A stretch of 64,000 bases of DNA, from positions 11,718,001 through 11,782,000 of the forward strand of contig JBHGNT010000002.1 of the NCBI GenBank assembly GCA_043228905.1, read 5' to 3'. The position numbers and the translations under genes were made by a program. Shown one piece after another: positions 1 through 64,000 of the stretch. Numbering within the stretch: the stretch's first letter is position 1; each line of letters begins with the position of its first letter. The notes beneath the pieces are model-generated. The model worked only from the letters and a program-made list of their open reading frames with translations, ran no database searches and was not told the DNA's origin. The DNA comes from Azolla caroliniana. Taxonomy: Eukaryota > Plantae > Polypodiophyta.

Positions 1-6
1 GATAAG

Positions 7-804
7 TCAAACGTGCTTGGTGTGCTCTATGTAGTCCTGTGAAAAGATAAGTATGTCGTCGAGATAGATGACCACAAATTGGTCTAGATATTCTCGGAAG
101 ATGTCATTCATCATATGTTGGAAAATGGCAGGAGCATTTGTGAGACCAAATGGCATTACCATGTATTCAAAATGCCCATACCTGATTCGAAATGCTGTTT
201 TCCACTCATCTCCAGGCTTGATACGCACCAAGTTGTAGGCGCCTCTGAGATTGATTTCTGAGAATATATGCCCAGCCCGAAGTCGGTCGAGGAGTTCGGG
301 GATTAGAGGTAGTGGATAGCGGTGTCGAACCGTGACTTGATTGAGCCCGCGATGGTCCATACATAGGCGCAACGTTCCATCTTTCTTTTTGACAAATAGA
401 ATAGGAGAGCCAACTTGAGATTTTGAGTGGCGAATGAATCCCTTTGTGAGATTCTCTTCAATGTATATTTTGAGGGTCTTGAGTTCAAATTTAGATAACC
501 CATAGATAGGGCCAAATGGAGGACAAGCACCATCTTTCAAGTCAATTGGAAAATCGTATGGGTGATGTTCGGGCAGGCGATCAACATTTTTCTTCTCCAA
601 TACATCAGAGAAATCATTGTATTTTGATGGAAAAGAGCTAGTACATAGGGTAGTATTTGGAGTGGACATGACCGCCATGTCCTTAGAATTAGAAATGGAT
701 GCAATCAGCATTGTATCACTTACCTGAGCAAGAGTTGGAACTGTTTCCGAGGCCGACACGGGACTAACTATTGATGTTGTTTTTATTGGAGCAACCACTG
801 ACAT
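7..804 (-). pseudogene. Gypsy reverse transcriptase fragment of element A
   Basis: Typical gypsy RT motifs in the ORF track; ends at a premature stop. Confidence 0.9.
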
Positions 805-3800
805 GGTTCTCCCTTAAGAGGAAATGGGAGCGACTGATAACTTGGTCCTCACCGGAGCAAAAATGGGAGTTGCCTCTGAAACATGGGTGGGAGCGACTGT
901 TGACGTTGTCGTGAAGATTCGCGCATGCGTGTGCTACTCGAGCGACCACCGGGGTCTTGGACTGGGGAGGACGTTCGCGGAATTATCGAAGAGATGACGA
1001 TCAATGTAAGATTGGATGAAATTTGTTCACTTGAGAAGAAGAAAGATTGTACACTTGAGAAGTAGAAAAATATGAAGAAGATAAAGACGAATATAATTAT
1101 ATTGATGATAGTGGTGTTGGTGATATCACATATTGAGCCCCCCTTTACACAAGCTCCACTAGGGTTTTATAGCTCTCTTCATGCACAAAACCATGAGTTT
1201 AGAACCATGGTTTTGGGGACACGATTTTTCTTATGACATGCAAAATCCATGGGTTTAGAACCATGGTTTTGTGCACATGGTTTTCTATGGTTGTTTCGTC
1301 TATAATTCGTATATGAAAAGGAAATAAGATTATCAAATGATGTTCTTTCCACTACGGGTAGGCAGATTTGGAATCTGCTTCTAGATAGTTCGAGTCGTGG
1401 GGGGGGTTCAAACAAAGACATTAATGAAAGTATTTCGAGATATATCTCCGATGAAGCGAATACACCAAAGTTTCTAGAACACTCTAACTCACCTGTATGG
1501 GACTGTGCTAGAAGCAATTTCATTCCAAGAAACTATGTAGAATGGAATGGGTGTGCTTGAGCAAATAATTAGTATTCTTTCGTTTTCATGCTAGCAATAT
1601 CCAACTTTCTTTCGGACAACAATGAAAAAATTTGACAGAATTAAAAAGAGTTAGAGATACTTATTTAAAATAGAAAACCCAACCCTAAAAAGTTGGTTTA
1701 ACAAGCAAGCGCGTGACGAAACAAACTGAGCAATGGCCCTAGCTAGTCGATAGGGCTAAAGCGACGACAAGGAAGTAGAACTCCAACCACGGCGTAGGTG
1801 TTCTTTCCGCTGGCCGGCCACCTGTGGACATCACAGATGGATCGCATCTACGTCGTCGTCCGGGAGGCATGAGCTGCCAATTTGCGGCAGTTGTTGGCTG
1901 CATGGGCATCGTCACGATCAAAAGAGGGCATGGGAGCTCGTATTCCGGAACCTGTTAGGAAACAGGTCCCTTCGGATGGGAAGTGAGAGGAACAATACTA
2001 ATGAGCAAACTACCCATCTACAGAAGACCCGGTGAGAACCGGATGACGAGTACCCGGCAAGCGCCGGATGATGCAGGCCCAGTGAGGAGTGATCACCGGA
2101 TGAAGAGACATATTTGTAAATATGTTTTTGAGAGTCCATCGTGGCTCTATTTGTAAATAGCTGAAAAGTCATATTAGTATAAATATGCCTTAGGGAAAAC
2201 TTTTGGGTGATGTTGTTGTTATTCTTGTTGGCGCAAGATTAGTGCGCGCAACTGTGTACAAAGAGAGTGAGAGAGAGGAAGAGGTCGTTGCCTCTGTTGT
2301 AACCGCCGCCTGTGGCGAAGATAGAAAGCTCAAGGTCGTTGCTTCGGTGCTTTACCATTTTGTACATTCTGACATAGTGATAGTTTGCAATCTGTGGGTT
2401 GCCGTGGTTTTTCTCGTATTTGGGTTTTCCACGTAAACATCATGTGTACTCTTCTCTTCACTGTGTTGTGCATTCATTCCCGTTTTTCTGTGGATGATTC
2501 TAAGCTTGGTTGTGGCCGAGTGTTGCGCATAGGGAGCGTTTAGTTCCTGTCAAAGTGGTATCAGAGCGAAACGACACAGAAGATGGACAAATCGTTGGGC
2601 AGCAAGTTCAAGCTCACCGGCTCCAACTATTCAGTGTGGAAGTCGAAGATGAGGGACATGCTCGTGGTTAAAGATCTTTGGTTGCCGGTTCAGTTTGGGG
2701 ACAAGAGACCGGACAAAATCGACGCCACGATATGGGAGGTGATGCACATGAAGACAATGGCGTACATACGGTGCTTCATCGACATGAGCCTATACAACAA
2801 CTTCAATGAAGAGAGCAAGGCTCATGAGCTCTGGGAGAAGATCGGCATTATGTTTCAAAACAAAAATGTTGTTAACTAGGTTTCGGTATTCCGGAAGCTA
2901 ATAAGACTCCGGTACCAAGATGGCTCCAGTATGGCGGAGCACATGAATGCCTTCCAGGGGCTGATACACTAGGCAACATCATTGGAAGTACCTCTCGCCG
3001 ACGAGGTACGAGCGCTACTCCTGCTCGGTTCCCTCCCGGATAGCTGGGAGATGTTGGTTGTCACTTTGGGCAACGTCGGGCCGGAAGGGAAACGATTATC
3101 CCTAGCAAGAGTAAAGTCGAGCTTGCTAGATGACGAGGCGCGTCGGAAAGATAAGGATACGAGCTCCGACTCCAAAGCGCTCCTTACCGAATCGGAACGC
3201 GGAAGACAAAGGAACCATAGTCCCCAGAACCGGGAGAAGTCGGGGACACGGTCAAAGTCAAGAGGGAGGCCTACTTGCTTCTATTGCGGCAAGCCGGGAC
3301 ACTTGCAGAAGAACTGTCGGCACTTCCGAAAAGACAAGGAAACCGACAGTACCAATTCGAAGCGGACACCGGACCGGAAGGGAACGACGGCAATCGCGGC
3401 AAGTGAAGAAGAGTTGATGCTCATCACCGAGGAGAGTGAGCTAAACCTTGTCGTTGACAAGATGACGTGGGTGGTCGACTCCGGAGTGTTGTTCCACCTT
3501 ACCCCGGACCAAAAGTGCTTCTCATCCTACTCAATCGGTGATCACGGTTGTGTCCGGATGGGGAATGGAGGTACATGCCGAATTGTCGACATAAGAGACG
3601 TGTGGTTGACAACACCAACCGGATGCAAGCTGCTGCTGAAGGATGTCCGACACGTTCTGGAGGTTCGTCTGAACCTGATATTAGTCGGTCGGCTAGATGA
3701 TGAAGGCTACACGGGTACCATCCGGAACGGTGTTATGAAGTTCAGCAAAGGGAGCCTGATTGTGGCTCGGGCCCGAAAGGTCAACACGATGTACCTGATG

Positions 3801-5585
3801 AATGCCCGGTTATGTGCGGAAGAAGTGAACGTGGCATTCGACACTGCCGGTGAGCTGTGGCACAAAAGGCTGTGTCACATGAGCGAGACGGGGATGAAGA
3901 GGCTTGACGAAGACAACCTCATTCCATTGAAGAATGTGCACTTGGAGAAGTGCACTGATTGTCTGGCCGGTAAGCAAAACCGGACCTCCTTCCGACCAAG
4001 GCCACCGATGAGACGTAATGCACCACTGGAGTTGGTGCATATTGATGTGTGTCAAGTGGACACGAAGTCACATGCAGGATCGCAGTACTTCATGACGTTC
4101 ATAGATGACCACAGCCGGAAGTTGTGGGCCACACCGTTGAAGACGAAGGATCAGGTGCTATCCGTCTTCAAAGAACTCCATGCGAGAGTGGAAAGAGAAA
4201 CCAACCGGAAGCTGAAGACAGTTCGAGCAGATAACGGAGGGGAATACCGGGGGCAGTTCGAGGAGTACTGTCGCTCGAAGGGAATCCGGCTTGAATTTAC
4301 CGTGCCGAAGACGCCAGAACTAAATGTGCTGGCCAAGAGGATGAACCGGACCATAATGGAGAGGGTCTGGAGTATGTTGGCGCATGCAAAGTTACCCAAG
4401 ACGTTTTGGGCTGAGGCGCTGTCGACAGTGACGTATGTGATAAAGAGATCACCCTCAATGCCCTTGGATGGAGACACTACAGAAGGTGTGGACCGGTAAG
4501 GAAGTGTCCTACCGGCATCTGATGGTGTTCTGGTGTCTCGCATACGTGCATGTAGCTAAGGACCGGAGAGGAAAGTTAGATCCAAAGACCCGGCCATGCA
4601 TATTCCTCGGTTACGGCGACGATTAGTTCGGCTACCGAGTGTGGGACCCGGTCGACAAGAAGGTATTCCTGAGTCGAGATATTATCTTCATGGAGGACAA
4701 GACGCTCGCCGAATGGGAGTCAGAGAAGAAGATAATGAACTCCGAGTCGACCGGTAAGGATAGACTCTACAATGAATAGACCCAACCGGCAAGAGACCAG
4801 ATTGCACTCGAGGAGCCAGCCGGTTACGGTGAGGATATCGAACCGGCAGAAGAAGAAGTAGAGGAAGTTGAAACCGGAACCGGCCAAGACCCCGAATTAG
4901 ATTCGGATGAAGAGCAAATGGAGGAGCCGGTTACCGAAGCCCGAAGACGGAGATATCCTCTTAGAGAGAGAATGGCCAACCGATGAGGGGGAGCCAGAAC
5001 GCTTCGAAGAAGCGAAGGCCGACACCCACAGCCGCAAATGGTTAAGTGCCATGTAGGATGAGATGGATTCCCTGTAGGAGAACCATACGTACAAATTGGT
5101 GGAGTTGCTGAAAGGAAAGCGGGCATTCCGAAACAAGTGGGTGTACAGGTTGAAACCGGGAGATGCTGGCAACACCCCGAGATACAAAGCCAGGATCGTG
5201 GTGAGGGGGTTTTCCAGTGGAAGAAGGGTGTGGACTTCGACGAGATATTTGCCCCAGTAGTAAAGATGACCTCCATCCGGACGGTGCTGAGTATAGCGGC
5301 AAACATGGACCTCGAGGTAGAGCAGCTGGACGTGAAGACGACATTCCTTCACGGTGACCACAAAGAGGAGATCTACATGCAGCAGCCGGAAGGATTCATG
5401 GAGAAAGGGAAGGAGCACCTGGTTTGCCAGTTGAAGAAGAGCCTCTACGGGTTGAAGCAGGCCCCCCGGCAATGGTACCAGAAGTTCGACTCCTTCATGA
5501 CTGATCCAGGGTACCACAAGACGCAGGCCGATCACTACGTGTTTGTGAAGAAGTTCGAAGGAGACGCTTCCTGATACTTCTTCTG

Positions 5586-8500
5586 TGACGGGAACTACAA
5601 CGCTCCTTATGCGCAACGCTCGGCCACAACCAAGCTTAGAATCATACATAGAAAAACGGGAAATAATGAACGACACAAAGAAGAGACGAGTACGCAGGAT
5701 GTTTACGTGGAAAACCCCAAACCAAGGGAAAAACCACGGCAACCCACAAGCTGCAAACTATCACTACGCTAGAATGTACAATAGTGAGTTCACGGAGGCA
5801 ACGACCTCGTACTCACGATCTTCGCCACAGGTGGCGGTTACAACTGAGGCAACGACCTCTTCCTCTCTCTCACTCTCTTTGTACACAATTACGCGCTCTG
5901 ATCTCGCTCAGACAACAATAAACAACAACACGCTCTAAAAGTTTTCCCTAAGTCATATTTATACTAATATGACTTTTCGGCTATTTACAAATATAGCGAC
6001 GATGGGCTCTCAGAAACATATTTACGGATATGTCTCTTCATCCGGTGAGCATTCCTCACCGGGTTTGCGCCATCTGGCTCTCCGTAGCCGGGTACTCCTC
6101 ATCCGGTTCTCACCGAGTCTGCACCATCCAGCTCTCCGTAGCCGGGTACTCCTCATCCGGTTCTTACCGGGTCTACACCGTCCGGCTCTTCGTAGCCGGG
6201 TACTCCTCATCCGGTTCTCACCGGGTCTGCACCATCCGGCTCTCCGTAGCCAGGTACTCCTCATCCGGTTCTCACTGGGTCTGCACCATCCGGCTCTCCG
6301 TAGCCGGGTACTCATACAGTTTCGGCCGAGGCCGATAGTTTGTTCATCAGCACTGTTCTTCTCCCTTCCCATCCAGAGGGACCTGTCTCCCAACAAACTC
6401 CCCTTTCACTCCGGCATGGGGTGTCTTACTAGTCCGATCCTCTTCCGACATGCATCCAGCTTGTCGGGTATCAGTACTTTGGTTAGCATATCTGACCCGT
6501 TCTCGGCCGTGTGGATCTTCGTCAGTGCGAACTCCTGGTCATCTACTCTTTCCCGGATCCAGTGATACCTTCGCTGAATATGCTTCGTCCGGGAATGGTA
6601 GGCCACATTCTTAGCAAGGTGGATGGCACTTTGACTGTCGCAATAGAGTCGGTATTCATCTTGCCGGATACCGAGCTCTCCGATGAAGTCCTTCATCCAT
6701 AATATTTCCTTGCTGGCTTCCATAGCCGCCATGTACTCCGCCTCCGTGGTTGACAATGCAACCGTCTTCTACAGCCTCGACTGCCACGAAACAGCTCCCC
6801 CTGCATATGTCATTACATACCCAGATGTAGACCGGCTGGTATACACATCAGCCGACATGTCCGAATCGGTGAAACCGTCAAGTTGAGGTTTTCCGGAGCC
6901 GAATCGGAGACACATATTTGAGGTGCCCTTCAAATACCGGAGTATCCATTTGACCGCGTAAACCGGCTCATAAACCGGCTCACCACTTCGACTGCGTATC
7001 CTATATCCGGTCAGGTACACACCATTGCGTACATCCAGGTCCCGACGGCAGAGGCATATGGAATCTTCATCATATCCGCCTTCTCTGCTTTCGTCTTCGG
7101 GCTTTGCTTACCGGATAACCTGCAGTTTGCCGGAAGTGTCGATTCGACCGGTTTCGCATTTGACATGTTGAACCGCTGAAGCACCTTTGTCATGTACTTC
7201 TCCTGTGACAACCACAATTGCTTCGCTAACCGGTTCCGGATAATATGCATCCCCAACATCTGTCTTGCCGGACCCAAGTCTTTCATTGAGAAGGTCCGGT
7301 TTAGGGCCTTCTTCAGCATCCGTATTTTGACTTGGACCCGTCCAATGATCAACATATCATCCACGTAAAGAAGGAGTATCAGGAAGTCGCCTCCTTCGAA
7401 CTTCTTCACAAACACACAGTGATCGGCTTGTGTCTTGTGGTGCCCTTGATCGGTCATGAAGGAGTCGAAATTCCGGTACCATTGTCGGGGAGCCTGCTTT
7501 AGTCCGTACAGGCTCTTCTTCAGCCGGCATACCAGTTGCTCCTTCCCTTTCTCCACGAATCCTTCCGGTTGCTGCATGTAGATCTCCTCTTCGAGGTCGC
7601 CGTGAAGGAATGTCGTCTTCACGTCTAGCTGTTCTACCTCGAGGTCCATGCTTGCCGCTATACTCAGCACCGTCCGGATGGAGGTCATCTTTACAACCGG
7701 GGCAAATATCTCGTCGAAGTCTACGCCCTTTTTCTGTTGGAACCCCTTCACCACGATCCTGGCTTTGTATCTCGGGGGGTTGTCGGCATCTCCCGGTTTC
7801 AACTTGTACACCCACTTGTTTCGGAGTGCCCGCTTTCCTTTCGGCAACTCCACCATTTCGTACGTATGGTTCTCATGCAGGGAATCCATCTCGTCCTGCA
7901 TGGCACTTAACCATTTTCGGCTGTGGGTGTCATCCTTCGCTTCTTCGAAGCTTTCCGGCTCCCCCTCATCGGTCAACAGAACATGCTCTGCATCCGGAAA
8001 TCTCTGGGGGGCCATTCTCTCTCTAAGAGGATATCTCCGTCTTCGGGCTTCGGTAACCGGCTCCTCCATTTGCTCTTCATCCGAATCTGATTCGGGGTCT
8101 TGGCCGGTTCCGGTTTCAGCTTCCTCTACTTCTTCTTCTGCCGGTTCGATATCCTCACCGTAACCGGCTGGCTCCTCGAGTGCAATCCGGTCTCTTGCCG
8201 GTTGGGTCTATTCATTGTAGAGTCTATCCTTACCGGTCGACTCGGAGTTCATTATCTTCTTCTCTGACTACCATTCGGCGAGCGTCTTGTCCTCCATGAA
8301 GATAATATCTCGACTCAGGAATACCTTCTTGTCGACCGGGTCCCACACTCGGTAGCCGAACTAATCGTCGCCGTAACCGAGGAATATGCATGGCCGGGTC
8401 TTTGGATCTAACTTTCCTCTCCGGTCCTTAGCTACATGCACGTATGCGAGACACCCGAACACCTTCAGATGCCGGTAGGACACTTCCTTACCAGTCCAAA

Positions 8501-11274
8501 CTCTTTGTGGCGTGTCTCCGTCCAAGGGTACTGAGGGTGATCTCTTTATCACGTATGTCGCCGTCGACAATGCCTCAGCCCAAAACTTCTTGGGTAGTTT
8601 TGCATGCGCTAGCATACTCCAGACCCTCTCCATTATGGTCCAGTTCATCCTCTCCGCCAACCCGTTTAGTTCCGGTGTCTTCGGCACAGTAAATTCGAGC
8701 TAGATTCCCTTCGAGCGGCAATACTCCTCGACCTACCCCCGGTATTCTCCTCCGTTATCTGCTCGAACCGCCTTTAGCTTCCGGCCGGTTTCTCTTTCCA
8801 CTCTCGCGTGGAGCTCTTTGAAGACGGATAACACCTGATCCTTCGTCTTCAATGGTGTGGCCCACAACTTCTGGCTGTGGTCATCTATGAACGTCACAAA
8901 GTACTGCACTCCGGCATGTGACTTCGTGTCTACTTGACACACATCCGTATGCACCAACTCCAGTGTTGCATTACGTCTCATCGGTGGCCTTGGTCGGAAG
9001 GAGGTCCGGTTCTTCTTACCGGCCAGACAATCAGTGCACTTCTCTAAGTGCAAGTTCTTCACTGGAATGAGGTTGTCGTCTGCAAGCCTCTTCATCCCCT
9101 TCTCGCTCATATGACACAGCCTCTTGTGCCACAGCTCACCGGCAGTGTCGGATGCCACATTCACTTCTTCCGGACATAACCGGGCATTCATCAGGTACAG
9201 AGTGTTTACCTTTCGGGCCCGAGCCACAATCAGGCTCCCTTTGCTGAACTTCATGACACCGTTCCGGATGCTACCCATGTAGCCCTCATCATCTAGTCGA
9301 CTGGCTGATATCAGGTTCAATCGAACCTCCGGAACGTGTCGGACATCCTTCAGCAGCAACTTGCATCCGGTTCGTGTTGTCAGCCACACGTCTCCTATGA
9401 CGACAATTCGGCATGTACCTTCATTCCCCATCCGGACACAGCTGTGATCACCGGCTGAGTAGGATGAGAAGCATTTTTGGTCCGGGGTAAGGTGGAACAA
9501 CACTCCGTAGTCTACCACTCAGGCCATCTTGTCGCCGGCAAGGTTTATCTCACTCTCCTCGGTGATGAGCATCAACTCCTCTTCACTTGCCGCGATTGCC
9601 GTCGTTCCCTTCCGGTCCGGTCCCCTACGGTCTTTATCGTTCCGGTCCGGTGTCCGCTTCGAATCGGTGCCGTCGGTTTTCTTGTCTTTACGGAAGTGCC
9701 AACAGTTCTTCTGGAAGTGTCCCGGCTTGCCGCAATAGAAGCAAGTAGGCCTCCCCCTTGACTTTGACCGTGTCCCCGACTTCTCCCGGTTCTGGGGACT
9801 ACGGTTTCTGTGTCTTCCGCGTTCCGATTCGGTAAGGAGCGCTTTGGAGTCGGAGCTCGTATCCTTATCTTTCCGACGCGCCTCCTCATCTAGCAAGCTC
9901 GACTTTACTCTTGCTAGGGATAACCGCTTTCCTTCCGGCCCGGCATTGCGCAAAGTGACAACCAACGTCTCCCAGCTATCCAGGAGGGAACTGAGCAGGA
10001 GTAGTGCTAGTACCTTGTCGGCTAGAGGTACTTCCAATGATGTTGCCTGGTGTATCAGCCCCTGGAAGGCATTCATGTGCTCCGCCATGCTGGAGCCATC
10101 TTGGTACCGGAGTCTAGCTTCCGGAATATGGAAACCTGATTAACAACATTTTTGTTTTGAAACATTATGTCGATCTTCTCCTAGAGCTCATGAGCCTTGC
10201 TCTCTTCATTGAAGTTGTTGTAGAGGCTCATGTCGATGAAGCACCGTATGTACGCCGTTGTCTTCATGTGCATCACCTCCCATATCACGACGTTGATTTT
10301 GTCTAGTCTCTTGTCCCTGAACTGAACCGGCAGCCAGAGGTCTTTAACCACGAGCATGTCCCTCATCTTCGACTTCCACACTGAATAGTGGGAGCCGGTG
10401 AGCATGAACATGCCGCCAAACGATTCGTCCATTTTTTGTGTCGTTTCGCTCTGATACCACTTGACGGGAACTACAACGCTCCTTATGCGCAACGCTCGGC
10501 CACAACCGAGCTTAGAATCATACATAGAAAAACGGGAAATAATGAATGACACGAAGAAGAGACGAGTACGCAGGATGTTTACGTGGAAAACCCCAAACCA
10601 AGGGAAAAACCACGGCAGCCCACAGGCTGCAAACTATCACTATGCTAGAATGTACAATAGTGAGTTCACGGAGGCAACGACCTCGTACTCACGATCTTCG
10701 CCACAGGCGGCAGTTACAACTGAGGCAACGACCTCTTCCTCTCTCTCACTCTCTCTGTACACAGTTACGCGCTCTGATCTCACGCAGACAACAATAAACA
10801 ACAACACGCTCTATAAGTTTGCCCTAAGTCATATTTATACTAATATGACTTTTCGGTTATTTACAAATATAGCGACGATGGGCTCTCAGAAACATATTTA
10901 CGGATATGTCTCTTCATCCGGTGAGCATTCCTCACCGGGTCTGCACCATCCGGCTCTCCGTAGCCGGGTACTCCTCATCCGGTTCTCACCGGGTCTGCAC
11001 CATCCTGCTCTCCATAGCTGGGTACTCCTCATCCGGTTCTTACCGGGTCGGCACCATCCAGCTCTCCGTAGCCGGGTACTCCTCATCCGGTTCTCACCGG
11101 GTCTACACCATCCGGCTCTCTGTAGCCGGGTACTCCTCATCCGGTTCTCACCGGGTCTGGACCATCTGGCTCTCCGTAGCCGGGTACTCCTCATACAGTT
11201 TCGGCCGAGGCCGATAGTTTGTTCATCAGCACTGTTCTTCTCCCTTCCCATCCGGAGGGACCTGTCTCCCAACA
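5586..11274 (-). mobile_element. Element C: copia of the same family as B, nested antisense in the RT of B
   Basis: LTRs 5586-6395 and 10462-11274. TSD TTCTG/TTCTG. iMet PBS at about 10448-10459. ORFs 9519-10088 (gag), 8733-9518 (PR/INT), 7011-8069 (RT, LLYVDDML), 6406-6756 (RNase H). Confidence 0.96.
6058..6320. repeat. 54-bp tandem repeat (about 5 copies) in the element C LTR; also at 10935-11197
   Basis: Unit CCGGGTCTGCACCATCCGGCTCTCCGTAGCCGGGTACTCCTCATCCGGTTCTCA, which gives the 18-aa periodicity seen in the ORF track. Confidence 0.9.
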
Positions 11275-12924
11275 TTCTGTACGTGGACGACATGTTGATC
11301 GTCGGATGGGACCAAGACAAAATACGGGTGCTGAAGAAGGCTCTCAACCAGACCTTCTCAAAGAAAGACTTGGGTCCGGCAAGACAGATGTTGGGGATGC
11401 ATATCATCCGGAACCGGCCAACGAAACAATTGTGGCTGTCACTGGAGAAGTACGTGATTGCCGTGATTCAGCGGTTTAACATGTCAAATGCGAAACCGGT
11501 CGGATCAACACTTTCGGCAAACTGCAGGCCCGAAGACGAAAGTAGAGAAGGCGGATATGATGAAGGTTCCATATGCCTCTGTTGTTGGGAGCTTACTGTA
11601 CGCAATGGTGTGTACTTGACCAGATATTGGATACGCAGTCGGAGTGGTGAGCCAGTTTATGAGCAATCCTGGCAAGGAGCACTGGAACATGGTCGAATGG
11701 ATACTCCAGTACTTGAAGGGCACTTCGAACATGTGTCTCCGATTCGGCTCCGGTAAACCTCAACTTGACAGTTTTACCGATTCGGACATGTCGGTTGATG
11801 TGGATACTAGCCGGTCTACATCTGGGTATGTAATGACATATACAGGGGGAGCTGTTTCATGGCAGTCAAGGCTGCAGAAGACGGTTGCGCTGTCAACCAC
11901 AGAGGCGGAGTACATGGCGGCTGTGGAAGCCGGTAAGGAAATATTATGGATGAAGGACTTCATCGGAGAGCTCGGTATCCGGCAAGATGAATATCGGCTC
12001 TACTGCGACAGTCAAAGTGCCATCTACCTTGCTAAGAATGCGGCCTACCATTCCCGGACAAAGCATATCCAGCGAAGGTATCACTGGATCCGGGAAAGAG
12101 TAGATGACCAGGAGTTCGCGCTGACGAAGATCCACATGGCCGAGAACGGGTCAGATATGTTGACCAAAGTACCGATACCCGACAAGCTGGATGCATGTCA
12201 GAAGCGGATCAAACTAATAAGACATCCCATGCCGGAGTGAAGGGGGAGTTTGTTAGGAAACAGGTCCCCCCGGATGGGAAGTGAGAGGAACAGGTCCCTC
12301 CGAAACCGGATGAGGAATACCCAGCTATGGAAGACCCGGTGAGAACCAGATGAGGAGTACCTGGAAACGGAAGACCCGGTGAAAACCAGATGACGAGTAC
12401 CCGGCAAGCGCCGGATGATGCAGGCCCAGTGAGGAGTGCTCACCGGATGAAGAGACATATTCGTAAATATGTTTCTGAGAGTCCATCGTGGCTATATTTG
12501 TAAATAGCCGAAAAGTCATATTAGTATAATAATGACTTAGGGCAAACTTTTGCGTGATGTTGTTGTTATTCTTGTTGGCGCAAGATTAGTGCGCGCAACT
12601 GTGTACAGAGAGAGTGAGAGAGAGGAAGAGGTCGTTGCCTCTATTGTAACCGCCACCTGTGGCGAAGATAGAAAGCTCGAGGTCGTTGCTTCGGTGCTTT
12701 ACCATTTTGTACATTCTGACATAGTGATAGTTTGCAGTCTGTGGGCTGCCGTGGTTTTTCCCGTATTTGGGTTTTCCACATAAACATCCTGTGTACTCTT
12801 CTCTTCACTGTGTCGTGCATTCATTCCCGTTTTTCTGTGTATGATTCTAAGCTCAGTTGTGGCCGAGCGTTGCGCATAGGGAGCGTGTAGTTCCTGTCAG
12901 AACCCTCACCTGATGAGATGCGGG

Positions 12925-13007
12925 GAGCCGTATGACGGGAAACTGTCACGAGCGGTTTTGAATTGGTGGTCAAGCAGGAATTCCTAACCTGATTGGCCAA
13001 CCAAAAC
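12925..13007 (+). ncRNA. Group II intron 3' end (domains V-VI), mitochondrial origin, non-functional copy
   Basis: GAGCCGTATGACGGGAAACTGTCACGAGCGGTTTT matches the domain V hairpin consensus. A domain VI-like hairpin follows and ends in AC at 13007. Confidence 0.88.
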
Positions 13008-13100
13008 CGAAATAAGACTCCGGAAAAGTCGTCGCCGTTGTTAAGAAATAGTTTATTTACATGAGTAAGAAACTGACGTATTTCCATCGGTTGCTTCCGT
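13008..13100 (+). pseudogene. rps14: Mitochondrial rps14 3' exon fragment in unedited form
   Basis: Translates RNKTPEKSSPLLRNSLFT*VRN*RISIG. This registers without gaps on the rps14 motif K-L-S-x-L-P-R-N-S-S-x-x-R-V-R-N-R-C-I-F-T-G, and most differences are C/T changes. Confidence 0.78.
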
Positions 13101-13331
13101 TTACAATTTGGTGGAGGTACCCTAGGCCATCCTTGGGGGAACGCAACCGGCGCTATAGCTAACAAAGTGGCTTTGGAGGCTTGTGTTCAAGCCCGTAATG
13201 AAGGCCGTGATCTTGCTCGTGAAGGTAACGAGATTATTCGTGAGGCTAGTAAGTGGAGTCCCGAACTAGCTGCCGCTTGTGAAGTATGGAAAGAGATCAA
13301 ATTTGAGTTTGAGACAATCGATACCCTGTAA
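13101..13331 (+). pseudogene. rbcL: Plastid rbcL 3' end (nuclear plastid-DNA copy)
   Basis: Translates [76 protein letters not shown]. Confidence 0.97.
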
Positions 13332-13446
13332 TCGATTTTCATAAACTTTTGATACCACTAAGCGATCATGGGGGACCCGTGGAATGGGCAGGAAATATCG
13401 GGAGAGAATCTATCTTTACCGTACCCCTTCCCCATATACGGAAATA

Positions 13447-13520
13447 GAATTGGTCGCTCGTTGGACGAAGGCACATGGTCCTGTACCATGGATCTAGGGG
13501 TTCGATCCCCCATCAATTCA
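13447..13520 (+). tRNA. trnR: Plastid trnR(CCG)-derived tRNA pseudogene; the anticodon now reads CTG
   Basis: Cloverleaf with acceptor GAATTGG/TCAATTC, anticodon arm CATGG-TCCTGTA-CCATG and T arm GGGGTTCGATCCCC. It lies between rbcL and accD, the known trnR-CCG position in non-angiosperm plastomes. Confidence 0.75.
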
Positions 13521-13848
13521 AACTCAAAAGTAGAGGGCAGGGCGAGGACAGGTTGATTAGATCGAATCAACGATTTACTGGATCAGTATTAAAAATGTTG
13601 TGACATATTGTACGACAATACGTTGTAGAATAAATCCTCCGACTGTCTTTTAGTTTGTTGGGCCATCAAACCCGTCAACAGCTTAAAAAATCCAGCTGGG
13701 AACTATGCCAATTAGATAATATTTAATGAAATTTGTTTGATGGTACATAAAATTATCCATTCAATTATTTTGTTGATGAGATAGGTGTAATCTAAACACC
13801 AAAAAAAATTCCTTGGGTTAGGGGTGAAAAGTAGACGAGGATAAATTT

Positions 13849-14055
13849 ATGTCTCTAACAGATTGGTTTGAAGATAGATGCAAATTCAGTGGGTTGATCA
13901 TCGGAGATTTTCTAGAAGACACTTCGGAGGATTCGAGTGAAAATGGAAAAGACAAGGAGAAAAAAATTAATATCAATACTCATAAGGGATTATGGGCCCG
14001 GTGTGACAATTGTGAGAATACACTTTATGTGAAATTTCTTAAACAGAATAAGAAC
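13849..14055 (+). pseudogene. accD: Plastid accD 5' fragment with a short, non-seed-plant-type N-terminus
   Basis: MSLTDWFEDRCKFSGLI...KGLWARCDNCENTLYVKFLKQNK; truncated where LTR sequence resumes. Confidence 0.92.
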
Positions 14056-16081
14056 TTTACATTATATAATAGTTGTCTTAGTGGTAAGGCAAACATCTTG
14101 TATCTTAGAGGTGCAAGGTTCAAACTTTGCTTGTACCCCTCTGTATGAACTCAAGTGTCACTAGGCCTTATGCTTATTTGCTAAGTGCATGTGTAATGTT
14201 GCACATCCTTGATTTATTCGTCTCACTCGGTTTCACACCGTAGCCGAAAATTGTCACAACATCCACCCTCACCAAACCTGCACATCCTCCGGTATGTGCC
14301 GAGAAAGGTGAAGAGGTGAGATCTTTGGCAACGGTGATCAACCGAGTTCCTCCGCATGCTCGTCTAACTTCATCTTCCATTTCGAGTATGCCCAATATTT
14401 TGAACCGAACCACCGTAGCCACCCAACCCAATCCACCATATCCGGTGCTCACACCTTCTTCCCCGGTCGGTTGTAGTAGATCTACCGAACGATGTCGTCG
14501 ATCCGACCACTCTTCCTTCGTCAACCACGCGTATCCTTTGATTGGACTCGTGGTCACTCCTTGAGCTCACCGTCTTCAACTGGGTGTTGTGGATCGTTCG
14601 TGTCGATCTCCGATTAGGCCGGGTTTGCCCTTGTCCGGATCGGTTTCTGCCGATCGCTTCTTGGCTCGGTTGGCCTTTGTCTGCATTCGCATTTCGCCAA
14701 GTCGGGCTCGACCGATTGATTCCGGCCTGGTCAGCCCCCTTTTGGATCGGGATCGTTCGATCAATTTCCGCTGAATCAGTGTCTTCCTCATCGCCCTTCC
14801 AGTCCTCCGCTTTTTCGTCAACACATTCTGTCTCTCCAGTCTCACGTTGGCGCACGTGCGCAACCGCCGAAGTCTCTAGAATAGATGTGGGGATATCCTT
14901 TCGTCCTCGATCTTCTTCCTCCTTTTGTTGGGCCTTCGTCTTCGCGTCACCACCTTCTGTCTCTCCGGTCTCACGTTGGCACACGGGCGCAACCGCCGAA
15001 GTCTTTGGAACAAGTGTGGAGAAAGTCTCGACATGGCTATCCGCCGTCGACTCGTCCATAGCCATCTCCAAGTCGATGTCGTTTGTCATGGCTACCTCCT
15101 CAATCACGTCAGACTCAAACACTTTATCTCCCTCGATCATGCAAGCTTTTCTCATGCTTGCACCTTCATCACCCGATGTTTCGTACACAATGCATGTTCC
15201 GAAACATTTATCCTCCCTCGAAGTGGCGTTCGCCGTGCTCGAGTCATCGGCCTCCTCCTTGGCCATTGTTTCTTTGTAAGACAAGAAGGTGACTTGTTTC
15301 GCACCTTCTCTCTCGGTACTGTCATACCGAACTTGAGCCTTTGTATCGACCACTTCATTAACCCACATTTGTTGGGAGGTCTCTTCTTCCTCGATCACCA
15401 TTCGCCTCGGTTTTGTCTCCCTTCTAAGCTTCATTTCTTTCGTTGGTGGCGCATTGCTACATCTCGTCCCTCTTCGATCATCCCTCATGGGTTGTCTTGT
15501 TGTCATCGATATTCTCACTCACCCCTTATCGTGTAGTCGACATACACTTTCCACTTTGCTCCAATCCTTGATGAGGCCATTTGCACCGTTATCTTCTTCG
15601 AGTTTGAGGCCAATGGCCATCCTTTCCATTCGATCGATTGACTTCACGAACATAAGGACCTTATCGAACCCCACCAATCGTTGTTTCTGCTCCGAGAGTT
15701 GAGAAAAACGATGCTCAAAGTCTACGCACCTTGGTGGGTCTTCGCCGATGTCACCCATTGGTCAAAATTGCGTCGATCTCGTTCCTTCAGTCTCTCATAG
15801 CCATATTCCTCCAATAGAGCCTTCTCAAAAGTCGCCCACGAATCATGAGCTTCTATAAGCTCTTTTACATCTTTGAAGATCGGTTGAGACACCACCCGAC
15901 AAAAGTGCTCTAGCCTCATAGCTTCGTCCACACCTCTTGAATTCATCTCCGCATTGTAGACTTTTAGAAAATTTTGGACTTCGGCGCCGTTGAAATAACT
16001 CACTCGCTTGACTACCCTCTCAATGGCTTGTTGGGCTTCATTTCATCTTTTCCCTTCTCTCAGAAACTCCATCATCCTTTT

Positions 16082-19000
16082 TGTAGAAAGTAGCGTGCGG
16101 AAGCAGGTATGAAGACAGAACAGAGGAAGGAAACACAGGTTCAATGGAGAGCTTGGGCTTACACGGTATACGCGGGAGAGACAGAGAGAGTAGACACAAA
16201 GAAAACTATATTCAATAATAATACTCAGTCTGTACATAAGACGTGCTCAGTGAGCACTTTTATACAAGTCCTAGAAGGATTGACCGAAGTACTGACAATA
16301 CTTCAATGCTCATCAAGAGCTCCTACACTAACTCCCAAATATATTCCTCACGGAATATCTTTCCTAACGACCTCCCGGTTTATGCACTCGGCCTAACCGA
16401 TTGGTCCCAACCGATCCGGTCCTCAGCTTCTTCAGCCGATCCGGCCGATGTTGAGCTTGTCTCTCAACACTCCCCCTCAAGCTCAATTCGAGGCTCTTCG
16501 GGATCCTCGGGCTCACGGCTCCGGTTCCTCCTGGCTTCACGCCTCGCTCACGCTCCTCGACCTGTTCGTCTCCGCATGCTTCGACCCTTCCGGTCGGCTT
16601 GTATGCTCATGCGGCCCTTATAAGCTCTTCTGTTGTTGCGGTGTCGACGCTTCTCCTGCTACCTTTTCTTCCGCTTGGGCCTCAGTTGATTCAGCGTATC
16701 TGAATCAAACATCCGAACCGACTCGGCTGCCTCCGATCGGTTTTCGCTCTCGTCCGAGTTGGCTGTCTCCAACTCGTCTTCGGTCTTCTCGCCCTCGATG
16801 GCGTCATCTCCCCTATGCGTGGTTGGCTTCAGCTCTCTCCTTCGGCTAGTCCCCTTCTGTTCGCTTCCGAACTTTTCCACGGGTCCGCCCTCGGCTTCTT
16901 CAACCGATCCGAAGTCGAACTTGTCAACCGACTCGGTGCCGCGGTCTCCGCTCCTTTCCTGTTGCCTTGCTTGGTCGTTCGGGACTGTTCTCCCCCTCAA
17001 GTTCGGCACGTCAAGGTGATGCAATCCGAGTGCACCTGAGAATTGCCGCAACTTGTCCAGACCAAGAGGCTTGGTGAAGATGTCGGCAGCCTACCGATCC
17101 GACGGAACGTACTGAAGTTCGACTTCACCGGAAAGGACACGCTCACGGACGAAATGGTAGTGCACCTCAATGTGCTTGGTCCGTGCGTGGAAGACGGGGT
17201 TCTTCGCGAGTTGGATGTTGTTGAGGTTGTCGCAGTAGATCGTCGTTGGATCGGACACCTCCTCTTGCAGGTCCTTAAGTAGCCGCTTCAACCATATGGC
17301 TTCGCATGTCGCGACAGCCGCTCCTCGGTACTCCGCTTCGGTGCTCGATAGTGCAACTATCGGCTGCTTCTTACTGCTCCACGCAATCGCGGCACTCCCG
17401 AGGGAGAACGTGTATCCAGACGTGGATCGGCGATCGGCAGCGTTGCCAGCCCAATCAGCATCGGTGTAGCCGACTAACTGCACGGCTGCACCGGTCCGAT
17501 ATAGCTGTCCTCGGTCCTTAGTGCCACTTACGTACCGTAGTACGCGTTGCGCACACTGAAGGTGCTCCTCGGTAGGTCGCGCCATGAACTGACTGATCAC
17601 TCCAACCGGATAACTGAGGTCGGGTCGGGTGAAGGTCAAGTATATGAGGCTTCCGACAATTTGTCGGAACCTCGTCGGGTCGCATACCTTTCCCGTATCG
17701 GGACGAAGCTTGACGGTTCTGTCCAGAGGAGTCGAGACGGTCTTATAGTCGGCCATCCCGAATTTGAAGCGCATACTCAGCACATAGTGACGTTGGTTGA
17801 TCAATATGCCTTCGGGGGTACGGATCACTTCGATCCCGAGGAAGTAATGAAGGTCCCCCAGATCCTTCATGTCGAACAATGCCGCAACCTAGAGCTTCAC
17901 GCGGTCGATTTCACCTAGGTCGGCGCCGGTGATGACCAAGTCATCAACATATAGTAAAATACTAACCGGTCCGAGTCGACCTTTCCGGATGAACAGGGAA
18001 GAGTCCGATTTTGACGTGACGAAGCCCATCCGACGCAGTTGTTGTGTGATCTTCGCGTTCCAGGCACGCGGGGCTTGCATCAGTCCGTAAAGGGACTTCT
18101 TCAGTCGGCATACTGCCGAGCAGTTCGTTCCGGAGTGAAATCCGGGGGGTTGTACCATGTACACTTGTTCCTCAAGGTCACCTTGTAGGAACGCATTCTT
18201 TACATCCATTTGATGTAAGTGCCACCCCTTGGCTACGGCTACTGCGAGCAAAACATGGACGGTCGTCATTTTTGCGACCGGCGCAAACGTCTCATCGTAG
18301 TCGATGCCGTGTTTCTGCGATAGCCCCTTGCCACTAGTCGAGCCTTGTACCGGTTGACCGAGCCATCGGTGTTGTACTTGACCTTGTACACCCACCTACA
18401 CCCGATCGGTTTTACCCCTTTTGGTGCGTCAACCAGGTCCCAGGTCTCGTTCTCTGCCAATGCGTGCATCTCTTCCTCCATCGCGGCATGCCAATTCGCG
18501 TCTTTAGCCGCTTCTGCATAGCTCTCCGGCTCACGCACTTCCACTACACGGGTCATGTACGCATAGTGATGCGCCATGTACTCGTTATATCCGAACCGCA
18601 AAACAAGATTCTTCTGGCGGGTAGATCGGCGTAATCTCACATCAGCCGATGTCGAGACCTTCTCGGTCGACGCGGACTTCATCTTTAAAGACCTATCACC
18701 GGTTCCCTCGGAGTCGGACTCGCGTCGGTCTGACTCGTTCCTTTCCGTGCCGGAATCCGACACCTTCTTCTTCCCTTTCTCTTTGCGCGTAAGCCGTCTC
18801 CTCGGCTTCCTGCGTGGGGAATGCACGGCCGAGTCTCCACTACTCGCCGGCTCTTCATCGAACTGGTCGTACCGACTCAGTCGTCCAATTGGTCCACTTA
18901 ACCGGAGTGAAATCGGACTCTCTTCGCGGGTCTCGATTTCGGGCTCATCCGAAGGCATCTCGGCCTCGCTGACCTCATCGTCAGAGCTCGGATTGGAGTC

Positions 19001-21749
19001 GGGGTTCCGAGTCGGGGGCAGGTACCAGGACGCGGACTCGTCAAACACAACGTCGCGACTGACACGTGCTTGTTTGGTGCGAGGGTTATAGCACTTATAA
19101 CCCTTCTGCTCGTCCGAGTAACCGACCAAGATGCACTTCTCGGCCTTTGCGTCCAGCTTCCTCCTTTTCTCCTTCGGTACATGCACATACGCAATGCTAC
19201 CGAACACCCTCAAGTGTCGCAAGTTCGGCTTCGTTCCGAAATATAACTCGTGCACCGACACTTTGTCTCCGATCCGGTTCTGGATGTATATCGCGGTCCT
19301 TACCGCCTTGGCCCAGTAGAACTTGGGCAAGCTCTTCTCCTCCAGCATTGCCCGTGCCGCTTCCACAATTGACCGATTCTTCCTCTCGGCCACGCCATTC
19401 TGCTCTAGCGTGTATCTACAACTGAATTCGCGCTGAATTCTCATTTGTTGTAGATAACCGTTGAATTGACCGGAAAAGTACTCTTTCCCGCCATCCGACC
19501 GCAGGCACCTGATCTTCCGTCCCGTTTCCATTTCCATGAACCCTTTGAGGTCACAGAAACAGTCGAAGACTTCGCTCTTCCTCTCAATGAGGTAGATCCA
19601 CGTGTGTCGCGTGTGGTCGTCGATGAAGGAGACGAAATATCGGCTCCCGCCAAGACTAACATTTTGTGCCGGCCCCCACACATCCGAGTGTATAAGGTCG
19701 AGCTTGTTCCGGCTACGGTTTCGCTCGTTGGGGAAAGGAAGTCGGTGTTGCTTCCCGAGCTGGCAGGCTTCACAAATTTGTGCCTTTCGGCCACTAAACT
19801 GGGGCAATCCGAACAGTACCTGTTTCGTTTGCAGATCTTAAAGCCGCTGGTAGTTGACGTGGCCTATCCGCTTGTGCCACAAGTCGATGTCCGACTCGGT
19901 CTTTTGTCCCTTTGCGAACATTGCGGTGCCGCCGTCAGTGGAATCGAGGATGAACATCCTCCCGTCTCTGCGCCCTTGCGCAATTACACGGCCTTCTTCC
20001 TCAATGAAGCACCCGAGGTGTGTAAACCGAACCTCCATCCCTTGGTCGACAATCTGTCCGACCGAGACCAAGTTCTTCGTGATTGTTGGAATGTGCAGCA
20101 CATTCTTGAGTTTCCCTTTCTGCCCGACATGGCTAAGGGGAACTTCTCCGACATTCGCAATCGGATGCGGAGTGTCGTCTCCTGTTGCGACTACTCCCGG
20201 TTGTATCGGTTTTTCAAGGTACGAGAACCACTCCTTATGGCTCGTCATGTGGTTTGACGCACCGGAGTCTACGTACCACACCTCGTCCGATCTCGGGGTG
20301 CTCTGTTTCATTGAGTTTGCTTCGTGTCTCATCACGAAGACAGACCCTTCTCCAACTCTCCCGGAGTCTTTGGCATAGTGTGATCGCTGCCGATTTCCCT
20401 TGTCGGTATGTCTAGAGCTATTTCCGGAACCAATTCTCTCCAAATCGGCGCGCTTCTTCCAGCACTCGCTTTCCCTGTGGCCTTTCTTGCCACAGTACCA
20501 GCACTCTGCGATGGGCTTCCCTTGCCGGTTCTCATCGCTTCGACTCCCCCTGTTTCTGGAGGGTCTGGAGTTGCTGTCGGCATCACTTCAGTGCCATCTT
20601 CCTTGATCTCGTCGGCCACCTCCATTGCGCGCCGGCTCGCCTCGTCCTCCACGTCCACGAGGCCTATCTCCCTCCGTGTAAAGCATTCTGTTGTCGGTGT
20701 GCGTGCTCGTTGACGCACCCGCGTGGTTCTCCTCTACCAGGAGCATCGATTGTAAGTTGAAAAAGGACGGCGTATTCTCCCAGGTACACACAGCCGTTCG
20801 GAACGCTCCGAACTTCAACGCCAAACCTCCGAGACAGATCTGGACCATCTCGCTCTCCTCGATGTTCACCTCTATGGAGGCGAGGGAGTCGCAGATATCC
20901 TTGATCTTCGAGGTATAGTCCGCCACTGACAAGTCGCGTTGTCGTAGGTTGCTCAACTCCTGTCGGAGCTGAAGCTTCCTGGTTGTGGTGCTCGTGGCGA
21001 AAATCTTCTTCAGATTTTCCCACACACCCTTCGGCGTCTTTGCATCCCGAACATAGCTCAATAGTTGTTCGCCCACACACGACGCGAAGCAATACAACAC
21101 CCTGCTCGCCGATTACTCCCACGACGGGAAGTCTCTGTGTGTCTATTCGGGTGCCGCGTCATTAGCTCCTTAGACATAACTCCAGTAGCCATGCCCGAGC
21201 AGGTACTGGTGCATCTTGTAGGACCAAGACGCGTAGTTGGTTCTGTCAAGATTCTCTGTTGGAAGCGAGCTCTCCATGCCTCTATCCATCGTTCTTCTTG
21301 TTCTTCTTCGTCAAGTTGTGTCGGCTGCAGAGAGGTTCTCAACCCTCGCGCTCTGATACCATGTAGAAAGTAGCGTGCAAAAGCAGGTATGAAGACAGAA
21401 CAGAGGAAGGAAACACAGGTTCAATGGAGAGCTTGGGCTTACACGGTATACGCGGGAGAGACAGAGAGAGTAGACACAAAGAAAACTATATTCAACAATA
21501 ATACTCAGTCTGTACATAAGACGTGCTCAGTGAGCACTTTTATACAAGTCCTAGAAGGACTGACCGAAGTACTGACAATACTTCAATGCTCATCAAGAGC
21601 TCCTACACTAACTCCCAAATATATTCCTCACGGAATATCTTTCCTAACGGCCTCCTGGTTTATGCACTCGGCCTAACCGATCGGTCCCAACTGATCCGGT
21701 CCTCAGCTTCTTCAGCCGATCCGGCTGATGTTGAGCTTGTCTCTCAACA
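16082..21749 (-). mobile_element. Element D: full-length copia of a second family, inserted at the start of the X1 gag
   Basis: 388-bp LTRs at 16082-16469 and 21362-21749. TSD CTTTT/CTTTT. iMet PBS at 21350-21361. ORFs 20588-21100 (gag), 19838-20443 (PR), 18266-19807 (INT), 17091-18395 (RT/RNase H). Confidence 0.96.
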
Positions 21750-22276
21750 CTTTTTAACATTGCCTCCATGAGATATTCGCCATCCATCTTCGTCCTCCCC
21801 TGCTGCTCTTCACATCGGGTTCACCAAATGATGTCGCGAAGATTTGTGCGTGTGTGTGCTACTTGAGCGACCAATGGGGTCTTGGACTGGGGAGGACGTT
21901 CGCGGAATTATCGAAGAGATGACGATCAATGTAAGATTGGATGAAATTTGTTCATTTGAGAAGAAGAAAGATTGTACAGTTGAGAAGTAGAAAAATATGA
22001 AGCAGATAAAGACGAATATAATTATATTGATGATAGTGGTGTTGGTGATATCACATATTGAGCCCCCCTTTACACAAGCTCCACTAGGGTTTTTATAGCT
22101 CTCTTCATGCACAAAACCATGGGTTTAGAACCATGGTTTTGGGGACTCGGTTTTGCTTATGACATGCACAATCCATGGGTTTAGAACCATGGTTTTGTGC
22201 ACATGGTTTTCTATGGTTGTTTCGTCTATAATTCGTATATGAAAAGGAAATACATAAATTTATATTATATGATAGT

Positions 22277-22340
22277 TGTCCTAGTGGTAAGGCAAACATC
22301 TTGTATCTTAGAGGTGCAAGGTTCAAACCTTGCTTGCACC
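22277..22340 (+). promoter_or_regulatory. tRNA-like Pol III A-box/B-box cassette in the X LTR. Also at 14072-14140 (+), 28100-28170 (-) and 30973-31043 (-)
   Basis: TGTCCTAGTGGTAAGG-N27-GGTTCAAACC, with a T-arm-like hairpin GCAAGG/CCTTGC. Confidence 0.6.
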
Positions 22341-24278
22341 CCTCTGTATGAACTCAAGTGTCACTAGGCTTTAGGCTTATTTGCTAAGTGCATGTGTAAT
22401 GTTGCACATCCTTGGTTTATTCGTCTCACTCGGTTTCACACCGTAGTCGAAAATTGTCATGACAATGTGGTCCTCACTGGAGAAAAAATGGGAGTTGTCC
22501 CCAAAACGTGAGTGGGAGCAACCATTGAGACGGTCCTCACCGGAGTAGGCGGCCAAACAAATGGTGGAGCATTGGCTCGGAGACGGGTGGACGTAATACC
22601 TTGTGAGTGAAAATTGGAGGTGAAATTGATGGAGCGAGATCACCAATCCACAACTGGATTATGAGTTTCGAGCCATGATAACCCCAAGATGATAGGATGT
22701 CGAGGTGATGTGATGAGGTTAAAAGTGATTTCTTCCTGGTGGGCTCCTATGTGGAGACCCAAGGGAATTGTTGTATTTGTGATGGCACCAGAAGAGAGCG
22801 TTCGACCGTCGATCACTTCAACTGGAATCGGGACGGTTAATTGTTGCTTGGAATGTTGTGTTTCCGTGCAAACATGATGTCAATAAAGCACGATGTAGCC
22901 CCAGAATCCAACAAAGCTTTTGTCTTCAGAGTTGTAGAGCCAAACTGAAGAGTGATTGGAATCCTGAAACTTGTTGTCAAGGAAGTCGGTTGATTGGGCC
23001 CTTGACATAATTGTCGACTCTTGTGGTCCAGATGCACAGCCCCTACTGCAACTGGACATTGGAGTTTTCTTGTTGACCGAAAATGTCAACCCCATCCACA
23101 CGATGTGGTGTTTGACGGGGTCCCTTTTTTGGGCAAGAGCGGATCAAATGGTCAGGACCGCCACAATAGAGACATAAATTGTTGGCCCGTCGATGTTGTC
23201 GTTGCGCATTAGTCAATGGTCGATAGCAAATTCGATCGATCTCCATTGGCGAGCTAGAATTTGTGGCAGGAGTTGAAGATGAAGTGGAGGATGACATGGG
23301 AGGTGGTGTTGTCAACAATGGTAGGTGACTTCGCGTGGCGGCTGCCAAGGTGGATGGATCCGGTGAGGACGTTCCTCTGGCCGGAACTCAAAGACATGGT
23401 TATCGCAACGCACAGCTTGGGAAATAGCCTCATTCAAAGATGTGGGCTCAAGAAAATTAAGTAAAAGATTTTTTATATCACCTCGTAATCCTCGACGGAA
23501 TTGATCAAGGAGGGCTGATGAAATTCGGATGCATAGATTGATGTTGCACGATCGCCTTGTTGTAACGCATATAGTTTGTTGAGTGCGGCTCGTCGTTTGT
23601 CGGTCTCACCAAAAGTTGCCTCAAATTTAGTAAGAAATGCTTGGAAGTCATTCAAGAGAGATGAAGAGAGAGGTCTCCACTAGAGGGGCAAACCAAGCTT
23701 GTGCTTGTCCTGTCAGCAACGTGTTGATGAGCCTAACTTGTCAAAAGTCATCAGAATAGTGTCGGGGCTGAAGATGAATAATAAGGCGGATTTGGTTGAT
23801 GAAACCTCTTAGCCGTGACCTTGTTCCATCGAATTTGTTTGGCAAGCTGACATTGAGTTCTATAGCATAAGGGTCAACAATTGGGTGAGGTATAACCGGT
23901 GTGGTTGCCTGAAGTTCTTGAACAGAGTTTCGCAAGTTCACATTTTCATGTTGGAGTTGTTGCACGACCACCAAAATTTGCTCAAGATTACTAGATGATT
24001 CTGACATGATAGTGTTGAGAAAGAAGGAAAGAAGGAAAGAAGGAGATCAATCTCTCACGGATGAACAATTGGGGGTAAAGAGATGGGGAAGTTGATGAGA
24101 TAGGGAGATCGAGAAGTTGATGACAATGAGTAAAAATATCTATTCCATGACTGGTGTTGATCTCCTTGATGTTAACAAGGGAGATCAACCCTTTTTATAC
24201 ATGTAGTGATGCATGATAAGCATGCTCATGCCAAGTCTTACATACTATAATATCAAGCATACTAATTCTTGCATGCCA

Positions 24279-24403
24279 AGTCTTACATATTGAGTCTTAC
24301 ATACTGGGTCTTACATATTGAGTCTTACATACTGAGTCTTAGATATTGGGTCTTACATATTGGGTCTTACATATTGGGTCTTACATACTAGGTCTTACAT
24401 ACC
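24279..24403. repeat. 14-bp tandem repeat (RGTCTTACATAYTG, about 9 copies) in the element A LTR
   Basis: Directly visible in the sequence. Confidence 0.9.
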
Positions 24404-27400
24404 ACTCTTTATACAAAGGTTTGAAGTCTAAAGTTTTTCTAGGAGAAATATATATACAAGGGCCTAAGGTTCACATTCGAGTCGATGTTCATGACAGCTC
24501 CAACTACCCAGTGTCGAAGTCGAAGATGGGGGACATGCTTGTGGTTAAAGATCTCTAGTTGCCAGTATAGTTCGGGGACAAAAGACCGAATAAGATTGAT
24601 GCATCAACAGGGGAGGTGATGCATATGAAGATGACAACCTATATTCGATGCTTCATTGACATTAGCCTATAGAACAACTTCAATGAAGAGAGTAAAGATC
24701 ATGAACTCTAGGAGAAGATAAGCATCATGTTTGAGAACAAGAATGTTGTAAATCAATTCTTGGTCTTCCGGAAGTTAATGAGACTCTATTGAGCGAACAA
24801 GCTCAACCGAATCCGGATCGGCATCCGGAAGGATGATCCGGATCGGTATCTGGATGGTATCCGGAAACAACCGGCCGGATCGGGGAGACAGATCGGAGAG
24901 CCGGATTCGAGCGGGAACCGGAAGCCTAGTAGTAGCCTAGACTACTAGGTAATCATTGTCTCGTAGTTAGTGTCAATCGTACGTAGGAATATTGAAGTAC
25001 TTGTTAGTACTTCTGTCAGTCCTTTATGGACTTGTATAAATAGTGTTGTTTAGCACATTGTATGTATAGAGTTACAGAGTATTTACATTTTTTGAATCTA
25101 CGCTTACGTTCTGCTCTCTCTGTCTCTCCCACATATACTCTTTGTATACTAAGCTTCTCCATTAAACCTTCATCTTTTTCTCTGTTCCTATCCGGTTGAG
25201 TTGGTTCTGTCTAACGCTTCCGCACGTTTACATTCACATGGTATCAGAGCGCGAGGGTTGAGAACCTCTACAACCGACAGACAATTTCGAAGACAAACCC
25301 TAATACCCAATAAGGACAGACAGAGAAAGATATGGACGGAGGTATGGCAAGTTCACTTCCCAGAGAGAAGCTCAACCGGAACAACTACACGTTCTGGTCA
25401 TATAAAATGCACCAATACTTGCTGGGGCATAGATATTGGAGCTTCGTGGAATGAATGAACGAGGTGGCGCCAAAGCCGGCACACAATGACTTCCCGGTTT
25501 GGGAGCAAGGAGCGAGCCGAGTATTGTACTGCCTCGCATCCTATGTGGACGACCAGATGCTCGGCTACATAAAGGATGCAAAAATACCGAAGGAGGCCTA
25601 GGGAAATTTAAGGAAGATTTTCACCGCGAGTATCACAGCCCGTAAGTTGTAGCTTCGGCAAGAGCTGAACAACATCCGGCAAAGAGAGATGTCGGTTACG
25701 GACTACACCACCAAGATATAGGAGATTTGCGATGCACTCGGGTCCATGAATGTGACGGTGGATGAAGACGAGATGGTACAAATTTGCGTCGGTGGTCTAG
25801 CGCAAAGGTACGGGCCAATCCGGACAGCGATCTACAGCCGAGAGAAACCATTGTCTTTCTTCGACTTGCAATCGATTCTGATGGTCGAAGAAAACCACGT
25901 GAGTGGGTCAAGGACCACTCAATCGGATGGCCGGATGTTGTACATGGAGACAGATCGTCCCCATGGACGTGGTGGACGAGGTAGGTCGGCACGCAATGGA
26001 AGCGGCCGGCAAGAGCAGGACCGGAGGCACAGAGGTGGTGCCGACAACAGTTCCGGACCTTCCACAACTAGGTGGAGTCAAAGTGGCGCCAGGAACCGGC
26101 ACGGAATGGCCGACACAGAATGCTGGTAATGTGGCAAAAAAAGGGCCACAGGGAAAGAGAGTGCTGGAAGAAGTGAGCCGATTCGGACAAATCTGGATCC
26201 GGCAAAACCGATCGGGAGAACCAACAAAGCTCGCACTACGTGGAAGGGGAAGGATTCAGAACCGGGAGAGCCAGTAAAGGGCCAACCTTCGTGATGAAGC
26301 ACAAGGCTAACTCGATGAAGAAGACTACTTCCAAATAAGAGGAAGTATGGTACGTTGATTCTGGAGCATCCAACCACATGACAAACCATGAAGAATGGTT
26401 CTCTTTTTTGGAGAAGCCCGAACAATCGGGGATTGTCGAAACCGGAGAAGACACCCCTCACTTGATTTTGCATGTTGGAGAAGTCCCTTTAAGCCATGCC
26501 GGACAAAAGGGGAAGCTGATGAACGTATTACATGTTCTGACTATCACAAAGAACCTAGTGTCGGTTGCACAAATCGTTAACCAGGGAATGCAGATGTGGT
26601 TTACGCACCTAGGGTGCTTCATCGAGGAAGAAGGCCGGATAATTGCGCAAGGGTGCAAAGAAGGGACAATGTTCATCCTCAACACCAATGACGTTGGCAC
26701 CGCCATGTTTGCCAAAGGGCAGAAGGTTGAGCCAGACATCAACCTGTGGCACAAGCGGATCAGCCACGTCAACTACCGGAGGCTTCATGACCTACAATCG
26801 AAACAAGTTTTCTTCGGTTTGCCGAAATTTGTGAAACCTGCCAACTCTGGAAGCAACACCGGCTTCCATTCCCCACCGAACGAAACTGGAGTCGTAACAA
26901 GCTCGATCTAATACATTCCGATGTATGGGGACCGACACAGAACGTTAGTCTTGGCGGGAGTCGATACTTCGTCTCCTTCATCGACGACTACAACCAACAC
27001 ACGTGGATCTACCTCATCGAACGGAAGAGCGAAGTCTTCGAATGTTTCTAGAACATGCAAAGCTTAGTTGAATGGGAAACAGAGAGGAAGGTCAAGTGCT
27101 TGCAGTCAGATGGCGGAAAAGAATACTTTTCCGGTCAATTCAACAGTTATTTGCAGCAGAACGGAATTCGGAGAGAATTCAGCTACAGATACACGCCGGA
27201 GCAAAAAGGTGTGGCCGAAAGGAAGAACTGGTTGATTGTCGACGCGGCAAGGGCAATGCTGGAGGAGAAGAGCATGCCCCAATTCTACTGGGCTAAGGCG
27301 ATCTAGACGGCCGTCTACATCCAAAACCGGATGAGAGACAAGGTGTCATCACATGAGCTATATTTCGGGCGAAAGCCGAATTTGAGACACCTTCGGATAT

Positions 27401-28625
27401 TCGGTAGCATAGCATATGTGCATGTACCGGATGAGAAGCGGAAGAAGCTAGATCCGAAGTCGAAGAAATGCATCCTAGTCGGCTACTTGCATGAGCAGAA
27501 GGGGTATAAGTGTTATAACCCCCAAACTAAGTAGGTCCGAGTAAGCCGAGATGTTGAGTTTGATGAGACGGCATCATGGTACGCCTTACCAACTCCAACT
27601 CCCGACGAAGACCCGATTCCGGAAGATGACGCTAGTGAGCCCGAGGAGGTCCAGGTAGAAGATGAAGACTTTGGCACTCTAGAAGAGAGTCTGATCTCAT
27701 TCCAGCTCAATGGACCGAATGAGTTGCTGAGTCGAGATGACCAATCGGATGAAGAACCGGCAAGTAGTGGAGACTCTCTTGTGCAGTCCCCGCGCAAGGA
27801 ACCGAGGAGAAGGTTCACGCGCAAAGAGAATGGGAAGAAGAAGATGTCGGAATACGAAATCCGCAACGTTGAGTCGCATCAGAACGACTCCGACTCCGGG
27901 AAGGATGAAGGCGGATCTTCGGGAATGAAGTTCAAACCGGCCAAGAAGGGCCCCAAACCGGGTGATGACAAGTTACGCTGTCGTGACGATTTTCGGCTAC
28001 GGTGTGAAACCGAGTGAGACGAATAAACCAAGGATGTGCAACATTGCACATGCACTTAGCAAATAAACCTAGCCTAGTGGCACTTGAGTTCATGCAGAGG
28101 GGTGCAAGCAAGGATTGAACCTTGCACCTCTAAGATACAAGATAATTTCCTTACCACTAGGACAACTATCATATAGTGTAGATTTTATGTATTTCCTTTT
28201 CATATACAAATTATAGACGAAACAACCATAGAAAACCATGTGCACAAAACCATGGTTTTAAACCCATGGTTTGTGCATGACATAAGCAAAACCGTGTGCA
28301 CAAAACCATGGTTTTAGCCCATGGTTTTGTGCATGTCACGAGCATGGAAAGACCTATAAAAGCCTCTAGTTGGGCTTGTGTAAGGGGGGCTCAATATGTG
28401 ATATCACCAACACCATTATCATCAATATAATTATATTTGTCTTTATCTTCTTCATTATTTTCTACTTCTCAAGTGTACAAGCTTTCTTCTTCTCAAGTGA
28501 ACAAATTCCGTCTAATCTTACATTGATCGTCATCTCTTCGATAATTCCGCGAACATCCTCCCCAGTCCAAGACCCCGGTGGTCGCTCGAGTAGCACACGC
28601 ACGCGCGAATCTTCGCGACATCATT

Positions 28626-28643
28626 TGGTGAACCCGACGTGAA
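28626..28643 (+). promoter_or_regulatory. Primer-binding site complementary to the tRNA-Trp 3' end
   Basis: The reverse complement TTCACGTCGGGTTCACCA matches the plant cytosolic tRNA-Trp 3' end as I recall it. The same site occurs at 21809-21826 and 63652-63669. Confidence 0.85.
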
Positions 28644-28664
28644 GACCAGCAGGGGAGGACGAAG

Positions 28665-30290
28665 ATGGATGGCGAATATCTCATGGAGGCAATGTCAAGA
28701 AGGATGATGGAGTTTCTGAGAGAAGGGAAAAGAAGAAATGAAGCCCAACAAGCCGTCGACAAGGTAGTCGAATGAATGAGCTATTTCAACGGCGCCGAAG
28801 TCCAAAGTTTCCTAAAAGTCTACAATGCGGAGATGGATTCAAGAGGTGTGGACAAAGATATGAGGCTAGAGTACTTTTGTCGGGTGGTGTCTCAACCGAT
28901 CTTCAAAGATGTAAAAGAGCTTCTAGAAGCTCATGATTCGTGGGCGACTTTCGAGAAGGCTCTATTGGAGGAATATGGCTATGAGAGACTGAAGGGACGA
29001 GATCGACGCAACTTTGACCAATGGGTGACATCAGCGAAGACCCACCAAGGTGCGACACAAGCATTCGTAGACTTCGAGCATCATTTTTCTCAATTTTCGG
29101 AGCGGGAACAAAGATTGGTGGGGGTCGATAAGGTCCTTATGTTCGTGAAGTCAATCGATCGAATGGAAAGGATGGCGATCGGCCTCAAACTCGAAGAAGA
29201 TGATGGTGCAAATGGCCTCATCGAGGATTGGAGCAAAGTGGAAAGTGTATGCCGACTACATGATAAGGGGCAAGCGAGAATATCGATGACAACAAGACGG
29301 CCCATGAGGGACGATCGAAGAGGGACGAGATGCAACAACGCACCACCAACAAAAGAAATGAAGCTTAGAAGGGAGACAAAACCGAGGCGAATGGTGATCG
29401 AGGAAGAAGAGACCTCCCAACAAATGTGGGTTAATGAAGTGGCCGATACAAAGGCTCTGGTTCGGTATGACGGTACCGAGAGAGAAGGTGTGAAACAAGT
29501 CACCTTCTTGTCTTACAAAGAAACGACGGCGAAGGAGGAGGCCGATGACTCGAGGACGGCGAACGCCACTTCGAGGGAGGATAAATGTTTCGGAACACGC
29601 ATTGTGTACGAAACATCGGGTGATGACGGCGCAAGCATGAGAAAAGCTTGCATGATCGAGGGAGAAAAAGTGTTTGAGTCTGAAGAGATTGAGGAGGTAG
29701 CCATGACAAACGACATCGAGTCGGAGGTGGCTATGGATGAGTCGACGACGGATAGCCATGTCGACACTTTCTTCACGCTTGTTCCAGAGACTTCGGCGGT
29801 TGCGCCCATGTGCCAACGTGAGACCGGAGAGACGGAAGGTGGTGACGGGAAGACGAAGGCCCAACACAAGGAGGATGAAGATCGAGGAAGAAAGGATATC
29901 CCCACACCTATTCTAGAGACTTTGGCGGTTGTGCACGTGCGCCAACGTGAGACCGGAGAGACAGAATGTGTGGACAAAAAAGAGGACGACCGGAAGGGCG
30001 ATGAAGAAGACAAGGTAAATGTAAATGAACGAAGGGATTCCTTCACACCGGTTCCGGAGACTTCGGCAGTCGAGACCGTGTGTCGGCATAAGACCAAAGA
30101 TAAAGGAGGTGGCGAAGAGGAGACAATATGGCTCGCGGCGAGCATACATGGAGGGAAGGATATGGCCGACGTGGAGGCCAAGGATGAAGCTACGGTTGAG
30201 TTCGATGGAGAGGTTGCATGCGGGAAGGAAGGAAGAGTCGAGAACCGGTTGAACCGGAAGACGATCCGGCCGGGATTCCGACCCGAATGA
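28665..30290 (+). CDS. Gag-like protein with a long acidic, repetitive C-terminal tail; one in-frame TGA at 28773-28775
   Basis: The 504-aa ORF from 28776 extends 37 codons upstream to an ATG at 28665 across a TGA that is CGA in X1. Its N-terminal part is similar to the Gag of element J. Confidence 0.8.
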
Positions 30291-33200
30291 AGGAAGATCC
30301 ACATGGGAGCCGATCGACCGGGGCCGACCCGGCCGAAACCTGATTCGGCGAAAATCGATCGGACGATTCTGATCCAAAAGGGGGCCAACCCAGCCAGAAT
30401 CAATCGGTCGAGCCCGACTCGAGGAAATGTGAATGCAGACGAAGGCCAACCAAGCCAAGAAGCGATCGGTGGAGACCGATCCGGACAAGGGCAAACCCGG
30501 CCTAATCGGAGATCGACACGAACGATCTACAATACCTAGTTGAAGACGGTGAGCGTGAGGAGTGGCCAGGAGTCCAATCGAAGGACACGCGCGGTGGACG
30601 AAGGAAGAGCGGTCGTATCGACGACATCGTTCGGTAGATCTACTACAACCGATCGGGGAAGAAGGTGTGAGCGCCGGATATGGTGGATCGGGTGGCTACG
30701 GTGGTTCGGTTGGAAAGATTGCGCATACTCGAAGTGGAAGACGAAGTCGACAAGCGTGTAGAGGAACTCGGTTGATCACCGTTGCCAAAGATCTCACCTC
30801 TTCACCTTTCTCGGCACATACCGGAGGATGTGCGGGTTTGGTGGGGGTGGATGTCGTGACGATTTTCGGCTACGGTGTGAAACCGAGTGAGACGAATAAA
30901 CCAAGGATGTGCAACATTGCACATGCACTTAGCAAATAAACCTAGCCTAGTGGCACTTGAGTTCATGCAGAGGGGTGCAAGCAAGGATTGAACCTTGCAC
31001 CTCTAAGATACAAGATAATTGCCTTACCACTAGGACAACTATCATATAGTGTAGATTTTATGTATTTCCTTTTCATATACAAATTATAGACGAAACAACC
31101 ATAGAAAACCATGTGCACAAAACCATGGTTTTAAACCCATGGTTTGTGCATGACATAAGCAAAACCGTGTGCACAAAACCATGGTTTTAGCCCATGGTTT
31201 TGTGCATGTCACGAGCATGGAAAGACCTATAAAAGCCTCTAGTTGGGCTTGTGTAAGGGGGGCTCAATATGTGATATCACCAACACCATTATCATCAATA
31301 TAATTATATTTGTCTTTATCTTCTTCATTATTTTCTACTTCTCAAGTGTACAAGCTTTCTTCTTCTCAAGTGAACAAATTCCGTCTAATCTTACATTGAT
31401 CGTCATCTCTTCGATAATTCCGCGAACATCCTCCCCAGTCCAAGACCCCGGTGGTCGCTCGAGTAGCACACGCACGCGCGAATCTTCGCGACAACGCCGG
31501 TCTTCCTGCCAGAAGAACCCCATTACGTGGTACCAATACAATGAGTACATGGCGCATCACTATGCGTACATGACCAAATTGGCGGAAGTGCGTGAGCCGG
31601 AGAGCTACGCAAAAGCGGCAAATGACACAAATTGGTGTGCCGCTATGGAAGAAGAAATGCGGGCACTCGATGCCAACGACACATGGGACCTTGTCGACCC
31701 TCCCCGACATTGTAAACCGATAGGTTGCAAATGGGTGTACAAGGTAAAGTACAAGGCCGACGGTTCGGTTAACCAGTACAAGGCCCGGTTAGTGGCGAAG
31801 GGATATGCACAGACCCACGGAATTGACTACGACCAGACCTTCGCTCCAGTAGCGAAGATGACGACGGTTCACATGGTTCTGGCGGTTGCTACGGCAAGGG
31901 GATGGCATCTTCACCAAATGGAAGTGAAGAATGTGTTTCTTCAAGGTGACCTTGAAGAATGGGTCTATATGATCTAACCCCCCAGTTTTCAATCGGAGAT
32001 GAACAAGTCGGCGGTGTGCCGGCTTAAGAAGTCGCTTTACGGTCTGAAACAAGCCCCCCGAGCTTGGAATGCGAAGATCACGCACCGGTTGTGTAAGATG
32101 GGGTTTGTGACCTCTAAATTCGACTCCTCGTTGTTCATCCAGCAAGGTCCGGATGGTCCAGTTTGCATCTTACTTTATGTAGATGATTTAGTCATCACCG
32201 GACTTGGCCTCATTGAAATCGGCCGACTGAAGTCCCAACTATTAAACACATTTGAAATGAAGGACATGGGGGACCTTCATTATTTTCTTGGGATCGAGGT
32301 GATCCGAACCACCGATGGCATATTGCTCTCACAACGACACTACGTGTTGAATATGTTGTACAAGTTCCGATTGCCGGAATGCCAACCTGTCTACACACCC
32401 TTGGACCGGAACCAGAAGCTTTGTCCCAACTCCTGACCGGCCTGCGATGAGAAATGATTCCGAGAAATTGTCGGAAGCCTCATATACCTGACAATCACTC
32501 AACCCGACACTAGTTACCCAGTCAGAGTGATCAGCCAGTTCATGTAGAAGCCGACCATCGAGCACCTTCAATGCGCACACCGGATACTCTGGTATGTATG
32601 CAGCACGAAGGATCAGGGACTATTATACCGGCATGGTATAACTGAAGAGCTAGTCAGATACACAAATGTTGATTGGGCTGGTGATGCATCGTATCGCCGA
32701 TACACCTCCGGTTACATGTTTTCTCTTGGTAGCGTGGTTGCTGCATGGAGTAGCGAAAAGCAGCCACCAGTGGCTCTATCGAGCATTGAGGTTGAGTACA
32801 GGGGTGCTACCAATGCCACCTGTGAAGCCATCTGGCTTCAGCAACTACTGCATTACCTCCAAATCGAGGTACCGACCCCGATCCTGATCTACTGTGACAA
32901 CATGAACAACATTCAGCTCGCCAAGAACCCTGCATTCCATGCTCGGACAAAGCACATAGAAGTGCATTATCACTTTGTTCATGAGTGGGTCCTGAGCGGG
33001 GGATTGAACTTCGGTATGTTCACATAGATCAGCAGGTTACCAACATCTTCGCCAAGCCGCTAGGATCAAACAAGTTGCGGCATTTTTCGGAGATGCTCGG
33101 TATTCAGCATCTCGTTGTGCCACACTTGAGGGGGAGAAAAGGAAAGGGAACAGATGGCATTGGACAAGGATCCACAGAGGAAGAAAGAACTAACAAAGGG

Positions 33201-36200
33201 GGAGATGAAGGGAAAAAGGAAGCCGAGTCGACGAAGGAAGTCGGCACATCGGAACAAGTCGGAATAAGCAACAGCAGCGGTAAAGTCAAGAAAGATAGAG
33301 CCGACCGGAAAGAGAAGGCCAAGACTCGGACATGGTCTGATATGCTAAAGGGCCTGAAACTGGAAGACGAGTTGGAGAACACCGACTCGGACAAGAGCCG
33401 GAACGAATCAAAGGAACCCGATTCGGTTCAAGATTCGAAGAAGCCGGATCAGCTAAAGGCTAAACGGACACGAACGCAGCGGAAGTCGATGCCAACATGA
33501 AGGAATCGATGGGCCGACAAGTGCTAGAGTCATAGCAGCAAGGGAGCTTAAATGGGCCTATTGAGCAGACAAGCCAACCGAGGAGGTCGAGGTGCGGAGA
33601 ACCAAAAGGGTCGCGGCAAACAAGACCGGACTGGACGAGGAGCGCGACCAAGGCGGAGCAACGCCAGAAGGAGCCGGGTAGAAGAACTGACTGCCGCAGA
33701 CACTAACACCACGATCCGACCTCAAGTTGAACTTGAGGGGGAGTGCTGAGCAAGCAAGCTCAACCAGATCCGGATCGGCATCCAGAAGGATGAGCCGGAT
33801 CAGTATCCAAAAACAATCGGCCGGATCGGGGAGACAGATCGGAGAGCCGGATTCGAGTGGGAACCAGAAGCCTAGTAGTAGCCTAGACTACTAGGTAATC
33901 TTTGTCTCGTAGTTAGTGTCAATCGTACGTAGGAATATTGAAGTACCTGTCAGAACTTCCGTCAGTCCTTTATGGACTTGTATAAATAGTGTTGTTTAGC
34001 ACGTTGTATGTACAGAGTTACAAAGTATTTTCATTTTTTGAATCTACGCTTACGTTCTGCTCTCTCTGTCTCTCCCACGTATACTCTTTGTATACTAAAC
34101 TTCTCCATTAAACCTTCATCTTATTCTCTATTGCTAACCGGCTAAGCCGGTTCTATCTAACGCTTCCACACGTTTGCATTCACAGACTCTAATATCAAGA
34201 CGCCTCTAGTATGGCGGAGCACATGAACGCCTTCCAGGGGCTGATAAACCAAACAACTAGCTGACAAGGTAGTCATGTTGCTGCTACTCTCCCTCTCGTA
34301 TAGTTGGAAGACGCAAGTTGTCACTTTAGGCAATGTCGGGCCAGAAGGTAAACACCTATCCCTAACAAGGGTAAAATCAAGCTTGCTGGATGAAGAAGCT
34401 CGTCGGAAGGATCGGGAGTCCAGAACTGATCTGAAGGCCTTGGTTACGGAAGACCACAATAACTGGGAAAGAGGCCAGAATCAGAGTCTCCAAAACCGGG
34501 ACAAATCAAGGACGAGGTTGAACTCAAGGGGGAGGTCAACTTGCTTTTATTGCGGAAAGTCGGGGCACTTCAAGAAGAATTGCCAACATTTCTAGAAGGA
34601 GAAAGGAACCGACAATGCTGACTTGAAGAAGGGTTCGGACCAGAGGAGTTCGGATCAGAAAGGAACATCCGCAATCGCGACAAGTGAAGAAGAATTGTTG
34701 CTCATCACTGAGGAAAATGATTTGCCCCTTGCCAGCAACGAGACGACATGGGTGGTCGACTCTGGAGCGTCGTTCCATCTAACTGCCGACCGGAAATGTT
34801 TCTCATCCTATAGAGCCAGAGATCACGGTTGTGTGCGGATGGGGAATGAAGGTGCATGCCGAATTGTTGGTATAGGAGATGTGTGGTTGACAACGTCAAC
34901 CGGGTGCAAGTTGTTGTTGAAAGATGTCTAACACGTTCCGGAGGTTTGGTTTAACTTGATATCAGTCGGACGGTTGGATGATGTAGGCTACACAGGTAGC
35001 ATCCGAAACGGAGTCATGAAGTTCAGCAAAGGAAGCCTGGTCGTGGCTCGAGCCTAGAAGATCAACATATTGTACCTAACACATGCCCGGATATGCAGGG
35101 AAGAAGTGAACGTGGCATCCGACACTGCCGGTGAGTTGTGGCTCTGATGACAACGACCATATGTGATAAATAGGTCACCCTTAGCGCCCTTGGACGGAGA
35201 CACACCACAGAGAGTATGGACCGGTAAAGACATGTCTTACCGGCATCTGAAGGTGTTTGGTTGTCTTGCCTATGTACATGTAGCAAAGGACAAGAGAGTG
35301 AAATTGGATCCGAAGTTTCGTCCATGCATATTCCTTGGATACAACGATGATGAGTTTGGCTACCGAGTGTGGGACTTGGTTGACAAGAAGTTTTTCAAGA
35401 GTCGAGACATAGTCTTCATGGAAGATAAGACCATTGTCGACTGGGAATCGGAGAAGAAGATAGTGGACTCTGGGTCGATCGACAAAGATCGGTTCGAAGA
35501 TGCTAGGATATATCCGGTAGGAAGCCGAATGTCAGACGAAGACCATGATGAACCGGCCGGATTCGGACAAAGAACCAAATCGACCAAAGAAGAAGAATCG
35601 GACACCGAAACCGGACAAGACCCGAATCGGATTCAGATGAAGAACAGACAGAGGAGCTTATGGTCAAAAACCAAGGATGGAGATACCCTCTGAGAGAGAG
35701 AAGGCCCCCCGAAAATTTCCAGATGCAGAGCATGTCTTATTGACTGATGAGGGGGAGCCGGAAAGCTTCGAAGAAGCAAAGAAAGGCACCCACAACCGAA
35801 AGTGGTTGAGTTCCATGCAAGATGAGATGGATTCCCTGCATGGTGTCAGGAATAGTACTAAAGCAGAGATGGAATTAGTACTAAAGAAGAGCAGTACTAT
35901 TAGTACTAAGAGGACAGGACTACGTAAGACTCCCAAGAGAGAGAGAAAGAGAGAAGCGAAAAGAGAGATAGCGAGTATGAGAGAGAGAGAAGGATGATGA
36001 CAGCAGCTCTTATATTATATGAAAGATAAGTACAAATCGGCTAAGAGGCTTAAGACTGGTGTTGAACCAATTTGGTTCAACATAATGCCTAGTGCCTTCT
36101 TTTATAGTGTTGTCAGGACTAATCCTAAAACTTCTAGAATGTTCCAGAGAAATCTGGAATATACATTACTTTCTTATAATAAAACATAAGTGAAAATAAT

Positions 36201-36220
36201 ATCCTATGAATTATAATAGA

Positions 36221-36283
36221 TGGTGTGATGGTTAAGAGCTCGACCCATATACCATAAGGTTATGGGTTCGAGTCTTGCCATAT
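36221..36283 (+). promoter_or_regulatory. tRNA-like A/B-box cassette at the U3 end of the element E LTR; also at 42337-42399
   Basis: TGGTGTGATGGTTAAG-N28-GGTTCGAGTC. Confidence 0.6.
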
Positions 36284-37109
36284 CATGACACTATCTCCCC
36301 CTTAAAGACGACAAGTGGAACGAGTCGGCGCTGATTGCGGACCGGGTTTGTCCGGATACTTTCGGTGGAAATCAGCAAGCAAATCCTGAGCATTGGCAAC
36401 ATGCTCGACGGGTTCCCAAGTGCGTTCGCTCGGACTATAACCAAGCCAATCGACCAAATAATAAAGTTTGTTGCGAATAAGTTTTGAATCGAGGATGGCA
36501 GCAACTTCATACTCCGGGCCGACGTCCAACTCCAGCGGGGGTGGCGGTGGTGTAACACGATCGGGAATGGTGTTTGCTTTATAAGGTTCAAGAAGAGAAC
36601 AATGGAAAACTGGATGTATTTGAAGCTGCGGAGGGAGATCGAGGCGAAATGTGACATCATTAACCTTACCCGTAATACGGAAAGGACCGAGTCGTCGATA
36701 ATCCAACTTGTCGCACGGTCGAGTAGTCTTGAATGTGACGACGTAAGAGCCATACTCGATCTCCGATGGCAAAAGAGGAGGGAAGCCGATGACGATCCGC
36801 GTAAGTCTTCTGTGTCTGTTGAGCATGACGAAGATGAGTCGAGAGATCTGTCTGGATCTTGGGTAGTCTCTCCAAATAATCCCCGGCACGAGGATTGGTA
36901 GGTAACTCCGGGGTGTCGATCACCAACCAGTAAGGATGAGAACCAGTATAAGCGTAAAATGGGGAGACTCGAGTCGAGGAGTGAACAACATTATTATACG
37001 CAAACTCCGCAAAGTGGAGAATCTCGGCCCAATCGTCCTGTTGATAACTCAGGAAACACCTGAGATATTGCTCCAGCGTTTGGTTTGTTTGTTCCGCCTG
37101 CCCATTGGT

Positions 37110-38996
37110 CTAAGGATGGTAGCCGGAGGAGAGGTTGCAAGAGACCTTGAGCATCTTGAAGAGATGCTGCCAAAATTTGGAGACAAATTGCGATCCTCGG
37201 TCACTGATGATACTGTCTGGGAGGCCATGATGCCGAAATACCTCACGCATGACTAGGGCAGCGGTTTCCTCGCTAGTGATGGCCTTAGTACACGGAACAA
37301 AATGTGCCATCTTCGTATATCGATCAACGACGGTTAAGATAGCATCGAACCCCTGCGAGATCGGCAGATCTGTGATAAAATCAAGACAAATAGACTGCCA
37401 CGGCTTACTTGGAATCGGTAAGGGTTCCAACAAGCCATATGGATGGTGTCGTGGCATCTTTGCTCGGCAGCAAGCATCACAGGTCCGAACGTAGTCGTCG
37501 ACAAAACGGCGCATGTGGGGCCACCAAAATGATCGCTGCACTAGCTCCAATGTCTTAGTACTACCGAAATGTCCCGCCGTATGGGTGTCGTGACAATGTT
37601 GGACGATTTGAAGGCGACAGGAGCAATCGGGGACATATACGCGCTTTTTAAAGAATAACAAACCATCATGATATTCGAATTGTCGGTAGTCAATACCTGG
37701 TTGTTGAGACTGAGAACAGGATGCCCGAGAAGTATCAATGTGTGCCAGGATGTCTTGAGCAAAACTATCTGTCTTCAAGTTTGCACGTATGTCATCGGTA
37801 ATCCGTGAATCCATCGGGGTGTGAAAAATCCGCGTCGTGTGCAATCGTGTTGGTCCCAAGATTACTTTCTTTTGATTATCAAATGTTGGATCACCAGGAC
37901 GAGGTGCAAGATATGAACGTCGTGATAGTGCATCTGCTTTTCCTTGCTGCTTCCCCAGTCGATATGTGATTTTGAAGTCGAAATGCGTGAGGAATTGCGC
38001 CCACCGAGCTTGCCGTCGATTTAGTACGCGAGCGTTCTGGAAATAAGCAAGATTTTTATGATCACTAAAGACAATGACCTGATGTGGAGAGACCTCTAAG
38101 AAATGCCGCCATTGCACAAATGAATCCACGATGGCTAATAACTCCTTGTCATGTATTTCGTAGTTGATTTCCGCAACATCAAATTTGCGCGAATGGAAAG
38201 CCGCCGGATGCAACTCTTCTTTATCTCCTTGTTGAGAAAGGATGCTACCGAGGGCGAAATCTGAAGCATCGGCCTCCATGATGAATGGTTTGTTGGTATC
38301 CACATGAGCTAGAATCGGTGCTGATGTAAAGGCTTTCTTAAGATGCCGAAAAGCCATATCTGCTTCGATGGACCAAAGAAATGCTTGGCCCTTCTTCGTA
38401 AGTTGTGTGAGGGGTAAAATAATCTTTGAATAATCTTGTATAAACTTACGGTAGAAGTTAGCAAAACCTAGAAAACATTGTACATCTCGTACCGACCGTG
38501 GAATTTGCCACTCTAGTACAGTTTGGACTTTAGCTGGATCCATGGCGATGCCCTTTGAGGAGATGACGTAGCCTAGAAATTCCACTCGCTTGCAGTCAAA
38601 GTTACATTTTTCTAGCTTGGCATAAAGACCATTCTCGTAGAGTCGCTTTAGTACTAATAGTACATGAGAATCGTGCTCTTGCTGGGTCTTCGAATAAATC
38701 AATAGATCATCCAGATAGATGATCAAACATATATCCAAGAGGTCTCTGAATATATCATTTGCCATGTGTTGGAAAACTGCGGGTGCATTGGTTAAGCCGA
38801 ACGGCATAACAGTATACTCGAAATGCCCATACCGCGTGCGAAAGGCGGTCTTCCATTCATCTCCCGGTCGGATCCGCACGAGGTTATACGCTCCTCGTAG
38901 ATCGATTTTGGTAAAAAACTTGGCACCATTAACTCGCTCTAAAAGACTTGATATAAGAGGAAGTGCATACCTATTCTGGATGGTGACCTTATTCAA
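37110..38996 (-). pseudogene. Pol (RT, RNase H, integrase) of element E
   Basis: YLDDLL, ADASDF and HHCC/DDE motifs; frameshifted at both ends. Confidence 0.92.
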
Positions 38997-41011
38997 TCCG
39001 CGGTAATCAACAACGAGACGAAGTGAGCCATCTTTCTTCTTGACACCATTAACTCGGCCGGAGATTTCGAATGACGGATGAACCCGCTAGCCAAGTTCTC
39101 CTCTATGTAGGCTCGAAGGACTTCTAACTCGGTGGATGACAAGTTGTAAATTGGTCCCCATGGTGGCTCGGTTCCTGGTTGTAAATCGATGGGACAGTCA
39201 TAGGGACGGTGATGAGGAAAGGTACCGGCTTTTACCTTGTCAAATACATCGACATAAGGATGATATTTTGCCGGAAGTTGTACTGAGGGGTCCTTCTTAA
39301 TAGTGCTGGAAGGATGTACTGATATTGCAAATAGGAACATTGCCTCCTTGTGTCCTTCTTCGCGTAATTGATGGAGTGAAATGGTCGAAACTCGGTGAGT
39401 AGATTCTTGGGGTGGTCGATATTAGACTTCTCTTGTTCTCCAATCTATGGCTGGATTATGTAATTCAAACCAAGGTAATCCTAGGACAATGGGTTGCTCT
39501 GGACTACTAATTATATTAAATGATATTACACACACAAAACTACCTAGGACAACTTGAATGGGTTCTGATTCTTCTACAATATTCCCGGAAGCAATGGGAC
39601 GACCATCAATGACTACTACAGATGCAGGACAAGGAAGTTTTCTTAGGGATATCTGAGAAGCTTGGGCAAAATTTCAATCCATGAAACAGGAATTAGCTCC
39701 GGAATCTAAAAGTGCTAGGACGGGTACTGGGAGAGTACTTTTAGTACTAACAATGACTTGGGCTAGGAACACATTGCTAACTTGCTTGGAAGGAATGGAA
39801 CCACTAATGGGTTGTACAGATCTAGGGCTGTTGTCCAACCAAACGGCTCCTATTTTGGCTGGACTCAATCGTTTAACTCTTCATCTAATTGACTCAGGAT
39901 TTCAAATTTGTTTGAGATACTTGGGCTATTAGTACTATGAATACTATCTGACACTCTATTAGTACTATTAATACTATCAGACACTCCGAAGGGAAGAATT
40001 GACTCGGGTTTAGTACAGGCGACGATTTGATTTACCTGTCTTCTTGGCCTATGGGGACAATTGATGGCGATATGCCCTGGTCCACCGCAATAAAGACATA
40101 ATCGATTGGCACGTCGTCGTTGCTTTTCTTCTTCCGATAACGGGTTGCGTCGACGCATGGTATCGATCTCCATCAGTGTCGAAGTATTTGCTTGAGGTAT
40201 GTCTCGTGCAAACGGTTTAGCCGCGACTGCGGCGTAAGTGGGCTCTGGCCTAGAGCGTGGTATCTGTAATTGACGTTCCAAACGCCGTTCGAAGAGGCGG
40301 TTGTCACATCGGACCGCTCAACTGATTGCCTCCGTAAGCGACTTTGGTTCTTCAGGGAAAGTTAGAAGTAGATCTTTGACATCGTTTCGCAGGCCATAGC
40401 GAAACTGCTCCATTAGTGCTTGATCATCCCAGGGTATATCTGAAGCGAGTAGGCAGAAATCCGCTGTCGTGCCTATCGGCTCCGGATCGTTGCGTGAGTC
40501 GGGTGGGAACCACAGAGGTCTTGGACTAGGAGGAAGAAGTTCGTGAGATAGAGATTAATTATGAGTAAATAGCAAAGAGAAAGATAAGAAACTCGTGAAT
40601 CACACGAGTATACTATATTAATTGGTACTTAGGGTGTTAAGAGAGAAGTAGATGTATAAATCGTGAATCCCACGAATAATTTTTGTATTGATTCATACTT
40701 AATCCAAATAATCAACAACCCTTTATATATTTCTCTCCTCCTTATATAAGGAAGGAAGAGCTAAGCATGGCTTCATGCTTTTTTTTACAAAAAGTGTTCA
40801 TGTCCACTAAATGTACATGTGATGCTTTTTTATTTCCTAAGTATAGGGCTCATGCACGCTAGATGTGCATGAGTTATTTTTAGTGTCTCGTGTTTTTTTT
40901 TCTTTTCTTTTTCATATATTAAAAAAATACACGATTTACCTTTTAATAAAGGTATGCATAAATAAAGGTCTTATACGTATTAAATCTATATTTAACACAC
41001 TTAAGATAAGT

Positions 41012-41075
41012 TAATGTAATGGTAAGGTTGGGGTTTGTCAACGTGGAGGTGCAGAGTTCGAATCACGCCCTGCGC
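41012..41075 (+). promoter_or_regulatory. tRNA-like A/B-box cassette in the solo LTR
   Basis: TAATGTAATGGTAAGG-N27-AGTTCGAATC. Confidence 0.55.
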
Positions 41076-41130
41076 AGTAGTGAGTATTTCCTTTGTTTTT
41101 TACATTTATGTCTCTTTATCCGGCTCTTCC

Positions 41131-41245
41131 TTGCCGGTATGCCGTTTTCTTCCTTGCCGGTATGCCGTTTTCCTCCTTGCCGGTCTGCCGTTTTCCTACT
41201 TGCCGGTATGCCGTTTTCCTCCTTGCCGGTATGCCGTTTTCTTTC
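41131..41245. repeat. 23-bp tandem repeat, 5 copies (TTGCCGGTATGCCGTTTTCCTCC)
   Basis: Directly visible inside the solo LTR. Confidence 0.92.
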
Positions 41246-44200
41246 GGTTCTCACCGAGCACTCCATTCTCTATCCGGAGGGACAAAAATATAATTTCCGC
41301 ATAGTGTGCAACCTACACTACGACACCGCAGTGTAGGTAGAGGCTGGACGATTGCCTTGACGCAATCGCCGGATCTTGTTGATTGTCGTCCTGATGCTGT
41401 CGGTGTCTCCAAAGCAGGCTTTAAACTCACTAATAAAATCTTCAAAGTTATTAAGCAAGGGCGATTGTTTTTCTAGAAGCGGGGCAAACCATGCTAAGGT
41501 TGAGCCGCTAAGCAACGTGCCTATTAAGCCGACTCGGGATGCATCAGTGGGATATCGGGAAGGATGCATTTGGAGGACTAATCGTACCTGATTAAGGAAT
41601 CCCCTGAATTGCGATCGCGTTCCATCAAATTTCACAGGAAGTCCAATCTTCGGCTCTTTATGAAATCCTTGGGGACTTGATCCTTGTTGTTGCAATGCCG
41701 CTTCGAGTTGTTGCACCCGTAATGCTAACTCCCCATGTTGTTTCTGCGTTTGTTGTTTTTCTAGAGCGATTTGTTGCAAATCCCCTATCAGCCGTTGGTT
41801 TTCTTGTTCCAAGGCAACAAATTTTTCTTTTAAGCACTGTAGCTCGGAGAAAACGGATTGATATTCTTGGGCGTTAACAATAGCCATAGTATAGGGAAAA
41901 GGGTAGGAGGATGAGGGAGAACGACAAGTAGGTTGGAGGACTGGGAAATCGGTTCAAACTGTCAAGAATAGTACTAAAGCAAAGATGGAATTAGTACTAA
42001 AGAAGAGCAGTACTATTAGTACTAAGAGGACGGGACTACGTAAGACTCCCGAGAGAGAGAGAAAGAGAGAAGCGAAAAGAGAGATAGCGAGAATGAGAGA
42101 GAGAGAAGGATGATGACAGCAGCTCTTATATTATATGAAAGTTAAGTACAAATCGGCTAAGAGGCTTAAGACTGGTGTTGAACCAATTTGGTTCAACATA
42201 ATGCTTAGTGCCTTCTTTTATAGTGTTGTCAGGAGTAATCTTGAAACTTCTAGAATGTTCCAGAGAAATCTGGAATATACATTACTTTCTTATAATAAAA
42301 TATAAATGAAAATAATATCTTATGAATTACAATAGATGGTGTGATGGTTAAGAGCTCGACCCATATACCATAAGGTTATGGGTTCGAGTCTTGCCATATC
42401 ATGACACATAGATCTGATGTTGGTACAAATGGGGGTCCAACCCTCACATATCTTCGTATGACCATGCAAAAACATCCCGGAATTCTTTGAGTAGCTCCAC
42501 CATTGCCGTTTTCTATTCCTATGGCATTTCCTTGCCACTTTTGCTGGTCTCGACGCCTCTCATATCCTGAGGTCGACTTCTTCCAGATTCGATGCATTTA
42601 TTCTTTGGGATACTGCCATTTCCCTCTCCAGTGATTCCTGTGCCTGTCGTAGTTCCCGCACTGCCTCCCTATCCGGCTCATCCAATTCGTCCTCCTGGTG
42701 CATAACGTACGGCGTGACGGCTTCAACAACATCTACTTCAAATAACGACACAATCTTGGGGTGTTGCTCTAGATATCGGTCGACCACGTCATCTGACAAT
42801 CCATCCAGCATGTTAATACTCTCCGCGTATAGCGGTGTTAGCTACTTAGTTGTACCATCCCATTGTTCTGTCGACACCCACACCTTAGTTTTCCCTCGCC
42901 GGAAGGTAATTACGTTCTTTTGCCAGTTTTGCTTAATATGCACTGTTCGAATACATGGTCATCATAATAACAAGGGATAAGCCCCCAATGCGTTAGGTTG
43001 CAGTACCACTGCGGATATTCGGAACGCGTGCCCTCCGATTGTAATGTCAAGGTCCTGGATGAGTCTGGTTCACCGGACCGAACTGGTGTCTGCCCGATTC
43101 CCATTCGTTGATGCCTAGTGTATCACATGTCCGCTTGCTTATTACATTTACATGGGAACCTCCGTCAATAATGGTTCCTGGTATCTCGCTTCCTTTTATT
43201 ATCACCATGATTGTCATACTACTTGTGTCCACTACGGTTGGTCTATCCTCTTGATTGGAAAATAATGTTGGTGTCGACTCCGGATTCTATGGTGTTATTG
43301 CCGATTTAAGGCCTGCTGTAAATTGAGGAACCAATTGTAATAGGTGGCTGAGAGGTAGCATAATTTGGCATTATTGCAACGCTTGCCAGGTTGAGTCGTC
43401 ATCTGTGGTCTCGAGTGGTTCCTCTGGAAACTTGGTCTGCTCTTTTACTTTGGCCATGTTCCGTTCATTGGCCTTCTGTATCCACTTGGTAGCCTGCTTT
43501 CGGATTGCCTCCTAGGTCTCCCACTCTACAGCTTTCCCTTTCGATCGGGTGGTGACTTGTTGTACATCCATGACTTCTGCGGTCACCATGTTCATTGCCG
43601 GTTGTTTCTCATTAGACTTGACCGGGCACTAGCTACTTTTCGGATATTGCTTGATTCCCCTTATTTTGAGCTACCAGGCTGGATATCGGGATTCATCCGG
43701 TTGGTATCTTCCGGCCTTCATTGCTCTGGTTGTGGGACGACCGCGTTTATATCCAGCTCCCAACGGTATTCCTGGGCATGTTCACGATGCTCATCTCGGC
43801 GAAAAATCCCCCTATGATTCTGATTGCATCGGTGATTACGGTATCCCTGGCGTTCCGGTTTTCATCTGTCCTGGTCTATGTAGGCTCGCCGTTCTAGGTA
43901 CCTTCTATCATCCCTTCGCCGATCATAATTCAGGGAGTAATCACACTCGTAGCGATCCCGATCGTAGTTGTCTCTTCGTCTGTCCTCATACCGATCACCA
44001 CATTCTGGTCAATATCATTCATCCCTCCATATATGTTCCTTGTTCGGTCCTTGCTCACTTCGGAGCTCAATATGTCGGACTGGTGCCACTTGCCGATTTA
44101 ACGAATTGTACTCACACTAGTCTATAGTGTGTGACCGGGAGTGGCACAATATGCACTGAGTTTGCATTGTGCATTCTAATGTGGAGTGTCCGGGGTTGAG

Positions 44201-45138
44201 GCATGTGGTGCATTGCACTACCTGGCCGAATCGCAGATCCTCCTCTTTAGGAAGCGCTCGTTCAAGAGTTCCCATCGACATGTAATTATTGTTCTTAACC
44301 ATTTCCAATACACGGTCGATAACTTGATCAATAGGGTTGATCCGGAAATCCAGCATTGCTAGCATTGTCTGACGAGGCTCACGGAACGCAGCCAAAAATA
44401 TTGCTTTCGCCTCATCCTCCGGGGGTGCTCTGGTCAACTAGTTGTGCAGCGTTTGGAAGCGAATGATGAACTGTAGAACCGTCTCATTAGGTTCCTTATA
44501 GGTCGTGTAAAATTGTCCAACCAGCTCCCACTTTTCCACCTATCGATGAAACAGTCGCAAAAAAATTTCCTTCAGGGCATCAAACATAGCAAAGCTACTG
44601 AGAAGATGCTTTGCATGCCACCTCGTTGTTGGTCCTTCCAAGGTCATTCCGAACTCAGTGATTTTTGAACTCTTGACCTCTGCTTTTGTCAATCATTGCG
44701 AGACTGGTTAGCTTCCCATGTCTGTAAGAAGGCATAGACATGTGCCTCTACATCTGGGTCATCCCAGTATTTTAGGTATGGGTACGGCATGGTGTTGTCC
44801 TCTAAAGGTTGTTTTGGGGGTGGTGTCGATACCCGATCATCCTTTTTCTCTGATTGTCGGTCTCGTGGTGGCATCGGTACGCGCTCGTTCTTCTCTTCCG
44901 TTTGTTGGTCCAATGCTGGTGTTGGTACTCGATTGTCCGTCCTCTTGGTTTGTTGGTCCGGATTTCTCTCGTTTTATGGCGATATTGGTAACATCGTGTC
45001 TGATTCTGCTGTCGGCGTGTGCTCTGAACCGTCGTCCTCTGGTTCTTCCGGAGTGTCGTGACTACTTCGGTAGTTTGAAAGGAAGATGTGTTCCCCATCC
45101 AACTCTGATTCAAATGCAGAACATGCTTCCAAGTCCCC

Positions 45139-45840
45139 GATGCCTTTGGCTAGGGTTTGCAGTATCAATTTTGTGTCGCACAAACTGCTCAGATTGCTGC
45201 CTTCGTTGGAATGTCGTTGGTTTTGCAACCGGACCATCTACTCTGTGACCTGTTGAATCTCGTTGGGAAAAGACCGATCCTATCGAATCTCCTCGGCCGC
45301 CTGCTGGTAGGTCTCCCGACTCGGTAGTCTCTCGACTAGTCTTCTCACTCATTCGGTCATTCATCGGCCTAGTCATCCATTCGTCGTTCGCTACACTTTA
45401 TAGGAATTGTGGTCACCAAAATAGTGTTGTAGGTTTTAGGGTTAGGGTAAAGGATGATAATGATAAAAATGGAAACCCTTGATGCCTTTGGCTAGGGTTT
45501 TCAGTATCAATTTTGTGTCGCGCAAACTGCTTAAACTACTGCCTTTCAATTTTGTGTCGTTTCAATGTTGTTGGTTTTACAACTGGACTGTCTCCTCCGC
45601 GACCTGTTGAATCTCTCTGGGAAAAGACCGATCCTATCGGATCTCCTCGGCCGCCTGCTAGTAGGCATCCCGCCTCGGAAGTCTCTCAACTAGTCTTCTC
45701 GCTCGTTCGGTGACTAGGTCATTCGTCGGTTTAGTCAACCATTCCCCGTCGTTCGCTACATTTTACAGGAATCGTGGTCGCCAAAACAGTGTTGTAGGTT
45801 TTAGGGTTAGGGTAAAGGATGATAAGGATAAAGATGGAAA
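45139..45840. repeat. Tandem duplication of about 340-360 bp covering the LTR end, PBS and leader of element H
   Basis: Units start GATGCCTTTGGCTAGGGTTT at 45139 and 45481. Confidence 0.85.
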
Positions 45841-46038
45841 TAGGGTTAACGATGATGATGATAATGAATGTTGATGGGGATGGAGATGATGAGGATTGCG
45901 GGATTGATGGGCGAAGATGTTGATGTGCATTGAGAAGCATTGTAGGGTGGGGGGTGGTGCCTAGAATGGCTCCACCCCCCTCCCCAGGGGGGTTCAAAGT
46001 AAGGAGAGAGAGAGAGAGAGTTGAGAGAGTTGCCCAGA

Positions 46039-46108
46039 TGGATATAGCTCACTTGGTAAGGTTGCCCAATGGAGACCAGGTGGTCATGGGTTCAACCCCT
46101 ACATTCCA
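46039..46108 (+). promoter_or_regulatory. tRNA-like A/B-box cassette in the element H LTR
   Basis: TAGCTCACTTGGTAAGG-N27-GGTTCAACCCC. Confidence 0.6.
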
Positions 46109-46300
46109 CAGTGGCATCTAGTGAATTTTGAGATATATAAGAAGTATATAATAGAGAGGTGAGGAGGTTGGGTTTCGAACCCACAACGCAATGCTTGTAG
46201 TGCTAACAACTTACTTTATCATAAAAAATCAAAATAAAAAACAGAGAGATTGAGAGAGAAATTTTCATTCTTCATTCATTCCCCATAAGGGATTAAATAG

Positions 46301-49300
46301 TGTGAAAGATTGCTTGCAGAAGCGTTAGAAAGAACAATACAGAGAGAGAGAGAGAGCAAGACACACTATTTTTCAAAATTATATGAATACTCTGTGCTCT
46401 ATATCTACAACGTGCTCATCAGCGCTATTTATACAAGTCCACACAGGACTGTTAGAAGTACGGTGTACTTCAATGCTCACACGAGCATCTGAAACTAACT
46501 ACGAGACTATAACTGCCTAGTAGTCTAACCTATACTAGGCTTCCGGTTACGGATTGGATCCGGCATACCGGCTCCCCAGCTCCCCAGCTCACCGGTCCTT
46601 ACTGCTTACCAGCTCAATTGCTCACCGGCATACCAATTCATCTCGCTTACCGGCTCAGGCTTATTCAGCCGATCCAGCTCCGGTTGAGCTTGCCGCTCAA
46701 CACTCCCCCTCAAGCTCAACCTGAGGTAGGGTCATAGTGTCAACCTCTGTGGTAGCCGGTTCTTTCAACCGACTTCTCATGGCATCGCTTTGCCTTGCTC
46801 GCGCTCCTTGTCCGGTCCGGTCCCGTTTGCCGCGACCCCTTTGGTTCTGCGCGCCTCGACCTTCGGCATGTCTACTCAATAGGCCCATCTCAGCTCCTTC
46901 GCTGCTATGACTCCGGCGCTTGCCGATCCGTCGGTTCCACTGCGATGGCATCGACTTCCGCTGCGTCCGTGTCTCCTTGGCCTCTCGTTGATCCGACTCA
47001 TCCAGATCTGTCTGTTGATCTGAATCGGCTGTCTTCGACTCGTTCCAGCTCTTGTCTGAATCGGTATCCTCCGATTCGATTTTCGGCTTTAGGCCTCTCA
47101 CCACATCGGACCATTGATTTTCGGCTTTAGGCCTTCTTCGTGCTTCCCTTGGCTTCTTCGGCCGGTTCACCGAAGTCGAATTCTTCATTCGACTTCGCAT
47201 CATGGCCATTACGATCGTGATGACCTCCGCATAGCATGCACTTCTCTTCCTGAGTGTACACTTCTTCTTCACAGCCGCTTACTCCGACCTGTTTGGATGT
47301 GCCGGATGTGCTGACTTCCTTCATCGACTCGGCTTCATTTTTCTTCTTGTCTCCACCTCTACCGGTTCTTCTCTTACCTACGGGTTCAACAGTTTTTTTG
47401 CCTTTGCCCGTTTCGGTAGTGTCTTTGCCCTTGCGTCTTCCCCTCAAGTGCGGCACGTCGAGATGCTGAACACCAAGCATTTCGGTAAAGTGTTGCAACT
47501 TGCCTGACCCGAGCGGCTTGGTGAAGATGTCGGCAACTTGCCGAACCGTGTGAACATACCGTAGTTCAACTTCACCGCTCAGGACCCGCTCACGCACGAA
47601 GTGATAATGCACTTCTATGTGCTTTGTGCGAGCATGGAACACAAAGTTCTTGGCGAGCTACATGCTGCTGAGGTTATCACAATAGATCGGGATCGGGGTC
47701 GGCACCTCGATCCGCAGGTCTTGCAGTAGTCGCCGAAGCCAAATGGCTTCGCAGGTGGCAACGGTCGCGCCCCGAGGTATTCAGCCTCAGTGCTGGATAG
47801 AGCCACTGTTGGCTGCTTTTTGCTGCTCCACGCAACAGCCACGCTCCCAAGAGAAAACATAAAGCCAGAAGTTGAGCAACGATCTGTTGCATCGTCAGCC
47901 CAGTCGGCATCCGTGTAGCCAACAAGCTCTTCGGTTATACCTTGCCGATATAAGAGCCCCCGGTCCTTAGTGCCGCTTACATACCTCAGTATCCGTTGCG
48001 CGAACTGAAGGTGCTCCACGGTCGGCTTCTACATGAATTGGCTTACCACTCCGACCGGATAGCTAATGTCGGGTCGGGTGATGGTCAAGTAGACCAGGCT
48101 TCCGACTATTTGTCGGAACCGTTTCTCATCGCATGTTGGTCCGAAGTTGGGACGGATCTTCTAATTCCGGTCCAGGGGCGTGGAGACAGGTCGGCATCCC
48201 GTCATGCCGAACCAGCATATTCAACACATAATGGCGTTGAGAAAGCAATATGTTGTTGGGGGTGCGGATCACCTTGATCCCCAAAAAATAATGAAGGTCC
48301 CCCAAGTCCTTCATATCGAATGCGTCCAACAACTGGGACTTGACGCGGTTGATTTCCGGAAGACCTGGGCCGGTGATGACTAAATCATCAACATAGAGTA
48401 AGATACATATTGAACCGTTTGAGCCTTGACAGATGAATAGGGAAGAGTCCGACTTAGAGGCAACAAACCTGTTGGGAGACAGGTCCCTCTGGATGGGAAG
48501 GGAGAAGAACAGTGCCGAAACGGTATGAGGAGTACCCGGCTACGGAGAGCCGGATGATACAGGCCCGGTGTGAACCGAATGAGGAGTACCCGGCTACGGA
48601 GAGCCGGATGGTGCAGGCCCGGTGTGAACCGGATGAGGAGTACCCAGCTACGGAGAGCTGGATGGTGCAGGCCCGGTATGAACCGGAGGAAGAGACATAT
48701 TCGTAAATATGTTTCGGAGAGCCCATCGAGGCTATATTTGTAAATAGCCAAAAAAGTCATATTAGTATAAATATGACTTAGGGCAAACTTTTAAGTGTTG
48801 TTGTCATTTTTCTTGTTGGGGCAAGAAGAAGAGAGAGTGCGTAACTGTACAGAGAGAGAGAGAGAGAGAGACGAGGTTGTTGCCTTTCTTGTAACCGCCG
48901 CCTGTGGCGGAGATCGTGAGCACGAGGTCGTTGCCTCCATGGACTCATTGTTTTTTTTTGTACATTCTTACATAGTGACAGTTTGCAGCCTGTGGGTTGC
49001 CGTGGTTTTTCCCCCAGGTTTGGGGTTTTCCACGTAAACCTCCTGTGTATCTTCCTCTCCTTTGTGTCGTGTTCTATTTCCCGTTTTCTGTGTATGAAAA
49101 GAATCTCGGTTGTGGCCGAGAGTTGCGCATAAGGAACGACAAGTTCCCGTCAAAACCCCATCTTTCGCAACTGGTGCGTGATCTTAGGATTCCAAGCACG
49201 GGGGGCTTGCTTCAAGCCGTACAGCGACTTCCTCAGTCGGCATACCGCCGACTTGTTCACCTCCGACTGAAATCCGAGGGGTTGAGTCATAAAGACTTCT

Positions 49301-52205
49301 TCTTCAAGATCTCCTTGAAGGAAGGCATTCTTCACATCCATCTGATGAAGATGCCACCCCCTTGCCGCAACAACCGCCAGTACCACACGAACCGTCGTCA
49401 TCTTCGCTACAGGAGCGAAGGTCTCGTCGTAGTCGATTCCGTGGGTCTGCGCATATCCCTTTGCCACTAACCGGGCCTTGTACAGGTTAATTGTATCGTC
49501 GGCATTGTACTTTACCTTGTACACCCACTTGCATCCGATCGGTTTACAGTGACGGGGAGGGTCAACCAGATCCCAAGTTTCGTTGCGATCCAGTACCCGC
49601 ATTTCTTCCTTCATAGCGGCACACCAATTTGCGTCCTTTGCCGCTTCTGCGTAGCTCTCCGGCTCACGCACTTCCGCGACCTTGGTCATGTACACATAAT
49701 GATGTGCCATGTACTCGTTATACCCGTACCGTTTAACGGGATCCTTCTGGCGGGTGGACCGGCGTAACTCACCGTTACCCGGTATGAGACCCTTCTTGGC
49801 CGGTTCGGTCTTCGTTCCCGAAGATTTGCCTATGTCCTTGTCGAAGTCAAATACGCATCGATCCGACTCATCATTGCCGGTCTCAAATTCCAGCATCTTC
49901 TGCTTCCCTTTCTCTTTGCATGTGAACCATCTCCTCGGTTCCTTGCGCGGGGAGAGCACGACAGAGTCCCCACTACTCGTCGTGTCATCATCCGACTGGT
50001 TGGACTGATCCAGTCTCTCATTCGGTCCCCTTAATCGGAATGATTCCGGACTCTCATCTTGAGTCCCGGCTTCATCTTTCTCTACCTAGGCCGGTTCAGG
50101 CTCACTAGCCCCATCCTCTGACATCGGGTCGGGATCGGAAGTCAGAGTTGGTAAGGAATACCACGATGTTGATTCATCAAACTCGACATCTTGGCTGACT
50201 CGGACCTGCTTCGTCCGGGGGTTATAACACTTATAGCCCTTTTGCTCTTGAGCATAGCCGACTAGGATGCATTTTTCCGATATCTGACTCGACCTTCTGT
50301 CCTTTGGCGAATAGTGCGGTGCCAACATCATTGGTGTTGAGGATAAACATCCTCCCATCTCTGCGCCCTTGCGCAATAACTTCGCCCTTATCCTCAATGA
50401 AGCACCCGAGGTGCGTAAACCGCACATGCATCCCCTGGTCGACGATCTGTCCGACCGACACCAGGTTCTTCGTGATCGTCGGAACATGTAATACATTCAT
50501 CAGCTTCCCCCTCTATCCGACGTGGCTCAAAGGGACCTCTCCGACGTGCACGATCGGGTGGGGAGTGTTGTCTCCGGTTTCGACAACTCCCGGTTGATCC
50601 GGCTTCTCCAAAAAGGAGAACCACTCACTGTGGCTCATCATGTGGTTCGATGCGCCAGAGTCAACATACCACACTTCCTCCGATTTGGAAGTGGTCTTCT
50701 TCATTGAGTTTGCCTTGTGCTTCATCACCAAGGCTGGCCCCTTACCGTTCTTGGATCCTCCTTATCTGTTTGCGTAGTGCGAGCTTTGTCGGCCTTCCTT
50801 ACTGGTCTTGCCGGATCCGGATTTGTCCGAATCGGCACGCTTTCTCCAGCACTCGCTTTCCCTGTGGCCCTTTTTGCCACAGTACCAGCATTCCGTAACG
50901 GATTTGTCTTGCCGGCCTCCAACACCACCTTGACTCCCTGTGCTTGTGGAAGTCTCGGAACTGTTGTCGGCACGCTCATTGTGCCTTCGTTCCTGCTCTT
51001 GTCGGCCGCCTCCATTGCGTGCCGACCTGCCTCGTCCACCACGCCCGCGGGACCGATCCGCTCTCGTGTACAGCATCCGGTTGTCTGGGGATGCACTGGT
51101 AGATGCACCGGCGTGGTTCTCCTCTACAAGGAGCATCGACTGTAAGTCGAAAAATGAGAGCGTATTCTCCCTTGTACAAACCGCAGTCCGGAAAGCTCCG
51201 AACTTGGACGCCAAGCCTCCAAGACAGACCTACACCATCTCGTCTTCCTCTATAGTGACGTTAATAGAGGCAAGCGAATCACAAATCCCTTTGATCCGGG
51301 CTGTGTAATCTGCCACCGACATGTTCTTCTGTCGAACATTGCTCAACTCCTGTTAGAGTTGCAGCTTCCGAGCAGTGGCGCTTGCAGCGAAAACCTTTTT
51401 CAAGTTTCCCCAAGCATCCTTCGGTGTGTTGGCGTCACGGATATGGCTGAGCAGCTGGTCACCAACACTGGACGCGAAGCAGTACATCACCCTACTTGCC
51501 GCCTGTTCCCACACTGGGAAGTCCTTGTGTGTCGTCTCCGGTCCTGAGTCGTTCACTCCGTCGACATAACTCCAGTAGCCATGCCCAAGCAAGTACTGGT
51601 GCATTTTGTATGACCAAGATGCGTAGTTGGTTCTATCAAGCTTCTCCACCGAGAGCGACGTAGCCATACCTCTGTCCATTTCTCCTTTTTGTGTCTGCTT
51701 TCCGATCTGTTAGGGTTTCCTTCACAAGCATAGATGTCTGCAACAAAGGTTCTCAACCCACGCGCTCTGATACCATGTGAAAGATTGCTTGCGGAAGCGT
51801 TAGAAAGAACAATACACAGAGAGAGAGAGAGAGTACGCGGGAGAGACAAAGAGAGAGAGAGAGAGAGCAAGACACACTATTTTTCAAAATTATATGAATA
51901 CTCTGTGCTTTGTATCTACAACGCGCTCATCAGCGCTATTTATACAAGTCCACACAGGACTGTTAGAAGTACGGTGTACTTCAATGCTCACACGAGCATC
52001 TGACACTAACTACGAGACTATAACTGCCTAGTAGTCTAACCTATACTAGGCTTCCGGTTACGGATTGGATCCGGCATACTGGCTCCCCAGCTCACCGGTC
52101 CTTACTACTTACCGGCTCGGTTGCTCACCGGCATACCGATTCATCTCGCTTACCGGCTCAGGTTTATTCAGCCGATCCGGCTTCGGTTGAGCTTGCCGCT
52201 CAACA
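46301..52205 (-). mobile_element. Element I: D-family copia with the integrase core deleted
   Basis: LTRs 46301-46702 and 51776-52205. TSD AATAG/AATAG. iMet PBS at 51764-51775. Deletion junction near 50277 (ESDI joined to EKCILVGY). Confidence 0.94.
48470..49152 (+). mobile_element. Solo LTR of the B/C copia family inside the RT of element I
   Basis: TGTTGGGAGAC...CCCGTCA. TSD AAACC/AAACC. About 3 copies of the 54-bp unit. Confidence 0.93.
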
Positions 52206-52425
52206 AATAGTTACAAAAGGGCATATACATAGGGGTGCAAGCCCCCTTGGCCATTCACACTAATCACTCACTCACACCTCTTCTTATCTATCCACATGCG
52301 CACACATGTGCATGTGTACACATACGTATCTAGTCACACGCATAATTACACTTACACATACACATTAACCCTTTACTCTTTCACCCGCGTTACACTCAAC
52401 TCTTCGTACATCTCGTACGGTAACA

Positions 52426-52888
52426 ATGTTGGTTGAAACTACACTTCTCCAATTTTGCATAGAGACCATATTCACGCAACCGTTGCAAAGCTTGTCGAAT
52501 GTGTATATCATGCCCCTCCTGAGTTTTTTAGTAGATCAAGATATCATCTAGGTAAACTATGACGAAAATATTGAGGAAACCTCGAAAAATGTCATTCGCC
52601 ATATGTTGGAAAACTGTTGGTGCATTCGTGAGACCAAATGGCATTAGTGTATACTCAAAATGGCCATAACGAGTATGAAAAGTAGTCTTCCATTCATCCC
52701 CAGGACGAATTCAAACAAGGTTGTAAGCACTTGGAAGATCTAACTATGTGAAATATTTAGCTCCGCTGAGGCGTTCCAAAAGGCTTGAGATCAATGGTAG
52801 AGCATATCGATTTCGAATAGTTAATTTATTCAATCCCCGATAATCCACGACCAGACGAAGCGAACCATCTTTCTTCTTAACAAAAAAT
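52426..52888 (-). pseudogene. Degraded Tcn1-like gypsy RT fragment, host of H and K
   Basis: [33 protein letters not shown]...YGLYAKLEKC with stops. Confidence 0.85.
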
Positions 52889-55800
52889 TGTTGGGAAATC
52901 GGTCCCTCCGGATGGGATCCGGTTATAAATGGAGAGGACCCGGTGAGAAGCAGAAGAGAAGACATATTTGTAAATATGTTTTGAGTAAGCCTATTGAGGC
53001 TATATTTGTAAATAGCCCTAAGTTCATATAAGTATAAATATGACTTAGGGCAATCACTTTAGGTGTGTTTTGATAGTGTTGTTGTCATATTGTTGTATGT
53101 ATAACTGTTGTATAGAGTGAGTGGCAGAGAGAGACAGTGAGTGAGTGAGTGAGTGAGTGAGTGAGTGAGATACAGAACGGATTCTGTTGTAACCGCCGCT
53201 TGGTGAAGAAACAGAGCTCGACGTCGTTGCCTCCGAGTCTCTGATTGTACCTTTCTCATATAGTGTTAGTTCGGAGTCTGTGGGCTCCCGTGGTTTTTCC
53301 CTATTAGGGTTTTCCACGTAAACATCTTGTGTACTCTCTATCGACTCGTGTGTGTGCGAGTATTCATCTCTATTCCCATTTCTGTGTTTTTTATCCTTAA
53401 ACAAAGTGATTTAAAGACTCGGTTGTGGATGAGCAGTATTCCACGCTATTCTTCACAAATTGGTATCAAAGCGAACAACACAGGAAATGGAAGAATCGTC
53501 TGGCGGCATGTTCAAGCTCACCGGCTCCAACTACTCAGTGTGGAAGTCGAAGATGTGGGATATGTTGGTGGTCAAAGATCTTTGATTGCCGGTTCAGTTT
53601 GGGGACAAGAGACCGGATAAGATCGACGCCACAATGTGGGAGGTGATGCACATGAAGACGATGGCATACATCCGGTGCTTCATCGACATGAGCCTGTACA
53701 ACAACTTCAATGAAGAGAGCAAGGCTCATGCACTTTGGGAGAAGATCGACATCATGTTCCAGAACAAGAATGCCATTAATGGGGTTTCGGTATTCCGGAA
53801 GCTAGTGAGGTTCCGGTACCAGGACGGCTCCAGTATGGCAGAGCACATGAATGCCTTCCAGGGGCTAATACACCAAGCAACCTCATTGGAAGTACCTCTC
53901 GCCGATGAGGTACTCGCATTACTCTTGCTCGGTTCCCTCCGGGATAATTGGCAGACGCTAGTTGTCACGTTGGGCAACGCCGGGCCAGAAGGAAAACTGT
54001 TGTCCCTAGCAAGAGTCAAGTCAAGCCTGCTAGATGAAGAAGCTCGCCGGAAGGACCAAGAGTCTGGAACCAATCCGAAGGCCTTGGTTATGGAAGATGA
54101 CCAGAACCAGGGAAGAGGCCAGTATCGGAGTTCCCAAAACCGGGACAAATCGAGGACGAGGTCGAAGTCAAGGGGGAGGCCTACTTGCTTCTACTATGGG
54201 AAGCCAGGGCACTTCTAGAAGAACTGTCGGCATTTCCAGAAAGTGAAAGAAACCGGCGCCACCGATTCGAAGAAGATTTTGGATCAAAACGGTTCAGACC
54301 GGAGAGGCCCAGATTAGAAAGGAACGTCAGCGATCGCGACAAGTGAAGAAGAACTAATGCTCATTAGCGAGGAGAATGAGTTAAACCTTGTCGGCGACGA
54401 GACAACGTGGGTTGTCGATTTCGGAGCGTCGTTCCATCTGACACTGGACCGGAAATGCTTCTCATCCTACACAATCGGTGATCATGGTTGTGTCTGGATG
54501 GGGAATGAAGGTACATGCCGAATCGTCGGCATAGGAGATGTGTTGTTGACGACACCAACCGGATGCAAGTTGCTGCTAAAGGATGTCTGACACGTTCCGG
54601 AGGTTCGACTGAACCTGATATCAGCCGATCAGCTAGATGATGACGGTTACACGAGTAGCATCCGGAACAGAGTTATGAAGTTCAACAAAGGGAGCCTAAT
54701 AGTGGCACGAGCCCGAAAGGTCAACACATTGTATCTAAATCATGCCCGGATATGCCGAGAAGAAGTGAACATAGCATTCGACACTGTTGGTGAGTTGTGG
54801 CACAAGAGGTTCTGTCACATGAGTGAGAAGGGGATGAAGAGGCTTGCCGAAGACAATCTTATTACGGTGAAGGACATGCAACTTGAGAAGTGCACCATTT
54901 TCTTGGCCGGCAAACACCACTGAAGATGAAGGATCAAGTGTTATATGTCTTCAAGGAGCTCCACGCGAGAGTGGAAAGAGAAACCGTCCAGAATCTAAAG
55001 GCGGTTCAAGTAGATAAAGAAGGAGAATACCGGGGGCAGTTCGAGGAGTACTGCCGGTCGAAGGGAATCCGGCTCGAATTTACCATGCCGAAAACGCCGG
55101 AACTAAATGGGTTGGCCAAAAGGATGAACCGGACCATAATGGAGAGAGTCTGGAGCATGCTCGCATATGCCAAGTTACCCCAGACGTTTTGGGCTGAGGC
55201 GTTGACGACGGCGACCTATGTGATAAACAGATCACCCTTAGTACCCTTGGAAGGAGACTCACCTCAGAAGTATGGACCGGTAAAGATGTATCTTACCAGC
55301 ATCTAAAGGTGTCTGGGTGTCTTGCATACATGCATGTGGCGAAGGACAAGAGAGCAAAGCTGGATCCGAAGTCCTGGCCATGCATATTCCTTGGTACGGT
55401 GATGATGAGTTTGGTTACCGAGTGTGGGATTTGGTCGACAAGAAGGTGTTCTAGAGTCGGGACATAGTCTTCATGGAAGACAGGACCATTGCCGACTGGG
55501 AGTCGCAGAAGAAGGTGATGAACTCTAGATCATCCAATGAAAACCGGCTTGAGGACACATGGACTTACCCGGTTGAAAACCAGATGTTAGCCGATAACTG
55601 GGTGACACTCGACGAACCAGCCGGATACGGACAAGACACTGAACCGATCGACGAAGAAGAAGAAGAAGACATCAGAACTGGACAAGATCCTGAATCGGAT
55701 TCAGATTCAGAACAAACGGAGGACCCGGTGGTCAGAAACCAGGGACGAATATATCCTCTCCAAGAGAGAAGAGCCCCCCGAGATTTCCGTATGCAGAGCA

Positions 55801-57484
55801 TGTGTTGCTAACCGATGAGGGGGAGCCGGAAAGCTTCAAAGAAGCAAAGAGAGACACCCACAACTGCAAGTGGTTGAGTGCCATGCAGGACGAGATAGAT
55901 TCCCTGCATGAGAACCACACGTATGAATTGATGGAGTTGCCGAAATGGAAGAGAGCACTCCCTCCGGAACAAGTGAGTGTACAAGCTGAAACTGGGAGAC
56001 GCTGGAAATCCACCAACATACAAAGCCCGTATCGTGGTGAAGGGATTCTAGCACAAGAAAGGAGTGAACTTCGATGAGATCTTTGCCCTAGTAGTAAAAA
56101 TGACATCCATCTGTACGGTATTGAGCATAGCGACAAGCATGGACCTCGAGGTAGAGCAACTAGACATCAAGACGGCATTCCTACGTGGCGACCTTGAAGA
56201 AGACATCTACATGCATCAACCGGAAGGATTTGAGAAGAAAGGGAAGGAGCACCTAGTGTGCCAGCTGAAGAAGAGTTTATACGTATTGAAGCAAGCCCCC
56301 CGGCAATGGTATTGATAGTTCAATTCCTTCATGACCGACCAAGGGTACCACAAGATGCAGGCCGATCACTGCGTGTTTGTGAAGATATTTGACGGAGGAG
56401 ATTACCTGATACTTCTCCTATATGTGGATGATATGTTGATCGTCAGACGAGACCAAAACAAGATTCAGATGTTGAAGAAGGCTCTGAACCGGACTTTCTC
56501 AATGAAAGACTTGGGTTCGGCAAGACAGATATTGGGAATGCACATCATCCAGAACCGATCGAAGAAGCTATTGTGGTTGTCACGGCAGAGGTATGTGACA
56601 AAGGTGCTCCAACGGTTCAATATGTCGGAGGAGAAACCGGTTGGATCGACACTTCCGGCAAACTGCAAACTATCCGGAAAACAAAGCCCGAGGACAAAGG
56701 CGGAGAAGACGGATATGATGAAGACTCCATATGGCTCTGTCATCGGAAGTTTGATGTACGCAATGGAATGTACCCGGCCGGATATCGGATATGCAGTCGG
56801 CGTGGTGCGCCGGTTCATGAGCAATCCCGGAAGAGAGCACTGGAACGCGATCAAGTGGATACTCCAGTATTTGAAAGGCACCTCGAGTATGTGCCTCCGG
56901 TTCGGCTCCGTTAATCCCCAACTTGACGGATTCACCGATTCGGATATGTCGGCTAATGCGGATACCAGTTGATCTACATCCGGATATGTCATGACTTATG
57001 CAGGGGGAGCAGTTTCGTGGCAGTCAAGGCTGCAGAAGACGGTTGCATTGTCAACCACGGAAGTGGAGTACATGGCAGTTGTAGAAGCCAACAAGGAGAT
57101 AATATGGATGAAGGACTTCATCAGAGAGCTACAGATCCAACAGAAGGAATATCGGCTCTACTACGACAGTCAAAGTGTCATCCATCTTGCAAGGAATGCG
57201 GCCTACCATTCTCAGACGAAACATATCCAGCGGAGGTACCACTAGATCCGGGAGAGAGTAGAAGATCAAGAGTTCGTGCTAACGAAGATCCACATTGAGG
57301 AGAATGAGTTGGATATGCTGACCAAGGTGTTGACAACCCACAAGTTGGACGCGTGTCAAAAGCAAATCGGGCTAGCGAGACATCCCATGCCGGAGTGAAG
57401 GGGGACATTGTTGGGAAATCAGTCCCTCCGGATGGGATCCGGTTATAAATGGAGATGACCCGGTGAGAACCGAAAGAGATCCGG
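52889..57484 (+). mobile_element. Element K: copia related to the B family; its 3' LTR is interrupted by J
   Basis: 5' LTR 52889-53457; PBS TGGTATCAAAGC at 53461-53472. Gag-pol fragments at 53488-57398, with an internal deletion near 54915. 3' LTR starts at 57409. Confidence 0.92.
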
Positions 57485-60400
57485 TGTCGTGTTGTTACGC
57501 TCTCGCGTATGAAATAAGGTGAGACCGCGGAGGCCCTGAACCGAGGAGCGTGAGAGAGAAGAGGGAGAGAGATTCGCAGAAATGCAAAGAGACAGAAACG
57601 AAAGAATCAATTCCAATAACAGTATAGATTACAGAGCTTGCAATGTTACAACCAGCAAGTTGGTGATAGACTCAGCATAGTCGAACACACACGCTGAAAT
57701 ACGCAGTGGAGCCTCTACCGGAAGCACACGAGCTTTCACACAGTAGAGGCAACCAACCTAACCCAAATCCCTACAGAAGCAACAGCGATAGTGGAGGAGA
57801 GAGCTCGTTCCCAGTTCGACAGCACTTTGGCCTCAAAAATGCGCGATTCCTGTATCAGTCTTCTCCCCTCCCTTTTATAGGCCGTCGGGGAAGACCGTTA
57901 CACCCTCGGTTACATACATTTATCCTCTGTCCCGTCGGACAGAGATACGCTTGGATTCCCTAGACAATTAACGCGCACTACCTAGTATATTTACATCAGT
58001 TGAATCAGACCTAGTTATGTAAATAGTGCAACCACACGCAAGGGTCGGTTCCTGCGTCTTTTCTCCTGTTTCCTCCTATGGCCAGTTTTCTCCACGACAT
58101 CCACCCCCACTAAACCGCGCATCCACCGGTATGCACTAGAGAGGAAAAGTTACTAGAGAAACTGGCTCGCTTCTACTCGTCGCTCCCCGATCCTTCGTCC
58201 GCGCCGAACCGATCGTCATCGTCGTCCTCGCTCCCCAGGTCCGGCTCGTCCTTGTGCCGCTTCTTGAACACCTTGATCCGCTTCCCGGCTCCCGGTAGTG
58301 TTAACCGCGTCCCGTCGAGGTCAGCAAGATGGTAGGTGTCATTGGGGCCCAAACCACCTCCTCGCGAATTTGCGCGTCGCTTTGTGCTAGTTGTCGAGGC
58401 TGTTGTCGTACACGAGTACCCAGTCGCCTTCTTCGATCTTCTTTGGCCGCAACCGGTGTGTTCGGTCGAACTGGCCTTTGTTCCTCTCCCTCGCCGTTTG
58501 CAGCTTCGCCTTTGCCCGCTCCACGTCCTTTGGTCTTCACTCGAGCTGTCGAATCCGCGCCGCCACAGCTCTTCCCGGCTCATCTTGTTCCTCCAATCTA
58601 TCGCCGCCCACGAGGAAATTGTTCGTTCCACAGGCATGACCAGTTTCTGGCCGTACATCAGCTCTGTCGACACGTACCCGGTCACTGAACTATGCGTCGT
58701 CCGGTCTGCACATAGTGCATAAGGAAGGAGTCGTGGCCAATTCCCAACCTGTCCTCCGCATGCGCATACTAAAGCCTTCACGATCGGCCTGTGTCCGCGT
58801 TCTGCCTTTCTGTTCGCCTCCGGGTTGTACGTTGTAGTGAGAGAGAGCTTCACCCCCAACCTGTTCAATAACTCTTCGGCTTCTTGCACATCCAGCTCTC
58901 CCCGGTCAGCCATGATCTTCCCTACGCACCTATATCGGCATACCACCTCTTCGATCAGGAACCTGCATACAACCATTGTTGTCTTGTTCTGTAGTGCGCA
59001 ACCTTCCACCTAATTTGTTAAGTCCTCCCGCGCAAGCACCAGATACCGCATCTGTCCTACTCCCACTAGCATCATTACTAAGTCCACCATCCATTTCAAG
59101 TGGACGGTCGGCGGGTAAGTCGGGTGCAACTTGTCTCGATGCCGGATCGCGGAGTGCATCTGACAGCTCTCGCACGTCGTCACGAACCGGTGCACGCCCT
59201 GGTACAAGCCCAACCACCAATATTTCTCCTTCAGCTTCTCAAAGGTGCCCCATGTCCCCCAATGTCCGGCCCAAGGGCTCTCGTGGTACGCTGTCATTAG
59301 CGCCTCCTGTTCTTCCTTTCCCGTTACCACCCGGAGTGGAATGCCACCTCACTTCTTCGGGTGCTTCCATATGCTTCCGTCTCATAGGAAGAATCGGTAG
59401 GCCTTCTTTCGGATCCGGTTTACCTCGTCTTTAGTCCACGCCATGTCCGGCGTCATTGTCCTCAAGAACCTTCCAATCTAGAGCCACTCCCCGACATACT
59501 CGCTCTCGTTGAACTCGTTGAGCACCGGAGTGCTCCTGCCCTCGTCGTTATGCGAGCTGACTCGAAGAAGTCCTAACCAACTTTTTCATTCTCCAAAACC
59601 ATGCCATGCCATCTTCGTCGTCGAACCGTGCTCTTGAAAGCATATCGGCCATGGTGTTGTCTTTACCGAAGATGTGTCTTATCTCTAGATTTAGGGACTT
59701 GATGTACACAATCCACCTGAGCATTGCCAAATCCGGAGTCGCGCATTTGGAAACCATTCCGAGAATTGGTAGGCAATCTGTCTCGATTATTACTTCCGTC
59801 CCGATTAGATAGTCCTTGTCGACCTTGACTGCCGAAATGATACCCCATAGTTAACACTTGACTTGGGTGTATCCTCGCTGCCGCTCGCTCAATACCTTCG
59901 CCCCGAACCAGATCGGGAACCGCACGCCACTCTCGTCCTCTTGATTGATCACCCATCCGATCCCAGTCGGGCTTGTGTCTACAGTTACGTAGATGGGGAC
60001 CTCCATGCCAAAACCGCTTTTCGGAGAGTCGGTGCCGCAGTAAGCGCCTCCTTTAATCTTCGGACCAATTCCGTATGTTCCTTACTCCATTCGAATTTTC
60101 ACCCTTTCTTTAGCAACCCGTACAGCGGTTCCGCGACGTGTGCGTAGTGCGGGATCCAAATGTGATAGAACGCGCATGCCCCCAAGAACCTCCGCACCTC
60201 CGTAACCAACTTGCATTCTTCCTTCCTTGTGGAGATGGCATGTACCTTTGCCAGAGACGGTTTCCAGCCGTAGGGCCCGCATAGGTGACCAACCACAAAG
60301 ATCTCCGACTGCCCGAAAGACGACTTCACTCCAGAGAGGGTGAGCCGCGCACCCTCTAGTCTTTGCAGCACCTTCTAACAGTCGTAAATGTGGTACGCCA

Positions 60401-63400
60401 CGAATCTCCGACATCCGTCCGGCCCAACTGTTTCGTCCTTATCCTCCACCGGGCACCCCTTTATCGGTATATCATCCAGAAATGGCATGGTGATGTCCGA
60501 GATGCAGCCCCTCAGCACCTTGTTCATCGCATTCACCATGTGCGCCACTGAGTTTGTCCCTCCCTGCGGTAGGGTACACATCCGCACTAAGCCGAGAGGT
60601 GTCTGCATCGTCGTGACGTCCCTGCTCTCCTTGGCTAGTTGGATCTGGTCGTACCTTGCGTATAGATCCCCGACCGAATAGATCGACCTCCCGGTGAAGG
60701 CCTCTACAAACTCGTCGATCATCGGTCCGACTCCTGCGTTCCAAATGGTCACTTTATTGACCGGTTGCAGGTCCTGAATGAAGCGCAGCGTGCCATTCTT
60801 CTTCGGCACAATAAACCACCAATTCGAATACGGGGCACTCGATGGTTTGAGGATGCCCATCTCCACTTTCTGCTTCAACAACTCCATCAGTTTCGGGACG
60901 TCAGCTCTGGGTACCGGAATCGGTTTGAGATTCCACGGCACATGCGGCACTATGAATATCACCATCGGTTCTACGATCGTCGGGTTTACGCACCTGATCT
61001 CCTCCGGTGAGAATGCGAAAGCTTTCCCGTGCCTTCCGCGCATCCTCCAAAACCGGTCCTCCTCCACCGGCAGCAAGAAGCCACCCCCACTGATCTTGAG
61101 CTCCCGTAGCGTTATGTCGATGAACCGGTGTCCTATGGCAGCCGGATTCCGCAAACTTGGGTCGGGCGCGACCCCCTTTATTCGCCCCCCGCTGCCCTCC
61201 GGCAAGGGTGTCGCGACCAGCCTCACCTTCCGGTCCATAGTCTTGTACTTCGTATCTACGCGGGCCGTCCGATCAAACTCGACCCTTTCCCCAAAGTCAG
61301 TAATGACTTCGTGTATCTCCACAGAACTAACCGAAACCGTTTGGTCCTCCCTGAGGCCTTCTACGAACACCTTCTGAAGTTCCCCCAAGGTGTGGTCAAA
61401 AGAGACTGCCTCCACGGCACCGCTAATTTCTTCATCGGGGGCGAGAACTCCACACGTCCTGAGTCGTTCCTCCACCTGCTTCCTTTCCCGACCGCTAATT
61501 CCGGTTATAATACAACCTCCGTTATCAGAGAACCAAAATTTCCTTCCTATGGTAAATGTGTGGGGTTCCTCCATGGTGTCCAGACTATCGCGGCCCCACA
61601 CCTTGTAGCCCTCTCTAAAAATCCCCTCGGCTATCACCGTCGAGGGTCTCGCGATTACGCTCGTGGTTCGCCCGCACGGTCAGGAATTGAACGGAGCAAC
61701 GTCCGTCTTGGCTTTTGACGCATGCTTACGCCGAACCGTTGTCAAGCACTTTGGTCTCCATGCGCGCCATCGTGATGTATGGTTCGTTGAGAATCACCGG
61801 GTGTGAGGACGTCTCTTGCACGAAGAAGTGTTGGTCAATCTTGACATCCCCAATCTGCATGCTTACATTCAGGCACGCCCCGTGCAGTTCCTCCATAGCG
61901 CGCGTCGCCGCGCGTATCTTCCAATTGTGCTTGGTGTTGATGGGCCACTTCCCCTTTTTGTAGAAGTCCATGGACATCAGGTTGATCTCCGAGCCGTGGT
62001 CTATCAACGCCACCACCGGCTCCTGGATGTCGCCGATCTGAACAGGGGTCTCTATCGTGGCCCTAGCCCAGTGTAACTTCAAATAATGGCTTTCCGCCAA
62101 CTCGTCCTCTAGGGTCGTGTCTTCCAAGTGTGTCGTCCGCACCTCCACAGGCTTCTCCAGTTCCGGCTCTGTCAAGAGCCACTTCCTCTTCACCAAGTCC
62201 ACGACAAAATCGTGGAACTCCTTCTTTGCGATCTCAAGAACTTCCCATAACGACAACTCAACCTTACTGTCGAGAATCCGCTCCTCTAGGACCTTCCGTA
62301 GGTCCGTAGTTCTTTCAATCTCAGCGCTCAACCGGTAACCGGTTGGCTTGGGTTTGTCCGGTACGCCGGGATTGCTGGCATCGTCCTTCTTTGGGCCAAA
62401 CCGGGTCTCGTACCGTTGTGAAGGTCCAGCCCCTTTGCCCTTTCCCGCGTGCTTGTCCTCCACTAGAACCTCGTAGTTCTGGCATGCCGCCTCCACGAAT
62501 CCGGTCTTCTCCTCGACTGGGTCAAACCATCTAGTGACCTCCCGGACCCGTTGCTCTACGCGGTCCGCTTCCTCCTTCCGCAGCCTTATACTGGAGAGAC
62601 CTTCTAGCACCAGCGGCCAGAAACCGGAGTCTTTCGCTTTACGGCCTTCATCGCCCCCAACCTGGAATCCCGTCGATGCCAAGTAGTGGACAGTCTCTGC
62701 ATGTCGTGCCGCAGCTTCTTCCATCAATCGCCCCATTCCCTCGTGCCCCGTATTGAACTCCAAGGCCCTCCGAGTGTCGTTGGCGTGCACCCACCTGTTC
62801 CACAGGTACACCACATTGGTCCGGAGCGCCTCTGCAAAATCCGCGCACTCCTTCCAGATGTGACCAACCGAGTCACACCACATGCACCGCTGCCCTGCCG
62901 GAGGTCGCCGATTGTGCAATTGCTCCCCGCTGTCTCTCCGGGCCTGTGCGATCTGGAGATCACGCACCATCTGCGTCAGTTCTTCCAGAGCCGCTCCTCC
63001 AAACGGACCCTTGGGTGCGTCGGTTGAGGGTGAGCCTCTATCAAGCCAGTCTCGGGTTCCCTCCTTCCGTGCTGGCGAAAGTTCGTCGAACTTCCTTGCC
63101 AGGACAGGTCTAGCCGGCGACGAATCCTCGCCGCCCCACTCACGCCGTTTGTCAAAACGGGCGCAGACTCTTTTCACCACAGCCCAGTCAGTTGTCAACC
63201 CATCTTCTGTCTCCAGTAGGAGACCCACTTGCTCCCAATCCCGCACATCCACTGTTTTAACGAACAGTAGGACACGTCTCGTGTCTAGTACTGTCTTGTC
63301 CAGCGGCGAGAGCCGCACGAATCGTTCCTCAAACTCCCGGAGAAGTGCCGACACATTCCTACCTTTTCCGGGAGTCTCCACCCACTCCATGAAATCTCGC

Positions 63401-64000
63401 TTTAATAGCCGAAGCGAGTCATCGAGCCCGTATTTCTTCCGGAATGTCCCTCATCACCATGTCAGCCCGATAGGCCTCCAAATAACTCGTGGCGTTCTTT
63501 CCATTGAACTGGCCTATCATGTCGACAATCACTTCGATGGCCCTGTCGAGGGCGCCTGTGCCCTCGTGAGCACTTACTATCTTATCAACCGTTGCCGCCA
63601 TGGATTCGGCGAGCTCCGATACCCTCATCTTCAACTCCTCTGCCGCATTGTTTCACGTCAGGTTCACCAAATTAATGTCGTGTTGTTACGCTCTCACGTA
63701 TGAAATAAGGCGGGACCATAGAGGCCCTAAACCGAGGAGTGTGAGAGAGAAGAGGAAGAGAGATTCGCAGAAACGCAAAGAGACAGAAACAAAAGAATCA
63801 ATTCCAATAACAATATAGATTACAGAGCTTGCAATGTTACAAACGGCAAGCCAGTGACAAACGAACACACGCGTTGAAATACGCAGTGGAGCCTCTACCG
63901 GAAGCACACGGGCTTTCACGCAACAAAGGCAACCAACCGAAACCAAATCCCTACAGAAGCAACAGCGATAGTGGAGGAGAGAGCTCGGTTCCCAGTCCGA
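57485..64000 (-). mobile_element. Element J: pol-bearing gypsy with tRNA-Trp PBS, decayed; its 5' LTR runs off the window
   Basis: 3' LTR 57485-58099; 5' LTR from 63676. PBS 63652-63669; PPT 58100-58110. Gag-PR 61726-63634 (CMWCDSVGHIWKEC; LIDHGSEINL), RT 60099-61637 (PFLDDIPIKG), RNase H about 59550-60000, INT 58173-59330. No chromodomain seen. Confidence 0.93.

What the first reader, a model, noticed from the sequence alone, without database searches (positions are those of the whole stretch)
903..57484. A gypsy lineage that appears to integrate at CpG: 4-bp TSDs, all NCGN
Seen: every insertion with TGTCG...CGACA-type ends has a central CG in a 4-bp target. X1 has ACGT (903-906), with the right copy ATGT (22465-22468), consistent with CpG decay. 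X2 has ACGC/ACGC, the solo LTR has CCGC/CCGC (40461-40464, 41326-41329), and the left flank of J is CCGG (57481-57484; its other flank is outside the window). These cover three distinct LTR sequences. The six complete copia TSDs (GAACC, TTCTG, CTTTT, GACTC, AATAG, AAACC) are 5 bp and none contains CG. Established: plant LTR elements mostly make 5-bp TSDs with weak sequence preference. Inference: this integrase, which has no visible chromodomain, may read CpG or methyl-CpG at the dyad of the target, steering insertions into methylated repeats. The sample is only four sites.
Basis: partly seen in the sequence, partly recalled or inferred. Interest (0 to 1): 0.82.

Follow-up and report, generated by a model that had tools for sequence, protein, structure and literature searches.

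The report
Phygy-type retrotransposons inserting at CG
These jumping genes of a non-seed land plant really do insert at four-base sites centred on CG, but that habit is already published for the moss retrotransposon group they most likely belong to (Phygy), and it likely comes from the integrase reading the sequence itself rather than methylation.

Summary
All four flanks are as reported, and empty-site paralogues show a 4-bp duplication for X1, X2 and the solo LTR. It holds beyond the window: 20 of 24 left flanks of related elements in metagenome contigs are NCGN and 3 more are CpG-decayed (P about 3e-24). In 4 of 4 sequencing runs the majority flank of the X LTR end begins ACGT. But it is known: Neumann et al. 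2019 (PMC6317226) report NCGN 4-bp TSDs for Phygy (186 elements, tRNA-Trp primer, no chromodomain). J, X and the solo LTR fit every Phygy feature tested except size; tree placement against Phygy references was not possible. Methyl-CpG reading is untested. No methyl-reader domain was found in 16 related polyproteins. T is avoided before the CG (1 of 60) although TCG sites decay like other CGs, as in 4-bp-stagger retroviral integrases. Two insertions lie near host-gene sequence. Small additions: the motif is VCGB, and X is a gag-only non-autonomous partner.

The parts
903..906 (.). X1 left TSD copy ACGT
   Evidence: empty-site tandem unit aligns without a gap
907..22464 (-). X1, gag-only non-autonomous LTR element; 3' LTR 907-1326 + 14053-14261 (split by a 12.7-kb insert), 5' LTR 21832-22464 (601 of 633 aligned columns identical), PBS 21811-21826; carries a nested copia at 16082-21749
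22465..22468 (.). X1 right TSD copy ATGT (CpG-decayed form of ACGT)
27975..27978 (.). X2 left TSD ACGC
27979..31493 (+). X2, young gag-only element: LTRs 27979-28620 and 30852-31493 (99.8% identical), PBS 28626-28641, gag-like ORF 28776-30290, PPT ending 30851; no pol
31494..31497 (.). X2 right TSD ACGC
40461..40464 (.). solo LTR left TSD CCGC
40465..41325 (-). Solo LTR (861 bp) in the gag of a chromodomain gypsy; its first 304 bases are 98% identical to the PBS-adjacent LTR end of L121, so same PBS type and minus orientation
41326..41329 (.). solo LTR right TSD CCGC
57481..57484 (.). J visible flank CCGG
57485..64000 (-). J, decayed autonomous-type element: 3' LTR 57485-58099 with PPT just beyond it, integrase about 58173-59330, RH and RT about 59600-61679, gag-protease 61726-63600, PBS 63654-63669, 5' LTR from 63676 running off the window; broken by stops and frameshifts; no chromodomain
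35844..42406 (-). Control: chromodomain (Tcn1-like) gypsy hosting the solo LTR; 5-bp TSD CATGG/CATAG without CG

Best explanation
J, X1, X2 and the solo LTR are non-chromodomain gypsy elements, most likely of the Phygy clade, whose insertions duplicate four bases centred on CG, and the integrase likely selects that site by reading target sequence and shape directly, without needing methylation. Shown: 4-bp TSD, central CG, avoidance of T at position 1 and A at position 4 (VCGB), shared PBS and PPT, no chromodomain or methyl-reader domain, no pol in X. Inferred from retroviral intasomes: a 4-bp stagger kinks the target at its single central step, favouring a pyrimidine-purine step and disfavouring T at the joining base. 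An extra base-specific contact, not identified here, would narrow that step to CG. Inferred: X is mobilised in trans by a J-type integrase. Because TE DNA here is GC-rich, CG sites are plentiful in nested TE stacks; TSD CpGs later decay (ATGT, ATGG, GCAT).
For: Published NCGN, 4-bp TSD and tRNA-Trp PBS for Phygy, the only one of 15 gypsy rows with NCGN. The same PBS in X1, X2 and J, 3 matches against 0 in 100 shuffles, and in the solo LTR's relative L121. Flank-blind LTR-start scan of 121 distinct metagenome loci: 20 of 24 left flanks NCGN, 23 of 24 CG or single-deamination forms, background CG 0.042. Majority flank of the X LTR end begins ACGT in 4 of 4 runs (14, 20, 13 and 21 contigs; overall agreement 0.44-0.46, so the flanks are otherwise diverse). 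T next to the CG in 1 of 60 symmetrised positions against 34% background, P 6e-10. TCG transitions 43 of 279, against 126 of 632 at other CGs (P 0.12) and 104 of 2406 at CHH, so T avoidance is not a methylation pattern. Serrao 2015 (PMC4422553, abstract and sections 6 and 14 read) reports T/A avoidance and central YR for 4-bp-TSD retroviruses. 0 of 16 related polyproteins show Chromo, MBD or SRA. Precedents for CG-centred targets: Ginger1 CCGG/CCGT and Drosophila ZAM CGCGCg with direct integrase binding in vitro. One ACGT insertion lies about 0.5 kb upstream of an open PPR frame (L068) and one near a PIP5K fragment (L020).
Against: No Phygy reference sequence could be placed in the tree (one search has none). 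J would be about 6.8 kb, below the Phygy range of 7.7-10.0 kb. The tRNA-Trp identity of the PBS is recalled, and three look-ups found nothing. General YR preference in retroviruses is only about 63% above random, so it cannot alone explain near-exclusive CG: the CG-specific contact is unexplained, and 5-methylcytosine could be it. CG and CHG in this window's TEs show excess transitions (0.186 and 0.137 against 0.043 for CHH), so many target CGs were probably methylated. One left flank is ACTA (doubtful LTR start), one (L053) may be a deleted PPT, and 4 of 7 right-end candidates were not NCGN (TCTT twice, GTGG, TGGA; they look like broken primer sites).
Confidence: 0.7

Rival explanations
1. 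The integrase (or a partner) needs or strongly prefers methyl-CpG at the dyad, which would steer insertions into methylated repeats in place of a chromodomain.
For: Near-exclusive CG exceeds general YR flexibility. TE CpGs here are methylated, judged by decay. At least 12 of 24 flanks match TE-like sequence of the window, and all 4 window sites lie in repeats. A paper on the effect of CpG methylation on retroviral integration in vitro exists (Kitamura 1992, seen only as a reference line; not held; its result is recalled). Phygy domains are reported as enriched at centromeres of a liverwort (PMC12885004, passages).
Against: No methyl-reader domain in 16 polyproteins. CHG is also methylated but is not the target. 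The flanking-base bias does not follow methylation. Insertions occur near genes. ZAM integrase binds its CG-rich site in vitro as a bacterially expressed protein on plasmid and oligonucleotide DNA. The window is almost all TE, so nesting there says little.
Confidence: 0.15
2. The elements are a separate tRNA-Trp-primed, 4-bp-TSD lineage, sister to Phygy or unnamed, sharing the NCGN habit by descent or convergence.
For: Size below the Phygy range. Named relatives come from liverworts and a fern (Riccia, Calypogeia, Adiantum), and none of the 240 listed hits was named Physcomitrium. Phygy was defined as specific to that moss.
Against: The combination of NCGN, 4 bp, PBS type, no chromodomain, no aRH and no extra ORF matches only the Phygy row. 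TatI shares the primer and TSD length but always has aRH, which is not seen in J or 16 relatives. Most homologues are unnamed, so missing names are weak evidence.
Confidence: 0.12
3. The pattern is chance, mis-set LTR ends, or selective survival rather than targeting.
For: Only four sites in the window; the window is CG-rich (o/e 0.94, from the counts).
Against: Empty-site paralogues fix the 4-bp length. 20 of 24 independent flanks and 4 of 4 runs agree. Decay removes CpG rather than enriching it.
Confidence: 0.01

Closest known systems
Phygy clade, non-chromovirus Ty3/gypsy (Neumann et al. 2019, PMC6317226; passages and supplementary file MOESM5 read)
   Same: 4-bp TSD with NCGN preference; no chromodomain, no aRH, no extra ORF; pol spanning most of the internal region; PBS recalled as tRNA-Trp; non-seed plant host
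   Different: J is about 6.8 kb against 7.7-10.0 kb; the motif here resolves to VCGB; gag-only non-autonomous partners (X); phylogenetic membership not tested against references
Ginger1 DNA transposons (Bao et al. 2010, PMC2836005; passages read)
   Same: Gypsy-type integrase, TGT termini, 4-bp TSD CCGG (75%) or CCGT/ACGG (24%), all within VCGB
   Different: DNA transposons with TIRs in animals, no RT or LTR; narrower motif
ZAM retrotransposon of Drosophila (PMC2527525; passages read)
   Same: Gypsy integrase with a CG-rich target (CGCGCg); 4-bp TSD in 3 of 3 sites (PMC3276498 table); integrase binds the target directly
   Different: Animal, retrovirus-like element; six-base alternating motif rather than one central CG; needs a second nearby binding site
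4-bp-TSD retroviral intasomes PFV, MoMLV, PERV, XMRV (Serrao et al. 2015, PMC4422553; abstract, sections 6 and 14)
   Same: Central YR step favoured, T/A disfavoured at the TSD edges; PFV integrase is the nearest solved integrase structure to J's relatives
   Different: Only modest YR enrichment and no CG exclusivity. The residue aligned to PFV Ala188 is Glu in 67 of 67 homologues in which the motif was found, of 120 screened; retroviruses have small neutral residues there
TatI and Selgy clades
   Same: 4-bp TSDs in non-seed plants; TatI uses tRNA-Trp
   Different: TatI has aRH in 100%, Selgy uses tRNA-Ala; no NCGN preference listed for either

Membership tests
Phygy | Ty3/gypsy order gag-protease-RT-RH-INT | tested here: met
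   J frames and Pfam; intact relatives
Phygy | No chromodomain | tested here: met
   None in J or in 16 of 16 relatives; the control gypsy in the window scores Chromo E 3.6e-13
Phygy | 4-bp TSD | tested here: met
   3 of 3 complete insertions, with gap-free empty-site paralogues
Phygy | NCGN target | tested here: met
   4 of 4 in the window (left copy); 20 of 24 left flanks in relatives; 4 of 4 runs
Phygy | tRNA-Trp primer binding site | tested here: inconclusive
   One conserved PBS in X1, X2, J and 122 loci. Its match to plant tRNA-Trp is recalled; no tRNA gene was found to test it and no paper prints the string
Phygy | No aRH and no extra ORF; pol spans the internal region | tested here: met
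   J integrase frame ends at 58173, about 70 bases from the LTR; single RH in relatives
Phygy | Length 7.7-10.0 kb (range of 186 Physcomitrella elements; the authors call size relatively insignificant for classification) | tested here: not met
   J about 6.8 kb from LTR 615 bp and 5' LTR start 63676; table
Phygy | Clusters with P. patens Phygy elements in RT-RH-INT trees (the formal definition) | not testable with these tools
   The reference FASTA and element table are too large to be served; the other supplement searched gave no Phygy rows in the part held. The quick tree only shows J nested with metagenome, liverwort and fern RTs, far from the chromodomain gypsies
TatI | aRH domain | tested here: not met
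Tcn1 chromovirus | Chromodomain, 5-bp TSD, mostly self-priming | tested here: not met
Ginger1 | TIR DNA transposon without RT | tested here: not met
   LTRs, PBS, PPT and RT present

The most novel reading that the evidence does not exclude
Phygy-type integrase is a methyl-CpG reader built into the catalytic target-binding groove: it recognises 5mCpG at the dyad of a VCGB site and so replaces the chromodomain as a way of homing to silenced DNA, also mobilising gag-only partners. My searches found the NCGN motif reported but no test of its methylation dependence.
Probability: 0.12. Interest if true: 0.8.

Novelty: new member of a known kind. Interest (0 to 1): 0.18.

Why it matters
As it stands this extends a published trait (Phygy NCGN targeting) to another non-seed plant and its relatives, and sharpens the motif to VCGB. 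That gives a usable marker for annotating Phygy-type solo LTRs and gag-only partners. If the CG had to be methylated, it would be an integrase that senses an epigenetic mark at the insertion point, which would matter for how TE islands and centromeres build up. That test is straightforward and I found no paper doing it, but the evidence here leans towards plain sequence readout.

Tried and rejected
No genome is held, so no TSD census and no right flank for J. Reads laid on the whole X LTR gave no per-copy flanks; the 101-base stretch did, but only as a majority line. One homologue search ran in the wrong frame and found nothing, as did one structure search. Viral contigs hold neither the PBS junction nor RT relatives. 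The protein atlas gave no answer. Cluster members carried no organism names. tRNA gene look-ups were empty. Papers: no hit for the PBS string or DUF4100; Kitamura 1992 not held; GingerRoot has 6-bp GC-rich TSDs without a motif and was rejected as a match; the P. patens TE expression paper (PMC7466625, passages) did not tie RLG2 or RLG3 to Phygy in what I saw. Rows dropped before the 20 of 24 count: of 26 left candidates, 2 (L004, L035+) were LTR ends read backwards; L017 duplicates L018; many of the 122 loci were too short to hold an LTR start. Dropping the two doubtful rows (L047 ACTA, L053) gives 19 of 22. Right ends: 3 of 7 NCGN, the other 4 ambiguous. A test of whether C at TSD position 1 is avoided (its methyl group would clash like thymine's) was uninformative, because the outer C of CCG decays less than CAG/CTG (24 of 292). 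The positions just outside the TSD show only weak trends (C at -1 12 of 26, P 0.005; A/T at -2 19 of 26, P 0.06; uncorrected). The tree is the quick version; the careful search did not finish. Supplements not seen that bear on membership: Neumann MOESM1 and MOESM3, and the uncut Jedlicka MOESM7.
Full report
Observation. The window is a stack of nested LTR elements. The 4-bp length does not depend on where one draws the LTR ends. With one copy removed, the host flanks align without a gap to empty-site paralogues for X1, X2 and the solo LTR, 3 of 3. At the window's CG frequency four of four has P 1e-5. The six copia TSDs are 5 bp as stated, but their lack of CG is not significant (P 0.17 for 0 of 7). 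A chromodomain gypsy in the same window (35844-42406) has a 5-bp TSD without CG, so the trait belongs to one gypsy lineage. J's other flank lies beyond the window and no genome is held.

Anatomy. J (minus strand) has gag, protease, RT, RH and integrase in gypsy order, broken by stops and frameshifts, with no chromodomain. Its LTR is 57485-58099, so the element is about 6.8 kb. X1 and X2 are 3.5-kb-type elements with one ORF whose N-terminal part matches the gag of a J relative (P0022, E 4e-15 pairwise) and no pol. They must borrow an integrase (inference). X1, X2 and J share one primer binding site (3 matches, 0 in 100 shuffles) and nearly the same polypurine tract. The solo LTR's first 304 bases are 98% identical to an LTR end followed by the same PBS in L121. 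So the three LTR sequences are one lineage. Named RT relatives are from Riccia, Calypogeia and Adiantum. In a quick tree J sits among these and metagenome copies, far from the two chromodomain gypsies. The host is a non-seed land plant by these relatives (inference); I did not identify it.

Test outside the window. LTR starts were modelled only from PPT-adjacent copies, blind to flanks (shuffled maximum 9.9 bits in 60 trials, threshold 14). Of 26 non-PPT candidates in 121 distinct loci, 2 were LTR ends read backwards. Of the other 24, 20 have NCGN, 3 have NTGN or NCAN and 1 doubtful start has ACTA, against a flank CG frequency of 0.042 (P 3e-24). One decayed case, GCAT in L022, lies where the related solo LTR reads GCGT. 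Right ends gave 3 NCGN of 7, the other 4 resembling broken primer sites. For the X family itself, contigs leaving the LTR end in four public runs from three organism codes have a majority flank beginning ACGT in 4 of 4 runs (14, 20, 13 and 21 contigs).

Refinement. Over 30 sites (23 left flanks, 3 right flanks, 4 window sites), symmetrised, the base before the CG is A 27, C 19, G 13, T 1 of 60, against 34% T in the flanks (P 6e-10). The motif is VCGB.

What is known. Neumann et al. 2019 write that, except for Phygy elements, which have an insertion preference to the NCGN motif, plant TSDs are highly variable (PMC6317226, passages). Their table lists Phygy as 186 elements, 4 bp (100%, NCGN), 7656-9968 bp, tRNA-Trp 81%, no extra domain. 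Jedlicka et al. 2019 also find 4-bp TSDs commonest in Phygy and GC-rich centres in 4-bp TSDs (PMC6911290, passages). Our elements meet gene order, no chromodomain, no aRH or extra ORF, 4 bp and NCGN. They fall short on size, which the authors call relatively insignificant for classification. The PBS is tRNA-Trp by recall only (empty). The formal criterion, tree position against reference sequences, could not be run. CG-centred targets also occur in Ginger1 (CCGG 75%, CCGT/ACGG 24%) and ZAM. An earlier scan note on a fungal window (e1-10582392) saw NCGN too and led me to Ginger1; I checked only the Ginger1 text.

Mechanism. Retroviruses with 4-bp TSDs favour a pyrimidine-purine central step and avoid T and A at the TSD edges, largely independent of chromatin for PFV (PMC4422553, abstract and sections 6 and 14). 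VCGB fits this, and PFV integrase is the nearest solved integrase. That explains the edges and the YR class, not the exclusivity of CG, which needs a further contact. The position aligned to PFV Ala188 is Glu in 67 of 67 homologues where the motif was found, of 120 screened; this is a candidate, untested. On methylation: paired copies in the window show C-T differences at 169 of 911 CG, 78 of 571 CHG and 104 of 2406 CHH sites (12 alignments), so TE CG and CHG are likely methylated. TCG decays at 43 of 279, not significantly below other CGs (P 0.12), yet is avoided as a target; CHG is methylated but not targeted. None of 16 related polyproteins has a Chromo, MBD or SRA hit. At least 12 of 24 flanks match TE-like sequence of the window, with no background for comparison. 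Of 8 flanks scanned with Pfam, one lies about 0.5 kb upstream of an open PPR frame and one near a PIP5K fragment. These points lean towards sequence readout but none measures methylation at the moment of insertion. A paper on CpG methylation and retroviral integration in vitro exists (reference line only), so an enhancing effect of methylation stays open. Searches for a test of this in Phygy found none.

Verdict. A real and strong feature, already described for the clade these elements most likely belong to: new member of a known kind, interest 0.18. Methyl-CpG reading has probability about 0.12-0.15 and would deserve 0.8.

Noticed in passing
window 1327-14052: X1's 3' LTR is split by a 12.7-kb insert with 3 LTR bases missing and no duplication. 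Its non-TE parts are organelle-like: a group II intron 3' end (Rfam RF00029, 12923-13007), then frames that I recognise from recall as the rbcL C-terminus and accD start. Likely an organellar insertion later invaded by copia elements.
   Followed up: partly
window 27979-31493 and 907-22464: X is a gag-only, pol-less LTR element (recalled term TR-GAG); X2's LTRs are 99.8% identical, so it moved recently. Related gag-only sequences occur in L002, L022, L025, L040, L058.
   Followed up: partly
P0002 and homologues, integrase core: Conserved D-R-G-E after the second catalytic Asp puts Glu where PFV has Ala188; retroviruses have small neutral residues there.
   Followed up: partly
L022:1375-1420; L043; L046; L012; L039: Several insertions are into elements of the same lineage, including one 30 bases inside an LTR end at a GCGT site.
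   Followed up: partly
window 41200-41290 vs 57400-57484: The solo LTR carries about 40 bases resembling the copia LTR region next to J's insertion site (85%, E 1e-4), beside a 23-bp tandem array.
   Followed up: no
window 42408-46340: A decayed element with gag-, zinc-knuckle- and protease-like frames and a 340-bp tandem duplication (45139-45840), with no Pfam hit for its relative in L060; lineage not determined.
   Followed up: no
window 28190-28330 and 31105-31215: The X LTR holds an internal imperfect inverted repeat.
   Followed up: no
window-wide: The outer C of CCG decays less (24 of 292) than CAG and CTG (54 of 279), P 1e-4, suggesting weaker methylation at CCG.
   Followed up: partly

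Follow-up and report, generated by a model that had tools for sequence, protein, structure and literature searches.

The question of how retrotransposons landing in heterochromatin preserve a working promoter is still open. In a stretch of 64,000 nucleotides from Azolla caroliniana (contig JBHGNT010000002.1, positions 11,718,001 to 11,782,000; hereafter the window), A and B boxes of tRNA type, paired in a cassette, lie antisense in the long terminal repeats (LTRs) of Gypsy elements.

Cassettes in the window and their carriers

All four motif pairs reported in the initial annotation were recovered at their positions. The comparison with shuffled sequence that it had proposed was performed with a strict A-to-B pattern, drawn up from the motifs already observed, which matched seven times in the window and in none of 60 dinucleotide shuffles. 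A generic type-2 promoter pattern gave 24 matches in 664 kb, compared with 0 in the reversed sequence. One pattern of the X and solo type had 1379 exact matches across the genome and its reversed control had 1, and a second narrow cassette pattern produced 3041; from these counts, thousands of potential TFIIIC sites would be present in this genome. A functional tRNA was rejected, since in the window ARAGORN found none and Rfam gave no tRNA match, and the stems were absent. As a separate observation, contigs of four runs at 80% likeness contained related LTRs only and reveal neither strand nor starts.

Element E (6.5 kb, gag-pol-chromo) matched reverse transcriptase (RT), RNase H, integrase, Chromo and Ty3 capsid, and its chromodomain is of type I with an aromatic cage. 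Its LTRs are 96.9% identical and flanked by the target site duplication (TSD) CATGG/CATAG. In the 3' LTR (447 bp, 35,844-36,290, minus strand), the cassette occupies the U3 tip (36,221-36,274, plus strand), with the B box ending 16 nt from the LTR end and a score of 27.8 against 8.5 for the best shuffle. The 5' LTR (41,960-42,406, minus strand) has a TATA at LTR position ~186 and a predicted Pol II start ~33 nt beyond it; its cassette (42,337-42,390, plus strand) points outward into the flank. Next to this LTR lies a self-priming primer binding site (PBS; 41,946-41,959, minus strand), 12 nt of which can pair with a stretch ~33 nt downstream of the TATA, with one G-U pair in the window copy. 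Across families this 12-mer covaries with its partner in five sequence variants. By these traits and the published descriptions of the clade, E is probably a self-priming Tcn1-like chromovirus.

The solo LTR (861 bp, 40,465-41,325, minus strand, 4-bp TSD CCGC) is inserted in the gag of E and belongs to an autonomous 7.4-kb gag-pol family. Its U3 carries an antisense cassette (41,012-41,064, plus strand), followed by a first run of four T residues (T4) at 41,096. X is a 3.5-kb, non-autonomous element with only a gag-like ORF. The 5' LTR of copy 1 (21,832-22,459, minus strand) bears a cassette at 22,277-22,329 (plus strand; A box 22,277-22,287, AGGT 22,312-22,315, B box 22,320-22,329) and is followed by a PBS matching host tRNA-Trp(CCA) genes at their 3' end. 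The broken 3' LTR (14,058-14,258 and 907-1,326) holds a cassette with the last B-box base altered (14,074-14,126, plus strand). Copy 2 (27,979-31,493, plus strand; TSD ACGC, Trp PBS, gag-like ORF 28,776-30,290) has LTRs at 27,979-28,620 and 30,852-31,493 that are 99.8% identical, with cassettes at 28,112-28,164 and 30,985-31,037 (both minus strand). Thus both LTRs of X, like both of E, hold a cassette antisense to the element, as had been claimed. X alone has a second A box in sense, and T runs follow inside the LTR.

X and the solo LTR had been counted as separate lineages. They share the tRNA-Trp PBS, a 4-bp NCGN TSD and remote LTR homology, so they are not independent. These traits, together with the lack of a chromodomain, would place them with the Phygy-like elements of published descriptions. 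The de novo LTR finder missed such elements because it required a 5-bp TSD, theirs being 4 bp.

The fourth case was not a feature of its LTR. The host H LTR (45,790-52,425, minus strand; 45,790-46,340 and 52,206-52,425) is split by a copia element and contains an (AG)n-targeted SINE (46,032-46,242, plus strand) with an A-rich tail and a degenerate ~15-nt TSD. The pair reported in H is head 1 of this SINE (A box at 46,045, B box 46,089-46,098), while an inverted head 2 keeps a B box on the minus strand (46,172-46,181) and has lost its A box in this copy. The H LTR itself lacks the cassette: a query made of LTR sequence only yielded 23 other H LTRs, and all 23 were empty at the site. Copies of this ~210-bp SINE (209-216 bp, A-tailed) are dispersed in unrelated flanks; TSDs are unique and 14-16 nt long in 5 of 19, the rest lying in pure AG tracts or having none. 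With a tRNA-type head, A tail, TSDs, dispersal and empty sites, the H case is a copy-level SINE insertion, the outcome that the initial annotation had named as refuting its proposal.

A further chromovirus family, F, has a cassette in the same U3 spot and strand, and the tree places it apart from the E clade (AU p 0.022). Only its acceptor stem (91 of 133 pairs, G-U included) and T stem (50 of 76) remain, and its cassette looks comparatively young. Instead of four independent Gypsy families, we therefore count two lineages plus family F. Most LTR families in this genome manage without the cassette. In the window it is missing from five copia LTRs and from V, Z and H; elsewhere it is missing from a Met-PBS chromovirus and from 28 of 30 Trp-PBS 5' LTRs picked blind to subgroup. 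With 2 carriers in that sample, the idea that the cassette is general to Trp-PBS elements was rejected.

Conservation of the boxes

Close copies, at 92-100% identity, were too alike to reveal conservation. E-clade families were chosen by protein, and their distinct U3 tips were scored with a matrix built from 12 host tRNA entries, with 40 shuffles for each comparison; metagenome families in this sample may stem from close kin of this organism. An antisense A+B cassette was found at the U3 tip in 21 of 22 in-group families and in 0 of 6 outgroup families. In these 21 tips the antisense score exceeded all 40 shuffles, and sense strands reached at most 10.8. The RT clade of 22 rows had support of 98/95, and the RT-integrase proteins of the cassette families were 61-94% identical to those of E.

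Across 20 families the box bases were kept (T8 95%, T16 100%, G18/G19 95%, G53-T54-T55 100%, C56 90%, A58 100%), figures that are partly circular since the A- and B-box columns were aligned on the best matrix match. The AGGT at positions 44-47, which the matrix does not contain, was kept at 90-100%. Positions that are free in the consensus varied (10-13, mean identity 0.38; 59, 40%), and the 5' spacer was at background (0.29 vs 0.28). Stem pairing was at chance level (0.24-0.36 vs 0.28 expected), so the four-stem cloverleaf of a tRNA gene is lost. The A-to-B spacing was 34-36 nt, equal to that of tRNAs; the cassette lay anywhere from 11 to 59 nt from the LTR end. The spacer between the boxes had been described as unrelated across families; within the E clade it is unalignable, but the variable-loop AGGT (tRNA positions 44-47) is common to X, solo and E, so that it is not wholly unrelated.

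Could the cassette be a neutral passenger, left by a SINE or tRNA gene that entered an ancestral LTR long ago and has not yet fully decayed? This is what happened to H at the copy level; SINEs also entered other LTRs of this genome (L092, L105), many active families lack the cassette, and Kojima derives such LTR parts from SINE insertion (PMC10886601). Decay should, however, be even, whereas the box bases stayed at 90-100% and the spacer fell to background among proteins 61-94% identical to E, and the A-B spacing is fixed although the distance to the LTR end is free. Box-specific conservation across 20 families largely refutes this explanation for the E clade, and overall we regard it as improbable.

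In the Phygy-like lineage, a subgroup carries the cassette. It was present in 24 of 30 LTRs of this subgroup, picked by PBS; of the other six, four were broken before the site and two had local deletions. Identity was 0.88 in the B box, 0.70 in the A box and 0.49 in the 5' spacer (LTR mean 0.53), with one 1-nt indel in 14 rows. The A box reached only the 74th percentile of LTR windows, and the 15 nt past the B box (0.89) were as conserved as the box. In one subfamily (L209, L223, L231) the A box reads TGA in place of TGG. B-box CpG decay (4 CA and 3 TG of 24) had no skew to the tolerated form. The RT tree of these elements comprised four rows, all carriers.

Broken LTRs also bear on the idea that TFIIIB/TFIIIC recruitment serves as an integration or nuclear-positioning cue (decoy, landing pad or tether clustering the copies) and not as a barrier. 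Ty1, Ty3 and Tj1 are described as targeting Pol III genes, and the 3' LTR of X copy 1 is broken ~10 nt before the predicted cassette start. This interruption is organelle-like DNA and a single case. In four interrupted Phygy-like LTRs the break lies 85-560 nt away from the cassette and in no case immediately upstream, so that a clustering of insertions there was not found among them. A positioning cue is thus very unlikely in our judgement.

We find it harder still to favour a site acting at the RNA level, where the cassette in genomic RNA would anneal to a host tRNA at its D and T arms, in the way that Ty3 uses the 3' half of its bipartite PBS, or be a target of tRNA fragments. The U3 of Ty3 contains a segment that pairs with these two arms of the primer (PMC5371799), and such a site would account for the strand, for the location in U3 and for a contiguous block at 44-58. 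The E clade, however, self-primes with its covarying PBS and needs no tRNA primer. A Phygy-like cassette matching its primer tRNA was rejected, being no nearer to Trp than to other host tRNAs (D-arm identity 0.66 to Trp, 0.69 to Gln and 0.62 to Arg; positions 44-52, 0.47 to Trp and 0.64 to Asn), and the isolated T8 and free position 59 are better explained by a protein-binding consensus than by base pairing.

A putative TFIIIC site and its possible role

As regards type-2 Pol III promoters, the boxes are present at tRNA spacing and the region upstream of the cassette is AT-rich (83% vs 58% within it), which is weak support since U3 is AT-rich in general; a fixed oligo(T) terminator is missing. 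In 17 families the first T4 was scattered from 72 to 1087 nt, by which a Pol III RNA of fixed length was rejected, and a T4 lay inside the LTR in 5 of 20. Across the 20 families we found no RNA fold or sequence conserved beyond the boxes.

Both results count against the explanation that the Pol III RNA itself matters, as self-limiting antisense or small RNA that occasionally founds a SINE. From the 3' LTR such RNA would run antisense over the PPT and the chromodomain/integrase end, and from the 5' LTR into the flank. In its favour are a complete A+B promoter with an AT-rich upstream region like that of plant tRNA genes (PMC11700998), the first T4 of E, 268 nt from the predicted start and within the chromodomain coding region, and the 85% identity over 88 nt between SINE head 1 and the family F cassette, with homology beginning about at the expected transcript start. 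We consider a role for the RNA possible, though a minority reading.

The core claim, that type-2 Pol III boxes are kept antisense in Gypsy LTRs and replicate with the element, is upheld, and more strongly than the initial annotation could show, because 20 chromovirus families have kept the boxes around a spacer that can no longer be aligned, and the Phygy-like subgroup has kept them too. Boxes kept while the DNA between them drifted point to a likely docking site for Pol III factors, and fixed spacing, lost stems and an unfixed terminator are likely the signature of a selected TFIIIC-type site, not of a tRNA or a neutral relic.

From the established position and orientation of the cassette, its replication in both LTRs, its base-specific conservation, its lost cloverleaf pairing and its distribution among clades, we propose the following steps, in order of falling certainty. 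A tRNA gene or the head of a tRNA-SINE would have been captured into U3 in one event for the E clade and in another for the Phygy-like subgroup, with a possible third in family F. TFIIIC is predicted to bind the cassette; TFIIIB might then load on the AT-rich stretch facing the Pol II TATA, 115-270 bp off; and the cassette, as a barrier of tDNA type, might shield the LTR promoter from heterochromatin in the flank. Strand and U3 side are identical in the Phygy-like lineage, the E clade and family F, outside the Pol II promoter, and with this outward orientation Pol III would run away from that promoter, not through it. Type-I chromodomains have been tied to H3K9 methyl binding (PMC6317226). We give about even chances to the proposal that in two unrelated Gypsy lineages the cassette is a selected TFIIIC/Pol III site that keeps the LTR promoter open as a portable barrier. 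Tentative, and clearly below even chances, is the wider proposal that at least two, possibly three, autonomous Gypsy lineages convergently built an outward TFIIIC/Pol III barrier into the outer U3 and that a SINE arose from the read-out of one such LTR, against the usual direction from SINE to LTR. A strand-fixed Pol III module in one chromovirus clade, missing from its sister groups, offers a natural comparison, and the cassette a 55-bp target for point mutants.

Comparison with known systems

Novelty across Gypsy lineages had been suggested. Boxes of tRNA type in LTRs have been described for non-autonomous TRIMs (Helenus, PMC10886601), which the initial annotation did not cite. Our literature searches turned up no account of such boxes lying antisense in the LTRs of autonomous Gypsy elements, though Repbase, subscription journals and Kojima's supplements or figures may hold cases. 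Helenus/TRIMp3 (Kojima 2024, PMC10886601) resembles the elements studied here in that each of the two LTRs contains a tRNA-derived stretch, best conserved around its boxes A and B and not a functional tRNA, for which an origin from SINE2 insertion into LTRs, several times independently, has been proposed. Helenus elements, however, are non-coding TRIMs of 311-1263 bp, whereas the cassette is carried here by autonomous Gypsy elements of 5-7.4 kb and by a gag-only element of 3.5 kb; E, the solo family and X all fall outside the class of short non-coding TRIMs (under ~1.3 kb), and tRNA-box LTRs are thus extended from miniature to autonomous elements. The Helenus boxes are proposed to transcribe the element (PMC10886601), but the cassette here is antisense and upstream of both the Pol II TATA and the self-priming start, a geometry in which it cannot serve as the element's own promoter. 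Kojima reasons that Pol II is indispensable to autonomous partners, which are unlikely to have LTR parts of this kind in common with them, and mentions that "not a few" Repbase LTRs have tRNA-like parts, which were analysed only if under 1000 bp (PMC10886601).

Cassandra TRIMs likewise keep Pol III promoter elements in both LTRs by selection, but theirs is a type-1, 5S rRNA-derived promoter that transcribes the non-autonomous element itself (PMC10886601). Ty3 also has tRNA-complementary sequence in the U3 of its genomic RNA; that site fits its primer tRNA (PMC5371799), whereas the cassette fits the generic box consensus and is present in self-priming elements. E shares a type-I chromodomain, self-priming and an LTR of ~450 bp with the Tcn1 clade (Neumann 2019, PMC6317226; Novikova 2010, PMC2864245), and X and solo share the tRNA-Trp PBS and 4-bp NCGN TSD with Phygy (same sources); the term polymerase III occurs 0 times in the available text of either paper.

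The tDNA-Ala barrier of Schizosaccharomyces pombe cen1 is comparable in that A/B-box DNA edges an active domain beside heterochromatin, and tDNA barriers require TFIIIC and Pol III (PMC2040200). That barrier consists of true tRNA genes at fixed loci, has been tested and works in either orientation (PMC2040200), for which reason a barrier alone does not account for the fixed strand of the decayed, mobile cassettes, whose function we infer. If the barrier reading is true, every new insertion would carry its own tDNA-type boundary into heterochromatin.

Motif pairs in the window and the elements that carry them

The window (G000:C2:11718001-11782000, from a 523-Mb eukaryotic assembly) consists of nested copia and gypsy LTR elements, and the four antisense A/B-box pairs reported in the initial annotation were all found in it at the coordinates given there. 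Elements of Phygy-like and Tcn1-like type point to a non-seed plant. A strict A-to-B pair pattern, itself derived from these four pairs, matched seven times in the window and not once in any of 60 shuffles. Across the genome, the pattern typical of elements X and solo gave 1379 exact matches versus 1 with the reversed control, and the E-type B-side pattern gave 3041 versus 0, whereas a generic type-2 promoter pattern matched 24 times in 664 kb (the window plus 600 kb taken blind) and never on the reversed sequence. ARAGORN predicted no tRNA in the window, and Rfam gave no tRNA match. Nuclear tRNA genes occur in the genome as tandem arrays of Lys/Asn, Ile, Arg and Trp (L061-L069, L078-L080; C8:17.80-17.82 Mb; C16:4.99-5.11 Mb). 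The attribution of cassettes to four gypsy families stood as regards their reality and conservation but miscounted the families, since H carries a SINE insertion and X and solo form one lineage.

A search with the H region recovered a 210-bp module in unrelated flanks (40 scored out of 3541 first-look candidates). This SINE (window 46032-46242; L092-L110) has two convergent tRNA-type heads, targets (AG)n microsatellites and is sometimes found in tandem; at 19 other loci its copies start after an (AG)n tract, hold two convergent A/B heads and end in an A tail. Unique TSDs of 14-16 nt were found at five of the 19 loci, the remainder lying in pure AG tracts or giving none. When the H LTR outside the module was used as query, the SINE was present in the window H LTR and 23 of 24 loci were empty; a second H LTR, L092, carries it at the same tract. 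With 23 empty H LTRs and a dispersed module, a cassette native to the H LTR is ruled out: H holds no cassette once the SINE is removed, and what had been annotated there is a copy-specific insertion with TSD and tail, an outcome that the initial annotation had named as refuting its reading. An insertion within a copia RT gene (L287, C2:11802200-11803300) also contains SINE head 2-like units, repeated in tandem as a short array. In H elements (L140, L145, L148-L150; C2:11843321), a sequence resembling a tRNA 3' end replaces the polypurine tract before the 3' LTR.

X and solo, previously treated as separate families, share 4-bp NCGN TSDs and a PBS with complementarity to the host's tRNA-Trp(CCA), features that are listed for Phygy in the consulted part of PMC6317226. 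X is a 3.5-kb gag-only element, and solo is a true solo LTR with an autonomous 7.4-kb parent family. Their LTRs are remotely homologous, only the cassette aligning within U3 between X and the solo-type LTR L206 (E 0.001-0.003); with the common PBS and TSD type, this makes them one lineage. The cassette was detected in 2 of 30 Trp-PBS 5' LTRs (the first 30 of 3857) and in 24 of 30 LTRs of a Phygy-like subgroup picked by its LTR end (1195 matches), where four others were broken before the site and two had local deletions. Mean pairwise identity among 15 subgroup representatives, chosen to be less than about 90% identical, was 0.70 in the A box, 0.49 in the 5' spacer, 0.73 in the variable loop and T stem, 0.88 in the B box and 0.89 in the 15 nt beyond it, with 0.35-0.58 upstream and 0.53 over the whole LTR. 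The boxes thus exceed the 5' spacer, but the next 15 nt are kept as well as the B box, and the subgroup is conserved as a block, less box-specifically than the E clade. The A box is damaged in one subfamily, CpG decay at the subgroup B box was unskewed (4 CA, 3 TG; n=24), and a quick gag tree of 31 rows required two changes of state.

X-type LTRs (window 28069-28121 (+); L001, L012, L018, L035, L038) hold a second A box on the sense strand, 34 nt before a near-palindromic B box, giving a mirror cassette (scores 20-25) that solo-type LTRs lack and that is weak in the X-related family. Gag-only non-autonomous Phygy-like elements (L156, L158, L159, L177 and the window X) have solo-type, X-type or cassette-less LTRs, which suggests LTR swapping. 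The X1 3' LTR is interrupted by organelle-like DNA (window 1326-2020, 12900-14057) about 10 nt before the predicted cassette start; such DNA in the window includes a group II intron domain V match (12923-13007) and, by eye, plastid-like gene fragments, with copia insertions inside.

The cassette in self-priming chromoviruses

E, a Tcn1-like chromovirus, encodes an aromatic-cage chromodomain in addition to RT, RNase H and integrase. It self-primes, its 12-nt PBS covarying in five sequence variants with a complement about 33 nt past the TATA box, which locates the E cassette within U3 and clear of the Pol II promoter. Self-priming of the Tf1 type is clear in the E clade (window 41946-41959; L326-L372); for SM-Tcn1, Novikova 2010 (PMC2864245) found no evidence of it. 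When loci were chosen by the B side alone, 29 of 30 were E-type LTR tips. The blind sample contained further self-priming chromovirus families with the cassette at the same tip and unrelated spacers, and no cassette in intact copia, in H or in a Met-PBS chromovirus.

In order to avoid motif-based choice, 78 relatives were taken from metagenome contigs, whose hosts may be close kin of the Azolla source organism, by RT-integrase protein. The chromodomain end was missing in 36 of the 78; 37 had enough U3 and, together with four families of the genome itself, yielded 28 distinct tips (L346 was dropped for a wrong LTR start). The A/B matrix used for scoring was built from 12 host tRNA entries, nine of which belong to organelle-like clusters. 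On the antisense strand, 21 of 22 in-group tips scored higher than any of 40 shuffles; L337 retains a B-like box alone, and none of the six more distant outgroup families scored. In the RT tree the carriers group as a clade of 22 rows (support 98/95), with the full cassette in 21.

Column conservation was determined in 20 families, excluding L337, L364 and the six outgroup rows. Positions T8, T16, G18, G19, G53, T54, T55, C56 and A58 (tRNA numbering) were conserved at 90-100%, A14 at 80% and C61 at 75%, values that are partly circular because box columns were anchored on the best match. The AGGT, spacer, strand and outgroup results are free of this circularity: AGGT at 44-47, outside the matrix, was 90-100% conserved, and 5' spacer identity was 0.29 versus a background of 0.28. 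No stem pairing above chance was detected in these families, and the region upstream of the cassette was 83% AT. The expectation that boxes outlast their spacer was therefore borne out here, with that circularity in the box values, and the cassette is a conserved trait of the E clade. The E-type cassette of the window (36241-36270) has an internal inverted repeat both arms of which change between subfamilies, unlike the clade as a whole.

Family F, a chromovirus outside the window (C2:11832613; 1440 candidates), has a cassette at the same LTR tip and on the same strand, 85% identical to SINE head 1 over 88 nt. With better copies, F grouped with cassette-less families (SH-aLRT 96), and forcing all carriers together was rejected on a quick tree (AU p 0.022); either F gained its cassette separately, or the cassette arose earlier and was later lost in other families. 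Pairing in 19 copies of F amounted to 91/133 in the acceptor stem (G-U included) and 50/76 in the T stem, and this retention suggests a younger capture. The clade-typical AGGT and exact tRNA register are present in F and not in the SINE, so that the sequence comparison leans towards transfer from LTR to SINE.

Candidate function of the module

The A/AGGT/B module has fixed spacing, is antisense and lies in the outer U3, at 115 (E), about 190 (X) and about 265 nt (solo) from TATA. It is shown to be selected as DNA sequence and not as RNA structure; that it is carried as a passenger is improbable, and selection probably acts on a Pol III-type promoter site. The idea of the initial annotation that the cassette serves as a source of antisense RNA appears rather unlikely, and no common terminator position was found among cassette families. 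A role as a targeting cue is quite improbable. A bipartite PBS of the Ty3 type (PMC5371799) is very improbable, being weakened by self-priming of the E clade through its 12-nt PBS and by the Phygy-like cassette, which is no closer to the Trp primer than to other host tRNAs.

As for the insulator idea, chances are about even that the cassette acts as a barrier, by analogy with fission-yeast tDNAs. TFIIIC would bind the cassette, TFIIIB would load onto the AT-rich stretch that faces TATA, and the result would be a barrier of the tDNA type or a more open chromatin. As described in the consulted part of PMC2040200, fission-yeast tDNA barriers require TFIIIC and Pol III and are independent of orientation, so the fixed cassette strand calls for a second reason; the simplest candidate is that it keeps Pol III from reading through into the promoter used by Pol II.

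Comparison with known tRNA-box LTRs

According to the consulted part of PMC10886601, Helenus and Ajax are TRIMs shorter than 1.3 kb whose LTRs hold tRNA- or 5S-derived boxes, proposed to act as promoters of the TRIMs themselves; the box strand is unstated in that text. The cassette-bearing elements described here are neither TRIMs nor self-promoted in this way and are thus not Helenus, with probably the same capture route. In the same text, Kojima mentions longer Repbase LTRs with tRNA-like parts, left unanalysed. Polymerase III goes unmentioned in the consulted parts of PMC6317226 and PMC2864245, and our literature search found no description of the antisense arrangement in autonomous Gypsy LTRs. 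The tRNA-box LTRs of these autonomous elements would represent a variant of the known tRNA-box LTRs, one for which a barrier role, argued from analogy, is an evenly balanced proposal.
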